From IMG/VR virus record IMGVR_UViG_3300014913_000006: a DNA stretch of 64,000 nt. The stretch is one strand, 5' to 3'. The position numbers and the translations under genes were made by a program. The stretch is from a virus. The notes under the pieces are model-generated. The model did no database searches, was not told the DNA's origin, and saw only the letters and a program-made list of their open reading frames with translations. Shown here in pieces: positions 1 to 64,000 of this stretch (positions within the stretch are counted from its first letter, which is position 1; every line of letters begins with the position of its first letter).

Positions 1-164
1 TGGTGCGATTCACTCGGCGAAGAAGACAGCACCTAGTAGAACAACGGGCGTCGTTGGCCACAACACAACCGGTAGCACCCATCGACACAAAGAAGAACTC
101 CACGTTCGTAGACACTGGTGAAAAGAACACTTTGGCAAAGATAAGGGAAGCAGAGAATGGCTAA
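1..164 (+). CDS. 3' end of a hypothetical protein truncated by the window edge
   Basis: Open frame from nt 3 (VRFTRRRRQH...KIREAENG*) ending at TAA 162-164, overlapping the recA start in the tightly coupled style of the rest of the arm. Confidence 0.4.
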   Translation, partial: VRFTRRRRQHLVEQRASLATTQPVAPIDTKKNSTFVDTGEKNTLAKIREAENG

Positions 165-2430
165 GAGAAAACCCAAGATCGCAGACGAGTCACTCGATGC
201 CTTTCTAACGAGGATGCATGGTAAAGGCATTATTGCCACAGCAGCAGAAGCCCTACCTCCAAGAACAAGAGACATACTACCCACACCATTGTCTCTGGAC
301 ATTGCCCTGAGTGGCGGCATCCCCGATGGTACAATTTGTCTGATTACCGGAAAACCAAAGAGTGGAAAGTGCGTTGACTCCAAGACTACTTTTGCAGTAA
401 CAAATCACGGACTATTGAATCTCGAAGAATTGAAAACGTTATCAAAAATTATGGTTGTTTCTAGTACGGGCGAAGTCCAAAGAGTATCATCTTGGTATGA
501 TAATGGAATAGATGATGTTGTTAAAATCAATACAAAATTTGGATCGGCCATTAGTGTCACACATAACCACCCGTTGATGATACTAGATAATGATGGTATT
601 CAGAGATGGAAAAACGGACAAGATATTAAAATAGGAGACATTCTGCTGTGTCGCAGGGGAGACAATGTATGGGGAAATAGGTCAATTGATAACGGAGACG
701 CTTATGTCTATGGTCTTTTGATAGGCGATGGTCATATAACTTCCAGCAGAATACAGTTGTCAACCAAAGATTCTGTTTGCTATAAAGCTTTTGTCGATTT
801 TGTGACTAGAAGGGGTGGTAAAGTCTTAACATATGCAGGTAAGGACCACCATTTCAACTCTACAAAACACGGGACGATACTATTAAGAGAAGGATTTTAC
901 ATAAAGAAATACAAACAAGTACCAACATTTATTCGTACATGCAATATTAACAACATATGCAATATGTTGTCTGGGTATTTTGATGCTGATGGAACAGTTG
1001 AGAAAAGCAGAGTAAACGCTACAACAAATTCTGAGACCCTTGCAATACAAATAAAGACTATTTTGATGAATTTAGGAATATTGTCGAATATTAGAATACG
1101 ACACATTATTCCTCCAGGACAGATAGAGAGTCGTAAGTATTGGGAAATAAGTATACAAAATATTGAATCAATCAAAATGTTCAAAGACTGTATTGATTTT
1201 CGTATCCCAAGGAAAAGAAAAGCGTTGGAGTCACTTTGTAACAGAAAATCATCTACTAAATGTGACACGGTTCCACACCTGAACAAGCCAATAACCGCTT
1301 TACAAACAGCAGTTGTCGCGGATCGCGGATATTTTCTTCCAAAAACAATGAACAACTTGAGAACAACTATCAATAGATGGAAACGGGGGGATCGCAAAGC
1401 CCGTAGAGATATGGTCCGAAAGATGCTTGACCAATTTTTTGATTATAGACATACAAAAGAATATCAAGCGATTGAATTATTGATCGATCCACATTTGTTT
1501 TTTGACCAAGTTACGTCATTAGACATTGATACTGTACACACAGCAGATTTAAGTGTACCTATTGGCAAATCATTTTTAGCAAACGGGATAGTGAATCACA
1601 ATACAACACTGTGTCTTGAGTTGCTCAGGAACGCTCAGATATTGGATCGCCCAGCATTCTACATCAACATTGAGAAGAGATGTACTCCAGCACTCTTGTC
1701 TACTATCCAGGGGTTAGACCCAAAGAAGCTTCAGGTTGTGCCGCACCAGATAGACAAACCATTGACAGCCGAAGACTATCTCAACATCATCGAACGTATT
1801 GCGAAGACTCAAGAGAAGGCTGTTGTCGTTGTCGATAGTATAGCAGCGCTCTCGACCATGACGGAGCAGGAAGAGCAAATCGGTTCCAACAAAGACATGG
1901 CCGGACCAGCCAAGCTGCTGTCGGCATTCTTCCGACGTGCTCAGCAAATCGTTGATTCCAAGAATGTGATCCTGATTTTCATATCACAAATGATGAGCAA
2001 TAGAGAGCCCCGTGGCCCCAAATATGTGGAAAAAGGTGGCGTAGCGGTTCAGTATGCTTGTTCAGTGTGGCTCAAAGTAACCTGGACTCAGCAGTGGGAA
2101 AGGAATGCAGAAACCAATGCCCCAGACGGCCACGACATGCACATCACAGTACAATCATCTGCTATGGGACGACCACTATTGCCATGTGTTCTGCCACTCC
2201 GGTATGGTATCGGGATCGATGTTGTCAAGGATATCGTAACCACAGCCGAGAATCTTGGGTTGATTGAAAAAGCGGGTGCGTGGTACTCGATACCGATGTT
2301 CGCTGGTGACGGCGACCCGCCGAAGTTTCAAGGGCTTGCACGACTGTCGAACTTTCTCAAAGAAAACCCCGACAAACTGAAACAACTGGAGACTGAAGTG
2401 AGGGATGTTGTGCTCCCAACAGGAGAATAA
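157..2430 (+). CDS. recA: RecA/UvsX-like recombinase with intein
   Basis: SLDIALSGGIP, Walker A GKPKSGK|TT, Walker B VVVDSIAAL, IFISQ, GGVAVQY, IEKAGAWYS, KFQG motifs; interrupted by an intein. Confidence 0.92.
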   Translation: MAKRKPKIADESLDAFLTRMHGKGIIATAAEALPPRTRDILPTPLSLDIALSGGIPDGTICLITGKPKSGKCVDSKTTFAVTNHGLLNLEELKTLSKIMVVSSTGEVQRVSSWYDNGIDDVVKINTKFGSAISVTHNHPLMILDNDGIQRWKNGQDIKIGDILLCRRGDNVWGNRSIDNGDAYVYGLLIGDGHITSSRIQLSTKDSVCYKAFVDFVTRRGGKVLTYAGKDHHFNSTKHGTILLREGFYIKKYKQVPTFIRTCNINNICNMLSGYFDADGTVEKSRVNATTNSETLAIQIKTILMNLGILSNIRIRHIIPPGQIESRKYWEISIQNIESIKMFKDCIDFRIPRKRKALESLCNRKSSTKCDTVPHLNKPITALQTAVVADRGYFLPKTMNNLRTTINRWKRGDRKARRDMVRKMLDQFFDYRHTKEYQAIELLIDPHLFFDQVTSLDIDTVHTADLSVPIGKSFLANGIVNHNTTLCLELLRNAQILDRPAFYINIEKRCTPALLSTIQGLDPKKLQVVPHQIDKPLTAEDYLNIIERIAKTQEKAVVVVDSIAALSTMTEQEEQIGSNKDMAGPAKLLSAFFRRAQQIVDSKNVILIFISQMMSNREPRGPKYVEKGGVAVQYACSVWLKVTWTQQWERNAETNAPDGHDMHITVQSSAMGRPLLPCVLPLRYGIGIDVVKDIVTTAENLGLIEKAGAWYSIPMFAGDGDPPKFQGLARLSNFLKENPDKLKQLETEVRDVVLPTGE
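370..1602 (+). mobile_element. Intein (LAGLIDADG type, 411 aa) in the RecA Walker A motif
   Basis: Starts CVDSKT, block B THNHP, LLIGDG and GYFDADG endonuclease motifs, ends NGIVNHN followed by Thr; removal restores GKPKSGKTT. Confidence 0.93.
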
Positions 2431-2431
2431 A

Positions 2432-2986
2432 ATGAGTAGCATCACAAAAGGATTAGAGTGGCTTCCACGTCCGTTGGTTTTGACAACCAGCGAGACAGCT
2501 AGGGACATACTCCAAGATGTATACCAATACGCGAACGAAGTCAGTCCAGACCCAAACACAAAGAACGGTGCAGTCTTGGTTGGCCCAGACGGGAATGTCC
2601 TGACATATGGCGTCAACAAGTTCCCGACCGGCGTTGCCGCAACCGAAAGTCGCCTGACAGACAAAGAGACCAAGTATCGCTTGGTGGTTCACGCAGAGAA
2701 TGGCGCTGTGTTCAACGCAGCCAAGCATGGAAAGATGGCACAAGGTGCAACCTTATATTGTCCATTCTATGCATGTTCTGAATGTGCCAAGGCGATTATT
2801 CAGGGAGGTATCATTCGGGTTGTGGGTCATGCACAACTAATGGCGTTGGCATCTGAGCACACCACTTGGGTCAAATCGATTACCGATGCATGGGACGTAT
2901 TGCACGAAGCTGGAGTGCAATGTGAGTTATACGATGGCGTTGTTGGTGTTACTACCAGATTCAACGGCCAAGATATTCCGGTGTAA
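2432..2986 (+). CDS. dCMP deaminase
   Basis: SPDPNTKNGAVLV, HAE and PFYACSECAKAIIQGGI zinc-deaminase motifs; AGGAG SD before ATG 2432. Confidence 0.88.
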   Translation: MSSITKGLEWLPRPLVLTTSETARDILQDVYQYANEVSPDPNTKNGAVLVGPDGNVLTYGVNKFPTGVAATESRLTDKETKYRLVVHAENGAVFNAAKHGKMAQGATLYCPFYACSECAKAIIQGGIIRVVGHAQLMALASEHTTWVKSITDAWDVLHEAGVQCELYDGVVGVTTRFNGQDIPV

Positions 2987-2987
2987 C

Positions 2988-3347
2988 ATGGAAGTGCGAC
3001 TACTCAGTGGTGGTACCGCAAGGTTACGTCTCAGCAATAAGCGGCTTCGAACCAAAGGGAAATCGAAGTCGCAATTTCAGTATGATGTAGGACAACAGTT
3101 ATCACAGGAGTATCCTCACGATGTGATCTTTGAGGAAGTATCTATACCGAGAGATGGGTTCATCCTGGACTTCTTTATCCCGTCCCTTGACTTGGTGGTC
3201 GAATGCCATGGTAGACAACATACAGAACATGTCAAGCATTTCCACAAGACAAAGCAGGATTTCCACAACCAGCAAGATGTAGACCAAAAGAAGCGAGACT
3301 GGTGCGAACTCAATGGATTCCGCTTGATAGAGGTTTATGATGAGTAG
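2988..3347 (+). CDS. DUF559/Vsr-like PD-(D/E)XK endonuclease
   Basis: LDFFIPSLDLVVECHGRQH...H...D..K..WC..NG..LIEV pattern. Confidence 0.7.
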   Translation: MEVRLLSGGTARLRLSNKRLRTKGKSKSQFQYDVGQQLSQEYPHDVIFEEVSIPRDGFILDFFIPSLDLVVECHGRQHTEHVKHFHKTKQDFHNQQDVDQKKRDWCELNGFRLIEVYDE

Positions 3348-3756
3348 TCTCGGAGACGAAACGGCAGTTTACAAGGATCAACTTGATCGATGGATCGAGA
3401 CCTTGGGATTGCCGCAGCATCAGCCAGCGAATAACGAAGTCGAGACTATCTTGGGATTCACCAGAGATACCATGAGAGAGCGGTCGTCTGTGCAGTTGTC
3501 TGAAGACGCTATTATCCTGGCTCAGTATGCACTCTTCATGCAACAGAAAGCCAACGAATGTCAGACATTCATCAAGTGGTCTAATCAGGTGATGAATCGT
3601 CTACTTGGGGATGATCGTCCCAGGCTGAACCAGTGGGTGCGGCAAGCAGAATTGAGACTTGAGCGGATACAGTATCTTGCTCGTCGGATTGAACTTGTGG
3701 GGCAAAGCATCAGTGGTCTAGTGAGATCGCGGTATAACGAAGGGAGCAATCGATGA
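3337..3756 (+). CDS. hypothetical helical protein
   Basis: 139-aa ORF coupled to both neighbours; no recognised motif. Confidence 0.6.
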   Translation: MMSSLGDETAVYKDQLDRWIETLGLPQHQPANNEVETILGFTRDTMRERSSVQLSEDAIILAQYALFMQQKANECQTFIKWSNQVMNRLLGDDRPRLNQWVRQAELRLERIQYLARRIELVGQSISGLVRSRYNEGSNR

Positions 3757-4334
3757 GTCCAATAGAGTATATTGCGGAAGGCATACGACAAGGGAACTGG
3801 GAAACTGTTTGTGAAGGATATGAACGGCTCACTGGCAAAGCCTTGCCACTTCCGACCACAATGGCTACAACAGACGGCGCTGGAGATGCACTCCGACAGA
3901 TTGCAGATATTGCATCTTCTGTTTTAGATGGACCGACAGCAGAGATTTGTGACACGGCCAAAAAACCAGTGAAGAAAAAGCCCGGTCGCCCGAAGGGGGG
4001 TGGGAAAAAGAAAAAGAAGAAGAAAGCCACGGTAAACAAAAACGGTGAGGATTCTTCCATCCAGATAGATGAAGACAAAAGGACCATCGTACAAAAGGAA
4101 ACTGGTGGCACCCAGTTAATCACCAACGACGCAGACCCAGAAGAGGTGGAACGCAACAAGGCTAAGGCAGCAAAAGCAAACAAGAACAAGGTGAAGCTAA
4201 ATCGCCAAGCTGCCAGAAAGTACAAAGTCAAGTGCAACGAATGCGGAGAGACATTCGAGTCTGATCGCAAGGGCGGTGAGATGGGTCAAAAGTGTCCGGG
4301 TTGTCTCAAGGAAAAGAAGAGTAGGTTCGCTTAA
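3753..4334 (+). CDS. Lys-rich protein with C-terminal zinc ribbon
   Basis: KKKPGRPKGGGKKKKKKK tract; CNEC...CPGC; ATGA/TAATG coupling. Confidence 0.65.
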   Translation: MSPIEYIAEGIRQGNWETVCEGYERLTGKALPLPTTMATTDGAGDALRQIADIASSVLDGPTAEICDTAKKPVKKKPGRPKGGGKKKKKKKATVNKNGEDSSIQIDEDKRTIVQKETGGTQLITNDADPEEVERNKAKAAKANKNKVKLNRQAARKYKVKCNECGETFESDRKGGEMGQKCPGCLKEKKSRFA

Positions 4335-7039
4335 TGGGTACAAAGACTAACGCCATCTTGCAAGATTCCGGTATGGAGCGAGCAGTCCTTGCTGGAATCA
4401 CAACGTATGGGGCAGATTGCTTCTTCGAGGTCGAAGACATAATCGGAGTCGCAGACTTCTATTGGCCTTGCAACCAAGAGCTTTTCACGATTCTGTCACA
4501 CTTAGTACACAAAGAAGATGCCAAGACATTCGACACACCAAGCATCCAGGCGGCGGCGAAAATCCTCGGGCACACAGACTTCACCAGTGGTGGTAAGCAT
4601 TCTGATTATCTGAGTGACATCATCGACGAAGTCGGTTCTTCTAAAGACAACATCCGATCTCTTGTTGTCGCCGTCTACAAACTGTCATTAGCCCGTCGTG
4701 GTTGGCTAGCCGCCAAGACAGTCCAAAACAATCTGAAAAAGGTGACAGGTGCGGAAGATGTGGATAGCATCATTGGTCAAATCGAAGAACCCATATTTGA
4801 GTTCACCGGCCAAATCATGACACAGGGTGCTGGCGTGGTCTCTCTTGGACAACGATTCAAGAATGTGATGACCACGTTGTCAGAAACACCTCAAGACATC
4901 ATTGGGCTACCCACAGGCTTTCCAGCGTGGGACACAGCAATCGGCGGCGGTTTAAGACCCGCAACAGTCAATGTGGTGGGAGCAAGACCAAAACAGGGAA
5001 AATGCCACGGTTCATTCGACACAATAGTATTGACAAATAGCGGTCTTCTGATGCCCTATGAGATGTTCGATGCCAAAAACAGTAAGGGGAAGATTAGTTG
5101 CGGCGACTTAAAAGTCCTAAGCAAAGATGGTGAACAAAAAACACCAGCATATTGGTGGAATAATGGATTCGCCAACGTGATAAAAATATCGACCAGATAC
5201 GGGAATACGCTGTCTGCAACACCCAACCACCCTGTCAGGATTTTGGATACCGATGGAGAAATCAAATGGAGAAACGCAGAAGGCCTGAAGCTTGGAGATC
5301 ATTTAGTCTGTCGCCGTGGAGATAGATTCTGGGGAAAAACGGAGATGCATGACGATGACGCATATGTACTGGGCCTACTAGTCGGGGATGGGTACATAGG
5401 CGAGAGAATAGTTGACTTAGCTTCCACAGATGAGACGTGCAGAGAACAATTCAAAGCTTTCGTACACAGATATGGTGGCGACGTAGGTACAGAAGACTGC
5501 TACCACACAAGGTGTAACAGAACAGATGTCGCAAAGCGAATATCATCACTCGGATTCTACGACAAAAACAGAAAGAAAATTTTCCCAATTAGTGTGCGTA
5601 CAGGAAAAGAAGGGGTCGTGAGACAGGCGCTTTGTGGGTATTTTGATGCAGACGGATGCGTCGAACACATAGGAGTAACAGCTACTACCGATTCACAACG
5701 ATTAGCTATTCAGCTAAAAGCAATGTTGTTAAATTTGGGCATACTGTCAAGAACCAAAACTAAACATGTCATTCCACCAGGACACACAGAGCCCCGTGAC
5801 TATTTTGAGGTAGCTATACAAAATACAGAATCTATCAGAATCTTCAAACAGCTAATAGGCTTCCGTATTGCCAAAAAGCAAGAAAAACTGGATATACTGT
5901 GCGACAAGAAGCCGTCCGCGAAACACGACACGGTTCCTCATCTACGTTTGCCATTACTTGAGTTAAAGAAACTTATCGTCGAGCATCGGGGATATTTTCT
6001 CCCTGGCAATATAAATGGATTACGAGACAATGTCAACAGATGGATCAGAGGAACCAGACTCGCGAGAAGAGATGTTGTCCAGAAACTGTTGGATGTACTG
6101 TCTGAATACAAGCACCTACCTGCATATATCGCCATACACAATTTAATAGACAGGCATCTGCTTTTCGACCCAATAGTGGACTTGTCGTCTGGGCAAGAAT
6201 GGACATGCGATTTTTACGTACCAGACGGTCACAGCTTTGTTACTAACGGGTTCATAAGCCACAACAGTTTCTTCTGTATGAATGTGGCTCGCAACGTAGC
6301 GGAAAACGGAATCCCAGTGTTGTATCTGGATACCGAGCTTACAAGCGACACACAATTGCATCGCCTCACCTCTTTGGTGTCTGGCGTAGACCTGGATCAT
6401 GTCGAGACCGGCAAGTTTGTCAGCAATCCCCATGAATCCGAGGCGCTATGGAGTTGTCAGGACCACATTGAAGGTCTATCCATCGATCACTTTTCTGTAG
6501 CTGGCTTGGCGCCACACGCTATCATGTCGATAGCAAGACGATGGCTATCCAAGACGGTCGGTTTCACAAGCAGTGGGGCAGCAAAGCCGTGTTTGATCGT
6601 CTATGATTATCTGAAGCTTATGGATGATGGTAGCTTCAAGAACAACCTACAAGAATATCAGCTACTTGGTTTTCTCATCACGGCACTACACAACTTTGCC
6701 GTCAAGTTCAAACTCCCAGTCTTGGCGACTGTTCAACTCAACCGCGACGGCGTTGAGAAAGAGGGTGCAGAAGTTGTTTCAGGATCAGACCGGATAGTGT
6801 GGCTGTGCTCAAACTTCACGATCCTCAAGAAAAAGATTCAGACAGAACTCAACGAAGACCCACCATCTAACGGAACAAAAAAGCTGGTCGTCACAGACAC
6901 GCGGTTCGGGGGTGGGATGGAGAGCGGTGAGTACATCAACGTGAAAGACGAACTGTCAGTAGGTAAGCTGGCCGAAGGCCAACCATTCTCAATGGTAACA
7001 CAAGCTGCCCTGGAGAATCAGTCGAATGAAGCGGTTTAG
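4334..7039 (+). CDS. dnaB: Replicative DNA helicase DnaB with intein
   Basis: ERAVLAG N-domain, GLPTGF..WD...GGL, Walker A GARPKQGK|S, IVYDYLKLM, QLNR, GSDRI motifs. Confidence 0.93.
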   Translation: MGTKTNAILQDSGMERAVLAGITTYGADCFFEVEDIIGVADFYWPCNQELFTILSHLVHKEDAKTFDTPSIQAAAKILGHTDFTSGGKHSDYLSDIIDEVGSSKDNIRSLVVAVYKLSLARRGWLAAKTVQNNLKKVTGAEDVDSIIGQIEEPIFEFTGQIMTQGAGVVSLGQRFKNVMTTLSETPQDIIGLPTGFPAWDTAIGGGLRPATVNVVGARPKQGKCHGSFDTIVLTNSGLLMPYEMFDAKNSKGKISCGDLKVLSKDGEQKTPAYWWNNGFANVIKISTRYGNTLSATPNHPVRILDTDGEIKWRNAEGLKLGDHLVCRRGDRFWGKTEMHDDDAYVLGLLVGDGYIGERIVDLASTDETCREQFKAFVHRYGGDVGTEDCYHTRCNRTDVAKRISSLGFYDKNRKKIFPISVRTGKEGVVRQALCGYFDADGCVEHIGVTATTDSQRLAIQLKAMLLNLGILSRTKTKHVIPPGHTEPRDYFEVAIQNTESIRIFKQLIGFRIAKKQEKLDILCDKKPSAKHDTVPHLRLPLLELKKLIVEHRGYFLPGNINGLRDNVNRWIRGTRLARRDVVQKLLDVLSEYKHLPAYIAIHNLIDRHLLFDPIVDLSSGQEWTCDFYVPDGHSFVTNGFISHNSFFCMNVARNVAENGIPVLYLDTELTSDTQLHRLTSLVSGVDLDHVETGKFVSNPHESEALWSCQDHIEGLSIDHFSVAGLAPHAIMSIARRWLSKTVGFTSSGAAKPCLIVYDYLKLMDDGSFKNNLQEYQLLGFLITALHNFAVKFKLPVLATVQLNRDGVEKEGAEVVSGSDRIVWLCSNFTILKKKIQTELNEDPPSNGTKKLVVTDTRFGGGMESGEYINVKDELSVGKLAEGQPFSMVTQAALENQSNEAV
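5003..6265 (+). mobile_element. Intein (LAGLIDADG type, 421 aa) in the DnaB Walker A motif
   Basis: Starts CHGSFD, TPNHP, LLVGDG and GYFDADG, ends NGFISHN followed by Ser. Confidence 0.93.
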
Positions 7040-8189
7040 GTCTCAGGATATTCCATTCATACAAGCTCGTGCCTGCGAGCGGGTAGCCGAAGTATTCGAT
7101 GCGCTCGGTATCGATTACATCGAACGGCACGACTACTTGCAGGCTGCGTGTCCCGTACACGAGGGGGACAACCAAAGAGCGATGTTCTGGGCTATCAGGT
7201 CTAACCACTGGCAGTGCAAGACCAGAGGGTGCCATTGTGACCCCGTTACTGGTCCGTCTAGCAGTATCTTTGGTCTGGTTCGTGGGACCATGAGCCGCAA
7301 GACAGGAAAGGAATGGGGCTTTCAGCAGGCGGTCAAATTCGTAGCTCAGGCTTTGGGGTTGGAGCAGTGTAGGGCTGATTCTGTTACCGCACAAGACATC
7401 GAGATAGCCAAGATTATCAAGCGAAACCGGAAGAAGCAGAACGTCGTCCAAGGTCAAGGGGTACCGCTAGCCACCATGGTTCAACACCTAAAGCCCGATC
7501 AAGTCTACTATCCAAATCGTGGTATATCGCCAGAGATCATAGCTCGGTATCACATATCGTTCTGTAATACCAAGGGCAAGCCCATGTACAAGCGGGCGTT
7601 CTTTCCTGTTCTCGACGCTACTGGGCGACACGTTGTCGGGTGGTCTGGCAGAAGTATCTACGACAAATGTCCGAAATGTGGAATGCACCATCACCCAGAA
7701 CGGGCGTCGTGTCCAGACGCCCAGTATGGTGGAGTGTACACGAAGTGGAAGCACTCCAAAGATTTCCACGGAGAACTGTGTCTCTACAATCTATGGTATG
7801 CGAAACCGTTTATTAGCAAGACTGGAACAGTCATTCTCTGTGAAGGTCCAGGTGATGTATGGGCATACGAGGCAGCGGGTATACGTAACAGCGTAGCTCT
7901 GTTGGGGCTCAGTATGTCTCGTCAGCAACGGCTCATGTTGCAGAACGCAGGAGCGCTCACAGTAGTATGTACATTCGATAACGACGAAGCTGGTCGGAAG
8001 GCTATGCGGAAATTGGATCGGGACTTGACGCACTACTTCAGAGTATTTTGTGTGACACCCGATACTGTAAAGGACGTTGGTGACATGTTTGCTGAAGATA
8101 TCGCGGCGAAGATTGGCCCTATCTTGCAACAAGCATCTAGAGCAGAAATGCTATCCGATGGCTACGGAGCCGGGGAGGAAATTCGATGA
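7026..8189 (+). CDS. dnaG: DnaG-like DNA primase
   Basis: CPVH..C....C zinc finger, VGWSGR, TOPRIM CEGPGD and FDNDEAG, KDVGD. Confidence 0.88.
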   Translation: MKRFRSQDIPFIQARACERVAEVFDALGIDYIERHDYLQAACPVHEGDNQRAMFWAIRSNHWQCKTRGCHCDPVTGPSSSIFGLVRGTMSRKTGKEWGFQQAVKFVAQALGLEQCRADSVTAQDIEIAKIIKRNRKKQNVVQGQGVPLATMVQHLKPDQVYYPNRGISPEIIARYHISFCNTKGKPMYKRAFFPVLDATGRHVVGWSGRSIYDKCPKCGMHHHPERASCPDAQYGGVYTKWKHSKDFHGELCLYNLWYAKPFISKTGTVILCEGPGDVWAYEAAGIRNSVALLGLSMSRQQRLMLQNAGALTVVCTFDNDEAGRKAMRKLDRDLTHYFRVFCVTPDTVKDVGDMFAEDIAAKIGPILQQASRAEMLSDGYGAGEEIR

Positions 8190-8632
8190 AGAAGAAAGAC
8201 ACAAACCCTAAAGACAGAATGGCTACCACCAGATTAGATTTGAGCCTATTTCCAACTACGGCAAAAGCATACGGCGCTTTGGCAATGACCGAAGGAGATT
8301 TGAAATATGGCGGCTTCAACTACAGGAGCGCTGGCGTTAAGGCTTCAGTCTATTACGCAGCAGCAAACCGCCATATGGACAAATGGTTCAATGGAGAATG
8401 GGCGGATGACAAAACAGGGGTGCCTCACCTTGCAAGCGCCCTGGCGTGTATCGGTGTTCTTATCGACGCTATAGAGTGCGACAAGTTGAACGATGATCGT
8501 CCACCGAAATGCGATATGGCCGCTCTACTCAACGACATGGAAGAGAAAGTCATCCATCTTCAAAAGCTGTTCCCCGATGGGCCAGATCGTCACAAAGAAA
8601 CAGACAAGGAAGGCACTGATGAGAGTAGTTAA
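8186..8632 (+). CDS. dATP/dGTP diphosphohydrolase-domain protein (DUF5664-like)
   Basis: TNPKD...LDLSLFP...AMTEGDLKYGGFNYR...YYAAANRH...W..GE..D..TGVPHL signature. Confidence 0.8.
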   Translation: MKKKDTNPKDRMATTRLDLSLFPTTAKAYGALAMTEGDLKYGGFNYRSAGVKASVYYAAANRHMDKWFNGEWADDKTGVPHLASALACIGVLIDAIECDKLNDDRPPKCDMAALLNDMEEKVIHLQKLFPDGPDRHKETDKEGTDESS

Positions 8633-9566
8633 GTGTAGCGCTAGCGCAATAGGGCTGTACAACCATTGTCCGTTTTCGTACTTCATGCACTACATTCTTG
8701 GCATGGAGTCGAAGGCTGGCAAGGCGGCACTCCAGGGTACGATTGTTCACCAAGCCCTAGAGTGGATGACCAAATTGCGCAAGCGTGGAAAAACCAATGT
8801 CGATCCGATGTGGCTGCTACATCGTGCGTGGGATGAGCACACAGCGGCTACACCAGAGATAAGTATTCGCAAAGTGACTACTCGCATAGACAAAGAGACT
8901 GGTGAGTTCAAGGAAGCGGCAGATTTCAAGAAGTGCAGGGTAGCACTAGAAACTGTGCTCAACGACCCGTATTACAATCCATACAAGATCAAACCGATTG
9001 ATTCTGAAAGATGGTTTGCTTTGGAGATGCCTGGGGAAGAGTGGCAGTGTCTTGACAAAGATGGCAAACTGCATCAGTTCGCCGTTCGAGGCTTCATTGA
9101 CCTTGTTCACGAGATCGACGAAGACACAATCGAGATCGCTGACTGGAAAACTGGAAGCAGAAAAGATTTCTATACTCAGCAACCTATCGACGAAGCGTTG
9201 TTGATGAGGGAGGTCCAGCCAAGGCTTTATCATCTGGCGGCATACTTCCTATATCCGCAGTACAAGAACATACTAATCACCTTCTACTATACCAACGACG
9301 GTGGACCAATCACAATAGCTCTGTCCCAAGATGATCTAGCGATGACAATAGCGGGCCTCCATCGCTTCTTTACCACAATCAGACGAGATACGTTGATGCG
9401 GCGGAATCGTTGGTGGACTTGTCGCATGTGCAGCTTCAACAACAATGGTGTCTGCCACAGAGTGTGGAGCGATCTACACACATTGGGCGGCGAATACGTG
9501 GAAGACCGTTACGCCAATCTCGACCTCGAAGGTCAGTTGGCTATTGGCAAACCAGTGGAGGCGTAA
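8619..9566 (+). CDS. Cas4/RecB-like PD-(D/E)XK exonuclease
   Basis: SAS...CP, GTIVHQALE, RGFIDLV, IADWKTG, Q..LY and C-terminal CRMC......C cysteine cluster. Confidence 0.85.
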   Translation: MRVVKCSASAIGLYNHCPFSYFMHYILGMESKAGKAALQGTIVHQALEWMTKLRKRGKTNVDPMWLLHRAWDEHTAATPEISIRKVTTRIDKETGEFKEAADFKKCRVALETVLNDPYYNPYKIKPIDSERWFALEMPGEEWQCLDKDGKLHQFAVRGFIDLVHEIDEDTIEIADWKTGSRKDFYTQQPIDEALLMREVQPRLYHLAAYFLYPQYKNILITFYYTNDGGPITIALSQDDLAMTIAGLHRFFTTIRRDTLMRRNRWWTCRMCSFNNNGVCHRVWSDLHTLGGEYVEDRYANLDLEGQLAIGKPVEA

Positions 9567-9567
9567 G

Positions 9568-12500
9568 ATGAGCAAGACATATGTACCACTTCATGTCCAC
9601 AGCTTCTATAGCCTGTTGGACGGACTCTGTTCGCCCAAGGATATTGTTGCTAGGTGCGCAGAGCTTGGCATACCTGCATGTGCGATGACAGATCATGGCA
9701 ATATCGCTGGCATGAAGGTGTTCTACGATGCTGCCAAAAAGAAAAAGGTCAAACCAATTATTGGGTGTTGTTTGCCAGGACAGGAGATAATAACTGATCG
9801 TGGTGTTAAAAAGATACAAGATATCTCAACCAAAGATATGGTATTGACGCACAAAGGTCGATACAGGAGAGTTGTAAGCACGATGAGTCGTTATGTATCT
9901 ACGACAATCTATGGATTCGACACATGGGGCGGAAGAAAAATATGGACGACGGATGAGCATCCACTTTTAGTCCGGACATCTGAAGATGGTTTTGTTGCCA
10001 AGAACAGTTGGGTAAGAGCAGATTCAATACAACACGGAAGACACAACAGCAACAAAAGGCTAAGATGGAAAAGTTATTTGACGATGCCCGTACATGAGAG
10101 TTCTATCCCCCTGGTAGATGCTGTGCAACTTTTAACTGATAACGGATATGATGATCGTTATGAAGTTGTTGATGACCGTATATTCAAGATTTGCAGCAAG
10201 ACAAATTCACAAGACACATGTATGGGAAAACCGTTTGATTTTCCCTGTTTTCAAATAGACGATGATTTAGCATTTTTTATTGGGACGTTCGTAGCAGAAG
10301 GTTCGTTTCAAGAATCAAAAAATGGACCACACTCTGGAATACTGACTTTTCATATCGACGAACGCGACCTGTCTCTTAGGTGTAGGCAAGCACTAAGATC
10401 ACTAAAAATTGAAACCATAGAAACACTTAGGCCAGACAAAACCACAAGAGAGCTTCATTTTCACCACAGTATATTCTGTCGTATTTTGAAATGCCTAGTG
10501 GGTTCTGGGGCAAAGACAAAGAAACTTCATCCAATATTGATGCAACAATCTCCCCATATCACCAAGTGTTTCCTGAGAGGTCTTCTGGCAGGTGACGGTG
10601 CAAAAAGAACTGATGGGTCGCAAATACTGAAATTGGCCAATGAAACTTTAATATGGCAAACAAGAACATTGTTGAGTAAATTTGGTTATACATCTCGGAT
10701 AACTAAATCAAAAGCTGATAACAAGCAGGCCTGGACTATCCAATGGAGATGGTCATCAGAAGGATATACAGATAGCGACAACCGATATGTGTATCTACCT
10801 ATTAAAAACATAGAGACAAAACATTATGATGGCCCTGTTTTCAACTTCGAGGTAGAAGAAGATCATTCTTATGTGAGTGACGTTATACTTCATAACTGCG
10901 AGATGTATATTTGTGAGCAGGAAGCCGATGTCAAAAATACCAGCAACAATAAGCGAAACCACTTGATAGTTCTCGCCAAGAATGATCAAGGTATCAAAGA
11001 CTTAATGGGTTTGGTAAGTGAATCGAACAGGCCAGATTACTTCTATCGTAAGCCTCGTATCCATCTGGCGGGTATCGCCCCCTTCGCAAAACGTGGTAAT
11101 CTGATATTCCTGACTGCATGTATTGCGGGCGAACTGCCTATGTCACTGTTTTCCGATTTTCGCGCAGCAATTATGGGTGGAAGAAACGGCCATGCTGACG
11201 GTGCCAGAGAATATCTGCGACCAAATTGGAAAGATGTCGGCAAGGCTATTATTCACAAACACATAGCTACTTTTGGTAAAGATAACTATTATCTCGAACT
11301 CCAGAATACCGGCATGGGCATTCAGGCATTAGTGGTTGAGTGCTTAAGAGAACTCAGTGAAGAAACAGGTGTACCAACAGTTGCGACCATCGACGCCCAT
11401 TATTGTCGCAAGCAAGAAGCTGAAGACCAGAGACTTCTACTATACGCGCAACTCCACACCACGAAAGAAGAGCAAGAGCGGAAGCTACAGCAGACCGGCG
11501 ATGTCATGGACTTCATGATATCGGATAAATACTACATCCCGTCCTACGACGAGATGAGAAAGCATTTCACAGAGGCCGAACTTCAAACGACCCTGGACAT
11601 CGCAGCACAGATCGAGTATTCATCGTTGGGCCACAATCCGTATCTACCAATTTTCACCAATGATGAATCAAAGTCTCTCAAACTTGACTCTAACGAGTAC
11701 CTAAGACACCTCTGCATCGAGGGGGCAAAAGCCAAGCTGACACATCTGAAACCAGCACAGAAGAAGGTGTACTGGGCTCGACTACAGAGAGAGCTTATCG
11801 TTATCCAAGAGGCTGGATTGGCCGACTACTTTCTGATTGTATGGGATGCGTGCCGATTCGTTGATGAGAAAAATGGACCACGAGGGAAGGGGCGCGGTTC
11901 TGGCGCTGGCTCGTTGGTCAATTATCTGACAGGAATCACGGGGATTGATCCAATCGAGTACGGATTGTATTTCGAACGATTCTACAACATGAGTCGTAAC
12001 ATTCCTCCACACTTTGATGTAGGGCAAGTTGATTTCATGTCGTGGATGTCCGACAACTTCGAGCTACTACATACCAGAGACATAGACGAAGAACGCAAGG
12101 CGGTGGCTGCGCACCTAGCAAGACGGATGAAGCAGCGTAGGGTTGAATTCACAGATATGATGAGGGAAGAGGTCGAGTGGATTGACAAGAAGAATCCACG
12201 TATGTGGATGTACCTGTACGACATGATCCAGGATAAGCCAGCGGAAAATCCTGCCAATTCACACTTGGCGTATGGGCTTGGTGCGACACTCGCTGGTCGT
12301 GACGAACTGGATGTGAAACGCAAGGTCAAGACTCATGATGGTCACGTCAGTCTGCCTGATATCGATACGGATATTGGAGTTGTGTTCAGGAGTGAGGTAA
12401 TCGCATACCTCAAAGAGAGATGGGGCGAAGAATATGTCGCACAGATGATCACGTTCGGACGCCTTCAGGGGAAGGCGGCACTCAAGGAAGTGTTCCGCGC

Positions 12501-13038
12501 ACATCCCGATACAGTAAAGCATCTCATGAAGGTCAAGGCTCTCAAGGAAGGTAAAGATGCCGACGATATCTGTATGACACCCCACGATCTGTGCAATGAG
12601 ATCACACAGCACATCCCCGATGAAGCGACAATCGCAGACGAGTTGAGACAGGCGAGGGCTGAGCAAGGGGACGACTATGGTATTCTTCAGTGGGCAGTCC
12701 ACAATGTTGAGCAGGTCCAATCTGCGTATGAATGGTTCAAACCGCTGTTCGATCAAGCCATGCGGATCGAGGGGACTAAGAAGTCTCAGTCGAAGCACGC
12801 TGCTGGTGTGGTGATAGCAGACAGACCTATCGCAGAATTGACTCCTCTTGCCTATGACGCAAAAAACAAGGACCGCGTGGTGGGGCTGGAGATGTGCAAC
12901 GCTGAAGACATGGGCGCTGTTAAGTTTGACTTCTTAGGAGTCGTAGCCCTTGACAAGCTCTGGAAAGCGCAGGACTTGATCAACGGATGCGGTGAGGAAG
13001 AGGTCTTGGAAGAGGGGTTAGTGAATGTCCCAGACTGA
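9568..13038 (+). CDS. dnaE: DNA polymerase III alpha, N-terminal half (PHP + palm/thumb) with intein
   Basis: LHVHSFYSLLDG, TDHG, KPIIG|CEMY, DAHY, GRGSGAGSLV, FERF, PDIDTD, HAAGVVI, KFDFLG; stops shortly after KFDFLG. Confidence 0.92.
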   Translation: MSKTYVPLHVHSFYSLLDGLCSPKDIVARCAELGIPACAMTDHGNIAGMKVFYDAAKKKKVKPIIGCCLPGQEIITDRGVKKIQDISTKDMVLTHKGRYRRVVSTMSRYVSTTIYGFDTWGGRKIWTTDEHPLLVRTSEDGFVAKNSWVRADSIQHGRHNSNKRLRWKSYLTMPVHESSIPLVDAVQLLTDNGYDDRYEVVDDRIFKICSKTNSQDTCMGKPFDFPCFQIDDDLAFFIGTFVAEGSFQESKNGPHSGILTFHIDERDLSLRCRQALRSLKIETIETLRPDKTTRELHFHHSIFCRILKCLVGSGAKTKKLHPILMQQSPHITKCFLRGLLAGDGAKRTDGSQILKLANETLIWQTRTLLSKFGYTSRITKSKADNKQAWTIQWRWSSEGYTDSDNRYVYLPIKNIETKHYDGPVFNFEVEEDHSYVSDVILHNCEMYICEQEADVKNTSNNKRNHLIVLAKNDQGIKDLMGLVSESNRPDYFYRKPRIHLAGIAPFAKRGNLIFLTACIAGELPMSLFSDFRAAIMGGRNGHADGAREYLRPNWKDVGKAIIHKHIATFGKDNYYLELQNTGMGIQALVVECLRELSEETGVPTVATIDAHYCRKQEAEDQRLLLYAQLHTTKEEQERKLQQTGDVMDFMISDKYYIPSYDEMRKHFTEAELQTTLDIAAQIEYSSLGHNPYLPIFTNDESKSLKLDSNEYLRHLCIEGAKAKLTHLKPAQKKVYWARLQRELIVIQEAGLADYFLIVWDACRFVDEKNGPRGKGRGSGAGSLVNYLTGITGIDPIEYGLYFERFYNMSRNIPPHFDVGQVDFMSWMSDNFELLHTRDIDEERKAVAAHLARRMKQRRVEFTDMMREEVEWIDKKNPRMWMYLYDMIQDKPAENPANSHLAYGLGATLAGRDELDVKRKVKTHDGHVSLPDIDTDIGVVFRSEVIAYLKERWGEEYVAQMITFGRLQGKAALKEVFRAHPDTVKHLMKVKALKEGKDADDICMTPHDLCNEITQHIPDEATIADELRQARAEQGDDYGILQWAVHNVEQVQSAYEWFKPLFDQAMRIEGTKKSQSKHAAGVVIADRPIAELTPLAYDAKNKDRVVGLEMCNAEDMGAVKFDFLGVVALDKLWKAQDLINGCGEEEVLEEGLVNVPD
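9766..10896 (+). mobile_element. Intein (LAGLIDADG type, 377 aa) in the DnaE PHP domain
   Basis: Starts CCLPGQEIITDRG, TDEHP, FVAEG and GLLAGDG, ends EDHSYVSDVILHN followed by Cys; removal restores KPIIGCEMY. Confidence 0.92.
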
Positions 13039-13399
13039 TTATGCGGCACATATCAAGACTGTCTTCTGTGACCTAGATGGTTGTGTCTTCAAGCATCATG
13101 GAGACATCGCAGAGATACTGGCCAACCCGTGTGAACTGTTACCTGGGGCAAAGGATTCGTTCAAGAAATGGGGGCACAAAGGGTACACGGTTATCCTGAC
13201 CACTGGCAGACCAGAGAGTATGCGAAGCATTACTGAACAACAAGTCCGTGACGCAGGTTTGTATTACCACCACCTGATCATGGACTTGCCACGGGGGCAG
13301 CGAGTCGTGATCAACGACGTAAAGCCCGGGAGAAAAGCCGATACCGCTGCGTGCGTGAACGTTGAAAGAAACAAGGGGATGGAAAATGTTGACATCTAA
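13025..13399 (+). CDS. Minimal HAD-superfamily phosphatase (capsule-biosynthesis phosphatase-like)
   Basis: FCDLDGC motif I, TTGR motif II, VIND.KP. Confidence 0.8.
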   Translation: MSQTDYAAHIKTVFCDLDGCVFKHHGDIAEILANPCELLPGAKDSFKKWGHKGYTVILTTGRPESMRSITEQQVRDAGLYYHHLIMDLPRGQRVVINDVKPGRKADTAACVNVERNKGMENVDI

Positions 13400-14405
13400 T
13401 CTCGCTTGTGGGCCGATGAGCAGAGAAATCATCGAAGCTGTTTTCCGCCATTCGCACAAGTTTGGGGCGCAGTTGATGCTGATATGCTCTCGCAATCAAG
13501 TAGACGCTAACAGTGGATACGTGTTCACGACATCGGAGTACGTAGAGTATCTGGCAAGGCTCAAAAGAGCTTATCCCCAAGCGGACGTAGTAATCTGCCG
13601 CGATCATTGTGGCCCAGGCTTCGGCACCACACCAGAAAGCGACCTTGGCGAAACCAGGAAAACAATCCGCTGCGACCTGGAACATGGCTTCGACCTTATC
13701 CACATCGACCTTTGCCACGCGAAGATGTCCCACGACGAGAAGCTTCGTAACACAGCAGAACTGATGCGGTTCGCTCTAGAGATCAAACCAGATGTGATGT
13801 TCGAAATAGGCACCGACGAGAACGTAGGGGTCACCGAGACAGATGTTGCAAGGATCGTTACCGACATCCAGGCATGTCAGAAAGTGGCCGACCCTGTCTT
13901 TTACGTCGTGCAAACTGGAAGCCTCGTGCGAGAGGCGTACAACGCTGGTTCTTTCGACACCAACAGCGTAAGGGCGATGCACGCAGCATTAGCCGGGTGT
14001 GGGGTCAAACTCAAAGAACACAACGCTGATTACCTGGATACTCGACAGATCACCGCCCGCAAGGGTATTGTGGATGCTGTGAACATAGCCCCGCAACTCG
14101 GTGTAATACAGACAAGCTATCTGTTATCGCAAGCTTTGGTGTACGGAATCAGCACGCAGCCATTCATTGACGAGGTGATACAGGGGGATAGGTGGCGCAA
14201 GTGGGTTGACCCCTCTGGTAATCCACAGCGGATGTTGTTTGTTCTCGTTGCCGGTCACTACCACTTCAACGGATCAGCCTACCAACAACTGGTAGATGAA
14301 CTTGCCCTAAAGATCAACGTCAAAGAGGGTATTCTTGGTGAGATCACAAAGGTCATCGAACATTACCTGTTTTCGTTGGAGGGATGCTATGCAGATCATC
14401 AATAA
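13386..14405 (+). CDS. GatZ/KbaZ-like (tagatose-phosphate aldolase/epimerase family) TIM-barrel protein
   Basis: LICSRNQVD..SGY, RDHCGPG, GFDLIHID, EIGTDE, KEHNADY, NIAPQLG motifs. Confidence 0.75.
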   Translation: MLTSNLACGPMSREIIEAVFRHSHKFGAQLMLICSRNQVDANSGYVFTTSEYVEYLARLKRAYPQADVVICRDHCGPGFGTTPESDLGETRKTIRCDLEHGFDLIHIDLCHAKMSHDEKLRNTAELMRFALEIKPDVMFEIGTDENVGVTETDVARIVTDIQACQKVADPVFYVVQTGSLVREAYNAGSFDTNSVRAMHAALAGCGVKLKEHNADYLDTRQITARKGIVDAVNIAPQLGVIQTSYLLSQALVYGISTQPFIDEVIQGDRWRKWVDPSGNPQRMLFVLVAGHYHFNGSAYQQLVDELALKINVKEGILGEITKVIEHYLFSLEGCYADHQ

Positions 14406-14715
14406 GCCATGGGGCAAAGAAGAGATCCTGGCTGTGCAGGACAAGTATGTGGTCAAGAGATTGCACATGACCAAAGGAAAGAGATGTAGTCTACAGTATC
14501 ATGAGCACAAAACAGAAACGATATATGTGTTGAGCGGCGTGTTGCTATTACACCTGGACGGTCAAGTTATCACAATGAGGCCGGGCGACTTTCGCACCAT
14601 CGTCCCAGGTGAAGTACATCGCATGGAGGGCGGGGAGGACGCTATATACCTGGAGTCTTCAACAACCGAACTAGACGACGTTGTACGTGTGGAAGATGAT
14701 TATGGGCGAGAGTAG
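14389..14715 (+). CDS. Cupin, mannose-6-phosphate isomerase type II C-terminal-like
   Basis: KPWG, SLQYHEHKTET.YVLSG, PGEVHR, DDVVRVEDDYGR. Confidence 0.85.
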   Translation: MQIINKPWGKEEILAVQDKYVVKRLHMTKGKRCSLQYHEHKTETIYVLSGVLLLHLDGQVITMRPGDFRTIVPGEVHRMEGGEDAIYLESSTTELDDVVRVEDDYGRE

Positions 14716-16279
14716 GAAATACAAAGTATTGATTCCAACGGCTGGTGTTGGTTCTCGACTGGGCGACCATTGTGACCATGTCAATAAGACATTGGTTCCA
14801 GTGGCAAACCGTCCAATCATTTCGCACATCATCGAGAAGTTCCCGCCAGACGTAGAATTGATCATTGACCTGGGGCACAAAGGGGAACTGGTCAAAGAGT
14901 TTCTGACCCTGGCATACCCAGATCGCAATTTCACATTCATCTGGGCTAACAGGAAGGGGTTGACAGCGGACCTATGTGATTACCGGGACATCCTACAGTG
15001 CCCGTTTATCTTTTTCACGAACGACGCCATCGTGACAGAGAACATACCGGAACCAGATCGTGACTGGATAGGGTATGCAAACATTCGTGCTGGACATGAT
15101 TATCGATCTGTTGTAGCAGATTCATGGGACTGTACGGTCGTCAAAGCTTTAGGCGAGAAGGGTGCCCACACAGAAGCCCAGGCATACATCGGGATTTGTG
15201 GCATTAACGACTACAAGGCGTTTTGGGCATCTATGGACAAAGCCATGACAGATGGCACGACGAGCCAGGGAGAATCGTTTGCCCTAGCTGAAATGGTTTC
15301 AAGCAGGCCGGTCAAAGGTTATGCGTTTACGTGGTATGATACGGGAACAGTTGAAGCACTCGCGCACGCCAACAAGGTTTTCGGGAAGGAAGATGATCCC
15401 AACATTCTGCCGAAAGCCCAGGAGCATATATGGTTTTGTAACGATCGTGTGATCAAGTTTTCAACAGACAGAGATTTTATCACACAACGAGTCGAAAGGG
15501 CAAAGTCGCTTGCTGGGTATGTTCCGGCTATTGAGGGCAGCACGCCGAACATGTATTGCTATAAGATGATCGAAGGAAAAGTGTTGTCAAATACGATCAC
15601 AATGTCTCGATTCAAAGAATTCTTAGCATGGCTAGAAGGGCTGTGGGGAGATCGTCAACTACTGACAGCCGAAGTGAGAGAGGTCTATCGTAGGTTCTAT
15701 CAAGACAAAACCCTCAAGCGAGTACAAGCGTACTTCGATCGTTTTGGCTATCAAGATTCCGAACAATGTATCAACGGCGTAGATGTGCCATCTGTGGCAG
15801 AACTGTTAGATCGTGTTGATTGGGCGTGGATATCCGAGGGGATTCCAGTTCGCTTCCATGGAGACCTACATCCCGAGAACACTCTCGACACAGGTGGTGG
15901 TTTCAGTCTATTGGACTGGCGACAGAATTTCGGTGGGATGAGTGATTATGGAGATGTTTACTACGATCTAGCAAAGCTGTGGCACGGTATGATTGTGTCG
16001 CACGGAATTATCCACAAGGGACTTTACGAGATTGACATTGACGGGACTGTAGTCAACTTCGATTTACTAAGGCGGCAGATTCTCATCGATTGCGAAACAT
16101 GGTTGCAACAATACCTGATCCGACATCATTATGATTGCCACAAAGTAAAGGTACTGACATCGCTCATCTATCTCAACATCGCAACCCTGCACCATCAGCC
16201 ATATGCCGAAATGCTGTTCCATCTTGGAAAATCAATGTTGTCAAACTTACTAGAGTCTCATGGTGAAACCGAAGTTTAA
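14702..16279 (+). CDS. Sugar-phosphate nucleotidyltransferase fused to APH/choline-kinase-like phosphotransferase
   Basis: N-terminal AGVGSRLG...NKTLVPV and WYDTG; C-terminal FHGDLHPEN, LLDWRQ, YDLAKL. Confidence 0.85.
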   Translation: MGESRKYKVLIPTAGVGSRLGDHCDHVNKTLVPVANRPIISHIIEKFPPDVELIIDLGHKGELVKEFLTLAYPDRNFTFIWANRKGLTADLCDYRDILQCPFIFFTNDAIVTENIPEPDRDWIGYANIRAGHDYRSVVADSWDCTVVKALGEKGAHTEAQAYIGICGINDYKAFWASMDKAMTDGTTSQGESFALAEMVSSRPVKGYAFTWYDTGTVEALAHANKVFGKEDDPNILPKAQEHIWFCNDRVIKFSTDRDFITQRVERAKSLAGYVPAIEGSTPNMYCYKMIEGKVLSNTITMSRFKEFLAWLEGLWGDRQLLTAEVREVYRRFYQDKTLKRVQAYFDRFGYQDSEQCINGVDVPSVAELLDRVDWAWISEGIPVRFHGDLHPENTLDTGGGFSLLDWRQNFGGMSDYGDVYYDLAKLWHGMIVSHGIIHKGLYEIDIDGTVVNFDLLRRQILIDCETWLQQYLIRHHYDCHKVKVLTSLIYLNIATLHHQPYAEMLFHLGKSMLSNLLESHGETEV

Positions 16280-16288
16280 GAAAGGCAG

Positions 16289-16861
16289 ATGGGCATGATT
16301 TACTCTAGTTTGCAACATGGACTTACCTTACTTGATAGCAGGTACAAGCACGTTCTAGAGTTTGGTGTATGTCGTGGAGATACCATCCGTGTTATACGAC
16401 AAACACTGGATGCTTCATTTTCAGTTTTCGGATTCGACTCGTTCGTTGGACTGCCGGAAGCCTGGGTGGACAAGCATGGAGCAGTGGTTGTCCCGCCAGA
16501 ATACTTCTCAACCAATGGTGTTATACCCGATGTCCCAAATGTGAAATTCTATGCTGGGTGGTTTTCGGATACGTTGCCTAAACATCTTCCAATCGCCGAA
16601 CCAATAGCGTTGCTTCACGTAGATTCAGACCTCTATAGCTCTGCCAAAGAGGTGTTGTGGGCACTGAATGACCACATCGTTGCCGGAACAATCATCGTAT
16701 TCGATGAATGGTTCTATAAACATGACGCTCAATACGACGACCACGAACAACGAGCGTTCAATGAGTGGGTACTGGCATTTAACAGAAAATTTGAGATTAT
16801 ATGTTTCAAAGACGAAACTCCGTCTGGGGAGGAAAGAAGGATAGTGAGGATTTTGGATTAA
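16289..16861 (+). CDS. TylF/MycF-like SAM-dependent (sugar) O-methyltransferase
   Basis: LEFGV..G, GFDSFVGLPE, GWFSDTL, LHVDSDLYSS, IVFDE. Confidence 0.82.
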   Translation: MGMIYSSLQHGLTLLDSRYKHVLEFGVCRGDTIRVIRQTLDASFSVFGFDSFVGLPEAWVDKHGAVVVPPEYFSTNGVIPDVPNVKFYAGWFSDTLPKHLPIAEPIALLHVDSDLYSSAKEVLWALNDHIVAGTIIVFDEWFYKHDAQYDDHEQRAFNEWVLAFNRKFEIICFKDETPSGEERRIVRILD

Positions 16862-17476
16862 ATGGTGAACTTAACCGGTCAAAAATTTGGGAAATTAACC
16901 GCCATATCGATCTCCCATAAAGATAAACGCCTTGGGGCATTTTGGATTTGCCTATGTGATTGTGGGCGCAATACGGTAGTTTATAGAGGACACCTCAAAT
17001 CGGGGCATACAAAAAGCTGTGGATGTTTGTGGTCAAAGCATGGACATACGACAGGTTATGAAAGGACAAAAGCATACTATACTTGGGTCTCCATGAGACA
17101 AAGATGTGATAATCCAAGCAACGGAGTTTACGGGAACTACGGTGGGCGAGGAATAAAAGTTTGCAGTAGGTGGATGATATTTGAAAATTTTTTAGAGGAT
17201 ATGGGAGAATCTCCGACAGGTTTACAGCTAGACAGAATAGACAACGATGGTGATTACTGCAAAGAAAATTGTAGATGGGTTACCCCCGAACAGAACTCAA
17301 GAAACAAACGAGACAATCGTTTTCTTACCTTAAATGGAGAGACAAAATGTGTGGCAGAATGGGCTGAAGAATTATGTATTAACTCCCAGACATTGTATGT
17401 AAGATTGTTTCGGGGATGGTCAGCAGAGAAAGCCCTAACGACACCAGCAAAAACAAAGAAAGGAAAATCATGCTAA
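16862..17476 (+). CDS. Free-standing HNH-type homing endonuclease
   Basis: LTGQKFGKL, CLCDCG, KSCGC, YGGRGIKVC, LDRIDNDGDY..ENCRW, EWAE; AT-richer than flanks. Confidence 0.85.
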   Translation: MVNLTGQKFGKLTAISISHKDKRLGAFWICLCDCGRNTVVYRGHLKSGHTKSCGCLWSKHGHTTGYERTKAYYTWVSMRQRCDNPSNGVYGNYGGRGIKVCSRWMIFENFLEDMGESPTGLQLDRIDNDGDYCKENCRWVTPEQNSRNKRDNRFLTLNGETKCVAEWAEELCINSQTLYVRLFRGWSAEKALTTPAKTKKGKSC

Positions 17477-18315
17477 GAGTGGCTTTGTGTTTGAGCGGTA
17501 TGGCGTTGCACCCCGGCAAAAAAGTCGTGGGTGGTCAGATGTGGAACGGCAAGACAGGAAAGAGGACACCGGTCGAATGGCGTAAAGGTCTAGAGCACTA
17601 CCAGAGACATATGTTCGCCCATAACGACGTAGATGTGTTCATGCATACGCCGAGCCTAGCCGCAGAACAAGAGCTAAGAGATGCCTACAAGCCAAAGGCT
17701 GCGATATTCGAACCTGACCCAAAGTTCAACATTGCTGGAGCCAAGGTTGATAAGGACTACCCAGATGGCATTACCTCAAAAACCCAGATAACAATCGCCA
17801 GATGGTACAGCATACAGAAGTGTATGCAACTCAAGAAACAGTACGAAAAGGCACAAGGATTCAAATACGACATGGTGATGATTGGCCGCTTTGATGTTGC
17901 ATGGATGGTAGATGTGCATTTTGACCAGTTCGACCCAAACCATTTCTATGCGTCCAACTGGTGTGTTATGAAGCTTCCTAACGGCCAGGGTATCAGGCAC
18001 GAAGATTGGTTCCTGCACGGATGGGACAAAAAGGACAACGCCAATCTACAACATGTTCATCTGGGATACCCCCATACACCTCACTATCAAGCACTCGCTG
18101 ACTACTGGTTTTTCGGAGGAACCGAATTGATGGACAGGTTCGGCGACCTATACGACAACATAGGCAATTTTCTCAGGGCCGGTGTGCCGTCTAATCATGA
18201 ATTTGCACTCAAACAATTGAGAACTACAGGACTTCTGCCAAAACTGAAGTTCGCTTTTCACATTCATGACGATTGTTTCTTAGCCCGTTTCGTGTACTGC
18301 GATTGGAGGAAATAA
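17470..18315 (+). CDS. Putative glycosyltransferase
   Basis: RVALCLSG, DVFMHT, YS...C..LK..YE...KYD.V..GRFD, D.WF.G pattern typical of viral GT-like proteins. Confidence 0.6.
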   Translation: MLRVALCLSGMALHPGKKVVGGQMWNGKTGKRTPVEWRKGLEHYQRHMFAHNDVDVFMHTPSLAAEQELRDAYKPKAAIFEPDPKFNIAGAKVDKDYPDGITSKTQITIARWYSIQKCMQLKKQYEKAQGFKYDMVMIGRFDVAWMVDVHFDQFDPNHFYASNWCVMKLPNGQGIRHEDWFLHGWDKKDNANLQHVHLGYPHTPHYQALADYWFFGGTELMDRFGDLYDNIGNFLRAGVPSNHEFALKQLRTTGLLPKLKFAFHIHDDCFLARFVYCDWRK

Positions 18316-18316
18316 G

Positions 18317-18370
18317 ATGAGCCGCGTGTTCTTAGACGTAGGTGCCCACCATGGGCAGACAAAACAGTAG
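18317..18370 (+). pseudogene. 5' stub of an FkbM-like methyltransferase
   Basis: GGAGG SD then ATG encoding MSRVFLDVGAHHGQTKQ*; xLDVGAxxG is a SAM-binding motif I. Confidence 0.6.
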
Positions 18371-18533
18371 AAATAAACGTAATAATCACCTAGTTGCATT
18401 TAACGAAAAGATTCAATGCATTGCTGCTTGGGCTGAGGAAACCGGAATCCCCTATCACACCATTTATCGAAGAATATATAAGTTGAACTGGTCTCCGGAA
18501 AGAGCCTTAACACTACCTACGAAAAAGGAATGA
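18359..18533 (+). pseudogene. 3' remnant of an HNH homing endonuclease
   Basis: QNSRNKRNN...AWAEETGI...WSPERALT matches the C-terminus of 16862-17476 (QNSRNKRDN...EWAEE...WSAEKALT). Confidence 0.75.
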
Positions 18534-18536
18534 AAA

Positions 18537-19283
18537 ATGAAAGCTAAAATTTGGCAATTTTGGGACAATCCACCTGGACACACAGAGCCTCCTGCATACA
18601 TACAGTTGTGCCAAGAAACTGTACGTAAGCACTGTAGTGCAGATTTTGATATATGTTTAGTAACCACAGAAAATGTTAAACAATTTTTACCAGATATCTC
18701 TGATTCTTTTTTCGAAATATCACAAATTAACAACAAGTCTAATTACCTAAGATACACGTTACTGAAAGAATCTGGGGGCATATGGCTGGATGCAGATTTA
18801 ATTCTGTTCAAAAGTCTGAAGCCGCTGCTTGAACTACTTACAGAAGAAATAGATTTGGTAGCCACGGCCTCTCCCACTCTTAGATATGGAGAACCGGAGT
18901 GTGGGATTTTAGTATCCAAAAAGAATGGTGCAGTAATAACCAAAGCTGTTTCTATAATAGAATATGCGTTAAGTCTCAGGGAACCTGGACACGTTTTCAA
19001 ATGGGGTTCTCTGGGACCAGAGACCATACGACAAGCAGTAAAGGGAAAGAGGTACTGCCACATGGAGCACCCACTTATCATGCCTATCCCGTCCTGGGAG
19101 GCATATCGCTTCGCCGGGAAGGATTCAATAGACAAGTATTGTAACGACGCATCATTTGGAATAATGTTGTTCCATCAGATGTTTCGACAATGCAACAGTC
19201 CTTTCTTAACTATGGGCCGACAAGAGTTATTGGACAGCCCAACACTGTTAGGACAAATGTTCAGAAAGGCAGTAAGTAGTTAA
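18537..19283 (+). CDS. DXD glycosyltransferase (GT32 / capsular polysaccharide synthesis-like)
   Basis: KIWQFW, C...V..H, SNYLRY.LL..GGIWLDAD, WGSLGP. Confidence 0.82.
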   Translation: MKAKIWQFWDNPPGHTEPPAYIQLCQETVRKHCSADFDICLVTTENVKQFLPDISDSFFEISQINNKSNYLRYTLLKESGGIWLDADLILFKSLKPLLELLTEEIDLVATASPTLRYGEPECGILVSKKNGAVITKAVSIIEYALSLREPGHVFKWGSLGPETIRQAVKGKRYCHMEHPLIMPIPSWEAYRFAGKDSIDKYCNDASFGIMLFHQMFRQCNSPFLTMGRQELLDSPTLLGQMFRKAVSS

Positions 19284-20116
19284 TGGCTACTCCTAGCGAA
19301 AACAAGATGTGTTTCATGACAGTGGCCAATCGACCGTATCAAAAATACGTCCCATGGTTCTTGTATTTCCTGAACAGGGCTTACCCAGAGGCGCACAAGC
19401 TGGTCTTACTTGACGGAGCTATGGCTGACAACGTTCGTCAGATGCTCACTTTGCTGTCTGGCAATTTCGAGGTACGCGAGCGAGCGTTCCCGGAATATAC
19501 CCACACGGACGCAAATACCATCAAGTGTCTGAGATGGCTCGTCTACGAACCGGCGTTCGAGCAATACGACTGTATGTCAATCGGTGATGTTGATATGGCG
19601 ACCTATGTAGAGACCCCACCGTATATGGATCAACATCTCGCACATTGTGACCAGTTGGGAATCCCGTACAGTAATTTCGTCAGACCGCCCAATGCCGGGC
19701 CAAGGCGCATGAGTGGAATACACGTCATCAAACCAAGAGAGTGGTTCGCTACAATGAGGCCGATAATAGACAAGTACCGTCCAATGCTCAAGGCTGGCAA
19801 GATCAGTCTCCCAGAACAGGGATTCAACGAACAGCTTTTGCTACGAATGATCATCGAGTCTGATCTTGGCGAGCCGCCAGCCAACTTGTTCGACACCTAC
19901 TGGCCCTCTCTGGCAACATCAAACCATCATGGGACACATATCCGTCTGGCAGAATGTGGCGGGATCAGAGGGCTTCAGGGTGCCAAGGGATATCGGACCC
20001 ATAAGCCAGAGGTTCTGGCTGCTGTCAAGACACCGCTGTTCAGCCAATTATCGGCCATGTCGCCTCAAATCGGCGGTATGCTGCAAGCGATAGCCAGGGC
20101 GTACAAAAATTTCTGA
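19283..20116 (+). CDS. Putative GT-A fold glycosyltransferase
   Basis: FMTVAN..Y, LRWL, IGDVD (DxD), NEQLL; glyco-cluster context. Confidence 0.5.
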   Translation: MATPSENKMCFMTVANRPYQKYVPWFLYFLNRAYPEAHKLVLLDGAMADNVRQMLTLLSGNFEVRERAFPEYTHTDANTIKCLRWLVYEPAFEQYDCMSIGDVDMATYVETPPYMDQHLAHCDQLGIPYSNFVRPPNAGPRRMSGIHVIKPREWFATMRPIIDKYRPMLKAGKISLPEQGFNEQLLLRMIIESDLGEPPANLFDTYWPSLATSNHHGTHIRLAECGGIRGLQGAKGYRTHKPEVLAAVKTPLFSQLSAMSPQIGGMLQAIARAYKNF

Positions 20117-20151
20117 TTTTGTGGAACAACAAGCCGACTTAGAGGTATAAT
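20114..20151 (+). promoter_or_regulatory. Putative phage promoter upstream of dnaE C-terminal gene
   Basis: TGATTTT-GTGGAACAA-N5-CGACTT.GA.GTATAAT; near-identical copy at 24438-24476. Confidence 0.7.
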
Positions 20152-20156
20152 GGAGT

Positions 20157-23100
20157 ATGATTGAGTTCACCAATTGCAAATGCAATGTAGAGAAGGGTAA
20201 ATTTAGTATCAACGATATCCCTCTCGATTGTCCTGCCGCATGGCGACTCGTTTCGGGTGGTCACACGGTTGGGGTGTTCCAACTTGAGAAGAGCCTTGGT
20301 CAAGATTGGGCCAAAAAAGTACGACCTAGCAATATTGAAGAATTGGCTGCTTTGGTAAGTTTACTACGACCCGGACCCCTTGAGGCAGGATTAAGTCAAG
20401 ATTATGTAGATATTAAATTTGGAAAGAAAAAAATCTCCTATCTACATCCATCTTTGAAGCCCATATTAGAATCAACATATGGCCAAATGATATACCAAGA
20501 ACAAGCTTTGCGTATCGCCACCGATATAGCTGGATTTAGTCCAGAAAATGCAGATGAATTAAGAAAATGTGTCACTAAAGACACTTTGTTCTTGTCTAAA
20601 CAAAGGGGTTGGGTTTCCATCGATACGTTAATAAAAACTGGATATGACAAAGATTTATTTTTAACTATGAATTCTCAAGGAATCAAACAATGGAAAAAAA
20701 TCTCTTCGATATGGTCAAACGGAATTAAGACCACCAGAACCGTCGAATCCAGAACTGGTTTAAGCATTAACACAACTAAGCATCATCAATTTTTGACATC
20801 CAGTGGCTGGAAAGCTAGAAGACGACTAAATAATAATAGTTATCTGATTACGACAAAATGTGTTAATTATGACGGCATAGATGTTATTTCACCAGAGATG
20901 GCAATCATTGTTGCTGGAATCGTAGCAGAAGGATATTTCACTAAAAACACGAGCAGAACTTTTACCATGTTTGATAAAGGAATGATGGATCGTTTCTGTC
21001 AGTGCTTTGAAAAGGAATTTAAGGAATTGCCCAGTATGTCCAGTGCCAAGGGTATTGCTAACAGGGTTGCCAGAATAAGAGACAAACATGCACATAAATT
21101 ACATAAATACGTAGGATATGCTTTGTCTGCAAATAAAAAATTACCTGAAATAATGATGGGCATGACCGTAGAAAGTACCAGAAAATTTCTTTCATATTTA
21201 TTGGTATGTGACGGTGGTGTCAGTAAAAATTCAAAACAATTTACATATACATCAAAATCTAAAAAATTAGCCCAACAGATACAACTTCTACTTTTGAGAT
21301 TCGGTATTAGATCAACAATCAATCCAAAAAATGTAAAAAATTATGGAATTTATTATGTGTTATCTGTTTGCGATTTTGGTTGTCAACAAAAATTGCAACA
21401 AGAACTTACATGTGAATGGCCAGATAATAAAAAAGAAGCACTACAAAGTATCTTAAACAACAAGAGACAAGAACAATTTACAATAGATATTATACCAAAT
21501 GAACTGGTAATCAAAATGCTTGATCAATATCCATTTGTTGCAAACAACGAAAGTGGAACAGCTTGGACTTCTAATATTTCTAGAAATAGGTTTTTGAAAA
21601 TGTCAAATCAAACCAATGATCAATATTGGATAAATATTGCACAAAATGAACAATTTTATGATCAAGTCAAATCTATTGATCAAAAGTCTGTTGTTGAGGT
21701 TTTCGATTTTTCTATGGAAGATACTAACATACCGTACATAGTAGCAAATGGGATAGTAATACACAATAGTATCGGGAAAAAGAAGCCCGAACTCATGGCA
21801 AAGCTCAAGGACAAGTTCGTCAAGGGTGCCCAGTCGCACGGGAAAATCGCTCGCAGCGTAGCAGAGGAAATCTTTGGATGGATCGAGAAGTGCCAGCGTT
21901 ATAGCTTTAATAAATGTGTGTCTGGGAAAACAATAATCCGTCGTGGAGCAAAAGGCAAACATCTCAAAACAGATGGCTATACTGTAGAGCATATGTATAG
22001 AATTAAAAATAGTATCCAATATGCCAAAAAACATGGACATGAATCTCTAAGACGCAAATGGAATCGTCTTGGCCATTACGGTACTGGATTATCATTATGT
22101 GATGATGGTAGAATCCGTCAGAATATTATTAGAGATATACAATCAGCAGGAATGCGCAATGTATACAAAATTACCCTAGAGAATAATGGCACGATTTCTG
22201 TTACTGCTAACCACAAGTTTCCTACTGTAGATGGTAAAAAAACAGTGGGTCAACTATTAGTTGGAGATGAATTATATGTTTGTGGACCATATGAAGAGTC
22301 TGATTTTAATACGATAAATAGATTCAGTCAACAAAATGAATTTACTCATAAATCATATGGTCAAAGATGTGGTTTTCCAGTAGGTAGAGACAATCCTGCT
22401 TATACGAATGGATCATATACAGATTTTCAATTATACAAAAATAGTAAACCAAATACCTGCGAACAATGTGGCAAAGAAAATTGTAGAATTGAAATAGCAC
22501 ATTTGAATGGAGATAGGACGAATAGCAAACCATCAAATTTGAAAAAGCTTTGCGTGTCTTGCCATAAGAAACACGATTATGTTTTAGGAAGAACTAAGCG
22601 GGGCGAAAAGGGATATCCCGCCAAGAGGGTAAAAATTATATCTATAGAGCCAGAAGGAATAGAACATGTTTGGGATGTTACTATGGATGGACCAAATCAT
22701 AATTTTACTATTGATAATGGAATCATCACTTGTAACTCACACGCTGTCAGCTACGGTATGATCGCCTATCAGACCGCATGGCTGAAGTGTCACTTCCCAC
22801 ATGAATTTTTCACCAGCTACCTGACGTATTCCCAATACAAGGGTGATCCCAAGGAAGAGATTTATAAACTGGTACAGGATGCCCGGCTGTTCGGTGTGGA
22901 TATTCTGCCACCTGATATTCGTCGCGGCAACGTCCATTTCCAGATGACCGAAGAACCACAAAAGGGCGTAGCATTCGGCCTGGCGCACGTCAGGGGTGTC
23001 GGAGCCTCAGCTATCGAGAAGATCGTCTCAGCGGCCTCTACAACGCCAGGGGCGGGCTCTCTGGAGACTTGGGCCAGCTTCCTCGCAGCGGTTCCAGACT

Positions 23101-24026
23101 TCCATAGGAACGTAGGGATTGCTCTGATCAAATCTGGTGCTTGTGACTGCTACGGGATGGAGCGTAGCGAAATGGTGCGCGAGCTTGAGGTGGTTCTTGG
23201 GACTACCTCACATGACTCAACCGGCAAAAGGGTCGAGGTTAAGGGATTGACCAGTAAAGAGAGGGTATACTTTTTCGAACAGCTACAACAGGGTGCAATG
23301 ACCACCCAAGAAATTCTATCCCAGATGTCCCAACCCCCAGGTGAAAAGACGAAGACCATGGGTCAAATGGTCAAGAAAGAGTTGGTCGCAGCGGCGGTGG
23401 GATATCTCGATCAGGCCGATTCGGCTTTCGACGGCATCGTGGACGGTGACAGTAAATTCGTGTATACGTCTCCATCAGAGAAAGAGGCGTGGCTCGGAAA
23501 CCTTGGGAATCGCACCAAGAAACAACTCGAAGCACTGATGGTCCAAAACGGTTACCAGGATGTGGCTGTCAAACCACCATGCTCCAATGACGCAAGACGC
23601 AATATAGTCTCAGCCAAAGCCGCGATGCTAGAACAACCCCTAAGTGATACCAATACGGCTAGCGCTGCTGCCGAAAAGTACTTCCTGGGTATTGCCTTAT
23701 CGTGTTCCCCTGCTGATGATGCCAACGACACCCTGGCGACCCATACGTGTTTGGAAATCGCTAAGGCACCGAACAACGAAGCGATTGCCGTCTGCGCTAT
23801 CGTCGATGGCGTCAAGCACACAAAAACCAAGCGTGGTAGTAACCCTGGTCAACCGATGTGCTTTCTGACGATCTCAGATTCTACGTACTCCATCGATCAC
23901 GCAGTGGTTTTCCCAGATGTATTTGAACGCCTGAAGGCGTTTTGTAAGGATGACTTGATCTGTCTTGTGTATGGGCAGAAGAAAAACGGAAGTTTTATCA
24001 TTCGTGACATCCAGAAGTTGATGTGA
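20157..24026 (+). CDS. dnaE: DNA polymerase III alpha, C-terminal half (fingers, HhH, OB) with two inteins
   Basis: IPLD, GVFQLE, LLRPGP, IYQEQ, ADELRK|SIGKKK, YSFNK|SHAVSY, LPPDI, GLAHVRGVG, LIKSGA.D, EKYFLG, OB fold MCFLTISD. Confidence 0.92.
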   Translation: MIEFTNCKCNVEKGKFSINDIPLDCPAAWRLVSGGHTVGVFQLEKSLGQDWAKKVRPSNIEELAALVSLLRPGPLEAGLSQDYVDIKFGKKKISYLHPSLKPILESTYGQMIYQEQALRIATDIAGFSPENADELRKCVTKDTLFLSKQRGWVSIDTLIKTGYDKDLFLTMNSQGIKQWKKISSIWSNGIKTTRTVESRTGLSINTTKHHQFLTSSGWKARRRLNNNSYLITTKCVNYDGIDVISPEMAIIVAGIVAEGYFTKNTSRTFTMFDKGMMDRFCQCFEKEFKELPSMSSAKGIANRVARIRDKHAHKLHKYVGYALSANKKLPEIMMGMTVESTRKFLSYLLVCDGGVSKNSKQFTYTSKSKKLAQQIQLLLLRFGIRSTINPKNVKNYGIYYVLSVCDFGCQQKLQQELTCEWPDNKKEALQSILNNKRQEQFTIDIIPNELVIKMLDQYPFVANNESGTAWTSNISRNRFLKMSNQTNDQYWINIAQNEQFYDQVKSIDQKSVVEVFDFSMEDTNIPYIVANGIVIHNSIGKKKPELMAKLKDKFVKGAQSHGKIARSVAEEIFGWIEKCQRYSFNKCVSGKTIIRRGAKGKHLKTDGYTVEHMYRIKNSIQYAKKHGHESLRRKWNRLGHYGTGLSLCDDGRIRQNIIRDIQSAGMRNVYKITLENNGTISVTANHKFPTVDGKKTVGQLLVGDELYVCGPYEESDFNTINRFSQQNEFTHKSYGQRCGFPVGRDNPAYTNGSYTDFQLYKNSKPNTCEQCGKENCRIEIAHLNGDRTNSKPSNLKKLCVSCHKKHDYVLGRTKRGEKGYPAKRVKIISIEPEGIEHVWDVTMDGPNHNFTIDNGIITCNSHAVSYGMIAYQTAWLKCHFPHEFFTSYLTYSQYKGDPKEEIYKLVQDARLFGVDILPPDIRRGNVHFQMTEEPQKGVAFGLAHVRGVGASAIEKIVSAASTTPGAGSLETWASFLAAVPDFHRNVGIALIKSGACDCYGMERSEMVRELEVVLGTTSHDSTGKRVEVKGLTSKERVYFFEQLQQGAMTTQEILSQMSQPPGEKTKTMGQMVKKELVAAAVGYLDQADSAFDGIVDGDSKFVYTSPSEKEAWLGNLGNRTKKQLEALMVQNGYQDVAVKPPCSNDARRNIVSAKAAMLEQPLSDTNTASAAAEKYFLGIALSCSPADDANDTLATHTCLEIAKAPNNEAIAVCAIVDGVKHTKTKRGSNPGQPMCFLTISDSTYSIDHAVVFPDVFERLKAFCKDDLICLVYGQKKNGSFIIRDIQKLM
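20568..21767 (+). mobile_element. Intein (LAGLIDADG type, 400 aa) in DnaE-C
   Basis: Starts CVTKDT, TKHHQF, IVAEG and LLVCDGG, ends ANGIVIHN followed by Ser; strongly AT-rich. Confidence 0.92.
21915..22736 (+). mobile_element. Intein with HNH endonuclease (274 aa) in DnaE-C
   Basis: Starts CVSGKT, TANHKF, CEQCG...AHLNGDRTN...NL..LCVSCH, ends NGIITCN followed by Ser; removal restores FNKSHA. Confidence 0.9.
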
Positions 24027-24029
24027 TCA

Positions 24030-24440
24030 ATGAATGACTTATCTGATAGAACATTCGGCAGACTGACCGTTCTAGAACGGTGCGGGTCAAACAATGATCA
24101 ACGGGCACTCTGACTGTGCGGTTGTACTTGCGGGAACCAAGTAGTGGTAAGCGGAAAACTACTTCTGAATGGAGACACCAAAAGCTGTGGATGCTTGCAG
24201 ATAGAGGGTGTAACAAAACAGGGATACTGCAAATCTAACTGCAAATGGTCAACCACAAAACAGCAATCGAGAAATCGGCGAGATAATTTGACTATTACAC
24301 ATCATGCCAAGGCGCAGTGTTTAGCAGATTGGGCCGAAGAAGTCGGGATAAATAGGGAAACCCTTAAATATCGCCTTGACCGAGGTTGGTCGACTCAAAG
24401 GGCGTTCGGACAGCCTGTAAGAAAATTGAAGAAATCGTGA
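24030..24440 (+). pseudogene. Decayed HNH homing endonuclease (nonsense codon plus internal deletion)
   Basis: MNDLSDRTFGRLTV...AL*LCGCTCG (TGA 24111 at the conserved Trp); KSCGC joins almost directly to GYCKSNCKW and lacks the GGRGI/LDRID core of 16862-17476. Confidence 0.8.
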
Positions 24441-24476
24441 TTTTGGTGGAACAAACACTCGACTTGGACGTATAAT
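24438..24476 (+). promoter_or_regulatory. Putative phage promoter upstream of ssb
   Basis: TGATTTTGGTGGAACAA-N5-CGACTT.GA.GTATAAT; same spacing as 20114-20151. Confidence 0.7.
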
Positions 24477-24517
24477 AAGGTGAGTGGATTGGTCTCTTAA
24501 CCCTAAAGGTGAACAAA

Positions 24518-24943
24518 ATGGCAGAGCTAGGTGTATTTGGCGTCGGTGTCGCTACGGCAGACCCCGAGCTACGGAATGTCGGAGAGAAGCAGACGGCTGT
24601 ATGTACCGTCAGCTTGGCCTTCAATCGCAGCTACCAGAACAAGGAACGCAAGTGGGAGACCGAACCTTGTTTTCTGAGGGCTCAGGTTTGGGGTGCCCGC
24701 GCAGAGCGGATGGCGGAATTGGTCAAGAAGGGCCAGCCGATCTACGTGTGTGGGTACCTGAAGCAGGATTCGTGGGAGAAAGATGGCCAGAAGCGGGTTT
24801 CGTACTCGATCACTCTCCGCGATTTCCAGTTGTGCCAGAAGAACGGGAAGAAGAAGTCTGCTGACGAGCCGCAGCCAGCAAATGCGACGACAGCCCCGGC
24901 TTCTGCACCCGCCGACAATGGCGACGACGACATCCCGTTCTAG
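24518..24943 (+). CDS. ssb: Single-stranded DNA-binding protein
   Basis: DPELR, LAFNR, WG..AE....KG..IYV.G.L....W, acidic tail DDDIPF. Confidence 0.93.
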   Translation: MAELGVFGVGVATADPELRNVGEKQTAVCTVSLAFNRSYQNKERKWETEPCFLRAQVWGARAERMAELVKKGQPIYVCGYLKQDSWEKDGQKRVSYSITLRDFQLCQKNGKKKSADEPQPANATTAPASAPADNGDDDIPF

Positions 24944-24957
24944 GAAGTGTTCCATTG

Positions 24958-25545
24958 ATGAGTCGAAAGCAGTCGCTCAATAGGTTCATCTCTTGCTTAG
25001 CACGGAAGATTGCGACTGTTTATCCCAGCAATTGTGCTGACGAGGAAGACTATATCCAGGTCGGACACATGACACTAGCCGAGATCAGCAGGGATGAACA
25101 TAACCATCGCAATTTCCGAGCCTATGCAATTGTGGCGGTGGCCAACACAATGAGGAACGCCGCCCTAGATGCGATGTGCGCCACATCGGCTCCCCGGAGA
25201 GTGAAAAAGCGTGCGCATAAGGTCGAGATGCTTTTGGCCGGTGGCTACACAGAACAGGAGATATGCAGGGAATTGAAAATCACCAGAAAGACACTTGCAA
25301 GTTTGCGATCCCTAATCAGTGCAGAATCCTGGCACATGCTGTTTCAAGAGCCCACCAAAGACTCAGAACCATTCTCTGTCTGTGAAGACCTGTTGTCGTC
25401 TAGCGGCCTGACGGAGGAAGACAGGGCGTTCATCCGAGCCCAGTTGAATGGTACTGTCGAGGAACTTGGATTGAGCAGGAAACAGAGATACTCAAAGGCC
25501 AAGAGCCTTCGCCCCAAATTGGCACGGAGTGGTTATGGAATCTGA
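24958..25545 (+). CDS. Sigma-70 family RNA polymerase sigma factor-like protein
   Basis: Region 2-like EDYIQVG..L...NFRAYA...MR...D..PRRV followed by HTH TEQEICRELKI. Confidence 0.65.
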   Translation: MSRKQSLNRFISCLARKIATVYPSNCADEEDYIQVGHMTLAEISRDEHNHRNFRAYAIVAVANTMRNAALDAMCATSAPRRVKKRAHKVEMLLAGGYTEQEICRELKITRKTLASLRSLISAESWHMLFQEPTKDSEPFSVCEDLLSSSGLTEEDRAFIRAQLNGTVEELGLSRKQRYSKAKSLRPKLARSGYGI

Positions 25546-28500
25546 TCGCAAACGTCGTGTTTTGTTCATTGGTGAGGCTAACTTCTTAGCCACCGGTTTC
25601 AGTACGTATTGGCATGAGGTGATTAAACGACTGCACGAAACGGGTGAGTTTGAGATTGCCGAACTTGGTAGTTACGCTCACGACGATGACCAGCGATGCA
25701 GACAAGTGCCGTGGAAGTTCTATCCCGTCGCCCCTGCTCGAAGCAATCAGCAGGCGATGCAAAAGTACATGGCCAACCAGACAAGCCAATTCGGAGAGTG
25801 GCGGTTTGATGATGTGTGCTTAGACTTCAAGCCGGATATCGTTTGTGTTCCTCCTGAAACAAAAGTCGAAACGCCAAACGGTGTTAGAAATATAGAAAAT
25901 ATCGTTGTGGGCGATACGGTTATTTCTCACACTGGGAAAAAACGTCGAGTTATTCGCACCATGCGCAGTCAACACAATGGCATGGTGGTGAAAATATACC
26001 CACATAATGACAATCAGTGTTATACGTTTACACCGAACCATCCCATTCTAGCCATAAAAAGCAAAAAACGCACATGTAAACAAAGAGATGTACAGTCGAG
26101 ACACAATATCGAGGATGCTGAATTTGTAGAAGCGAAAGACCTGTGCCAAGGCGACTATGTATTGATTCCTATATATAGGCCGGATGTTTGGACATCCCAA
26201 GACATTTCAATTACTCATTTTTTGAAGCAATTTATAACCAAGGATGGATTTGCTTATCCAGTAGGTCATGAAAACTTTGAAAGGGATAACGGCATACCTG
26301 AATTTATACAGTATTCAAGTGATTTTGGTAGATTACTAGGTTATTATTGTGCCGAAGGTTCTGGTTCAGGAAGTGGTGTGCAGTTTTCTTTTAATGTAAG
26401 TGAGAAAGAATATATAGAAGATGTTTTACGGTTGATGTCAAAATATTTCAAAATAGACGGTCAAGTATTCACTAGCGAGAATTGTTCAAATGTAAGATTC
26501 AACTCCGTACTACTTGAAGAATTGTTCAAAAATTGGTTTGGTGGAAACGCACATGAAAAACATATACCAGAATTTGTGTATACTACCCAACGAGATAAAT
26601 TCCTAGAAGAGTTTCTTAGTGGATACATAAAAGGGGATGGGTGTTATAAAAGCGATACAGTTTCTTGCTCTACTGCCTCCAATGTGTTAGCAAGACAAAT
26701 CAGACAATTATTTGCAAGATTGGGTGTAAAAACATCTATCGCTAGAAAACTTAATAAGCCCACGAATCTTGTAAAAACCTATCGCACATCATTTGAAATT
26801 GAATGTTATGGACAGTACGCACGTATTGCTCATGGGTTTATTGCCAAGCATTCTGAATTACCTTCTAGAAAATCGGATGACCCCAAATGGATAGACAAAG
26901 GGAGTGCCGGATGGATAAATGAGAATTACATTATCGTTCCAATTCGAAGAGTAAGAACAGAACCATACAGAGGTCAAGTATATAATCTCGAAGTAGAAAA
27001 TGATAATAGCTATGTGACAGGATTTGCTGTACATAACTGCGGAATCCGAGACTGGTGGATGGACGAGTTTGTGCTGAGGTCTCCGTTCCGCCAGAACTTT
27101 TCTTTCGTATGGATGCCAACCATAGACGGCGAACCACAGCGGGAGTTGTGGCTTGACTCGTACCGTCAGTGCGACCGTATTCTGACATACTCTGAGTACG
27201 GGATGGACCTGCTCCGCAAAACCGCTCGCCGTGGAACCGACCTTGTTACGATAGCGTCTCCAGGCGCAGACCTCGAAACATTCAAGCCGCCAGACAACAA
27301 AAGAGACCATAAGGCGAGATTGGGTATCGACCCCAATTCGCTGATTGTCGGCACGGTCATGAGAAACCAGAAGCGTAAACTGTACTACGATCTTATCGAA
27401 GCTTTCAGTCGATGGCTCAATCATTCCAAGACCAAGGGTCACGTAGACCTGACCAAGCGCACATTCCTTTATCTTCACACCAGCTATCCCGATGTCGGCT
27501 ATGACATAGGCAAAGCTATTCGGGATTTCAAGATCGGCAACAAGGTGATCATGACTTACCTGTGCAGCAATTGCCAAACCGCTTATCCGTCGTTTTTTGC
27601 TGGTGAGCTAATGGTGTGTCGCAAGTGTGGCAAGCTAGCCGCCCATCCTCCGAATGCCAATCATTCATGCCCCCGAAACGTATTAGCAGACATCATAAAG
27701 GTGTTTGATTTGTATGTTCAGTATTCCATCTGTTTACACCCAGAGACTCCGATCATGACAGCTAATGGATGGGAAGACATCGGCAACATTGTTGTTGGAG
27801 ATAAGGTTGTTGGCAGGGATGGCAAATTGCATCGTGTATACAAAACTCTGCGAAATAAGCCAGGCAAGTGTTTTGACATCAAAGTTAAAGGTAGGCCATG
27901 GTCGGCAACGGCAACAGATAATCATCCTTGGCTTATTGTCGATAGAACTGGATTATCTAAGAGCATAGAAAGTGTCGTTAATCGTGAACGTTATCACAGA
28001 AATCGTGGGACAGAATGCCCCAAATTGCAATTTGCATACAAAAGAACCGACGAACTTCGTCCAGGAGACTTGTTGGCTAGCCGTATCCCCACGGAAGAGG
28101 TCTTGCCCGACTACGATTTGCCGCTTATGGACGAGAACATGGCTTATTACATTGGTCTATTCGCTGCTGACGGTCACGCGAATGAAACGTGTGGGCAGTG
28201 TACAATAACATCTCATAGCTCCGAGGCAGATGATGTATTGAAGATTTCTCACAAAATTGCACAACTTGTTGATAAAAATGCGCATCAACAATCAACGGGT
28301 AGTTGTGATGCGGTGGTGACAAACATATGCGACACAGGACTGAGGGATGCATTCAGGGCGATGTGTTATCATGCAGATAGAACAAAGCAGTTGCCTATTG
28401 GGTGTCATTTATGGCCCATCAAACTACAACGAGCATTGATTCAAGGACTCATGTACGGAGACGGCCACCAGAAGAAAGAATGGCTCAATGTGTACTGCAC

Positions 28501-29485
28501 GACATCTGTGCATATAGCTAAAATGGTAGGTCCGATTCTTGAGCGTCTTGGGTGGTACTATTCGTGCTCGGTACAGTATCGAGACGGTAATCGCCCAATG
28601 TATCGTTTTGAAATTCGGACAGATGGACAGAGAAAATCACACGAGACTCTATACAGAGATGGTTTTGTATTGACCAAAGTGGAATCCTCCAACCAAAGCG
28701 ATTTTGATGGAGACGTTATAACCATAGATGTTGAGGATGATCATAATTACAACACTATATGTGGTATGTCCCATAATTGCGAGGGTTTTGGGATGCCCTG
28801 TGTAGAAGCACAAGCATGTGGTGTTCCTGTTGCCGCTGTCGATTACTCGGCGATGCAAGATCATCTGAAGTGTCCTGGTTCAATAACCGTAGATGTAGAG
28901 AGGTTTTTCTGGGAAGCCATTATCGAGACTGAGCAAAAACGAGCTTTACCCAGCAACACAGACTTTGTGAGCAAGCTTGACAAATTCCTCAAACAAAGCG
29001 AAGCCGTAAGAGACGAAAAGGCGAAGCAGACAAGGGCGTATATCGAAGAGTTGGTCACAACCTATGGACAGGAAGTCCCCATGCGTCGTCGTGGATGGGA
29101 AAGAACGGCGGCTATCTGGGGTCAGGTAATCAGAGAAACCAAGATCAAAGACCAGCAGACGACTTGGCTTTGTCAGACCTCTAAAGCCCATCATCCGAAT
29201 TTGGTTCCTCCTAGTAGCGACATGAACAATAGCGAATTCGTCAACTGGGTCATAGGGAAAGTGTGGAACCGTCCAGACATGCTCAGGACACATTTTGCTG
29301 GCGAATGGCTCAAGTCCCTCAATAGTGGTTCTAAGACTGCTGGTGACAGACGAGTTCCGTTCGATCGCAAGGCGTTCGTTGAACACTTCATGGAAATGGT
29401 ACAACAAGCTAACGTGGTCGAAGAAAAACGACTGGCCTCTCTGAAGCGAGAAATCTTAGACCAAGTGAATGTGACGGTGATATAG
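25535..29485 (+). CDS. GT4-like glycosyltransferase with two inteins
   Basis: LATGF, FKPDIV, PG.DLETFKP, VMRNQKRK, YLHT, FDLYVQYSI|CEGFGMPCVEAQACG (Ex7E); CxxC...CxxC insert. Confidence 0.88.
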   Translation: MESDRKRRVLFIGEANFLATGFSTYWHEVIKRLHETGEFEIAELGSYAHDDDQRCRQVPWKFYPVAPARSNQQAMQKYMANQTSQFGEWRFDDVCLDFKPDIVCVPPETKVETPNGVRNIENIVVGDTVISHTGKKRRVIRTMRSQHNGMVVKIYPHNDNQCYTFTPNHPILAIKSKKRTCKQRDVQSRHNIEDAEFVEAKDLCQGDYVLIPIYRPDVWTSQDISITHFLKQFITKDGFAYPVGHENFERDNGIPEFIQYSSDFGRLLGYYCAEGSGSGSGVQFSFNVSEKEYIEDVLRLMSKYFKIDGQVFTSENCSNVRFNSVLLEELFKNWFGGNAHEKHIPEFVYTTQRDKFLEEFLSGYIKGDGCYKSDTVSCSTASNVLARQIRQLFARLGVKTSIARKLNKPTNLVKTYRTSFEIECYGQYARIAHGFIAKHSELPSRKSDDPKWIDKGSAGWINENYIIVPIRRVRTEPYRGQVYNLEVENDNSYVTGFAVHNCGIRDWWMDEFVLRSPFRQNFSFVWMPTIDGEPQRELWLDSYRQCDRILTYSEYGMDLLRKTARRGTDLVTIASPGADLETFKPPDNKRDHKARLGIDPNSLIVGTVMRNQKRKLYYDLIEAFSRWLNHSKTKGHVDLTKRTFLYLHTSYPDVGYDIGKAIRDFKIGNKVIMTYLCSNCQTAYPSFFAGELMVCRKCGKLAAHPPNANHSCPRNVLADIIKVFDLYVQYSICLHPETPIMTANGWEDIGNIVVGDKVVGRDGKLHRVYKTLRNKPGKCFDIKVKGRPWSATATDNHPWLIVDRTGLSKSIESVVNRERYHRNRGTECPKLQFAYKRTDELRPGDLLASRIPTEEVLPDYDLPLMDENMAYYIGLFAADGHANETCGQCTITSHSSEADDVLKISHKIAQLVDKNAHQQSTGSCDAVVTNICDTGLRDAFRAMCYHADRTKQLPIGCHLWPIKLQRALIQGLMYGDGHQKKEWLNVYCTTSVHIAKMVGPILERLGWYYSCSVQYRDGNRPMYRFEIRTDGQRKSHETLYRDGFVLTKVESSNQSDFDGDVITIDVEDDHNYNTICGMSHNCEGFGMPCVEAQACGVPVAAVDYSAMQDHLKCPGSITVDVERFFWEAIIETEQKRALPSNTDFVSKLDKFLKQSEAVRDEKAKQTRAYIEELVTTYGQEVPMRRRGWERTAAIWGQVIRETKIKDQQTTWLCQTSKAHHPNLVPPSSDMNNSEFVNWVIGKVWNRPDMLRTHFAGEWLKSLNSGSKTAGDRRVPFDRKAFVEHFMEMVQQANVVEEKRLASLKREILDQVNVTVI
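25844..27037 (+). mobile_element. Intein (LAGLIDADG type, 398 aa) in glycosyltransferase, site 1
   Basis: Starts CVPPETKVETPNG, TPNHP, YCAEG and GYIKGDG, ends DNSYVTGFAVHN followed by Cys. Confidence 0.92.
27731..28777 (+). mobile_element. Intein (LAGLIDADG type, 349 aa) in glycosyltransferase, site 2
   Basis: Starts CLHPETPIMTANG, TDNHP, FAADG and GLMYGDG, ends DHNYNTICGMSHN followed by Cys. Confidence 0.92.
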
Positions 29486-30664
29486 ATGAAACTGTGCTAC
29501 CTTAGTGTTTTCAGAGATGGTACCGGCTACGCAAATCAGGCGATCCACAATATGCTTGCTATGGAAGCTGGTGGCATCGATGTTGTCGCCAGAGCTATCA
29601 AGCTGTCCCCTACCAGCAACCACGAGTTGGCAAAAAGTGTCGAACACCTTGAGCAGAAGTCTACAGACGATGTCGATGTGGTCGTGCAACATGTGCTGCC
29701 GCATCAATTCGAGTACAAGGCCGGGGTGAAGAACATAGGGATGTTTGACTGGGAGACGACACACTTTAGGCGGTCGAATTGGACCCATTGTTGTAATCTC
29801 ATGGATGAGATATGGGTGCCGTCCCTACAAAACGCCCGGGCTGTAATGGACAGCAATGTTACGGTTCCGATTCGAGTATTCCCCTGTGCCTGTAACGTAG
29901 CCAGATTCGCAAACCCGCCTGACCCACTAGATGTCCCACAACTCAAAGACAAGTGCGTATTCTATGTTGTCGGAGAGATGACACGCCGAAAGAATCTGGT
30001 TGCTGTTTTGAGGGCATTCTACACAGCATTCAGCCTTCGTGACGATGTCTCGCTGGTAATCAAAACCAACATCCCAGGCAAATCGCCCGAAGAAGCGATC
30101 GAAACACTGAAATCTACTATTGACGACGTGAAGAAGTCCCTACACACATACGTAAGACATCCGTACTATCCTCCAGTAGCGTGTATCACAGAATTCTTAC
30201 CAGACAAAAAGCTCGATCAGCTTCACATGGCGTGCGACGTTTTTGTCCTGGCTAGTCATGGAGAAGCCTGGGGTATCCCGGCCCATGACGCTATGGGATT
30301 TGGCAACCCCGTGATACTCAGCAATTGGGGGGCATTCCCTGAATTGACTTACGAACAAGCGTCTCGGTATTGGGAACCAGATGCCTGTAAGTTCAAGTGG
30401 CCGGGGGACATTGATTGCGGATGGTTGGTCAAAGGGCAACTGACCCCATGCTTCGGTCACACAGAAAGTTTCCCAGACCTCTACACGGGTGATGAGCTTT
30501 GGTTCGACCCAGATATGGAGCATTTGATTGCCTGTATGAGACAGGCATACGAATCATGGAATGACGGCTCTATAGACCGTCGCAAACAAGCTGCGAGCAA
30601 ACGTGCGGCTAAGTTCAGCTACGACAGAGTTGGCGTAATAGCTAGGAAGTTATTGAATATCTAA
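29486..30664 (+). CDS. GT4-like glycosyltransferase
   Basis: TGYA, WET, DEIWVPS, RKN...L.AF...F, LVIKT, DVFVLASHGEAWGIP..DAM. Confidence 0.85.
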   Translation: MKLCYLSVFRDGTGYANQAIHNMLAMEAGGIDVVARAIKLSPTSNHELAKSVEHLEQKSTDDVDVVVQHVLPHQFEYKAGVKNIGMFDWETTHFRRSNWTHCCNLMDEIWVPSLQNARAVMDSNVTVPIRVFPCACNVARFANPPDPLDVPQLKDKCVFYVVGEMTRRKNLVAVLRAFYTAFSLRDDVSLVIKTNIPGKSPEEAIETLKSTIDDVKKSLHTYVRHPYYPPVACITEFLPDKKLDQLHMACDVFVLASHGEAWGIPAHDAMGFGNPVILSNWGAFPELTYEQASRYWEPDACKFKWPGDIDCGWLVKGQLTPCFGHTESFPDLYTGDELWFDPDMEHLIACMRQAYESWNDGSIDRRKQAASKRAAKFSYDRVGVIARKLLNI

Positions 30665-30948
30665 TGAAAACATCTTGGAGAGATGTCGTTGGATACGAAG
30701 GAATCTATCAAGTTTCTAACATTGGTCACGTAAAAAGAGTAACCAAAGGCCGTCGCACCAGAGTTGGAAAGATATTGAAACAAAGTTTGCGGGGAAGAAA
30801 AAACCACCAATATTTATGTGTCTGCCTTTATAGGAATGGACAAAAGAAGGTGATACAAGTTTACACGCTAGTTGCGCATCGGTTCGGCGTTTTGCAAACA
30901 ACCATATCTCGTGTCGTTCTTAGGCTCACTTGGAAACATATAAATTAA
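30664..30948 (+). pseudogene. NUMOD4 homing endonuclease with HNH core deleted
   Basis: NUMOD4 WRDVVGYEGIYQVSNIG..K; LVA joins directly to terminal HTH HRFGV..TISR...TWKHI with no HNH motif. Confidence 0.72.
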
Positions 30949-30959
30949 GGAGAACTTTT

Positions 30960-31979
30960 ATGGCAGCGCAGTTATCGTCAGCATTAAGAAGCATTAATAG
31001 AAACCGAGAACGTCCTCTAAATATACTGTTTGCTAATAACCATGAAGGCTACTCAGCCACCTTAGCGAAAACTGGTCACAATTTCTATCTGTTACAACAC
31101 CCAAAGTTCCATCCATGGGATGCCAAAGAACGACCATTGCCACCCAATTTCTTCATATTAACCGGTCAGGAGATAAGCCAACAACTGAAAACCGATGTGG
31201 CGTTTGACTTGGTATTGACACAGAATAGGGTTGATCACTATCCGATCATGGTGCAGTTGGCGGCACAGCTTAGCTGTCCTCTGCTCCAGATGGAACACAC
31301 ACTGCCGTGGCCAGACTGGGATGACGAGACAACTAAGCGTATGGGGCATCTTGTATGCGATCACAATATCTTCGTGGCCAATTTCTCTGTTGGGGCGTGG
31401 TTCCACGACCCAAGCGATCCAGATGTACAGATCATCCATCACGGAATGGACACCGATTATTGGGACGGATGGATCGGTGGCGACGGCAAGGTCATGACAG
31501 CGGTGTGGGATTACGTTCGTAGAGATCGTATATGTGGTTTCTCGCTATGGAAAGAAGTCACGAAGGGTCTCGAAGTCAATCCGTGGGGCGAGTCTCCCGG
31601 CCTATCAAAGATGGCAGACAGTACAGACCACCTACGAGAACTCTACCGCCACGCATCAGTATTTCTAAACACCACCCTTTGGTCGTCTTGCCCATTCTCT
31701 CTGCTGGAAGCTATGTCGGTAGGTTGTCCGATTGTGACCACTGCAACAACATCTATCCCTGAATTCATTGAAGATGGTGTCAATGGCTTTATCACAAACG
31801 ACCCAAGGACCATGAGAAAACGGCTGGAGGAACTGATCAAAGATCAAGACATGGCTCGTGAAATCGGTGCTGCTGGAAGAAAAACCGTACTGGAGCAATT
31901 TGGACAACAGCGATTCCTTGATGAATGGAACGAGGCATTCTGGAAAGTAGCACAGTGTCCCGCAGGCAGATGGGCATAA
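30960..31979 (+). CDS. GT4-like glycosyltransferase
   Basis: IHHGMDT, VFLNTT...PFSLLEAMSVGCPIVT, IEDGVNGF, IGAAGRKT; AAGGAG SD. Confidence 0.85.
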   Translation: MAAQLSSALRSINRNRERPLNILFANNHEGYSATLAKTGHNFYLLQHPKFHPWDAKERPLPPNFFILTGQEISQQLKTDVAFDLVLTQNRVDHYPIMVQLAAQLSCPLLQMEHTLPWPDWDDETTKRMGHLVCDHNIFVANFSVGAWFHDPSDPDVQIIHHGMDTDYWDGWIGGDGKVMTAVWDYVRRDRICGFSLWKEVTKGLEVNPWGESPGLSKMADSTDHLRELYRHASVFLNTTLWSSCPFSLLEAMSVGCPIVTTATTSIPEFIEDGVNGFITNDPRTMRKRLEELIKDQDMAREIGAAGRKTVLEQFGQQRFLDEWNEAFWKVAQCPAGRWA

Positions 31980-31990
31980 GGAGATAAGCG

Positions 31991-32461
31991 ATGAAATTGA
32001 ACTTGGGATGTGGAAACGACGTGAGACCCGGCTATGTCAATATAGACCGTTTACCACCCGGTCAGATACCGCCCGACCTGTACAAGCAGGGGGATATCCA
32101 AACCCTCGATTGGCTGACCGAAGACGACAAGGTCGATGAAATTGTGGCGATCGACTGTATCGAGTATCTGCCGATGAATGCTGTCAAACAGGCTCTTGCC
32201 AATTGGGCTCAAAAGCTGGTGGCTGGCGGGACGCTGAAGATTCTGATGCCAGACTGCCATGCGATCGCCCAATCATTTGCCCAAGGGCAGTTCGACCTCA
32301 AAGAGTTTGCGCAGATGCTTCTGGGTACCCAAGAGGGGAACGACAACCGTTTGTCCGTAATGGATACGGCGACTCTGTTGAGCACTCTTCAAGAGGTCGG
32401 TCTTAGCATCTCTCTCAAGAGATACGAGGGTGTTGCTATTTATGTTGAGGCAGTGAAATGA
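31991..32461 (+). CDS. Class I SAM-dependent methyltransferase-like protein
   Basis: KLNLGCG....GYVNID, DEIVA...IEY, L..GG.LKI..PD. Confidence 0.75.
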   Translation: MKLNLGCGNDVRPGYVNIDRLPPGQIPPDLYKQGDIQTLDWLTEDDKVDEIVAIDCIEYLPMNAVKQALANWAQKLVAGGTLKILMPDCHAIAQSFAQGQFDLKEFAQMLLGTQEGNDNRLSVMDTATLLSTLQEVGLSISLKRYEGVAIYVEAVK

Positions 32462-33222
32462 TAACAACCGGTTGCGAAGGATGCTGTTTCCTACAAGAAA
32501 ATGATGGCAGTAAGGGATGCGCTGCCCAACAGTTGTGTTGTCTTAAGGACGACAAAGTGTTGGCCCCCGGATATTGCCGAACATGTCGTAGCCATAGATG
32601 GGCTAAGCGACAAAAGACAACGGATTTATCAGCACTTTACAAAGCTGTCGTAGAAGAACGCGCCTTGAAGTTCGATATGCTGCTCTTTTTTGATGAAGCA
32701 ACCAACACAGTAGCAGACCTAGAACGGACACTGAATAGTGATTGGTATATCAGATATGCTCAAAAGATCATTATTATGGATGTGACTGGCTTTGGTGGCA
32801 GAAAGAATCTGGCACTGCAATACCTCAAAAGTCGAGAACATCCAGTCCCGACAGTTGTAGACAGCAGTGCTGTCCATGAGTCAATCCATCAGCGAGAGGA
32901 AACAATCAGACGACTTTCAAAACAAGTAACAGCACCGTTCTTCATGGCAATTCCTGCTGGTAATGCAGTGAAAAACTTCGATGTGTTTGCCGCAATGATT
33001 CAACACGTAACAAGTCGTGTTATTCATTGGTCATTCCCTTTCAGTATCGGTGGGACTACTCTTGTCCAGCAGCAGTTGCACTATGGACTATTTATTACGG
33101 CACCATACCGAGCACTAATGAAGTCGCCGGAAGCCGAGCCGTTCACGCAACAGCTACGACAAGAGGAACGAGAAACTGAAATGGGACTCTCGTGGTTCTG
33201 TTCGGATTGTTGGTTGGTATGA
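32458..33222 (+). CDS. hypothetical protein with Cys-rich N-terminus, possible degenerate GT-A fold
   Basis: CEGCCF..C..C..GYCRTCR; LERTLNS and IIIMD resemble GT2 elements but no DxD. Confidence 0.5.
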   Translation: MITTGCEGCCFLQENDGSKGCAAQQLCCLKDDKVLAPGYCRTCRSHRWAKRQKTTDLSALYKAVVEERALKFDMLLFFDEATNTVADLERTLNSDWYIRYAQKIIIMDVTGFGGRKNLALQYLKSREHPVPTVVDSSAVHESIHQREETIRRLSKQVTAPFFMAIPAGNAVKNFDVFAAMIQHVTSRVIHWSFPFSIGGTTLVQQQLHYGLFITAPYRALMKSPEAEPFTQQLRQEERETEMGLSWFCSDCWLV

Positions 33223-33989
33223 TGAAAGACAAAGAAAACGTAACCGTCATAATGGCCACGCACAACAATGCCAAAACTATTGAGCGAGCATTGCGGTCCG
33301 TGACCAGGGGTATCCGTCCTGCTAACCAAGTTATCATCGGTGATAACGATAGCACAGACGGCACCTATGATGTTCTGTGCAAGTTGCTCGGTGCTGAACA
33401 TGTAACGATTGACGAAAAGACTGGTATGCCTCCGCAGTTTGGTGGTGAACTAGATGGCACCCCGGTCAAAATCTTCCGCAAAAGACTCAGCACCATTGGC
33501 GACACACTAAATATTGCTATGCAAATGAAGTGGCAAGGTGTGACTGTGTTTGGTTTCATGGACCCCACAAGCTGGTATGCACCCGACAAGATTGCACAGG
33601 CTATCCGGGTTTTCGGTACTCATCAGTCAATTGCGTGTGTAGTCAGCGATTGTGATGACCACCATCCAGACGGCAGGGTTGAGAGAATCTTCCGCGATTC
33701 ATTCGACATGCAAAGACTGTTGAAGGGTTTCCCATACGATGGCAACTTTTTGATACGGCCACATGTGTTCCCCAAACTCAAAGGTGGGTTCAACCCACAA
33801 ATGCCGATTCGGCATGACTACGATCTTCTTTTGAGAGTTTCTGAGATTGGCCTTATCTACCACATACCAGCACCATTGCATCACAATGTTGTCTGTGCTG
33901 TGGATAGTGCTACACAACAGACCATAGCACAATGTGAGATGACAGCGAAGCAGTTGGCCTCACAACGTCGGAGTGCAACTAATGGCTAA
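33219..33989 (+). CDS. GT2 family glycosyltransferase
   Basis: VTVIMATHNNAKTIERALRSV, IIGDNDSTDGT, DYDLLLR. Confidence 0.85.
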   Translation: MMKDKENVTVIMATHNNAKTIERALRSVTRGIRPANQVIIGDNDSTDGTYDVLCKLLGAEHVTIDEKTGMPPQFGGELDGTPVKIFRKRLSTIGDTLNIAMQMKWQGVTVFGFMDPTSWYAPDKIAQAIRVFGTHQSIACVVSDCDDHHPDGRVERIFRDSFDMQRLLKGFPYDGNFLIRPHVFPKLKGGFNPQMPIRHDYDLLLRVSEIGLIYHIPAPLHHNVVCAVDSATQQTIAQCEMTAKQLASQRRSATNG

Positions 33990-34572
33990 GAAGCAAAAAA
34001 ACCCCAAGCACAAGGAAGCAGTACGTAGAAAGGCAAACGCCGCAGCGGAAATGGCTAAACTGGGTCTCAAGCTCGACGACGATCAGTCTCTCATAGGATT
34101 TGTCTTCAGCCATCTTGCTGTGTCTCACTTAACGTATTTGGGGCTCGACTCCATCAACAAACTGTGCAAGACATTCGCTGGTATCGATGTCTGTCTGTTC
34201 ACACAGCACATCATTCCATCATGCATACCATCACTTTGTCCAGTTTTTGGTGTGTCCGACTTGGTAAGATGGCATGACTACCCATTGATAGCAACGAGCA
34301 TTGGGACAACAATCGAAGCTCTGGCTAGTAATGCCCCAATCGTCTACCACTATGCATTTGACCCAGAATTCATCAACAAACCACACATGGAATCATCAGA
34401 TATGCGGCCCGCTTTTTGTGATCCAAGGGTGCGAGTAGTGGTGAGACATGAGTCTCACAAGGAATTGATCGAAGCAGAATTCGGCATCCAGGTGTGTGAT
34501 ACCATCATACCCGATTGCGATGCCGAGGCGCTGGCGAAACTGGTACTAACGGAGATGAAGAATGCCGACTGA
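33982..34572 (+). CDS. hypothetical protein, possible stand-alone GT-B N-terminal-like domain
   Basis: LIATS..T, YHYAFDPEF pattern; follows the GT cluster. Confidence 0.45.
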   Translation: MAKKQKNPKHKEAVRRKANAAAEMAKLGLKLDDDQSLIGFVFSHLAVSHLTYLGLDSINKLCKTFAGIDVCLFTQHIIPSCIPSLCPVFGVSDLVRWHDYPLIATSIGTTIEALASNAPIVYHYAFDPEFINKPHMESSDMRPAFCDPRVRVVVRHESHKELIEAEFGIQVCDTIIPDCDAEALAKLVLTEMKNAD

Positions 34573-35476
34573 CACAAAGCCTCCAACACGAATGGGTAAG
34601 AAGGAACTCCAGGATGCTCTACTGGCTCTCGGGTACACCAATGAACAGCTATTAGACGGTGAGGGCAAGAAACTCAAGCGACCCGCACTGCTTGAAAAGC
34701 TTCAGGCTCACAAGCAGGGAGAAGAAGGGCTGGCGGTTCTCTCGACTGTCCAGGAAGAAGACGACGACACGGGAGTAGTCGTTGGGCCAGACGCAAAAGA
34801 CCTAACCGACGACTTTGGGGAGCCACTGGTGGTGGAAGATACCGATCCTCCGACACCAAGCGATCCTGGGTGGACACAGTACGTGCTTGGGAAGTTCCTT
34901 GAGGACGAGGTGGACGGCCAGAATCCACGAGTGGAAGGGCTCAGACGTGTCGCTGGTGAACTGGTTGGGGAACTGATCGAGGAAGGGTGCGATCTCGTAG
35001 CCGCCCCGACCGAAGAGAATCGGTTCCGAGCATGTGCAAAAGCGTGGGGTGTATTTCTAACCCCCGAAGGCAGAGAGAAGAGATTTGAGGCTCTGGCGGA
35101 TGCGCACAGCGAGAACTGCTTCGAGGACTACGCTACATATCTGGTAGCCATGGCAGACACACGAGCCAAGGGCAGGATGTACCGTAACGCCCTCTGTCTG
35201 CGACGAGTGGTTGCCGCCGAAGAGGTCAGCAAGACCGTTGCTACTGCCGCTGACATCCAGCAGGGTGGACCTATCCACACCAGTCAGATCAGCATGATCC
35301 GCTTGATCTCAGATCGTCATGGTTTCAAAATCTCAGAAGTTTTGGATGGGCTTGCAATCACGTATGAACTCAACGATCAAACCGGAGATGTGAACCTGCA
35401 ATCGTTGTCCTATGAGGATGCGCTTGCCGCCGCGTCAGAAATGCGGAAGATGAAGGAACAGAAGGGAGACAAGTAA
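34562..35476 (+). CDS. Putative single-strand annealing (Rad52/Bet-like) protein
   Basis: GLRRVA, ADA...N, AMADTRAKGRMYRNAL motif; N-terminal HeH-like KKELQDAL..LG; C-terminal LSYEDA. Confidence 0.5.
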   Translation: MPTDTKPPTRMGKKELQDALLALGYTNEQLLDGEGKKLKRPALLEKLQAHKQGEEGLAVLSTVQEEDDDTGVVVGPDAKDLTDDFGEPLVVEDTDPPTPSDPGWTQYVLGKFLEDEVDGQNPRVEGLRRVAGELVGELIEEGCDLVAAPTEENRFRACAKAWGVFLTPEGREKRFEALADAHSENCFEDYATYLVAMADTRAKGRMYRNALCLRRVVAAEEVSKTVATAADIQQGGPIHTSQISMIRLISDRHGFKISEVLDGLAITYELNDQTGDVNLQSLSYEDALAAASEMRKMKEQKGDK

Positions 35477-35949
35477 TGGCTGAGGAATTCAGCAAGGGCT
35501 TTGTGCTCTACAAGGCGAAGGGTGACGGGAACGGCGCTGCCTCTCAATGGAATCTGGGATCACAGAAGGACTGTGTCTTCCTGGAGATGGCGAACCAGAA
35601 GGGCAAGGACGACAAAGGGAACGCTCGGTTCGACTGGGACAACAAGATCCGCTTCAAGCTCGGCGAAGCCGACATCGGAGAGATTCTTGCGGTCTTGGTG
35701 GGACTCCAGGATGGTGTTGGGCCATTCGATACGGCCAAGAGCAAGCACAAGGGGCTCTTCCACTCAAACCAGAGTGGGAATGCGATCTTGTACTTTGGGA
35801 AGGATGAGCACGGAAGGTTCCGTATCTACCTGAGTGTCAAGAGGGGGGACGAGAAAACTGTCGTACAGCACGCAATGAGCAAGGGCGAGGCATGTGTCCT
35901 CAGCACCCTGTTGCGTCGGGCTGTCGAAGTCATGTACAGATGGTGCTAA
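35476..35949 (+). CDS. Whirly-like ssDNA-binding protein
   Basis: LYK....AA, VFLEMA, FDWDNKIRFKLGEADIGEIL, LFH, MSKGEACVL correspond to Whirly motifs (YKGKAAL, YDW..KQ.F.LS..EIG, FFH, ..KAEF.VL). Confidence 0.6.
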   Translation: MAEEFSKGFVLYKAKGDGNGAASQWNLGSQKDCVFLEMANQKGKDDKGNARFDWDNKIRFKLGEADIGEILAVLVGLQDGVGPFDTAKSKHKGLFHSNQSGNAILYFGKDEHGRFRIYLSVKRGDEKTVVQHAMSKGEACVLSTLLRRAVEVMYRWC

Positions 35950-36302
35950 CCTGAATCCTTTCGGTTTTTCAGGTCTTCTTCCATGCGCTCCATCAGGGCT
36001 TTCAAAACTGAGACATCTGTTCGCAGCTCACCGACAGTAGTAGTTAGCAGAGAAATATTCGTTTGTAACTGAGTAATGTGGGCCGCTATGATCTCTGCAT
36101 AGCGGTCAATTTCTTGCGATACGCTGTCTTCGTGTTTCGCCTGCGACTCTTTCATCGTAGCAATTTCGGTTTTATTCACAATTAGGGCATCTTTGACCCG
36201 CTGTTGTTCGGCTCCCATCGAGAAAGCTGTGCCGATGGCCCCGCCGAAAACGCCTATGACAAGGCCAATCGCGCCATAAAGGGTCTGTTGCTTCTTTGTC
36301 AT
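35946..36302 (-). CDS. Membrane protein with one TM segment and coiled coil (possible holin-like)
   Basis: N-terminal hydrophobic LYGAIGLVIGVFGGAIGTAF followed by a heptad-rich tail. Confidence 0.55.
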   Translation of the reverse strand: MTKKQQTLYGAIGLVIGVFGGAIGTAFSMGAEQQRVKDALIVNKTEIATMKESQAKHEDSVSQEIDRYAEIIAAHITQLQTNISLLTTTVGELRTDVSVLKALMERMEEDLKNRKDSG

Positions 36303-36303
36303 T

Positions 36304-36621
36304 CTATCCCCTTAGCTCTATCTGCTCCAGCAAGTCTCGTTGCCAATTGTCTCGGGTAATGATCAAAAACTTCAACCCGTGTTTCTTATAGAACGCCTTT
36401 TTCCTCTCCAACTTGTTGTCCGCACGAACCTCCATCAGCCCATCGTATTCGACCCATAAGTCATATTCAGTTAGATAGAAATCGCAGATGCTACGGCTAG
36501 GTTTTGGTAGCCGTTTGTGTGGTACATACTCGATATCGTTTCCTAGAAGCCAATCAGCCACCTTGGCCTCCGATTGTGAGTCGTAAATCTCGCCATCCAG
36601 CCCTATTGTTTTCTTCCACAT
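36304..36621 (-). CDS. Small PD-(D/E)XK endonuclease-like protein
   Basis: YDSQSEAKVADWL...I.Y, CDFYL...WVEYDG, K...Y. Confidence 0.65.
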   Translation of the reverse strand: MWKKTIGLDGEIYDSQSEAKVADWLLGNDIEYVPHKRLPKPSRSICDFYLTEYDLWVEYDGLMEVRADNKLERKKAFYKKHGLKFLIITRDNWQRDLLEQIELRG

Positions 36622-36728
36622 AAGTCACCTTGCAGTATTGTTACACATAGGTCAATATATTCATCTTCGCGGCCTATTGTTTTGTGGTGACATTGATTGC
36701 ATAATGTGATACCATTCTTAATGTCAAG
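36603..36728 (-). pseudogene. 3' remnant of an HNH endonuclease
   Basis: Start-less frame LDIKNGITLCNQCHHKTIGREDEY...*; D..NGITLCxxCH is the HNH C-terminal signature. Confidence 0.65.
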
Positions 36729-36746
36729 AAAATCTCCAAAAAAAGC

Positions 36747-36790
36747 AAAAAAACAGGGCTATGATCGCCGGGACAATCAACGCCCTGTTT
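36747..36790 (-). terminator. Rho-independent terminator after the virion module
   Basis: On - strand AAACAGGGC..TGATTG-loop-CGATCA..GCCCTGTTTTTTT, just downstream of the 36813 stop. Confidence 0.75.
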
Positions 36791-36812
36791 GTTATATTAG
36801 ATAAGAAATCGT

Positions 36813-37454
36813 TTACAAGTATTCCAACTGGACATAGAGTCCGAAGTTCTCCTTCGACCCGATACTCAACGGTGTTGACGAGATACAAACGTACCAGTCA
36901 TGCCGCGTATCCTGCGAATCCGTACCAGACGGACTCAGGCCACCACTAGCTGCACTGCTCAGCAATGGAACCGTGACGCCAGACCCAGACGGTGCTACCC
37001 ACCCAGGATGACTCCCCGGTGCCAACGGAGTACCGCTAGAGCTAACGCCAGAACCACCGTTGCACACCTGAAGCACCTGAGTCGTAACGCCCTCAGCGCC
37101 AGCCGTGATGGTTGTGCGGTCGAAGATGCGAAGCTCACAATTCTGAGTCTTCACCGCCGTATCAAACGTGAAACGGATGTTGAGCGTCCCAGAGTTGATC
37201 GCTACCGCTGACGGTACAATCGCCGCTGCGCCATCCACGATCACGCCAGATGTAACAGTGTCGTACTTGCAGTTCGTAGCTTCCGGCCCTGCTGGAGCAC
37301 TACCGTCACTCGCACTGATGTAGGTGCTATCCTGATACTCCCCGACTTGAACCGAAGTTCCAAACGATGCACCGAAAAAACCCAAACCAGACGAATTCAG
37401 GTCTACCCAAGTTCCGCCGCCTTGCCCTGCATAGAAGTTAATCGCTGCTGCCAT
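36813..37454 (-). CDS. Putative virion structural protein (paralog of 41109-41744)
   Basis: Gly/Ser/Thr-rich beta protein; shares SSGLGFFG, N.RFT, HDWY, FG....LEYL with 41109-41744. Confidence 0.65.
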   Translation of the reverse strand: MAAAINFYAGQGGGTWVDLNSSGLGFFGASFGTSVQVGEYQDSTYISASDGSAPAGPEATNCKYDTVTSGVIVDGAAAIVPSAVAINSGTLNIRFTFDTAVKTQNCELRIFDRTTITAGAEGVTTQVLQVCNGGSGVSSSGTPLAPGSHPGWVAPSGSGVTVPLLSSAASGGLSPSGTDSQDTRHDWYVCISSTPLSIGSKENFGLYVQLEYL

Positions 37455-37506
37455 GTCTTTCACCCCCTCTCATTAGTTTTTCCAGAATCCTACACTTCAT
37501 CCACTC

Positions 37507-37517
37507 TATTATACACC
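37507..37517 (-). promoter_or_regulatory. Putative late promoter GGTGTATAATA
   Basis: Intergenic; same motif at 41764, 48455 and 63061, each upstream of a - strand gene. Confidence 0.6.
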
Positions 37518-37556
37518 AACAACCCAAAAAGTGACTATTGAATCGCACTTTATTTC

Positions 37557-40500
37557 TTACACGTAGCCTGAACCCATCCACTTCTCGGGTTTCGGTCCGT
37601 CATTGGCGTCGTAGTATCGCCCGCCAGACGGATCATTGAAGAACGTGGATGCTCCGCTTTGCCATATCGCCTCAGCCTTGGTTAGATAGTCCTTGGCTAT
37701 ACCAAGAGGTAGCAAACCACTCTGCCACAGCATGATGTAATTGGCCAATTCGTCGTATCCGATCCGATGATCTTGATTGACATCCGCCGGATGATAAGCG
37801 GTCGATGAGCAAGCAGACGACATGTCCATGATGAAAAACGGCTCATCGAAGGCTGCGAAGTTTGACGTACCACCCAATGTTCCACCTGGGGACTTTGGTC
37901 CGGTCGTATTGCGAATCGAGGTGAACATAAACCTCACCTGTCGAGTCCCCGATGGAATCAGCACAGTTGTCTCGTTGACGTGCCACCCTGCTGTTCCGTC
38001 TGGCCCGAACGTATATCCAGAGATGAATGTGCTCGCACCAGGATTACCACTGTAGAAGTCAAATCGACCTTCGCCAGTATCATTGACCGCCTGATTGACA
38101 GTGGTCTGATAGAGGCCAATGTTTGCTTCATACAATCCGTGATCAATAGCGGCTTTTGGGACACCAAGCTTATCTGTGAGGTGAATGACCTGGGATACTG
38201 AGCCCGATGGCAAATCTGGTGCTCTGAAGTAATAGTCGTGCCCACTCCGAGAGACTGGGAAAGTATAGTCGATAGTCTCTTCTGGATGTGTTGCAGCATG
38301 GTTGACAACAGACGAAGGGCTGAATGGAGCAAAATAACTGTCTGGATCAATCAAAAAGTTGAATGTATTTTGTTCTTTATTGATGGTCCATGTAGTGCCA
38401 AGAGAACCACTGATACTTGGTTTAGTGTTAGGATGGGTCCAGTTGCGCAACATTTCATCTGGATCAAGCAGGGTAGCAACATTGTGCATGTGTAGTGGGA
38501 CAACATACAACGTTTGGTAATCATAGAGGATGTACGGATATCTGTTCAATGGAGAAAGACCTCCATCAGTTGGGTACTTTTTGGTGTTGTACTGAAGAAC
38601 AGGATAAGTCAAAAAGGTATAGTGATTGCCGTCACAGTCGGTAATAACCTCTCCACGCATAGGATGGCGTATTGGATTTGACGGAAGATAACCACTGATC
38701 GTATACACCCAAACTTCAGGAAAGTGTTCATCAAATCTACGGTAATTGACCCCTTGCACAATTTCCCCGTTAAGGTACCTTATGTAATAATCCCATTCGA
38801 TAGTACCGCTATATTGCGGTGAATAGATGACCGCCTGCCCATCCGCGCTTTGTCTATCTGATCTCTCAATGGCAAAAGGTGGACTAACATCCCATCGATT
38901 GTAGTAGGTATGACTGTCTCCAGGTTCGTACCATTGCCACCCAGGTTGATACATCGCCTTTTGTTGCATATGGAATGGAACTTCATCAGCAGTCTCCCAC
39001 TCCAATAGATTATTGCCCAAGATACCAACTTCGGGATTGATGGAACTTCCGTGTTCAACAACAAGCAGTACCGTATAAGTGAGAACATGATTGCCACCCG
39101 ACTGACTTTCATGAGATACACCGATCTGGATGTCGTCGAGATCATCCCACGTCCAAGGGTCGCCGGTAACCGGATTATATGGCCAATCAGACATAGAAGA
39201 ACCATTCATGATAGCGGCAATGCCGTTATGCCAAGCTCTGTAAGTGCGATCACCGCAACACTGACCATCCGAGATGTAATCTACATGCCCGCTTACTCCA
39301 GAAGGAACACGAATCAGGTGATGTTGTGTATCGCATGGGGATGTACTCCCAATCGAATGATCTTGTATACATGTCCAGATGCGATAGATAGGAGGCAGGA
39401 TGGTCTCACCCATATCGGTATTGATGTTCGGGACATAATCTTTTACTCCACCGAGACCGTAACCACCAGCCAATGGCTGTTCGCCAGACACAGAAAGAGG
39501 GCGCTTGAGGTAGAACAGAGACCTGCTACCAGAAACATCAGATCGCAATTGAGGGCAATCACTACTGGTTGACCACGGATTACTCTCATTGGGCTGCACA
39601 TGTTGGTAGGCATAATCCCTAGCGAGACCTGCTTGTGTGGCCAGATGATAATCAGTGTGCCAAGCCTCATTCCCGTGATGAACCACGTAGTCCTGTTGTT
39701 CACCATCCCAGTCAACATGAATAGTTGTAAGCTTTGTCCCATGTGGGATCATACCATCTGTCGGAGAACCATAGCGATTGGGAGCAGGTACACCATATGG
39801 CTCGCCGCTGGGAACTAGTGCGCCGCGAGGATTATCCGGCATCCAAGTATTATGTTTGCGTCCGTACACACCACCATAATAATCATCTCTCCAGTATTCA
39901 GGGTCCATTTCCATTGCTGTGAATTGCAAATTGTATCCAGGATTCCATTCCAAACTTGCATGAGATGAGAAGAGTGGATCGAAGATTTTGGATGGAACAG
40001 CACCAGATGGATCACGGCTGTCGTTCCAGATGATATTGTCGTAGAAGAAGCGACCACTATGGATGTTATCCTCTGTACTAGCATCAATACCGTACCCGAG
40101 ATACATCTTTTGCTGAGAGTATCCACCACCCCAGCCCTCACCAGTTTGTTCGTTAGACACATTGGTTGTGTGTTGAATATCGAGCTTACCATTGACCCAC
40201 ACATAGATCATGCCCAAATCTTCACCATAGAAATACTGGCCACTAGCAAAATTTTCGGGAGGCCATGCTGTTTGGTCTTGTCCAGGGAGCATAGCATTAG
40301 GAAACAATGGATGGCCATCGGCTGGCCATGGGTCCATCTGAAGAGGATATTCCTCTGTGCCTCCGAAGGCTTCTGATCCAGGTATGTATGGAGGTACTCC
40401 AGGAGATTCTTCATACGACTCGAAGAATGTCTTGAATGGTTCAACTGCATGATATCCCAAACCAACTGGTTTCGCACCAACTTCACTCACATCCCAACCA

Positions 40501-41096
40501 ATTTTTGGATTGATGAAAACCTGAATTTCGTGCCACTTATCTGGCTCCATGTAGATGAAACCCTGTCGTCCATCCGCTCTTGGAAGCCAAGCTGTTGGGA
40601 GATAACTAGGCGGATCGGTATCAGGTTGTGTAATGTGTTTACTGCCTTGCACATCCAAATAACCATTCCGTAGTGTTAGGGTTAAGTCTCTGGAAACATC
40701 ACCCGTCTTACTTCTCTGAAGAATAAGGACGCCACCACCAGTAGTATTGGTATACATGAAATCGAATTTGAGATAGAATGGTCGAACATCGTCAGGGTGT
40801 CCAGTGAATGGAAGATCACCCCATCCGCCAGTCCATAAGTGACAAGCATACTGATGCCAACCCTCTTCATGCTGCCAGACCTCTAGACAGTAATCTCCGT
40901 GTCCACCCTTGACACCATAACGATCATAAATTTCTTGATGAGACACAATCTGAGTATTCCGGCTACCGGCAAGTCCAACACCACCAGTACCATTTGCCCA
41001 GCCGGTAAACTCGGAAGGGAGATTTTGTCTGGCATAGTCAGAGAACATCTCCGTATGTTCTAGACCATGACCAAAATGTAGAGTGTACATCCTCAT
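37557..41096 (-). CDS. Large putative virion protein with LamG/lectin-like and CBM-like domains and a C-terminal dockerin/EF-hand-like motif
   Basis: KWHEIQV...VWVNGKL...FYDNI (ConA-like); IPSGTRQVRF...AFD (CBM-like); HPADVNQDHRIGYDEL. Confidence 0.6.
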   Translation of the reverse strand: MRMYTLHFGHGLEHTEMFSDYARQNLPSEFTGWANGTGGVGLAGSRNTQIVSHQEIYDRYGVKGGHGDYCLEVWQHEEGWHQYACHLWTGGWGDLPFTGHPDDVRPFYLKFDFMYTNTTGGGVLILQRSKTGDVSRDLTLTLRNGYLDVQGSKHITQPDTDPPSYLPTAWLPRADGRQGFIYMEPDKWHEIQVFINPKIGWDVSEVGAKPVGLGYHAVEPFKTFFESYEESPGVPPYIPGSEAFGGTEEYPLQMDPWPADGHPLFPNAMLPGQDQTAWPPENFASGQYFYGEDLGMIYVWVNGKLDIQHTTNVSNEQTGEGWGGGYSQQKMYLGYGIDASTEDNIHSGRFFYDNIIWNDSRDPSGAVPSKIFDPLFSSHASLEWNPGYNLQFTAMEMDPEYWRDDYYGGVYGRKHNTWMPDNPRGALVPSGEPYGVPAPNRYGSPTDGMIPHGTKLTTIHVDWDGEQQDYVVHHGNEAWHTDYHLATQAGLARDYAYQHVQPNESNPWSTSSDCPQLRSDVSGSRSLFYLKRPLSVSGEQPLAGGYGLGGVKDYVPNINTDMGETILPPIYRIWTCIQDHSIGSTSPCDTQHHLIRVPSGVSGHVDYISDGQCCGDRTYRAWHNGIAAIMNGSSMSDWPYNPVTGDPWTWDDLDDIQIGVSHESQSGGNHVLTYTVLLVVEHGSSINPEVGILGNNLLEWETADEVPFHMQQKAMYQPGWQWYEPGDSHTYYNRWDVSPPFAIERSDRQSADGQAVIYSPQYSGTIEWDYYIRYLNGEIVQGVNYRRFDEHFPEVWVYTISGYLPSNPIRHPMRGEVITDCDGNHYTFLTYPVLQYNTKKYPTDGGLSPLNRYPYILYDYQTLYVVPLHMHNVATLLDPDEMLRNWTHPNTKPSISGSLGTTWTINKEQNTFNFLIDPDSYFAPFSPSSVVNHAATHPEETIDYTFPVSRSGHDYYFRAPDLPSGSVSQVIHLTDKLGVPKAAIDHGLYEANIGLYQTTVNQAVNDTGEGRFDFYSGNPGASTFISGYTFGPDGTAGWHVNETTVLIPSGTRQVRFMFTSIRNTTGPKSPGGTLGGTSNFAAFDEPFFIMDMSSACSSTAYHPADVNQDHRIGYDELANYIMLWQSGLLPLGIAKDYLTKAEAIWQSGASTFFNDPSGGRYYDANDGPKPEKWMGSGYV

Positions 41097-41108
41097 AACA
41101 ATCGACTC

Positions 41109-41744
41109 CTACAGGTACTCAAGTTCGAAGGTCATACCAAATTGCTTGTCACCCAACTGAGTTGGAGTGCATGTCAACGCAGCGTACCAATCATGTTGAG
41201 TGCTGAGTTCCTCGAAACCACCTTCTCTTGCCCCATTCAGACCTGGGGAATTGACCAGAGAAATGTAGTTAGAGCCCGATGCGCTAACGTCAGCCCACGA
41301 CGCATCGCTATAGACACTGGTGACAGCTTGCCTGTTGCTTTTGTGACGTATCTCAGCCGCATAAAACGTGAGATTTTCAGCGGGTATCTCTTTGTTCGCC
41401 ACACCACCGACGAAGCTTCCGTCGAACACCCAGAGCTTAGCCTGCTGGCAATACACAGCAGAACCATGAGTAAACCGCACATTGACAGTAGCAAGCTCAT
41501 TCGGTAATTGCCTCAAAGCGATACCTGAGCTTTCCTGTCCGTGGATCACGCCGGAAGCTCCGTTGTGCTTATTGTTGTTACACTCGAAACTCTCAACAGT
41601 GCCACTTGCATTTGTAACAAACGTGTGTCCGTTGTAGCCACCAATGGGTACGGCATCGTTGAAGCCGTCATCCCCGAAAAACCCTAAACCTGAACTAGCG
41701 GAGACCAAGGTGTCTTCGCCAGCGTACAACTCTAATGTTGCCAT
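41109..41744 (-). CDS. Putative virion structural protein (paralog of 36813-37454)
   Basis: Collinear motif sharing with 36813-37454. Confidence 0.65.
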   Translation of the reverse strand: MATLELYAGEDTLVSASSGLGFFGDDGFNDAVPIGGYNGHTFVTNASGTVESFECNNNKHNGASGVIHGQESSGIALRQLPNELATVNVRFTHGSAVYCQQAKLWVFDGSFVGGVANKEIPAENLTFYAAEIRHKSNRQAVTSVYSDASWADVSASGSNYISLVNSPGLNGAREGGFEELSTQHDWYAALTCTPTQLGDKQFGMTFELEYL

Positions 41745-41763
41745 AATCTTTTCCTTCCTTCCT

Positions 41764-41774
41764 TTTTATACACC
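41764..41774 (-). promoter_or_regulatory. Putative late promoter variant GGTGTATAAAA
   Basis: In the short gap before ATG 41744. Confidence 0.45.
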
Positions 41775-43546
41775 TAAATCGCCATTTGGTACGACAAAGG
41801 TTCCATCCGAGTTCCCGTAGCGGTGAAACTAACCTCGATATTCGGCGAAACCAGATCGCCTGGAACACTGTCTGGATTGCCCAAAGGTCCACTTGAGTTT
41901 ATGTAATACGATATAGACGGAGCCCACGAGTAAGGCCCCGGACCAAGTACATTGAAAAGTGGTCCTGGTTCCATCCCAATTTTGTGACGATTTTGAATAT
42001 ACGCTCTCATGCGAATAGCAGTACAACCAACACCCAAAGTAAACGTGTGTTCAAACGGCACCACCAAATCACTTTGGTCACAGGTGATAAAACCTACACC
42101 AGGAACTATCCCACCATTAATGGCGTTGTCCTCAAATGTCTCATCTGTATAATCATTTTCCACGACTTGCCCCCCGCCCAACCAAACTCCATCCCACCCA
42201 AACTTGTTTTTCATAGACATGGCGACCCTGACCGTTTTCTTCAGAGACTGACTACATCCATACTGCAAGTCACGAACTTCAACTGGGTCGTGTGGCGGAC
42301 ACAGAAGAGGTGCATAATACCATGTTACACTTTCTCCATAATAATAAGCTGTGGGGTCAGAGATTGGGCTTTTAACAGTCGCTTCTCCCGTAATGGTAAC
42401 CTCACCCGGCTCTGGATTGTCTGGATCAACCGGTATGTCCGACACATTGATCACAAAATCCAAAATCATATATGAAGCATATGTGAAATCGCGACCAGTT
42501 TCAGGCCCAACATAGGTATAATACCCACCACCCGGTGGGTATACCCCCACATAGCCCGTTCTGTCCGTCCAGTATTGGGCACCAATCATTTGTACTGGCA
42601 TCACATTGATGACGGCATTCAATTCTGTTAACGACCGATACTCATTCATCCCGTCTGCCCCGTTGTGATACTCATTCGATCCAGTGAGGGTCTTCAACGC
42701 CCTCTCCGGTGACAAGGATTTACACTCAACCCACATCTTTCCTTCGTTTGAACTGTCTACGGGGGAAGCAGGATCAAGGTTTTGGAACCAAAAGGATTCC
42801 CCACTATACCCATTGAAAGCTGCCGAATCCGTATCTGGAAGATCAAAGGGCAATTCTGCTTTCGACTCCATAGCCGCCGCCGCATCGGACAACACTTCGG
42901 TGACGGCCCTGAGATACTGGGGCATACCGAAGTAAGAAAGAACAGTCTTGTCACCAAATAAGTCGTTCAATTTTTCTTCATCAATTTCCGTAAACGCTGG
43001 ATAATGCACTGGAACAGAAACAAACAAGGACGCGGGTCTGGGATCAGGCTCCACATATCCATTCTGCAATATCTCAAAGCTGTTCGTCCAAGCCGCAGGA
43101 ACCTCAGAAATGGATGGATAAATGTCATCTAACCCAAGTGTTGTTGCCCCTTCTTCTGTCGTGCTGATGATTGGAATCTGAATATTAACCAGAGGACTTA
43201 TTTCTCCATCTATGTCCGAACCGGCATGAATCATCTGCCACATAGCCAATCCATATGACATTCGACCGAAAGTATCCAAGAGTCCAAGAACATGACCAGG
43301 ATTCGTGTAATCGATACCCGGAACACCAACGCCCAAACCGGTGTATGCTATATTTGGACCATAACAAGCGGGTGCTGGATTTACATACTGATATGGATTG
43401 AATCCGGGATACGTCAAGGTTGTCGGATTCGGATACAAAGGCCCTTGATAACCACCACACATTATACCCAAGTCGGGCTGAAAAGGAGTGTACCCATGCG
43501 CCGCAAGGCTCATTAGTTTGTTGTCACGAATATCGCCGATAGGCAT
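41774..43546 (-). CDS. hypothetical virion protein
   Basis: 590-aa acidic Pro/Gly/Tyr-rich ORF in the tail module. Confidence 0.6.
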   Translation of the reverse strand: MPIGDIRDNKLMSLAAHGYTPFQPDLGIMCGGYQGPLYPNPTTLTYPGFNPYQYVNPAPACYGPNIAYTGLGVGVPGIDYTNPGHVLGLLDTFGRMSYGLAMWQMIHAGSDIDGEISPLVNIQIPIISTTEEGATTLGLDDIYPSISEVPAAWTNSFEILQNGYVEPDPRPASLFVSVPVHYPAFTEIDEEKLNDLFGDKTVLSYFGMPQYLRAVTEVLSDAAAAMESKAELPFDLPDTDSAAFNGYSGESFWFQNLDPASPVDSSNEGKMWVECKSLSPERALKTLTGSNEYHNGADGMNEYRSLTELNAVINVMPVQMIGAQYWTDRTGYVGVYPPGGGYYTYVGPETGRDFTYASYMILDFVINVSDIPVDPDNPEPGEVTITGEATVKSPISDPTAYYYGESVTWYYAPLLCPPHDPVEVRDLQYGCSQSLKKTVRVAMSMKNKFGWDGVWLGGGQVVENDYTDETFEDNAINGGIVPGVGFITCDQSDLVVPFEHTFTLGVGCTAIRMRAYIQNRHKIGMEPGPLFNVLGPGPYSWAPSISYYINSSGPLGNPDSVPGDLVSPNIEVSFTATGTRMEPLSYQMAI

Positions 43547-43551
43547 TAGCC

Positions 43552-45945
43552 TTACCCTTCCTCAACCGGTGGTGTAAACACCTGCGGTGTCTGTTCCATG
43601 TAAGCAACATATGGTCCATGTTCACTCTTCGAAAAAATACTAACCGTAACCCGTGTTCCAACTGGAATTAAGCCTGGACTAGTGTCTGTTTCGGCCAAGT
43701 TCCGCACACCGGTCCACTCGGACAAAAAGTATGAGTTCGTGATATTCAAACCACCAGCAAACGTTTGTGGATCGATGTCCGCATAGTTGAGTCGCCTGAC
43801 AGCATAGAAGGGGCCACCTTCTTTGAAAGACACGACACCCAGACCACCCTCTGGTTTTTGATATGTGTACTCCATATTTTCCTGGGATGGGCCAGTGAGG
43901 GCTTCTTCTTCAGTCTCCGGTGCCGACTCTGGCTCTGGTGGAGATTCGAAATCATCCTTGTTCTCTGGGAAATCATCCTCTGGTTCTTTCTCGTCGTAGA
44001 TATCATCCTTTTCTCTCTCTTCTTGTTTCTTGCGTTTGAACTCACCGAGTTCCCGTGTGTAGAGATTCATCACATATCTGGTCATGACACCGTTAGTGTC
44101 AAATCGAATGAATATCTCTGTGACACTACCACCAAGACCAATAGATTGACCTATGTTGACCTGTGGCACATCTGCAACCTCTAATTGACCAGTATTGATG
44201 ACAGACAATCCTGGTAATGTGTCGATTTTCTGAGCAGCCAATTCTGTCAACCCGGCCATGGCGGTGGGGTTCAACATGCCACGAACACCAAAGGTCCACG
44301 GCACCAAATCCTTGTCGACAGACACCTCTGAAGACCCGGGAGATAGAACACGACTACGTACCATAGATGTATTGGACCACGGTCCGTAGTGGATACCACG
44401 ATCCATGATTGGGGTCCATGCTTTCGACAGCGTCCCATGACGAGTGGTACGGCTTGAATCCACCTCTCCCGTGTCTGGGTCCATATAGTATCGAGTCAAA
44501 GCTACTGGCAAAACCATGATGACATAACGACCATATTGCTCCAACGTACACTTCATGTACGATTCACTCTCGCGTGGTATAAGGTTATTCGAATTCTGAA
44601 CAACGGGTGCCCATTCAACATAGTGTGGCACCATAGGCGACTCAACAGTCCCAGAACCAGTCAAGAAAAGCTCTGACAAATGGACAAACGGCCCCCAACG
44701 ACCGTCTTCGGTAGTCAGCTTCAGTAGAACATCTGGATCGAACTGTCGTGCACCCTGTGGCGGTGTGCTGCCTTCCCACCATCCGGCAGGAATGATTTCT
44801 GGATAGTTTGGCAAATCCTGCCCTGTATCCGACATTGTGTTCTTGTTCAGTGCAAAATAGAATCTCTTACCCCAGAAGTCATCTATATATCGCTTGAGTG
44901 CGGCGAGTTGATCAGCATCCATAGACCCATCACGACTACCGTTAAGAACAGCTTCCATCTCTTCGATAGTTGTATCAAGTCTGCGATATTGTGGTTCATC
45001 AGGCATTGTATACGACGGAGTAGCCAGTGGTTGCCCAGCCTCATTGAACCCCCAAAATTGACTTATCTCAACGCCATGGACCTGATCCAGTTTTCGTTTC
45101 ACGCCACCCCAGATCACCTTGTGGGTAGTGGTATCAGAATTCTCGTATCCGTCTTTACGGCGAATGACACGATCGCCATGTAGCGCAGCAAGTTCATCCA
45201 TTTCCAATGCTGTGGGATTACCGATGCCATCCAGGCGTCGAACAGTTTTGATCGTGATAACAACAGTATCATCAACAACACTCTTTCGCTGGGACTCTAC
45301 CCACCACTCAGCGCCAACAGCATTGCAGAATTCTGTAATCGTTGACACCAAAGACCTAACTTCTCCCTCGATATAATATTGGCCAACACCTTCACCACGC
45401 CAGTTTTCAAGAGTTGCCAACTCACTCATATCGACTTCGAAAACATCATTCCCATAGCTTAGAGTAGCGGCCTCTACACGTTCCATGATGGTACTAAACA
45501 AAACACCTTTGTTTTCTTCCCTACTAGACCCCTCAGAAGCTTCGGTATCACCTCTCGAACCAATGTATACAACATTGCTGTCAACCAAAGCAACCTCGGA
45601 ATCGGGTTCGTCAATGTACACATTGGCGATATTGGCAGAATCGAGAACAGTACGACAATCGGTCAGCCTTACGACATAGATGCCGGTACCATTGGGGTCG
45701 GTAGTTGTTCTCTCCCAAGATTGTACGATACCAAGGATGCTTAGTTCACCAAATCCAACATACTGAGCAGAACGGACATCGTATTGATCCAGGGTAAAAT
45801 TCTGATCATCTTCCTCGACAACAGTAACCGTAAACACGATGGGCTGGCTATTGAAACCCATCTGCGCAGTGATACTCTTGAATGAACAACCGAAGACCTT
45901 GGTTGTTCTCGCACCCCACGTATCGTCATAAATTACTACAGCCAT
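43552..45945 (-). CDS. Putative tail tip / baseplate hub-like protein
   Basis: 797 aa; G.VQSWE...Y.V.L.D.R..L, I.E.C...G..W.V pattern; position downstream of the tape measure gene. Confidence 0.5.
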   Translation of the reverse strand: MAVVIYDDTWGARTTKVFGCSFKSITAQMGFNSQPIVFTVTVVEEDDQNFTLDQYDVRSAQYVGFGELSILGIVQSWERTTTDPNGTGIYVVRLTDCRTVLDSANIANVYIDEPDSEVALVDSNVVYIGSRGDTEASEGSSREENKGVLFSTIMERVEAATLSYGNDVFEVDMSELATLENWRGEGVGQYYIEGEVRSLVSTITEFCNAVGAEWWVESQRKSVVDDTVVITIKTVRRLDGIGNPTALEMDELAALHGDRVIRRKDGYENSDTTTHKVIWGGVKRKLDQVHGVEISQFWGFNEAGQPLATPSYTMPDEPQYRRLDTTIEEMEAVLNGSRDGSMDADQLAALKRYIDDFWGKRFYFALNKNTMSDTGQDLPNYPEIIPAGWWEGSTPPQGARQFDPDVLLKLTTEDGRWGPFVHLSELFLTGSGTVESPMVPHYVEWAPVVQNSNNLIPRESESYMKCTLEQYGRYVIMVLPVALTRYYMDPDTGEVDSSRTTRHGTLSKAWTPIMDRGIHYGPWSNTSMVRSRVLSPGSSEVSVDKDLVPWTFGVRGMLNPTAMAGLTELAAQKIDTLPGLSVINTGQLEVADVPQVNIGQSIGLGGSVTEIFIRFDTNGVMTRYVMNLYTRELGEFKRKKQEEREKDDIYDEKEPEDDFPENKDDFESPPEPESAPETEEEALTGPSQENMEYTYQKPEGGLGVVSFKEGGPFYAVRRLNYADIDPQTFAGGLNITNSYFLSEWTGVRNLAETDTSPGLIPVGTRVTVSIFSKSEHGPYVAYMEQTPQVFTPPVEEG

Positions 45946-47690
45946 TATGCTCCACTCTCCGTAACCGTATGAACCCTAGTGCGAGAATACTTGCCGGTCG
46001 TTGGATTCCAAACCTCATGGTCACTTTCCAGGATGTACGATCCTGGATACCACGGACTGATCATGGGGCCATACGGCACGCCCCCTGCATCATCCATAGT
46101 ATCAGCAACGGTATCAGTATCCGGCTTCGTCGATCCATGACCTTCAGAACGATAGCTAACGCTGACCTGCTGAGCCGTGGCAGTATTGATCCGCTGGATG
46201 ATTGGTCCAGCGATACGTCCTGGGATAAACAATTTTGCCGCCATAATCTGTGGATAGGCAATGTCAACAGTAATATCAACATTGTTCTCATCCTTGTCTG
46301 TCCATGTCCATGAAGTACGGGACGAACCTCTTGTCTCGTTCAACGCACTAGTCTTCGCCACATGGGTACCAACAAAGGTAACACCGGCAGGCTTTTGTGA
46401 GCCAATCAATGTCTGGGCTAATGCGCGTGCGTCTACATCTGACGGAATGTTGCTGCGAGCATTATTAAGCCTCTCTGTCTTGGTATCCCCTTTGCCCTCG
46501 ATGTCAACATTCAGGACCAGAGTATAGACCCCATCAGCAGCATTATACGTCAGAGTCGCTTCATTCCCCTGTACGTAATCTGCATCTTCACTGGCAGACC
46601 AGTTGAAGCCGAATGTGACAACAGCGTCCTTCTCGTTGATAGTGATATTCTTCTGAGTCGGAGATACAGGAATGACGTAGCCTTCAAGCAACGTGCCTAA
46701 CGCTGTTTCTGTCGCCGCCTTCGCCTCAACATTTGTCGGTATCTCAGCCTTCGCATTTGCAATAGCAGATGAACTACCAGTACGCGATTGATCTTGCAAA
46801 CCGTAGATAGTCCCGTTGTACGTCACGTCAACCGTTTCGTCCTCGGACCTGTGAATTACTGTAAAAGACTTCTCAGAATAGGTCGCGGACACCTCTCCAG
46901 GACCGGCCTCTCGGATCACCCACGTCTCGGTAACAGCGTAGCTGCCATCTCGTTCCGAAACATTCATACCCTTCGTGTAGCTGCCGTTGACCCAGTCCGC
47001 AAAGCTGGTCGCATAGGTCACGAACGAGCTATCAGGCACCCCCGCTATCCTTGAGTCGCACCAGCCCTTAGCGTTATCCCAGGCTTGTGTCTCAGTACCG
47101 GTCACCTCGTCGAAAGTGAGCAGCCCCTTGGCACTAACGATGTGATGAATCTCGTACACTTTACCGTCATGCCCAGCCACTTCGCTGAATTGCCATTCCT
47201 CTGACACATCCTGAAGACCTGAAGCATCGAAAATATCCTCATCGATGATGCCGGTCAGATACTCGGCTTCAAGTTCAACGCGATAATCGCAGCGGTCGGC
47301 CCACTGACCTTCTGGGAAAACAATAGATCGGACCTTGGGACGGCACTTGACCGGAGAACCAGCCCCGCCGTACCATTCCAACACCTTACCATCTTCCCTG
47401 AACAGCCATCTCAGGGCCTCTTGCTTGCGTTCTAAACGAACAAACGGCACGTCGCCGCCTGTGTACGTCTCATCCGGTGGATAGTCACCGAGAGTCCAGA
47501 AAGCGTCGGATGGGTCGCCCAGAGGGTAACTGCCACTTGGGGAACCTCGGAACGGCAGAATCGTCCCTGCCAACGAAATCTCGTATCCCACACCGTGCTT
47601 CCCGCCATCACCAGCAGTTCGGTACACCTTCGATACCGACACCAGTGGCGCTGGAATAATTGCTTTGTTATCGTATACAACCGAAGCCAT
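45945..47690 (-). CDS. Putative distal tail protein with internal repeats
   Basis: 581 aa; repeated V...G......(W/I)..AK/AR units; tail module context. Confidence 0.45.
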   Translation of the reverse strand: MASVVYDNKAIIPAPLVSVSKVYRTAGDGGKHGVGYEISLAGTILPFRGSPSGSYPLGDPSDAFWTLGDYPPDETYTGGDVPFVRLERKQEALRWLFREDGKVLEWYGGAGSPVKCRPKVRSIVFPEGQWADRCDYRVELEAEYLTGIIDEDIFDASGLQDVSEEWQFSEVAGHDGKVYEIHHIVSAKGLLTFDEVTGTETQAWDNAKGWCDSRIAGVPDSSFVTYATSFADWVNGSYTKGMNVSERDGSYAVTETWVIREAGPGEVSATYSEKSFTVIHRSEDETVDVTYNGTIYGLQDQSRTGSSSAIANAKAEIPTNVEAKAATETALGTLLEGYVIPVSPTQKNITINEKDAVVTFGFNWSASEDADYVQGNEATLTYNAADGVYTLVLNVDIEGKGDTKTERLNNARSNIPSDVDARALAQTLIGSQKPAGVTFVGTHVAKTSALNETRGSSRTSWTWTDKDENNVDITVDIAYPQIMAAKLFIPGRIAGPIIQRINTATAQQVSVSYRSEGHGSTKPDTDTVADTMDDAGGVPYGPMISPWYPGSYILESDHEVWNPTTGKYSRTRVHTVTESGA

Positions 47691-47701
47691 CTTGTCCTCC
47701 C

Positions 47702-48421
47702 TTAATACCCGTTGTCCACGAAACCAGGCGGTATTTTGTCTCTTTTGACAAATCTATTGCATCTTGGACACAATAATGACAAATTTTCTAAACCAAACAA
47801 TGCTAACAATTCCGATTCGTTAGATGCCGAAGATGTCGGTACAATATGATCGATATCATAACCGACATCGTCATAGTCACTTTTGCACATAGGGCATCTA
47901 TTGTTTTGTTGTCGCCTTATGCCCTCCAGATGATCACACAGTTCTTCGCCGGAATACGGAAGATGTTTAGTGAAACCTTTTTGTCCGTTGAGACGATGAT
48001 GCAATGCACTCCTTAGTCTGTTTTGATATATATAAATTGGTTTCTGCAACCTATTTCTTTGTGTGTTTCTCCTTTTTTCTTTTGAAGACGAACGCGACGA
48101 CCATTTTCGAAACTGTTCGGATTCGCACTTATTGCATCTCAATCTACCCAACCCACATCTTGTTCTGTGAGAGTGTGTCGTGTTGCCGTGTCTCGGGCAA
48201 ATTGCAATTATCTTGTTATTCCCAATTTTTGAAACGATCAATCTTTTTTGTCCACCCTGCACTCCATAAGCTTTTAAGCCTAGTTGCTTAGCCCTGCTAA
48301 TAATAGCAGTGTAGGTACGATCGAGTTTGTCGCAGCAGCCTTTGTAACCACCATTCGGATAAGCATTTTTCAATATTTCAATTTCAATGTTTGTCCATTT
48401 AGGGTATTTTTTGCTATTCAT
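47702..48421 (-). CDS. Free-standing HNH homing endonuclease
   Basis: WT..E..IL repeat N-terminus, CPMC...DIDHIVP...NLSLLCPRCN..K; AT-rich. Confidence 0.82.
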   Translation of the reverse strand: MNSKKYPKWTNIEIEILKNAYPNGGYKGCCDKLDRTYTAIISRAKQLGLKAYGVQGGQKRLIVSKIGNNKIIAICPRHGNTTHSHRTRCGLGRLRCNKCESEQFRKWSSRSSSKEKRRNTQRNRLQKPIYIYQNRLRSALHHRLNGQKGFTKHLPYSGEELCDHLEGIRRQQNNRCPMCKSDYDDVGYDIDHIVPTSSASNESELLALFGLENLSLLCPRCNRFVKRDKIPPGFVDNGY

Positions 48422-48422
48422 T

Positions 48423-51400
48423 TTAATATCCATGCGAATACAGGTTCCCGCTGGTATTATACACAAGGGTACCAGCATCTAGGAACAGGTGGAGCCCACT
48501 AGGGCCGTTATTGAACATTCCAGAGACACCCATCAAGTAAAGTGGTAATGTATCCGTCTCTTGTTCAAAGAGTCCTTCTACAAACAGATTGCCAGACGCA
48601 GCAAGTACAATTGGGACTGCACCAGACATGTACAGCGTTGCGGTTCCGAACCAACCCGGATCACATCTCAAGAACAGGCTCCATGGATCGTCATGGGAAT
48701 CGTGTGGTTGGAATCCAATTCGAGTTGGGTCATCTGGGTTGACGCTGCAAATCAGACCAACAGAGCCAGTGATCTCAATGCCGTCCGGTGGTTGACCCGG
48801 AGCGTGACCACGGATGTACAGGCTGCAAGTTTTTGGTACAGTGAAATCAGCCTTCAAGAACATCGTCCAAGCTTCGTCGCTTGTCAGATTGCCCTCTTGC
48901 GCCTTCATGAACAGGGTCCATGCTTCTGTCCCGCCTGCCGTGTATGGGTAATCCGCGTCGGCAGCTTCGAGATACAGTTTCACATTATTAAACGCCCGAT
49001 TGATGCCAGATGAGCCGGATGGTAGTGTAAAGCCATTGATGAACAGATCGAGAGATTCGGTTTTGTCGTTGTCGTCAGTTTTCAGGTATAGAGTCCAGCC
49101 ACCCCATTGTCTTCCTGTGCCGATGAACAACGGACATGTACCGCTAGCTTGGTCATATCCATACGTATACAAGGTTGGGCTTGGATCGCCATATGGGTAT
49201 GTAAAGTCGTCTGGGTCACCTGGATACGAGAAGCTACCACTTGAACAGATGAACTCTGGTCCCTTAATGAATAGGTCGCAATTCCCGCTACTGCCATTAT
49301 GCCCGAGGATGTATAACGGTGGGCTAATACCATGTCCTGCACCACCACCAACACTAGTGAAAACACCAGCCATCGTGTATAGGTCTACGCCGCTTGAATG
49401 TGGCTGCGGACCAACGATAAACAAGGTGCCAGATTCGCCAATTTCTTCGTGACCATCACCTATTCTGAGTAGCATACCAGATGGATAATTACCGCTGGTA
49501 TCAACATGTCTGTGTCCCTGTATGTAGAAATCTACGTCATCAGCTACTGGACCAAAGATAACCAACGGACAGGTGTCCTCGTATTGGAGTGGTCCTCGCG
49601 TATACAATGGTGGACCATATTCAATTCCCGCCATCGATTCGATGGCAGCAGCACCATCAGCCGCAAAGATGAAGTCTGTCAACTCGGGTGTTCTAGGTGA
49701 TGTGCCGATGTAGGCACTAGTGAATGATTCCTGTGTACGGAGATACAGGTTGGCCGTCCCACTATTTTGTAATGGCCCCTGCATGTAAAGGTTGCACCCA
49801 CGGCTTGCTAAGCCACCGGTCAATCCACTTGTTGTGCCAGCAGTATCACCTGTGGTCTCGATAACAAAGATACCGCTACCAGTTGAACCACCAAAGAAGA
49901 CTCCACTACCAGTAAACGAAAAATCGTCAACACGAGGTACGCCGTGATAGTGAACCGGGAATAGATCGTAACTGTAGATACCAGTTGGGGTTGGTGAACG
50001 TCTCTGGTTAATTTCTGGATGATTGTCATGGTTGACCCATCTGATCGAGGCACCATAGGAATTAAGGTTGACTTCGTCGTTGTATGGCTGCAGCACGCCA
50101 CTCTGTGGATCGTGGAATATTTGTTCCCCACCATTTGGCCTAGGACCTTGGCTATGGTATGTTGTACTGGTGAACGGCTGGATGTTACCAATATAAAATC
50201 CAGACGGTGGTGTTTCTTCGAGCAAGTAGGCAGATGCATCTGCCCCGTAGGCACCTAAGCCAACTTCTATAGTGACACGAAGCCCTGAGCAAATCTCGCC
50301 CGGATTGTAGCCGACCCCTGGAATTGTTGGATCATATGCGAATGCCCCCACTGTTCGCTGGATATATGTTGACGGTGGAACTATGGTTGGTCGGTACTCA
50401 TCTAGTGGTCTATTATATGTATCAACGATACTGTATAGGTCTCTCAACTCGTCTGTTGTAAAGCGACCGGCGTCGGTCCATAACACATTCTCGGCTAAGA
50501 TTATGCTACCCTGTTTGACACCACCCATTTCAGCAGGTATGATGCCACCAGTGATATTAACGCCCTGCTGTCTTACACCAACACAGTTTTCGGCTCTCCT
50601 GTTTGTTGGGTCGCTGTAGCTATATAGAGAACTAGCGGGTGGGCCAGTCAGACCAGAGCCAACATAAGTCCATGGCTGGCCGTCAAGACTTAGGTAGACC
50701 TTCATGTGGTTTGGATGGCTACCATCTATCCCACTGGCTATGAAGTCAGCATGTAAGGCAACAAAGACAATAGGATCATGGTCAATATATGTTGTCGGCC
50801 ACTCTTCCTCCCAAGTTCTGTACAATCCTGTTACTTCTGTATTCCATTCCCAAGTGGAACCGCTCGGGGTGCCATAATGGGTAGTACCTCCCCACCACAG
50901 ACCGCCGCCGCTTGGCTGCTCATATGGTACGTCACGAACATTCGTGATAACAGTGATGCCACTTTCACTCTCAATACGAATACCAAGCGTATGTGAAGCA
51001 AGAGCAATGTCTAAATCTTCGGGAAGACTCTTGCGGAACCAGCCGACCTCAGCTACGTTTCCGGAAGTGTGGGCGCCAGACATCCAAAAGACTGTGGTAA
51101 AACTGCCCGAACCAGCATATCCATAGTTTTCTGTCTCACCACAGATATTCTGCTTATATCGTTCTGATTCGTAATATCCCATCTTTGTTGATTGCCAACC
51201 ACCACCGGGAGTACGATAGTCTGTATCCATCGCTTCGCGGTAATTATATCCACCCAAATCGTCATAGTGTGGATATGTTCCATCGCCGGGTGTTGGAACA
51301 AAAGGTTCGGCCAGAATCGAGTCAGCTACATGGGCGACTGTTTTACCGGATGTACCGATAAAGGGAGTGTGCTGGAACAAGGGGGCTGGAACGTACCACG

Positions 51401-54400
51401 CTTGATCTTGCACAAATTCCGTAATGTCTCCAGCAGCACCCTGTCCATCGTGATAGTATTTGAGATAGAATACAGCGTTGGGCTCTCGGATAAGACCCGG
51501 ACCTGGATCAACCGGATTGTAGACAAAGAGATTGAGTGACGCAGTTTGTGGCTCTATAGCCTTCAGGAACAGATCGCCCGACGAAACATGAGGGGCAATG
51601 CCGTGGGCGAATAGGTCTCCAGATGTTTTGATTGATTCGTATCCGCGAATGAAGAGATCGTGCCGATCATTGTGGGGGATAATCCCAGAGCCTTGCGAAT
51701 AGAGTTGAACACCAGATGGATAATTTGGGCAGTCATCAACATTGGTGGCGTAGCCGAAAACACCATGAGTGAACAGGTTGCCGGACACCTGATGTATGTC
51801 GAGGCCATGTGTGAACAAGTCTGCATTGGCAGTTTGTATTCCGTAGATATGTAGAGAGACACCAGATGGATATTGATTATTCGAATTAAACGATTGATGA
51901 CCACATGTGACCAGATCGCCAGATGTGGTGTAGGGTGCTACCCCGCCAACATATAGATTGCTACTACCTGCTAGGTCGAGCGGCGTATCGATGAAGTTAT
52001 CCCAGTAGCCGAATAGTGTGAAATTATCTCGATCACCTGTAGCGTCTTCTGAATATACTTCAATGTCAGAATTTGCGTTGACCTGCATGTCGGTCACGAC
52101 ATATCGCGTTGAAAGCGGGGCAGCGCTAACACCTATCTTTCGTTCCAGTTTAACTGCTTTAGATCGCACGCCGACAACACGACTGTCTTCGTTTTCGTTT
52201 GTTATTATTCCGATCGACGCAACAGCACCGGATGGTACGCCACTGAGACTGACAGATTCCCAGGTACTATCAACAGTAGGATTGGCCTCATTTTGTTGAT
52301 AAAGATCGGTATAATCTCCAGGCGGCTTCTTCCAATACCCAACAACAACGGTTGGCTGCCAAGTGTTAGTAAATTCATGATATTTTTGTATTGTAGCATT
52401 GGCTCCGCTCGTTTGGAGCATGGATGTCCAGAAAGAATATCGTTCGGAAGCGTGGTCACCCCCAATCCACTTAAATTTCCGATCGGCAGGGTTCCCCACT
52501 GATCGAACACCTTGAAGCTGATTGCCATAGCTTTGGCCCTCCAAAACTTCGACAATAGCGCCACTTGGTACCCCAGCAGAATCAAGGTCTAGACTGTTCC
52601 ATGTCGATGTCGGATCGGCTGGGAGTATTGTTGCTGCTAGTTCTTGATATTCAGCACCAACCCAATATCCCATCAGGTAGAAATTGACACCACTGGGAGC
52701 ATAACACTCTATCTTTGTTCCAGACAACTGTACGTGCATAGTAGCTGCATTGTAACCACCATATGTTGGCTCAGCGGGTGCAATACTAACTCTCCTGTCT
52801 AATAATGAACCAGCGGTCCTTACGCCTACTAGCGTATCTGCGTTGACTTCTCCACTGTTGCAGATCATGATTTCGGCTGTTATGTCGGAAACGTCTGGCA
52901 CCCAGGATGCCAAGTCTTGTGTTTCCCAGGTATCTTTTGATAATGGTGTCCAAGTTCTAAAGTCTTCGATGTAATGGCACACTGTTAACTGATCGAACAC
53001 TTTCGTGTACAGATTCATGCTATTCGAACAGGGCTCTCGCACTTTGATAAACAGATTACCATTGTCGGCGTACTGTTCTGGTCCGCTGATAAACAACGGC
53101 GAAGATGGCCCACCATCTTCGTGTGAAATACCTGGATACATACCGCTGATACCACTTGTGCCGACTAGATGTGGCCCACTAAGGAACATACTGCCGGACG
53201 ATAAACAAGATTCCGGGACTTGCAGGAACATGTTGCCATTTCCTTCAAATCTCCTTGGACCCATCGTGAATAAGGGACACTTGGCGACCGGAATTCCGTC
53301 GATGTACATTTGGAGACCGCTGGGATAATCTGCTTCTTCTAATACGTTGGGTGTCTTGTGACCATGGGTAAACAATCCAACAGTGCCGTTGTCTCGCAAT
53401 GGAATTCTGGAGAGGTTGTCCCAGTATCCTATGAGTCTATATGCATATGTGCTCGACGAATTGTCTTGGTAAAATTCCGCATATGTCCCACTAGTCATGT
53501 TGACATGAACACGCATCATGCTGGCTGCGGTATCAGCCGCCACATTGATGTCACGTTGTTCCAGATATTTGTCATCATAGCTGGAATAAACTTCTCTGAT
53601 CCCCATGTCAAGGTGGCTATTCGATCTGTTTTCTAGAACGATTTCACATACTGAACCTTCTGCCACGCCGACATCTAGTGGTTCCCATTGATCGCTCACC
53701 GTGCTAGGACCAACATCGGAGAAAGCTTCGTGATATGTCCCAGGCGAGAAATCCCAGTAACCAACAACAGTGAATTCTATGTCGTCGGCAATTTCGGCAT
53801 AAAGCTGAATAGTTCCGTCCGTTCCGCTCGCCCGCACTTGCATTGTAACATAATCTTTGCCGCCAGTATCCGACACTTTGTCAAACACATGATGACGATC
53901 GAGATTTGAACCCACTTGTCGAACGCCGCCACTCAGAGGTATCTGTGCGGTGGTGTCAGTATTTGCTACAACAACATCAACAATCTTGTTTGCGTATTGA
54001 GTACCTAAGTCATAACTTTCCCAACCCGCATCTCCGGTCGCGCTAATAATATCATTGGCTTCTACATAAGTAGCACCACACCAGAAACCGGCCACCTGAA
54101 ATTTGTTGTAGTCATCATTATCTGCGTACACTTCAATATTGCCACTGTCGTCAACGGGGACAAACAGGCTGAGGTGATCATTGCTATAGCCAACAGCTTC
54201 GTGTAGGCTAAATCTACGATCCAACGAAGACCCAACAGACCTGGCACCAACAAGGTAGGAAACCGTACCTCGCGAGTTCAATAAAACCAATTCGACGACA
54301 ACTGGATCGATGTCATTGGTTAATGGAACACCATAATCGTTTACGTTGAAAGTATTCCAAGTGTCGGCGGGTGTCGTTTCGATGTATGTCGTACTTAATT

Positions 54401-55517
54401 CTGTGTAATGAACATGCTGATTACGACCTTCGATAAAGCATGTTGCTGTTTGCACAGCAATGCCCGTGCAGCCAACAAAGTTGTCCCAGTATCCAAGGAG
54501 GCTGAAATAGGGTGTTTCGCTAACGTCTTCATAGAAAAACTCGATATCTGCTGACGCATTGATCGAAGCACACATGCGACAGGTATCAAAGCCCGTTGCT
54601 CCTGCATCTATTTCGTGCAACTCCAGGGCTCGACCAAGAGTTGAACCACTTTCTCTGACACCAACCCAATTCTCATCACTTGCGCAACCATTGCCCAAGG
54701 CGAATTCACCAACTGAGTTGGCTGGTATGCCAGATTCATTCAGAGATTTGCCGTACCATGTCCCCAAGGCTGGGCCATCTTCGCCACCATTGCCATCTGG
54801 AGCACCAATATCAATAAGCCGTTCGTGATACTCTCCTGGCGGTGAAGACCAATAACCAACCAGATAGAACTCGACACTGGGCACATCTTCAGCATAGACC
54901 TGAATAGCGGCAGTATCTCCGCTGGCAACAACCGACATAGTGATGCCATCTACGCCACCGGCTTCGGCTTCGTGAATATCAATGTGACGATCCAGCAATG
55001 ATCCGCTTGTTCTAATACCGATGTCCCGACTTAGGCCATTATCAGTATTGACACCAACAACTTCGGCTACCTGTCCACCACTGACGCCATATCCAGTCAG
55101 TGATTTGTTATCCCATGTCTCGTTTGTGTCAGCGACAAAAGTCTCGAACAACTCTGTGTATTCAACACCGAGCCAATATCCCAAAATATGGAACTGGATA
55201 TTTGGATCATCAGCGGAGCCATTTGATTCGCTAAAAAATTCGACCTTACCATGAGCGTCAACCTGCGTGCATAGTCCAATGCCATCTACGCCACCGGCTT
55301 CTGCTTCATGTATATCGATTATCCGATCAACCGCTGATCCAGATTTACGAACTCCAGCCCTGTGCTCGGCGACAGAGTCACAATTTATCAAAGCAATTTC
55401 GACGACAGAATTGGGAGGAACACCCAAAGAGACTAGGCTTTTGCTAACCCAAGTACCTTCTTCGTCGCCTATCAACGACAATGTATGGTATGTTTCCTCA
55501 TAATGTCGATAAATCAT
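48423..55517 (-). CDS. Giant repeat-rich tail fibre / receptor-binding-like virion protein
   Basis: 2364 aa; about seven ~105-aa repeats (GVR..GS.LDR...GYW), many short SGxLxL(F/Y)xxG repeats, LamG-like and cohesin-like segments; follows the tape measure gene. Confidence 0.65.
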   Translation of the reverse strand: MIYRHYEETYHTLSLIGDEEGTWVSKSLVSLGVPPNSVVEIALINCDSVAEHRAGVRKSGSAVDRIIDIHEAEAGGVDGIGLCTQVDAHGKVEFFSESNGSADDPNIQFHILGYWLGVEYTELFETFVADTNETWDNKSLTGYGVSGGQVAEVVGVNTDNGLSRDIGIRTSGSLLDRHIDIHEAEAGGVDGITMSVVASGDTAAIQVYAEDVPSVEFYLVGYWSSPPGEYHERLIDIGAPDGNGGEDGPALGTWYGKSLNESGIPANSVGEFALGNGCASDENWVGVRESGSTLGRALELHEIDAGATGFDTCRMCASINASADIEFFYEDVSETPYFSLLGYWDNFVGCTGIAVQTATCFIEGRNQHVHYTELSTTYIETTPADTWNTFNVNDYGVPLTNDIDPVVVELVLLNSRGTVSYLVGARSVGSSLDRRFSLHEAVGYSNDHLSLFVPVDDSGNIEVYADNDDYNKFQVAGFWCGATYVEANDIISATGDAGWESYDLGTQYANKIVDVVVANTDTTAQIPLSGGVRQVGSNLDRHHVFDKVSDTGGKDYVTMQVRASGTDGTIQLYAEIADDIEFTVVGYWDFSPGTYHEAFSDVGPSTVSDQWEPLDVGVAEGSVCEIVLENRSNSHLDMGIREVYSSYDDKYLEQRDINVAADTAASMMRVHVNMTSGTYAEFYQDNSSSTYAYRLIGYWDNLSRIPLRDNGTVGLFTHGHKTPNVLEEADYPSGLQMYIDGIPVAKCPLFTMGPRRFEGNGNMFLQVPESCLSSGSMFLSGPHLVGTSGISGMYPGISHEDGGPSSPLFISGPEQYADNGNLFIKVREPCSNSMNLYTKVFDQLTVCHYIEDFRTWTPLSKDTWETQDLASWVPDVSDITAEIMICNSGEVNADTLVGVRTAGSLLDRRVSIAPAEPTYGGYNAATMHVQLSGTKIECYAPSGVNFYLMGYWVGAEYQELAATILPADPTSTWNSLDLDSAGVPSGAIVEVLEGQSYGNQLQGVRSVGNPADRKFKWIGGDHASERYSFWTSMLQTSGANATIQKYHEFTNTWQPTVVVGYWKKPPGDYTDLYQQNEANPTVDSTWESVSLSGVPSGAVASIGIITNENEDSRVVGVRSKAVKLERKIGVSAAPLSTRYVVTDMQVNANSDIEVYSEDATGDRDNFTLFGYWDNFIDTPLDLAGSSNLYVGGVAPYTTSGDLVTCGHQSFNSNNQYPSGVSLHIYGIQTANADLFTHGLDIHQVSGNLFTHGVFGYATNVDDCPNYPSGVQLYSQGSGIIPHNDRHDLFIRGYESIKTSGDLFAHGIAPHVSSGDLFLKAIEPQTASLNLFVYNPVDPGPGLIREPNAVFYLKYYHDGQGAAGDITEFVQDQAWYVPAPLFQHTPFIGTSGKTVAHVADSILAEPFVPTPGDGTYPHYDDLGGYNYREAMDTDYRTPGGGWQSTKMGYYESERYKQNICGETENYGYAGSGSFTTVFWMSGAHTSGNVAEVGWFRKSLPEDLDIALASHTLGIRIESESGITVITNVRDVPYEQPSGGGLWWGGTTHYGTPSGSTWEWNTEVTGLYRTWEEEWPTTYIDHDPIVFVALHADFIASGIDGSHPNHMKVYLSLDGQPWTYVGSGLTGPPASSLYSYSDPTNRRAENCVGVRQQGVNITGGIIPAEMGGVKQGSIILAENVLWTDAGRFTTDELRDLYSIVDTYNRPLDEYRPTIVPPSTYIQRTVGAFAYDPTIPGVGYNPGEICSGLRVTIEVGLGAYGADASAYLLEETPPSGFYIGNIQPFTSTTYHSQGPRPNGGEQIFHDPQSGVLQPYNDEVNLNSYGASIRWVNHDNHPEINQRRSPTPTGIYSYDLFPVHYHGVPRVDDFSFTGSGVFFGGSTGSGIFVIETTGDTAGTTSGLTGGLASRGCNLYMQGPLQNSGTANLYLRTQESFTSAYIGTSPRTPELTDFIFAADGAAAIESMAGIEYGPPLYTRGPLQYEDTCPLVIFGPVADDVDFYIQGHRHVDTSGNYPSGMLLRIGDGHEEIGESGTLFIVGPQPHSSGVDLYTMAGVFTSVGGGAGHGISPPLYILGHNGSSGNCDLFIKGPEFICSSGSFSYPGDPDDFTYPYGDPSPTLYTYGYDQASGTCPLFIGTGRQWGGWTLYLKTDDNDKTESLDLFINGFTLPSGSSGINRAFNNVKLYLEAADADYPYTAGGTEAWTLFMKAQEGNLTSDEAWTMFLKADFTVPKTCSLYIRGHAPGQPPDGIEITGSVGLICSVNPDDPTRIGFQPHDSHDDPWSLFLRCDPGWFGTATLYMSGAVPIVLAASGNLFVEGLFEQETDTLPLYLMGVSGMFNNGPSGLHLFLDAGTLVYNTSGNLYSHGY
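54944..55310 (-). repeat. Nucleotide-level direct repeat encoding HEAEAGGVDGI in adjacent protein repeats
   Basis: ATGCCATCTACGCCACCGGCTTC occurs near 54943 and 55279 on the + strand. Confidence 0.75.
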
Positions 55518-55527
55518 ATCTTACCGC

Positions 55528-58500
55528 CTAAGTTAACGCACTCTCAAAAGCGTTCGCCGCTTCTGAGCTACCAGCCGAACGAGCCAAATGCTGAAGAACA
55601 GCATTGATTTCGGCTTTAGCCACCCTTGTTGCAACAGCTTCGAAATCCGCTGTGAATTCTTTCGCCGCTGCTCCAACGCCGGAAACATCCACTTTGATAT
55701 CGCTCATAGTCTCGATGTCAATACCAATGCCCTCTTCCATCGCTCCCGCGACCCTGGCCATCCCCTCATTAAGATTGCCCATGCTCTCCTGAGATTTGTC
55801 TATGACTTCGTTGTTTGCAGCAATCGCCTCAGTATTGTCGTCCAACCCCAGAACTTCCAGTGGCTTCTTTTGTCCAGACGCAGCACGATCAGCTTCCTGT
55901 TGCGTCTGAGCTTCAATAGCCATAGCCACCGAATCAACTCTATCACCCAGGGCATTTACCGCCTCTGTGGTTTGCGAAATAGCCTCACGAGCACCCTCCC
56001 CGCCAGCGCCGCCAGCAGCAGCCTCTTGTTGTCCAGCCAACGCCTCTCTCTGTGCGTCAGCGATAGCCTGCATCTGCCCGACAGATTCGTTCATACCCTG
56101 ACTCGCCACGACCATGTCGGTTCCACCAGTACGCATATCTGTTGAAGCCGTCCGCATCTCTTCTGTGGATCGTGTTGTCGCGTCAGCAGCCATACGTGTC
56201 TCAGAAGCAGCCTGTTGGATATCTGCCGCCGATGCAGAAATATCTTCAAAGGCACGAGGTGCAGCCTCTTGTTCCCCCATCGGTTGCTGTGCGGCAGGGG
56301 TCAGACTGCGCAGATAATCCTGCATTGCTGGCGTTAACTGTGGCACGAGTTCCTCTGGTTGACGAGCCACCTCTGGGCGTTCGATCATTGACTGAAGACT
56401 ATTGCTAAGATCATTCAGACTGCGGTTCAAAGCACCAATATGCTCGACCTCTCTGATCCCAGGCTCTTGCGCCTGTGACCTTAGTGACTCAGCAGCAGCC
56501 TTGGCTACCTCTGCAGGGTCTAGTCCGCTGTCTTGGATCATCTTGGGAATATCGTAGATGAATCCTTTGAACTCACGGAAGCTCTCTGCCAATTCGATAT
56601 TGGCTGAAGCCTGATCTTGTTGACCACGATTCAGTTGACCGAGCACCTTGCTTTCAGCAGTTGAAGCAGCCGCCTGGAGCATTGTCTCCATGACCCTACC
56701 CATGTCGCCACCGAACAAGGCTGATTGTAGATTCCTCTGATCCATCGTTCTCTGCTGTTCTGTCCGACGAGCTTCTGGAACATGTCGCCTCTCCGTGTAA
56801 ACCCGACCCTCTGGCGTAACCTTAGTGTCAAGCGCACCAGCACCTCGCTCCAAATCTTGTTTGGTGAGAGATGAGGTAAACGCCTTGACCGCAGAAGCAC
56901 TTTCTCTCAAGGCTTGTGCAAAGATGTCAGCAGGCTCTTCGAAAGCTTGAGCCACGTCGATCGCAGCTTGAGCCTCGATAAATTGTCGCTGCCGACTGAT
57001 CAATTCACTCATTTGCTTACTACTACTTGCCAGATTCTCTGCTGCCTGAGCGGCCCATTCCTCATTGAAGTCATAGCCCAATCCACGTCGCTCTTCCTGT
57101 TGCTCAGATAAAGCCTGCGGTGCCATTTGTGCCATCTTCGCCAACTGCGCCAAAGCCACCTGCAAGTTCAAGACCTCAGTAGCAGAATCAATAGCTGCTT
57201 GTTGCAGACCCCGGCTTGCACCCTCACCGGTTTTCTGTGCTTCTGCAACCTTACGGTTCAGTTCAGCGTGCCTATTGTAACTCTCTTCATACTGCTTCAA
57301 GACTTCTCCGACGACATCTCCATTCTGTGCCAGATCAATCATCACGTCATTCGCATCCACAAACCCCATAGCGAATCCTGGTGGGAACTGGATATCCAAA
57401 CCAGCTAACTGCATGGCATTCTGGAAACTGCGGATAATGGTGTCACCCAACTCTGATGTACCAACATCTACCCCAGCCAAAAGCTCTTCGCCAGCCAGTG
57501 CTAGATTCAACTGTTGTGCCTGGGCATCCATCCAAGTCTTGAAAGTATCAATGGCCGCTTCGTAGAATGGTTGTTGTTTCCCAAGCACATCCTGGAACGC
57601 CTTCTGGATCGATTCTGAATCCATCACCACACCAGCCTGATCAACCAACATACCCTTCAGTTGTCCACCAAGATTTGCAGCAGCAGCCCTAAATGCCGCT
57701 TCGGCTTCAGGTGGAATTTGTTCTGGATATTCCTCTATGAACTTGTCGATGTAATCCTCCAGGACATCAAACGGGTCAACCTGTGGATCACCAAGCAGTG
57801 ATCTTAGTGAATCAGCATTGGCCTTGCTTTTGATCATAGACTTCATAAACTCTTCGAGAGCGGTCCCGACCCGAGCCATGTCTGTCGTAAACCCTTTTAG
57901 TTCTTCAAACTGACTCAGATCAAGGAAGTCACCCATTTTCCCTGTTCTGGCAATTTCTTCAACAGCCTCTCTTGTGTACTCGCCTCCAGGCTTAGCAACA
58001 CTAACATCTTGTCCAACCAACTGGCTCAGCTTGTCAAATGTCTCAACGTTGGTTTGAATCGATCTTGCCGCATTTCCAACAGCATCACTCAACAGACCAA
58101 GCTCATGACTGAGTTGCACTGGTACATGCAATCGCTCAAAGTCACTAGAAGCCTTTTCGATAGCGTTGGCCAACTTGGTTACCTTGACATCCATCTGAAC
58201 CTGATCGATACTCGCTGCGATTTTCTCAAGTCCACCAAGTTGAGTGATCATAGCCTGACGAACACGGGCTGCGGCTTCCGCATTACCACCAAAAGCTTCT
58301 GTCAATATCTGGTCGAAACCAGCTTCCAAACCACCGGCACCAAACTCTTCAACGGCACGTTGAAGAATCTCATTAAGCAATTCTGGATTCTTGCCAACGA
58401 TCGTCTCTAGTATCTCCTGGGCCTCGGTATCGCCAACGGTTACTAAACCTTCACCCTTAAACAAATTAGCCACACGAGGACCAATATTGGCAAAAACGTC

Positions 58501-60585
58501 ATACCAGTCGCCCTCCCATTTACTCGCTGCGTCTTGAATACCTTCGATAGCAGTGGTGCCAATATTAGCAACTTCTTCACCTAATTGTTCTGGTGTATCG
58601 AGTTTGATATCTTCGACCTTGATGTCCCCGATTTTGCCTGCGGCCTCTTCGATAGCTTTTTGCATATCAATATCGGCAGCTTTATAAGCAGCATAACTCA
58701 TCGCACCAAGTGCTAAGGTAATACCTGCTACAGCACCACCAAATGGACCCAATGCCGCAAAAGCGCCAACTATACTTTTGCCCGATAGAACAGAAATAGC
58801 GACAGCCATGATACCAGCAGCCTTTGCTGTTTCGGCAGCAAAAACTCCAGCAGAATTACCAGCCTCTTCCGCAGCTTCAGAGAAATGATCAGCAGCCAAA
58901 GCAACACCAGCAGCCACAGCCATCTGTGCCAGTGGCGAAGCAGCAGCACCTCTAAGTCCACCTGCAAGCCTACCTCCAACTCCACCAGCAGCAGCAGCAC
59001 CTCCAGCCCCTAAACCGACACCACCAGCCAAACGTCTCTGCACTCGTTCTCTGGCAGTAGCACCAGCTACGCCACCAGCACCGCCACCAGTCATCGCACC
59101 CATAACAGCGGGTATGCCACCACCAACGCTAACTGTACTCATGTAAGCCAAAGCCTTAGCGGTAGCACCAATTGAGACGGCAAGCAACTTGAATCCAGCA
59201 GCAAAACCGATGATTGTTGTGAGTGCTGGGATAACTGGTTTGATGAAATCGAGGAACGAGACGAACGCCTTGCCAGCGGTTGTCACACCACGAATGACCG
59301 GAACGAACAGTGGCTCAGCAAGTGTTTGTACCAGCTTGTTGAATTCCTGTACCAGAATATTCAGTTGTGCCTGGAGACCTTCTAGTCCCTGCTCAGCAAT
59401 CTTTCCGAATTTCCCACTGGAGGCACCGGCAGTTCTCAGGGCGTCATCTAGGACATCGATGTTGCTGATCAAAGCAAGCAAACGAGAAATCTGTCGTCTA
59501 CCACCAAGCTTGGTGCCGATTTCAATTCTATCTTGGATACTCGCAGTATCTCTAAGGGCGGCGGCAATGCGCTTGATGGCCTCAACAGGATTCCCGGCTT
59601 CGATTGCTTCAGATATACGAATACCCTTCCCCTCCAGGAAGCCTACGATCTTAGGATCGGCCAAACGAGAAGAAATGGTCTTCATAAAGGTGCCGACAGT
59701 CTCGGCACTTTCTCTTGTGGCTTGTCGAACCGTTGTAAACACAGATGCGAATTCTTTGAATGTTCCACCAATAGCTTCGAACGCAGCACCACCACGAGCA
59801 ACACCCTTGGCAATATCTTCCGAAGATGCAGCGAACTTGTTAGACAACGCTGTCATAACATCCAACACATCGGCTGTTGTCAAACCCTCAGTGTTAAATT
59901 GCTTTAGAGCGGCAATGGTACCTTCAATGGCGGCATCCATTGTTTCAAATGACGGTGTCAATGGAACCTTAGATAGTGCAGTCAGCGATTCTGTTAACTC
60001 GTCACCACGAAAACCAGCCTGAGACAACACCTTCCCAATACGAGCAATCTCACTTGCGGATGTACCAGTCGATGTAGCCAGACCAAGGATTGTATCTCGC
60101 ATCCCACCCATCTGCTGTTCTGTCTGGCCAGTGATCTGCCGCATCTTCAGCATCGCGGTGTCGAATTCAACTACCGCTGCGGTGGCCTTCGTGATACCAC
60201 CAAGTGCAGCAAACGGAACAACAGTAGCAGCCAAGAACGCAGCATATCGTTTACCAGCTATCTTTACCGATTCCCCAAAGCTGTCAGCCTTTGCTGCGGC
60301 AGCAGTCATGCCTGCGGCAGCTTTTTGTGTCGCACCGGCAGTCTTGCCCTGAGACGAAACGAGTTTGTTATTCGCCACAGTTACCTTGTCTGTTGCAGCA
60401 GCGAGTGTAGTAGCGGCGGCAGCTTGTGCCTTGACACCAGCGGCAATTCCACCCGCACCACCAGCGGCAGCGCCACCAGCGGCACCGGTAGTAACGGTAC
60501 CCTGCATTTTAGACAGAGCAGCCTCGACCTTTTGCAGGCCGAGAATGTCCTGAATTCTAAGATTAACGTCAAGTACAAATGCCAC
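55528..60585 (-). CDS. Phage tail tape measure protein (TP901-like core)
   Basis: 1685-aa Ala/Gly-rich helical protein; EFDTAM, LSQAGF, DVM..LSNKFA.SS.DIA.G..R.G, AETVGT.MKTI.SRL. Confidence 0.88.
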   Translation of the reverse strand: MAFVLDVNLRIQDILGLQKVEAALSKMQGTVTTGAAGGAAAGGAGGIAAGVKAQAAAATTLAAATDKVTVANNKLVSSQGKTAGATQKAAAGMTAAAAKADSFGESVKIAGKRYAAFLAATVVPFAALGGITKATAAVVEFDTAMLKMRQITGQTEQQMGGMRDTILGLATSTGTSASEIARIGKVLSQAGFRGDELTESLTALSKVPLTPSFETMDAAIEGTIAALKQFNTEGLTTADVLDVMTALSNKFAASSEDIAKGVARGGAAFEAIGGTFKEFASVFTTVRQATRESAETVGTFMKTISSRLADPKIVGFLEGKGIRISEAIEAGNPVEAIKRIAAALRDTASIQDRIEIGTKLGGRRQISRLLALISNIDVLDDALRTAGASSGKFGKIAEQGLEGLQAQLNILVQEFNKLVQTLAEPLFVPVIRGVTTAGKAFVSFLDFIKPVIPALTTIIGFAAGFKLLAVSIGATAKALAYMSTVSVGGGIPAVMGAMTGGGAGGVAGATARERVQRRLAGGVGLGAGGAAAAGGVGGRLAGGLRGAAASPLAQMAVAAGVALAADHFSEAAEEAGNSAGVFAAETAKAAGIMAVAISVLSGKSIVGAFAALGPFGGAVAGITLALGAMSYAAYKAADIDMQKAIEEAAGKIGDIKVEDIKLDTPEQLGEEVANIGTTAIEGIQDAASKWEGDWYDVFANIGPRVANLFKGEGLVTVGDTEAQEILETIVGKNPELLNEILQRAVEEFGAGGLEAGFDQILTEAFGGNAEAAARVRQAMITQLGGLEKIAASIDQVQMDVKVTKLANAIEKASSDFERLHVPVQLSHELGLLSDAVGNAARSIQTNVETFDKLSQLVGQDVSVAKPGGEYTREAVEEIARTGKMGDFLDLSQFEELKGFTTDMARVGTALEEFMKSMIKSKANADSLRSLLGDPQVDPFDVLEDYIDKFIEEYPEQIPPEAEAAFRAAAANLGGQLKGMLVDQAGVVMDSESIQKAFQDVLGKQQPFYEAAIDTFKTWMDAQAQQLNLALAGEELLAGVDVGTSELGDTIIRSFQNAMQLAGLDIQFPPGFAMGFVDANDVMIDLAQNGDVVGEVLKQYEESYNRHAELNRKVAEAQKTGEGASRGLQQAAIDSATEVLNLQVALAQLAKMAQMAPQALSEQQEERRGLGYDFNEEWAAQAAENLASSSKQMSELISRQRQFIEAQAAIDVAQAFEEPADIFAQALRESASAVKAFTSSLTKQDLERGAGALDTKVTPEGRVYTERRHVPEARRTEQQRTMDQRNLQSALFGGDMGRVMETMLQAAASTAESKVLGQLNRGQQDQASANIELAESFREFKGFIYDIPKMIQDSGLDPAEVAKAAAESLRSQAQEPGIREVEHIGALNRSLNDLSNSLQSMIERPEVARQPEELVPQLTPAMQDYLRSLTPAAQQPMGEQEAAPRAFEDISASAADIQQAASETRMAADATTRSTEEMRTASTDMRTGGTDMVVASQGMNESVGQMQAIADAQREALAGQQEAAAGGAGGEGAREAISQTTEAVNALGDRVDSVAMAIEAQTQQEADRAASGQKKPLEVLGLDDNTEAIAANNEVIDKSQESMGNLNEGMARVAGAMEEGIGIDIETMSDIKVDVSGVGAAAKEFTADFEAVATRVAKAEINAVLQHLARSAGSSEAANAFESALT

Positions 60586-60598
60586 TTACATCACGCTC

Positions 60599-61537
60599 CT
60601 AACCCTTTTGCTTTGCAGTGATCTTCTTCCTGGTTCCTTTCTTGGTAGAAGCCCTCTTCTTCTTAGCCTTCGGCTTCGTCTGCTTCCTTGGCTTTCCCCC
60701 TATCTCACCAATGACGATTGGGTCTCCGGTCTCATCATCGATAAACGGTTGTGAAACATCTACCAATAGATTGCCATGTTCATCAACCGGACGACCAAAA
60801 GTGTCTACCATCTGACCCTCTTTGTTGATGTAACGTCCATCCTTATTGACCAATCGACCATATCTGTCTGTGGTAACTCCATCTGCCCCGATATATCGCC
60901 CATCGTCGTCGATCATCTTGGCGTCCTTGAGCCACTGCATCTCGAACATGTTCTTATGTACATTGCCCTCAAGGCCATATACCATGTTGGCAAGAGTCTT
61001 CGCACAAGCGGTCACAGCCACCTCGTCTTGACGATCAACATATTCTGAATGGTTCTTGAAGAAAGGGGCACCAGTATCGGCAAATACGCAACACTTTACC
61101 AGCAGGAACTCAAAGCGAAAGTTCTCAGCCTGAGATTCTACTGTCGCAGAATCAAACTGTTGCCGCTTCGCGTGTTTCTCCATAATCAACTGTCGCTTCT
61201 CGGCCATCTGAAGAGCTATTGCCCTTCCTTCAGAAACTTTGATACCACCCTTTTTGAGCATCAACTCGTGAGCACGAATTTCCAACGCCAACTTCTCTAC
61301 TTCGATAGCGTCGTCCATCGTCCAAACACCTAGCTTAGCCAGATACTCTTCGAGTTCAGCCCTGAGCATCAATCGCTTAGCAGGGTTCTGAGCCCCCTGA
61401 CGCATCAATGCGGCCATCCGTAGATTGTAGGCCATATTAGCTTCCTGGCCGATCTTGTTTGTTGGACGAATCACTGCCAACTTGAGTGGCTTGTCCTCAA
61501 CATCTACCGTATCGACAACTGTCCTTTTACTGTCCAT
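60599..61537 (-). CDS. Putative tail assembly chaperone (paralog of 61906-62988)
   Basis: Immediately upstream of the tape measure gene; GGAGG SD before ATG 61537; D..GR.(V/I) repeats and Lys-rich tail. Confidence 0.5.
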   Translation of the reverse strand: MDSKRTVVDTVDVEDKPLKLAVIRPTNKIGQEANMAYNLRMAALMRQGAQNPAKRLMLRAELEEYLAKLGVWTMDDAIEVEKLALEIRAHELMLKKGGIKVSEGRAIALQMAEKRQLIMEKHAKRQQFDSATVESQAENFRFEFLLVKCCVFADTGAPFFKNHSEYVDRQDEVAVTACAKTLANMVYGLEGNVHKNMFEMQWLKDAKMIDDDGRYIGADGVTTDRYGRLVNKDGRYINKEGQMVDTFGRPVDEHGNLLVDVSQPFIDDETGDPIVIGEIGGKPRKQTKPKAKKKRASTKKGTRKKITAKQKG

Positions 61538-61895
61538 CGGTTGTTCCTCCAAAACCCATCCGGTATCCTTCGAACTCGACCTTATGCAGATCGATTTCCA
61601 TCCCCAGGGCACGCGCCTGGGCATTTCCCTTGTCGAGAATGTTCTTGCGAACTTGCTCCCAACGTATCCTATTGGCTTTTTGTTCTGGGGTAAGCTTCTC
61701 TTCTGGTAGGTTGTGACCCCAAACATCAAAACCAAACGTATTCTCGAACTCAGCCAAAGCAGAAATAAAGCAAGTCCTAAACTTCTTACTTGCAATTCTC
61801 TTGAGACGATCTCGTGAATCTTGAGCGATCCGTCCACGATGCGCCTCTTTCTGCCTTCGCCGCAGTGCTGCTAATTCTTCCTCTTTCCTAGACAT
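61527..61895 (-). CDS. hypothetical protein
   Basis: 122-aa basic helical ORF coupled to its neighbours. Confidence 0.6.
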   Translation of the reverse strand: MSRKEEELAALRRRQKEAHRGRIAQDSRDRLKRIASKKFRTCFISALAEFENTFGFDVWGHNLPEEKLTPEQKANRIRWEQVRKNILDKGNAQARALGMEIDLHKVEFEGYRMGFGGTTDGQ

Positions 61896-61905
61896 TCCTA
61901 TCCCC

Positions 61906-62988
61906 TTACTTGCGACTAATGTCCTTGACATGCTTCCTCTGCCTCTCCATTAGTTGCTGCCTCATCTCACCTTGGCTGTCTGGCATATCTTGTTCCCGAA
62001 CGACACCCTTATTGGCGATGATCTTTTGCTTTGCCTTTAACTGAGCACGAGTCGCAGGATTATTCATGTTGTAAACTCGCTGAGCACCTTCTCTGTCTGC
62101 CATAATGAACTCTTCGTTACGACCGGGCTTCAGCGATTTCGGAGCCATACCTGCCTGTGTCTTACCTTCGATCTTTTCACCTTGGCGGATAAACCAAGAA
62201 TCCAACAGATCATCATCTGCAATGATATCCTTGGCTGGTCGCTCGAAAGCCCCGTGGACTGAGTCATAAATGGTAGACCAGTAGGCCAATTCTCGTTGGT
62301 TCAAAGACCAGCTTGCGACCGGCCCATCGAACAATTCATTGGTTGCCTTAGCAACCTCCCAATAAGCCCTCCACTGAACAGACCGTGCCACCTCACGAAT
62401 GACACTTACAGAGATACGAGACCTATGGAAAAACAGTTCGCATAGCTGTGTTATCATGGCGTTGTCGTTACAATCTTCGAAACTCTTCTCTGTCGGCCAC
62501 ACCGGCTCACCATCTTCGGTTTCCGTAATCCTACCTACTAAGTAGCGTTGTTGACAAACTTCGGCAGTGGCTTCGGCGCTGTTCTGTAGTAGGTTGTGTT
62601 TCTGATTGAGGCGACTGACGAAAGCTTTCTCTGCCCGACGCAAAAGAGAGCGTGCTGCTTCCAGCTTCGTTCTGTTGAACAAGAAATCCAACAACCCCCT
62701 ACGGATCGTGTGGATGTCTTTCTCAAGCCCTGCCATCTCTTCATCGGTTTCAACATTCCATTGTCCGAGAGAAATAAGGCTTTCAAGTATTTCGTTTTCA
62801 GGAGGTAGGCCAACCAGAGCAGCGCGTTGACGCTCGGCCTCGTAGACCATAGCGGCTTTTGCCTGTTCTTTGGGCGTGGGGGGTCGCAGCAGAAATGAGA
62901 CCAATTGGTCATCCTGGGTGCTGACAGCCGCTGGGGTGTACCCCCAACTTATTCTTGCAATAAGCCGTTCTATTGCGGCTGAATCCAT
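61906..62988 (-). CDS. Putative tail assembly chaperone-like protein (paralog of 60599-61537)
   Basis: RP.T..E...A.M.Y, L..LG.W, S.E..AE, G.P shared with 60599-61537; C-terminal P..DII.DDD.LDSW. Confidence 0.5.
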   Translation of the reverse strand: MDSAAIERLIARISWGYTPAAVSTQDDQLVSFLLRPPTPKEQAKAAMVYEAERQRAALVGLPPENEILESLISLGQWNVETDEEMAGLEKDIHTIRRGLLDFLFNRTKLEAARSLLRRAEKAFVSRLNQKHNLLQNSAEATAEVCQQRYLVGRITETEDGEPVWPTEKSFEDCNDNAMITQLCELFFHRSRISVSVIREVARSVQWRAYWEVAKATNELFDGPVASWSLNQRELAYWSTIYDSVHGAFERPAKDIIADDDLLDSWFIRQGEKIEGKTQAGMAPKSLKPGRNEEFIMADREGAQRVYNMNNPATRAQLKAKQKIIANKGVVREQDMPDSQGEMRQQLMERQRKHVKDISRK

Positions 62989-63060
62989 CTCGCACCTTCC
63001 CAGTCCCAAAAATTTCAGTGGCACTGTCTGTCCAGACCTAAGTCGATCCTATCCTACCAA

Positions 63061-63071
63061 TATTATACACC
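63061..63071 (-). promoter_or_regulatory. Putative late promoter GGTGTATAATA
   Basis: Upstream of the tail operon start (62988) and downstream of a terminator. Confidence 0.6.
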
Positions 63072-63140
63072 AGATTGATGGGGACAGATACCACCGTTGC
63101 TGTGTTTACCGATATTACAATTATAGCACAACGTCTGACG
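63063..63140 (-). pseudogene. 3' remnant of an HNH endonuclease
   Basis: Frame reads QTLCYNCNIGKHSNGGICPHQSGV*; Q.LCxNCN..K...G.CPH is a phage HNH C-terminus. Confidence 0.65.
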
Positions 63141-63201
63141 CCCCCCCCCTCCGGGGCCAAACCGAATTCCAGACCATTCAGCGGCTCACTCCAATGCGCA
63201 C

Positions 63202-63236
63202 AAAAAAACCGGACAGCCTTGTTGGACCATCCGGTT
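63202..63236 (-). terminator. Rho-independent terminator
   Basis: AACCGGATGG...CTGTCCGGTTTTTTT on - strand. Confidence 0.7.
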
Positions 63237-63245
63237 CTGTGTTCC

Positions 63246-63309
63246 CGTGTACCTGAATCTACACAGTCCACCCCAAGACACGCGCTCTCACCGACTGAGC
63301 TACCGACCC
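63246..63309 (-). pseudogene. Truncated tRNA-Pro(UGG)-like element
   Basis: GGGTCGG-TA-GCTC-AGTCGGTGA-GAGC-G-CGTGT-CTTGGG...ACACG gives acceptor 5' strand, D-arm and anticodon stem; no T-arm or acceptor 3' strand found. Confidence 0.5.
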
Positions 63310-63725
63310 TCTTCTCGCTCGTGGTGATGCCTCAATATATGACAATTGGCACATCTTACATCACACTTAGCCATCTCTTCAAACAGAGTCTTCAAACTAA
63401 GGCCCTGTGTTGCCATCCTGGAAATATCACCATCCTTGGTTCCACGAACATGATCAAATTGTAGAACCACCGGATTCGCTTCTTCACAATCAACACAAGG
63501 ATGCGATTGCAGATACTTCAGTACCTCTTCGTGGTTGATCCTCCGCTGTCTATCCGAAAACACCCTGGCACGATTCTTGTAGGCCCCCTTGTTCTTTGCA
63601 TAGTGATCCCGGCTCATCGTGTTCGTACACTCTCTGCGTCTCTTGTGACGAATCCTCTTTGCCCTATTCGCAAAGTTGAACTCTCTGGCCGGTTTTGCCT
63701 TACCGCATTTTTGACAGATTTTCAT
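63300..63725 (-). CDS. HNH endonuclease
   Basis: CQKCG..K...EF, CVDC.E.NPVVLQFDH..G.K, KCDVRCANCH. Confidence 0.85.
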   Translation of the reverse strand: MKICQKCGKAKPAREFNFANRAKRIRHKRRRECTNTMSRDHYAKNKGAYKNRARVFSDRQRRINHEEVLKYLQSHPCVDCEEANPVVLQFDHVRGTKDGDISRMATQGLSLKTLFEEMAKCDVRCANCHILRHHHEREEGR

Positions 63726-63726
63726 A

Positions 63727-64000
63727 TCAGCCCTCGATCACATTCTTGTGAGGACGAATCCGCTTCATGACATACGCATCCAGCCACCCATATTGTCCGT
63801 CCAGCATAGCAAACATTGCTGGTTGATGGAACATCTTCTGTGCTCGCTGCGCGAAAGCCGCCCGGTCTGGTTGATCCCCTATCCGACCAAACTGCTCTTG
63901 GACCTCAGACAAAACATCCTGATACTGTTGAGATAAAGCAGCAGCAATAGCATCTAGGACGCAATGGTAATCGACATCCACAATACTCCACACCTCTTCG
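63727..64000 (-). CDS. 3' end of a hypothetical protein truncated by the window edge
   Basis: Open frame running to the window end; ...MFAMLDG...KRIRP C-terminus. Confidence 0.55.
   Translation of the reverse strand, partial: EEVWSIVDVDYHCVLDAIAAALSQQYQDVLSEVQEQFGRIGDQPDRAAFAQRAQKMFHQPAMFAMLDGQYGWLDAYVMKRIRPHKNVIEG

Follow-up and report, generated by a model that had tools for sequence, protein, structure and literature searches.

Two sugar-gene clusters and Ser-Gly-rich virion proteins in an uncultured phage

Sugar clusters and tail module

The window, a 64,000-nucleotide stretch of the 160 kb genome of an uncultured phage, contains two sugar-gene clusters (13025-20116 and 25529-34572) and a tail module marked by a tape measure gene (Table 1). 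The clusters sit among replication genes and away from structural genes, an early or middle replication placement: the DNA polymerase III alpha gene is split into two halves that flank cluster 1, and cluster 2 comes after the SSB gene. Two relatives (G001 and G002) keep the cluster synteny, and each of the nine clade genomes that are at least 86% complete carries GT4 and GT2 genes.

Table 1. Features of the sugar clusters and tail module (SG, Ser-Gly; GS, Gly-Ser).
Feature	Position	Strand	Basis or remark
HAD-type phosphatase-like protein, 124 aa	13025..13399	+	First cluster 1 gene; weak Pfam/NCBIfam HAD matches, all below cut-off
Class II aldolase / GatZ-KbaZ-like TIM-barrel protein, 347 aa	13362..14405	+	PF08013, PF01116 at E ~1e-5, below cut-off
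Cupin, mannose-6-phosphate-isomerase C-terminal type, 126 aa	14335..14715	+	PF01050 48 bits, PF07883 46 bits, both above cut-off
Sugar-1-phosphate nucleotidyltransferase (N-terminal) / APH-type kinase (C-terminal) fusion, 532 aa	14681..16279	+	PF01636 above cut-off, PF12804 weak
TylF-type sugar O-methyltransferase, 190 aa	16289..16861	+	PF05711 54 bits, PF13578 35 bits, above cut-off; solid
Mobile insert, 204 aa	16862..17476	+	Homing-endonuclease-type, dispersed paralogue family
Conserved protein, role unassigned, 299 aa	17416..18315	+	Weak DUF7796 match only
GT32-like glycosyltransferase with DXD region, 248 aa	18537..19283	+	PF05704 47 bits, PF04488 33 bits, above cut-off
Conserved protein, role unassigned, 277 aa	19283..20116	+	Last cluster 1 gene; no family match
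GT4 glycosyltransferase with two inteins, 1318 aa	25529..29485	+	Hint, LAGLIDADG, PF00534 matches
GT4 glycosyltransferase, 392 aa	29486..30664	+	PF00534 46 bits
GT4 glycosyltransferase, 349 aa	30930..31979	+	PF13692, PF00534, PF13524, all above cut-off
Possible methyltransferase fragment, 156 aa	31991..32461	+	Methyltransferase families at E ~0.01, below Pfam cut-offs
Possible GT-A (GT2-like) glycosyltransferase, 254 aa	32458..33222	+	Weak candidate; no Pfam match
GT2 glycosyltransferase, 265 aa	33192..33989	+	PF00535 39 bits, above cut-off
Conserved protein, role unassigned, 199 aa	33973..34572	+	Cluster 2 end; no family match
SG-rich small tail protein, 216 aa	36813..37463	-	Paralogue of the 41109-41744 protein
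SG-rich beta-rich tail protein, 1179 aa	37557..41096	-	Clade-restricted family
Small tail protein, 211 aa	41109..41744	-	SG excess not significant alone
Three SG-poor tail or baseplate proteins, 590/797/581 aa	41774..47690	-	SG/GS counts
SG-rich giant tail protein, 2364 aa	48423..55517	-	14-residue fibre repeats and LamG-like domain
Tape measure protein, 1685 aa	55528..60585	-	PF10145 at 71 bits; marks tail module

The clusters encode five solid glycosyltransferases: three GT4, one GT2 and one GT32-like. A sequence-only reading of the window had counted about seven, with methyltransferases; these five and the TylF-type enzyme stand, whereas one further GT-like gene is a weak candidate and a second methyltransferase falls below cut-off. 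The weak candidate reaches GT2 clusters at 0.86-0.88 in a protein-atlas feature search, where 0.9 marks more than a lead. Within cluster 1, the HAD-like protein is conserved in both relatives, the aldolase-like protein has weak NCBIfam KbaZ/GatZ matches, and residues 15-124 of the fusion match NCBIfam RmlA, AglF and MurU-type nucleotidyltransferases. The 277-aa protein is 80-90% identical in the same relatives; the 299-aa protein has no PDB sequence match.

The 1318-aa GT4 is interrupted by its two inteins. Its exteins total ~572 aa, and an intein-free 572-aa homologue in a further relative (G005) matches residues 1-106, 504-735 and 1084-1318. One intein directly precedes the conserved Glu-x7-Glu motif, and the gene therefore seems to be under strong constraint. 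The 392-aa GT4 is 69-84% identical in relatives. Three genes were set aside: the 204-aa insert, whose paralogues are scattered genome-wide and which has no copy at this site in G001 or G002; a homing-endonuclease-type insert at 30664-30948; and 34562-35476, which does not encode a glycosyltransferase.

The four SG-rich proteins of the window are assigned to the virion. They belong to no named family; their placement in the virion, already proposed from sequence, is borne out by their position downstream of the tape measure gene and by fibre-type domains. The 216-aa and 211-aa paralogues share 29% identity, and the former is 92-93% identical to its counterparts in the two relatives. The 1179-aa family comprises 16 homologue clusters, every one at least 53% identical, and the SG-poor 797-aa protein is conserved clade-wide. 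Local profiles for the 2364-aa protein assign residues 711-854, 1139-1344 and 1944-2363 to fibre repeats and 1439-1710 to the LamG-like domain.

Ser-Gly excess in outer virion proteins

SG pairs are strongly over-represented in these proteins. A recount reproduced the earlier figures exactly: 60 SG pairs in the 2364-aa protein (24 GS; 22.9 predicted from composition), 21 in the 1179-aa protein (11 GS; 9.0), 9 in the 216-aa protein (5 GS; 3.8) and 5 in the 211-aa protein (3 GS; 2.3), versus 1-3 in the neighbouring 590-, 797- and 581-aa proteins (SG/GS 2/2, 1/8 and 3/10). The tape measure protein has 5/1. SG in the SG-rich proteins is 2.3-2.6 times the compositional expectation. By residue shuffles and Poisson tests, the excess is significant for the 2364-aa (P = 9e-11) and 1179-aa (P = 5e-4) proteins, while neither ~212-aa paralogue is significant singly (216 aa, P = 0.015; 211 aa, P = 0.08). 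By the same tests, GS is enriched in none of the SG-rich proteins, and an equal rise of both dipeptides, which would have pointed to composition or beta-turn structure, is clearly not what we find.

The excess is confined to a small set of proteins. Genome-wide, there are four further SG-rich proteins outside the window; the eight pooled hold 163 SG pairs against 61.4 expected (z = 13), making SG their top over-represented dipeptide, while the remaining genome has 197 against 207. Dipeptide counts show no SG richness in the putative major capsid protein, and T4 baseplate and fibre proteins show no comparable excess. The bias persists across the clade, and it acts at the amino-acid level because many different codon pairs encode SG. 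Before glycine, the SG-rich set uses Ser at 2.68 times its composition share (Thr 0.79, Asp 0.80, Asn 0.97), and the remaining genome shows the usual preference for Asp-Gly (1.36) and Asn-Gly (1.21). The excess is serine-specific, order-specific and limited to outer virion proteins, where it spans at least four unrelated folds.

Structural placement and comparison with glycosyltransferase-less phages

SG pairs lie within recognisable repeat modules: propeller blades, fibre repeats and the LamG-like domain. A blade has ~48 residues, with the strongest conservation at a Val-Ser-Gly-Thr hairpin turn; the 14-residue fibre repeat is centred on Ala-Ser-Gly-Asp-Leu-Phe. A beta-propeller fold is predicted for the SG-rich 399-aa protein and for the N-terminal portions of two longer proteins, of 611 and 916 aa. 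In the AlphaFold model of the 399-aa protein (pLDDT 78, pTM 0.82), all nine SG glycines fall in inter-strand turns.

Glycine is the better conserved member of the pair. Across 1,094 blades, Gly is conserved at 90% and Ser at 81%. In the 1179-aa family, 75% of SG pairs are retained versus 36% of GS pairs; where an SG pair has changed, the surviving residue is glycine about five times as often as serine, and Asp, Thr, Gly or Asn takes the place of serine.

Blade SG does not appear to depend on phage glycosyltransferases. The sequence-only reading had taken SG to be an O-glycosylation sequon. We looked for glycosyltransferase-free homologues of the other SG-rich families and found none, which leaves the blades as the only testable family. 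The control phages are four genomes, one of them complete, that are glycosyltransferase-less in having no match to five Pfam glycosyltransferase families, and that might use host enzymes. In this comparison, which amounts to one phylogenetic contrast, SG per blade is 1.01 in the glycosyltransferase-bearing clade versus 1.03 in the controls, and blade serine is conserved at 67% (n = 70) versus 89% (n = 182). The sole available test therefore does not support the sequon: for the blades, the same enrichment occurs in relatives without glycosyltransferases, and there the serine is better conserved. Because this test ties SG pairs to the protein fold rather than to glycosylation, a sugar coat on the virion is hypothetical; with no glycosyltransferase-free homologue in the other families, the sequon idea survives as a minority reading.

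Outside the blades, in parts that are non-homologous between the two groups, SG is 2.39 times expectation in the glycosyltransferase-bearing clade versus 1.44 in the controls. This difference, the serine and order specificity, the range of folds and the T4 contrast are not fully explained by plain turn habit.

Two features side by side, and the possible sugar acceptors

We favour, with a probability of roughly 0.55, a reading in which the SG excess and the sugar clusters are two real features side by side, not tied together by the evidence, with SG mainly structural. The outer virion proteins would be built from repeated beta modules (blades, fibre repeats, a LamG/ConA-like jelly roll and clade-specific beta-rich tail proteins) in which glycine would close a tight turn with serine just before it, and repeat duplication with purifying selection would multiply the pair. 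SG is a turn signature in the blades and, we infer, in the other modules.

The clusters would encode a soluble cytoplasmic pathway: aldolase-like, cupin isomerase-like and phosphatase-like proteins, the kinase/nucleotidyltransferase fusion, the TylF-type O-methyltransferase and five or six glycosyltransferases. Hydrophobic segments are absent from all cluster proteins, and the genome has no polytopic-looking membrane protein. The pathway would yield an activated sugar, perhaps O-methylated, and build an oligosaccharide on an acceptor that, we infer, can be reached from the cytoplasm. Phage structural proteins rank first among the targets, though only tentatively, as most of the probability goes to the others: host envelope precursors close behind, DNA far lower, and further targets making up the rest. 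Should the sugar go onto virion proteins, the exposed turn serines would be candidate sites, although no result requires them.

The leading alternative, possible but unlikely, is that the pathway modifies host lipid-linked envelope precursors at the inner membrane face, followed by host export, for example as a post-infection receptor change, and that the SG excess is unrelated. In its favour, lipid-linked intermediates are the usual substrates of GT4 and GT2 enzymes that lack membrane segments. The nearest NCBIfam names, all far below cut-off, are exopolysaccharide and lipopolysaccharide enzymes, among them EpsE and WcaL, and the placement with early or middle replication genes also fits. However, the phage has no initiating polyprenyl-phosphate transferase, flippase, polymerase or ligase-like polytopic protein, and the inteins and universal conservation of its glycosyltransferases suggest a core rather than an accessory function.

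More doubtful is the sequon itself, in which phage GT4, GT2 and GT32 enzymes would glycosylate the exposed serine of SG turns in the cytoplasm, so that fibres and tail tip would carry a glycan coat made by the phage and perhaps methylated. The excess has the expected serine specificity, direction, conservation and restriction to outer virion proteins, with GS unenriched and T4 fibres free of it; the pathway, a core trait of the clade, is soluble and offers no route to DNA acceptors. Against this stand the blade comparison, the stronger retention of glycine, the location of the clusters among replication rather than structural genes, and the profile searches, in which no glycosyltransferase resembles a known protein O-glycosyltransferase beyond family level.

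Known systems offer partial precedents for a sequon. The nearest mechanistic analogue is TibC/AAH acting on TibA/AIDA-I, where O-glycosylation takes place in the cytoplasm, on serines alone, at many turn loops of a repetitive beta structure; TibC adds heptose to TibA serines, not threonines, and one mapped site is Asn-Ser-Gly-Gly (PMC4358343). However, a search of the phage genome found no GT9/BAHT-type enzyme, and the TibC/AAH acceptors are beta-helix (beta-solenoid) passenger domains, whereas the phage candidates are propellers, fibre repeats and jelly rolls. SdgA/SdgB (Ser-Asp repeats) and GtfA/GtfB, the GT4 O-GlcNAc transferases of Gram-positive serine-repeat adhesins, share the superfamily and GT-B fold, and their acceptor is likewise defined by a serine-containing dipeptide repeat. 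The likeness is at the GT4 family level only (SdgA profile, 24 bits versus a cut-off of 800), and the adhesins are low-complexity repeats, whereas the SG pairs of the phage are spread through folded domains.

Mycobacteriophages offer a precedent for virion glycosylation encoded by the phage itself. The virions of Che8, Corndog and Myrna are reportedly glycosylated by the phages' own glycosyltransferases (Freeman et al. 2023, Cell Host Microbe, via PMC12619734). These too are tailed phages with their own glycosyltransferases, which would need to act in the cytoplasm on proteins before assembly. The glycans of those phages are reported on the C-termini of capsid and tail-tube subunits, whereas SG richness here does not extend to the putative major capsid protein, and no sequon is known for them; the present system has a larger pathway, with five or six transferases and a nucleotide-sugar module.

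Two further explanations are much less probable. SG might be selected in long-lived extracellular proteins as a stable stand-in for Asn-Gly and Asp-Gly turns, which are prone to deamidation and isomerisation. The shift from these pairs to Ser-Gly in the SG-rich set agrees with this, but Asn-Gly, the most labile, is no rarer in clade propellers (0.81) than in glycosyltransferase-less phages (0.85), T4 virion proteins lack such a shift, and the virion's own SG-poor baseplate proteins are unaffected. Slightly less probable still is sugar hypermodification of phage DNA, the other target that had been proposed. Phage DNA-glycosylation systems (T4 alpha/beta-glucosyltransferases, TET-dependent systems, RB69/DLP3 arabinosyl-5-hydroxycytosine) likewise have glycosyltransferases and a nucleotide-sugar pathway amid replication genes, and lipopolysaccharide-related phage glycosyltransferases decorate DNA with mono- to trisaccharides (bioRxiv 10.1101/2023.12.21.572611). 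Entry in the known routes is through a thymidylate-synthase homologue that produces 5-hydroxymethyl or 5-hydroxy pyrimidines (PMC13326640) or through a cytosine methyltransferase plus a TET-type dioxygenase (bioRxiv 10.1101/2023.12.21.572611). The genome has ThyX only, with no PF00303, Tet_JBP, C5 methyltransferase or 2OG-Fe(II) oxygenase match; known routes are thus unsupported, because every known entry enzyme is missing.

The SG-rich propellers have structural relatives among lectins. Structure comparison places the 399-aa model closest to Photorhabdus PLL lectins and sialidases, with target-normalised TM-scores of 0.69-0.72 against the seven-bladed lectins PLL2 (6rgg) and PLL4 (8q82), although sequence identity is 14% and the phage propellers have no Pfam family. 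By this analogy, the SG-rich propeller and LamG/ConA-like proteins look like putative glycan binders.

A directional Ser-Gly excess in the tail and fiber proteins

The excess of Ser-Gly (SG) dipeptides in this phage genome is real and clade-wide. The window spans positions 31358-95357 of a viral contig of 160,023 bp (CheckV completeness 96%). Its plus-strand half carries replication and recombination genes (RecA, DnaB, primase, a PD-(D/E)XK nuclease, a split DNA polymerase III alpha, and SSB), and its minus-strand half is a tail module whose large proteins have no match in Pfam, PHROGs, or PDB sequences. The SG numbers that the sequence-only reading had counted by hand in four tail proteins (60, 21, 9, and 5) proved exact on recount. 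By shuffling and Poisson statistics, the excess is significant in the 2364-aa (P = 9e-11) and 1179-aa (P = 5e-4) proteins; in the 216- and 211-aa paralogs it is not significant individually. The reverse pair, GS, is enriched in none of the proteins.

Observed SG and GS dipeptides and expected number in tail proteins of the window
Protein (aa)	SG	GS	Expected
2364	60	24	22.9
1179	21	11	9.0
216	9	5	3.8
211	5	3	2.3
797	1	8	4.8
590	2	2	4.2
581	3	10	4.5

A second SG-rich block lies outside the window, downstream of a putative capsid gene, and encodes proteins of 399, 611, 916, and 306 aa with 9, 16, 27, and 16 SG pairs, respectively. When the eight SG-rich proteins are pooled, no dipeptide is more over-represented than SG (163 observed vs 61.4 expected; 2.66x, z = 13) and GS stands at approximately 1.1x (67 vs 61.4), while the remaining genome has 197 SG against 207 expected. 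We found no relatives among 50,697 GenBank phage records; IMG/VR holds a clade of uncultured relatives of roughly 140-180 kb. The SG excess recurs in the orthologs of these relatives and in their non-orthologous fiber proteins. As a separate observation, the baseplate-like 797- and 581-aa proteins have the opposite bias, towards GS, which is of weak significance and does not recur in the ortholog of the 581-aa protein from a related genome (G001).

The excess is directional and residue-specific, and it goes beyond composition. In the SG-rich set, Ser precedes Gly at 2.68x its composition share, compared with 0.8-1.0 for Thr, Asp, and Asn, so that Thr-Gly, Asp-Gly, and Asn-Gly are not enriched; the remaining genome keeps the usual Asp-Gly and Asn-Gly preference. 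Because SG is encoded by 23 different codon pairs, with both TCN and AGY serine codons in use, the bias acts on the protein, and a DNA-word or codon artefact is ruled out. Low-complexity Ser/Gly linkers are rejected because GS is not enriched. Nor is this a generic property of phage fibers: in the baseplate, fiber, and whisker proteins of T4, SG and GS both lie close to expectation.

SG sites are under selection, as judged from sequence conservation. In the 1179-aa family (17 members), SG is retained at 75% of sites vs 36% for GS, and serines within SG are 78% conserved vs 51% for other serines. Where an SG has changed, the Gly is mostly kept and Asp, Thr, Gly, or Asn takes the place of the Ser. 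This pattern fits a turn better than a glycan acceptor.

Modules that carry Ser-Gly and their counterparts in other phages

SG is concentrated in repeated structural modules, three of which were resolved by local iterative profile searches. The first is a beta-propeller blade of approximately 48 residues, in which a Val-Ser-Gly-Thr turn is the best-conserved element (Ser 81% and Gly 90% across 1,094 copies). The second is a 14-residue fiber repeat centered on Ala-Ser-Gly-Asp-Leu-Phe and followed by a conserved C-terminal knob, and the third is an SG-rich LamG/ConA-like domain. Fiber repeats and the LamG-like domain together hold 35 of the 60 SG pairs of the 2364-aa protein. The blade, the 14-residue repeat, and the C-terminal knob are widespread, undescribed modules.

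Features of the genome (window coordinates unless marked otherwise)
Feature	Position	Strand	Content
RecA	157-2430	plus	one intein
DnaB	4334-7039	plus	one intein
DNA polymerase III alpha, N-terminal part	9445-13038	plus	PHP and NTPase domains
Sugar cluster 1	13025-20116	plus	HAD-like phosphatase, aldolase-like TIM barrel, PMI-type cupin, nucleotidyltransferase/APH-kinase fusion, TylF-type O-methyltransferase, GT32-like transferase, two proteins of unknown role, one mobile insert
DNA polymerase III alpha, C-terminal part	20157-24026	plus	finger and HhH domains
Sugar cluster 2	25529-34572	plus	three GT4, one GT2, weak GT-A-like candidate, weak methyltransferase-like protein, one protein of unknown role
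First GT4 of cluster 2	25529-29485	plus	inteins at residues 107-503 and 736-1083
Two genes after cluster 2	34562-35949	plus	304- and 157-aa proteins
Tail module, in transcription order		minus	tape measure (PF10145), then 2364, 258 (HNH endonuclease), 581, 797, 590, 211, 1179, and 216 aa
797- and 581-aa proteins	43552-47690	minus	baseplate-like
Endonuclease paralogs (HNH and other)	16862-17476; 30664-30948; 47702-48478		inserted in cluster 1, cluster 2, and the tail module
Fiber repeats of the 2364-aa protein	residues 711-854, 1139-1344, 1944-2363		from local profiles
LamG-like domain of the 2364-aa protein	residues 1439-1710		from local profiles
Second SG-rich block	genome 109491-119096 (loci L003, L004)		outside the window
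399-aa protein	L003:14492-15691	minus	predicted beta-propeller
825-aa protein	genome 130135-132612		adjoins the capsid module

The second block combines a lectin-like beta-propeller, a LamG-like domain, 14-residue fiber repeats, and the conserved knob. Its proteins are hypervariable among relatives and fall into no family of Pfam or PHROGs; PDB sequence searches of the SG-rich proteins likewise gave no match. For the 916-aa protein there are 1,863 representative homolog clusters at E ≤ 0.001, and in the best 150 of these SG stands at 2.0x expectation and GS at 1.02x.

The AlphaFold model of the 399-aa protein is a beta-propeller (pLDDT 78, pTM 0.82) in which all nine SG glycines (9/9) fall in inter-strand turns. 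Its nearest solved folds are Photorhabdus PLL lectins and sialidases, and its nearest viral models are unnamed phage proteins (TM 0.80). The model of the 1179-aa protein was left out of use (pLDDT 47.6). One Photorhabdus lectin among the propeller's best TM-score structures was solved with an O-methylated sugar, and the phage has a sugar O-methyltransferase; on fold similarity, the fibers might bind a glycan of O-methylated type rather than carry it. A blade-repeat homolog (P0187) has PKD-like and type IX secretion C-terminal sorting domains. The blade repeat is therefore also found among the secreted proteins of type IX secretion (Bacteroidota-type) bacteria, which may hint at the module's host range.

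The sequence-only reading had proposed that SG is an O-glycosylation sequon for the phage's own glycosyltransferases (GTs). No contrast is available within the clade, because all near-complete members carry GTs; we found no GT-less members, and the records without GT matches are fragments that also lack tail genes. Homologous propeller proteins also occur in unrelated small viral contigs, one of them a complete 61.9-kb genome, that have no match to PF00534, PF00535, PF13692, PF13641, or PF04488. Counted inside profile-defined blade envelopes, SG per blade is 1.01 in the GT-bearing clade (74 blades) vs 1.03 in these GT-less phages (204 blades). The signature Ser is conserved in 67% of blades with phage GTs vs 89% without, and the Gly in 90% and 93%, respectively. 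Equal SG density, together with a Ser that is more conserved where GTs are missing, argues that SG in the propeller-blade family is a fold signature independent of phage sugar genes. The proposed link between SG and GTs is thus unsupported where it can be compared. When SG is instead sorted by pattern into signature and non-signature pairs, a large difference seems to emerge (1.92 GT-bearing vs 0.86 GT-less), which is gone inside profile-defined blades.

This comparison covers one of at least four SG-rich families. The clade's SG excess beyond the blades comes from fiber-repeat, LamG-like, and clade-specific proteins. LamG-like and fiber-repeat profiles have no match in the GT-less phages, and the clade-specific proteins likewise have no homolog there. 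We favor, with a probability of roughly 0.55, the reading that a structural turn signature, multiplied through the repeat architecture, accounts for the SG excess. The negative blade result matters as much as a positive one would: in the only GT-comparable family, the SG pair is a fold signature, and similar SG excesses therefore need the same GT-less comparison before they are read as sequons.

Sugar genes and their candidate targets

The inventory of sugar genes in the sequence-only reading was essentially correct, with three GT4, one GT2, and one GT32-like enzyme all above Pfam cut-offs. Cluster proteins have no hydrophobic segment in a Kyte-Doolittle scan, and, the tape measure excepted, no protein of the genome has more than two separate hydrophobic stretches in the same scan. 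The phage thus encodes no polytopic flippase, polymerase, ligase, or initiating transferase, although host enzymes could still serve; the pathway is therefore cytoplasmic.

Virion proteins rank first, tentatively, among the candidate targets of this pathway. Phage-encoded GTs are a feature that the genome shares with virion glycosylation of the mycobacteriophage type, and in the known cases glycans sit at capsid and tail-tube C-termini (as summarized in PMC12619734). If the virion is decorated, phage-built glycan coats would extend from mycobacteriophages to a large uncultured environmental clade, which would bear on receptor binding, on the stability of the particles, and on their recognition by immune or defense systems. 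Host envelope precursors are only slightly less likely as a target; lipid-linked surface-glycan pathways of the Wzx/Wzy or oligosaccharyltransferase type differ in having a polytopic membrane protein, which this phage does not encode.

That the SG serines themselves are glycan acceptors is unlikely. The selection on SG sites, the preference for Ser, and the lack of an SG excess in T4 baseplate and fiber proteins speak in favor of this reading. So does a precedent for serine-specific modification in turns: the cytoplasmic enzyme TibC glycosylates turn-loop serines of TibA but leaves threonines unmodified, and one of its sites is Asn-Ser-Gly-Gly (PMC4358343). The genome has no match to PF01075, the family of such GT9/BAHT enzymes (TibC/AAH type). 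Similarity to the protein-acting GT4 enzymes SdgA/SdgB and GtfA/GtfB is at family level only; the 349-aa GT4 reaches 24 bits for SdgA and 15.6 bits for SdgB, where the cut-offs are 800. Animal proteoglycan xylosylation involves acidic flanks and a Ser-Gly-x-Gly context, which the phage sites do not show. Pro, Ala, Ser, or Thr precedes the pair, Thr, Ser, Asp, Val, or Asn follows the Gly, and Leu/Val and Phe/Val/Leu occupy positions +2 and +3, with acidic residues not prominent.

A combined reading would have the exposed SG turn serines of the fiber-repeat, LamG-like, and clade-specific tail proteins O-glycosylated in the cytoplasm by the phage GT4, GT2, and GT32 enzymes with the phage's own O-methylated sugar, the blade SG being an older fold signature later recruited as acceptor. 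We regard this as improbable; if true, it would be the first case of virion glycosylation directed by a defined sequon in phages beyond actinobacteriophages.

DNA is a highly improbable target. Of the known routes to glycosylated DNA, one needs a thymidylate-synthase homolog for a hydroxylated or hydroxymethylated pyrimidine nucleotide (PMC13326640) and the other combines a methyltransferase with a TET-type dioxygenase (bioRxiv 10.1101/2023.12.21.572611); the genome has no match to PF00303 (ThyX only) or to the C5-cytosine methyltransferase and TET/JBP-type families PF00145, PF12851, and PF13640.

Neither of the two genes that follow cluster 2 is a sugar gene. The 304-aa product falls in a group of phage proteins of unknown function, and the score of 0.84 for its single-strand-annealing-protein neighbor is inside the chance range. 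For the 157-aa product there is a weak match of the Whirly single-stranded-DNA-binding type.

Inteins and mobile genes around the sugar clusters

The 7-kb cluster 1 separates the two halves of DNA polymerase III alpha, and the same layout is found in two related genomes (G001 and G002). Each polymerase part has its own LAGLIDADG intein, and no split-intein halves are evident at the break. Among the replication and recombination genes as a whole, several are broken by inteins.

The first GT4 of cluster 2 contains two inteins, each opening with Cys and closing with His-Asn, with Cys as the next residue; the second lies directly before the Glu-x7-Glu motif. In relatives, the counterpart of this GT4 either has a single intein (961-986 aa) or lacks inteins (572-587 aa). 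We know of no described intein in a glycosyltransferase.

The genome as a whole is very rich in inteins and homing endonucleases, with endonuclease paralogs interspersed in the tail module and each of the sugar clusters, and the 825-aa protein adjoining the capsid module has intein-like similarity.
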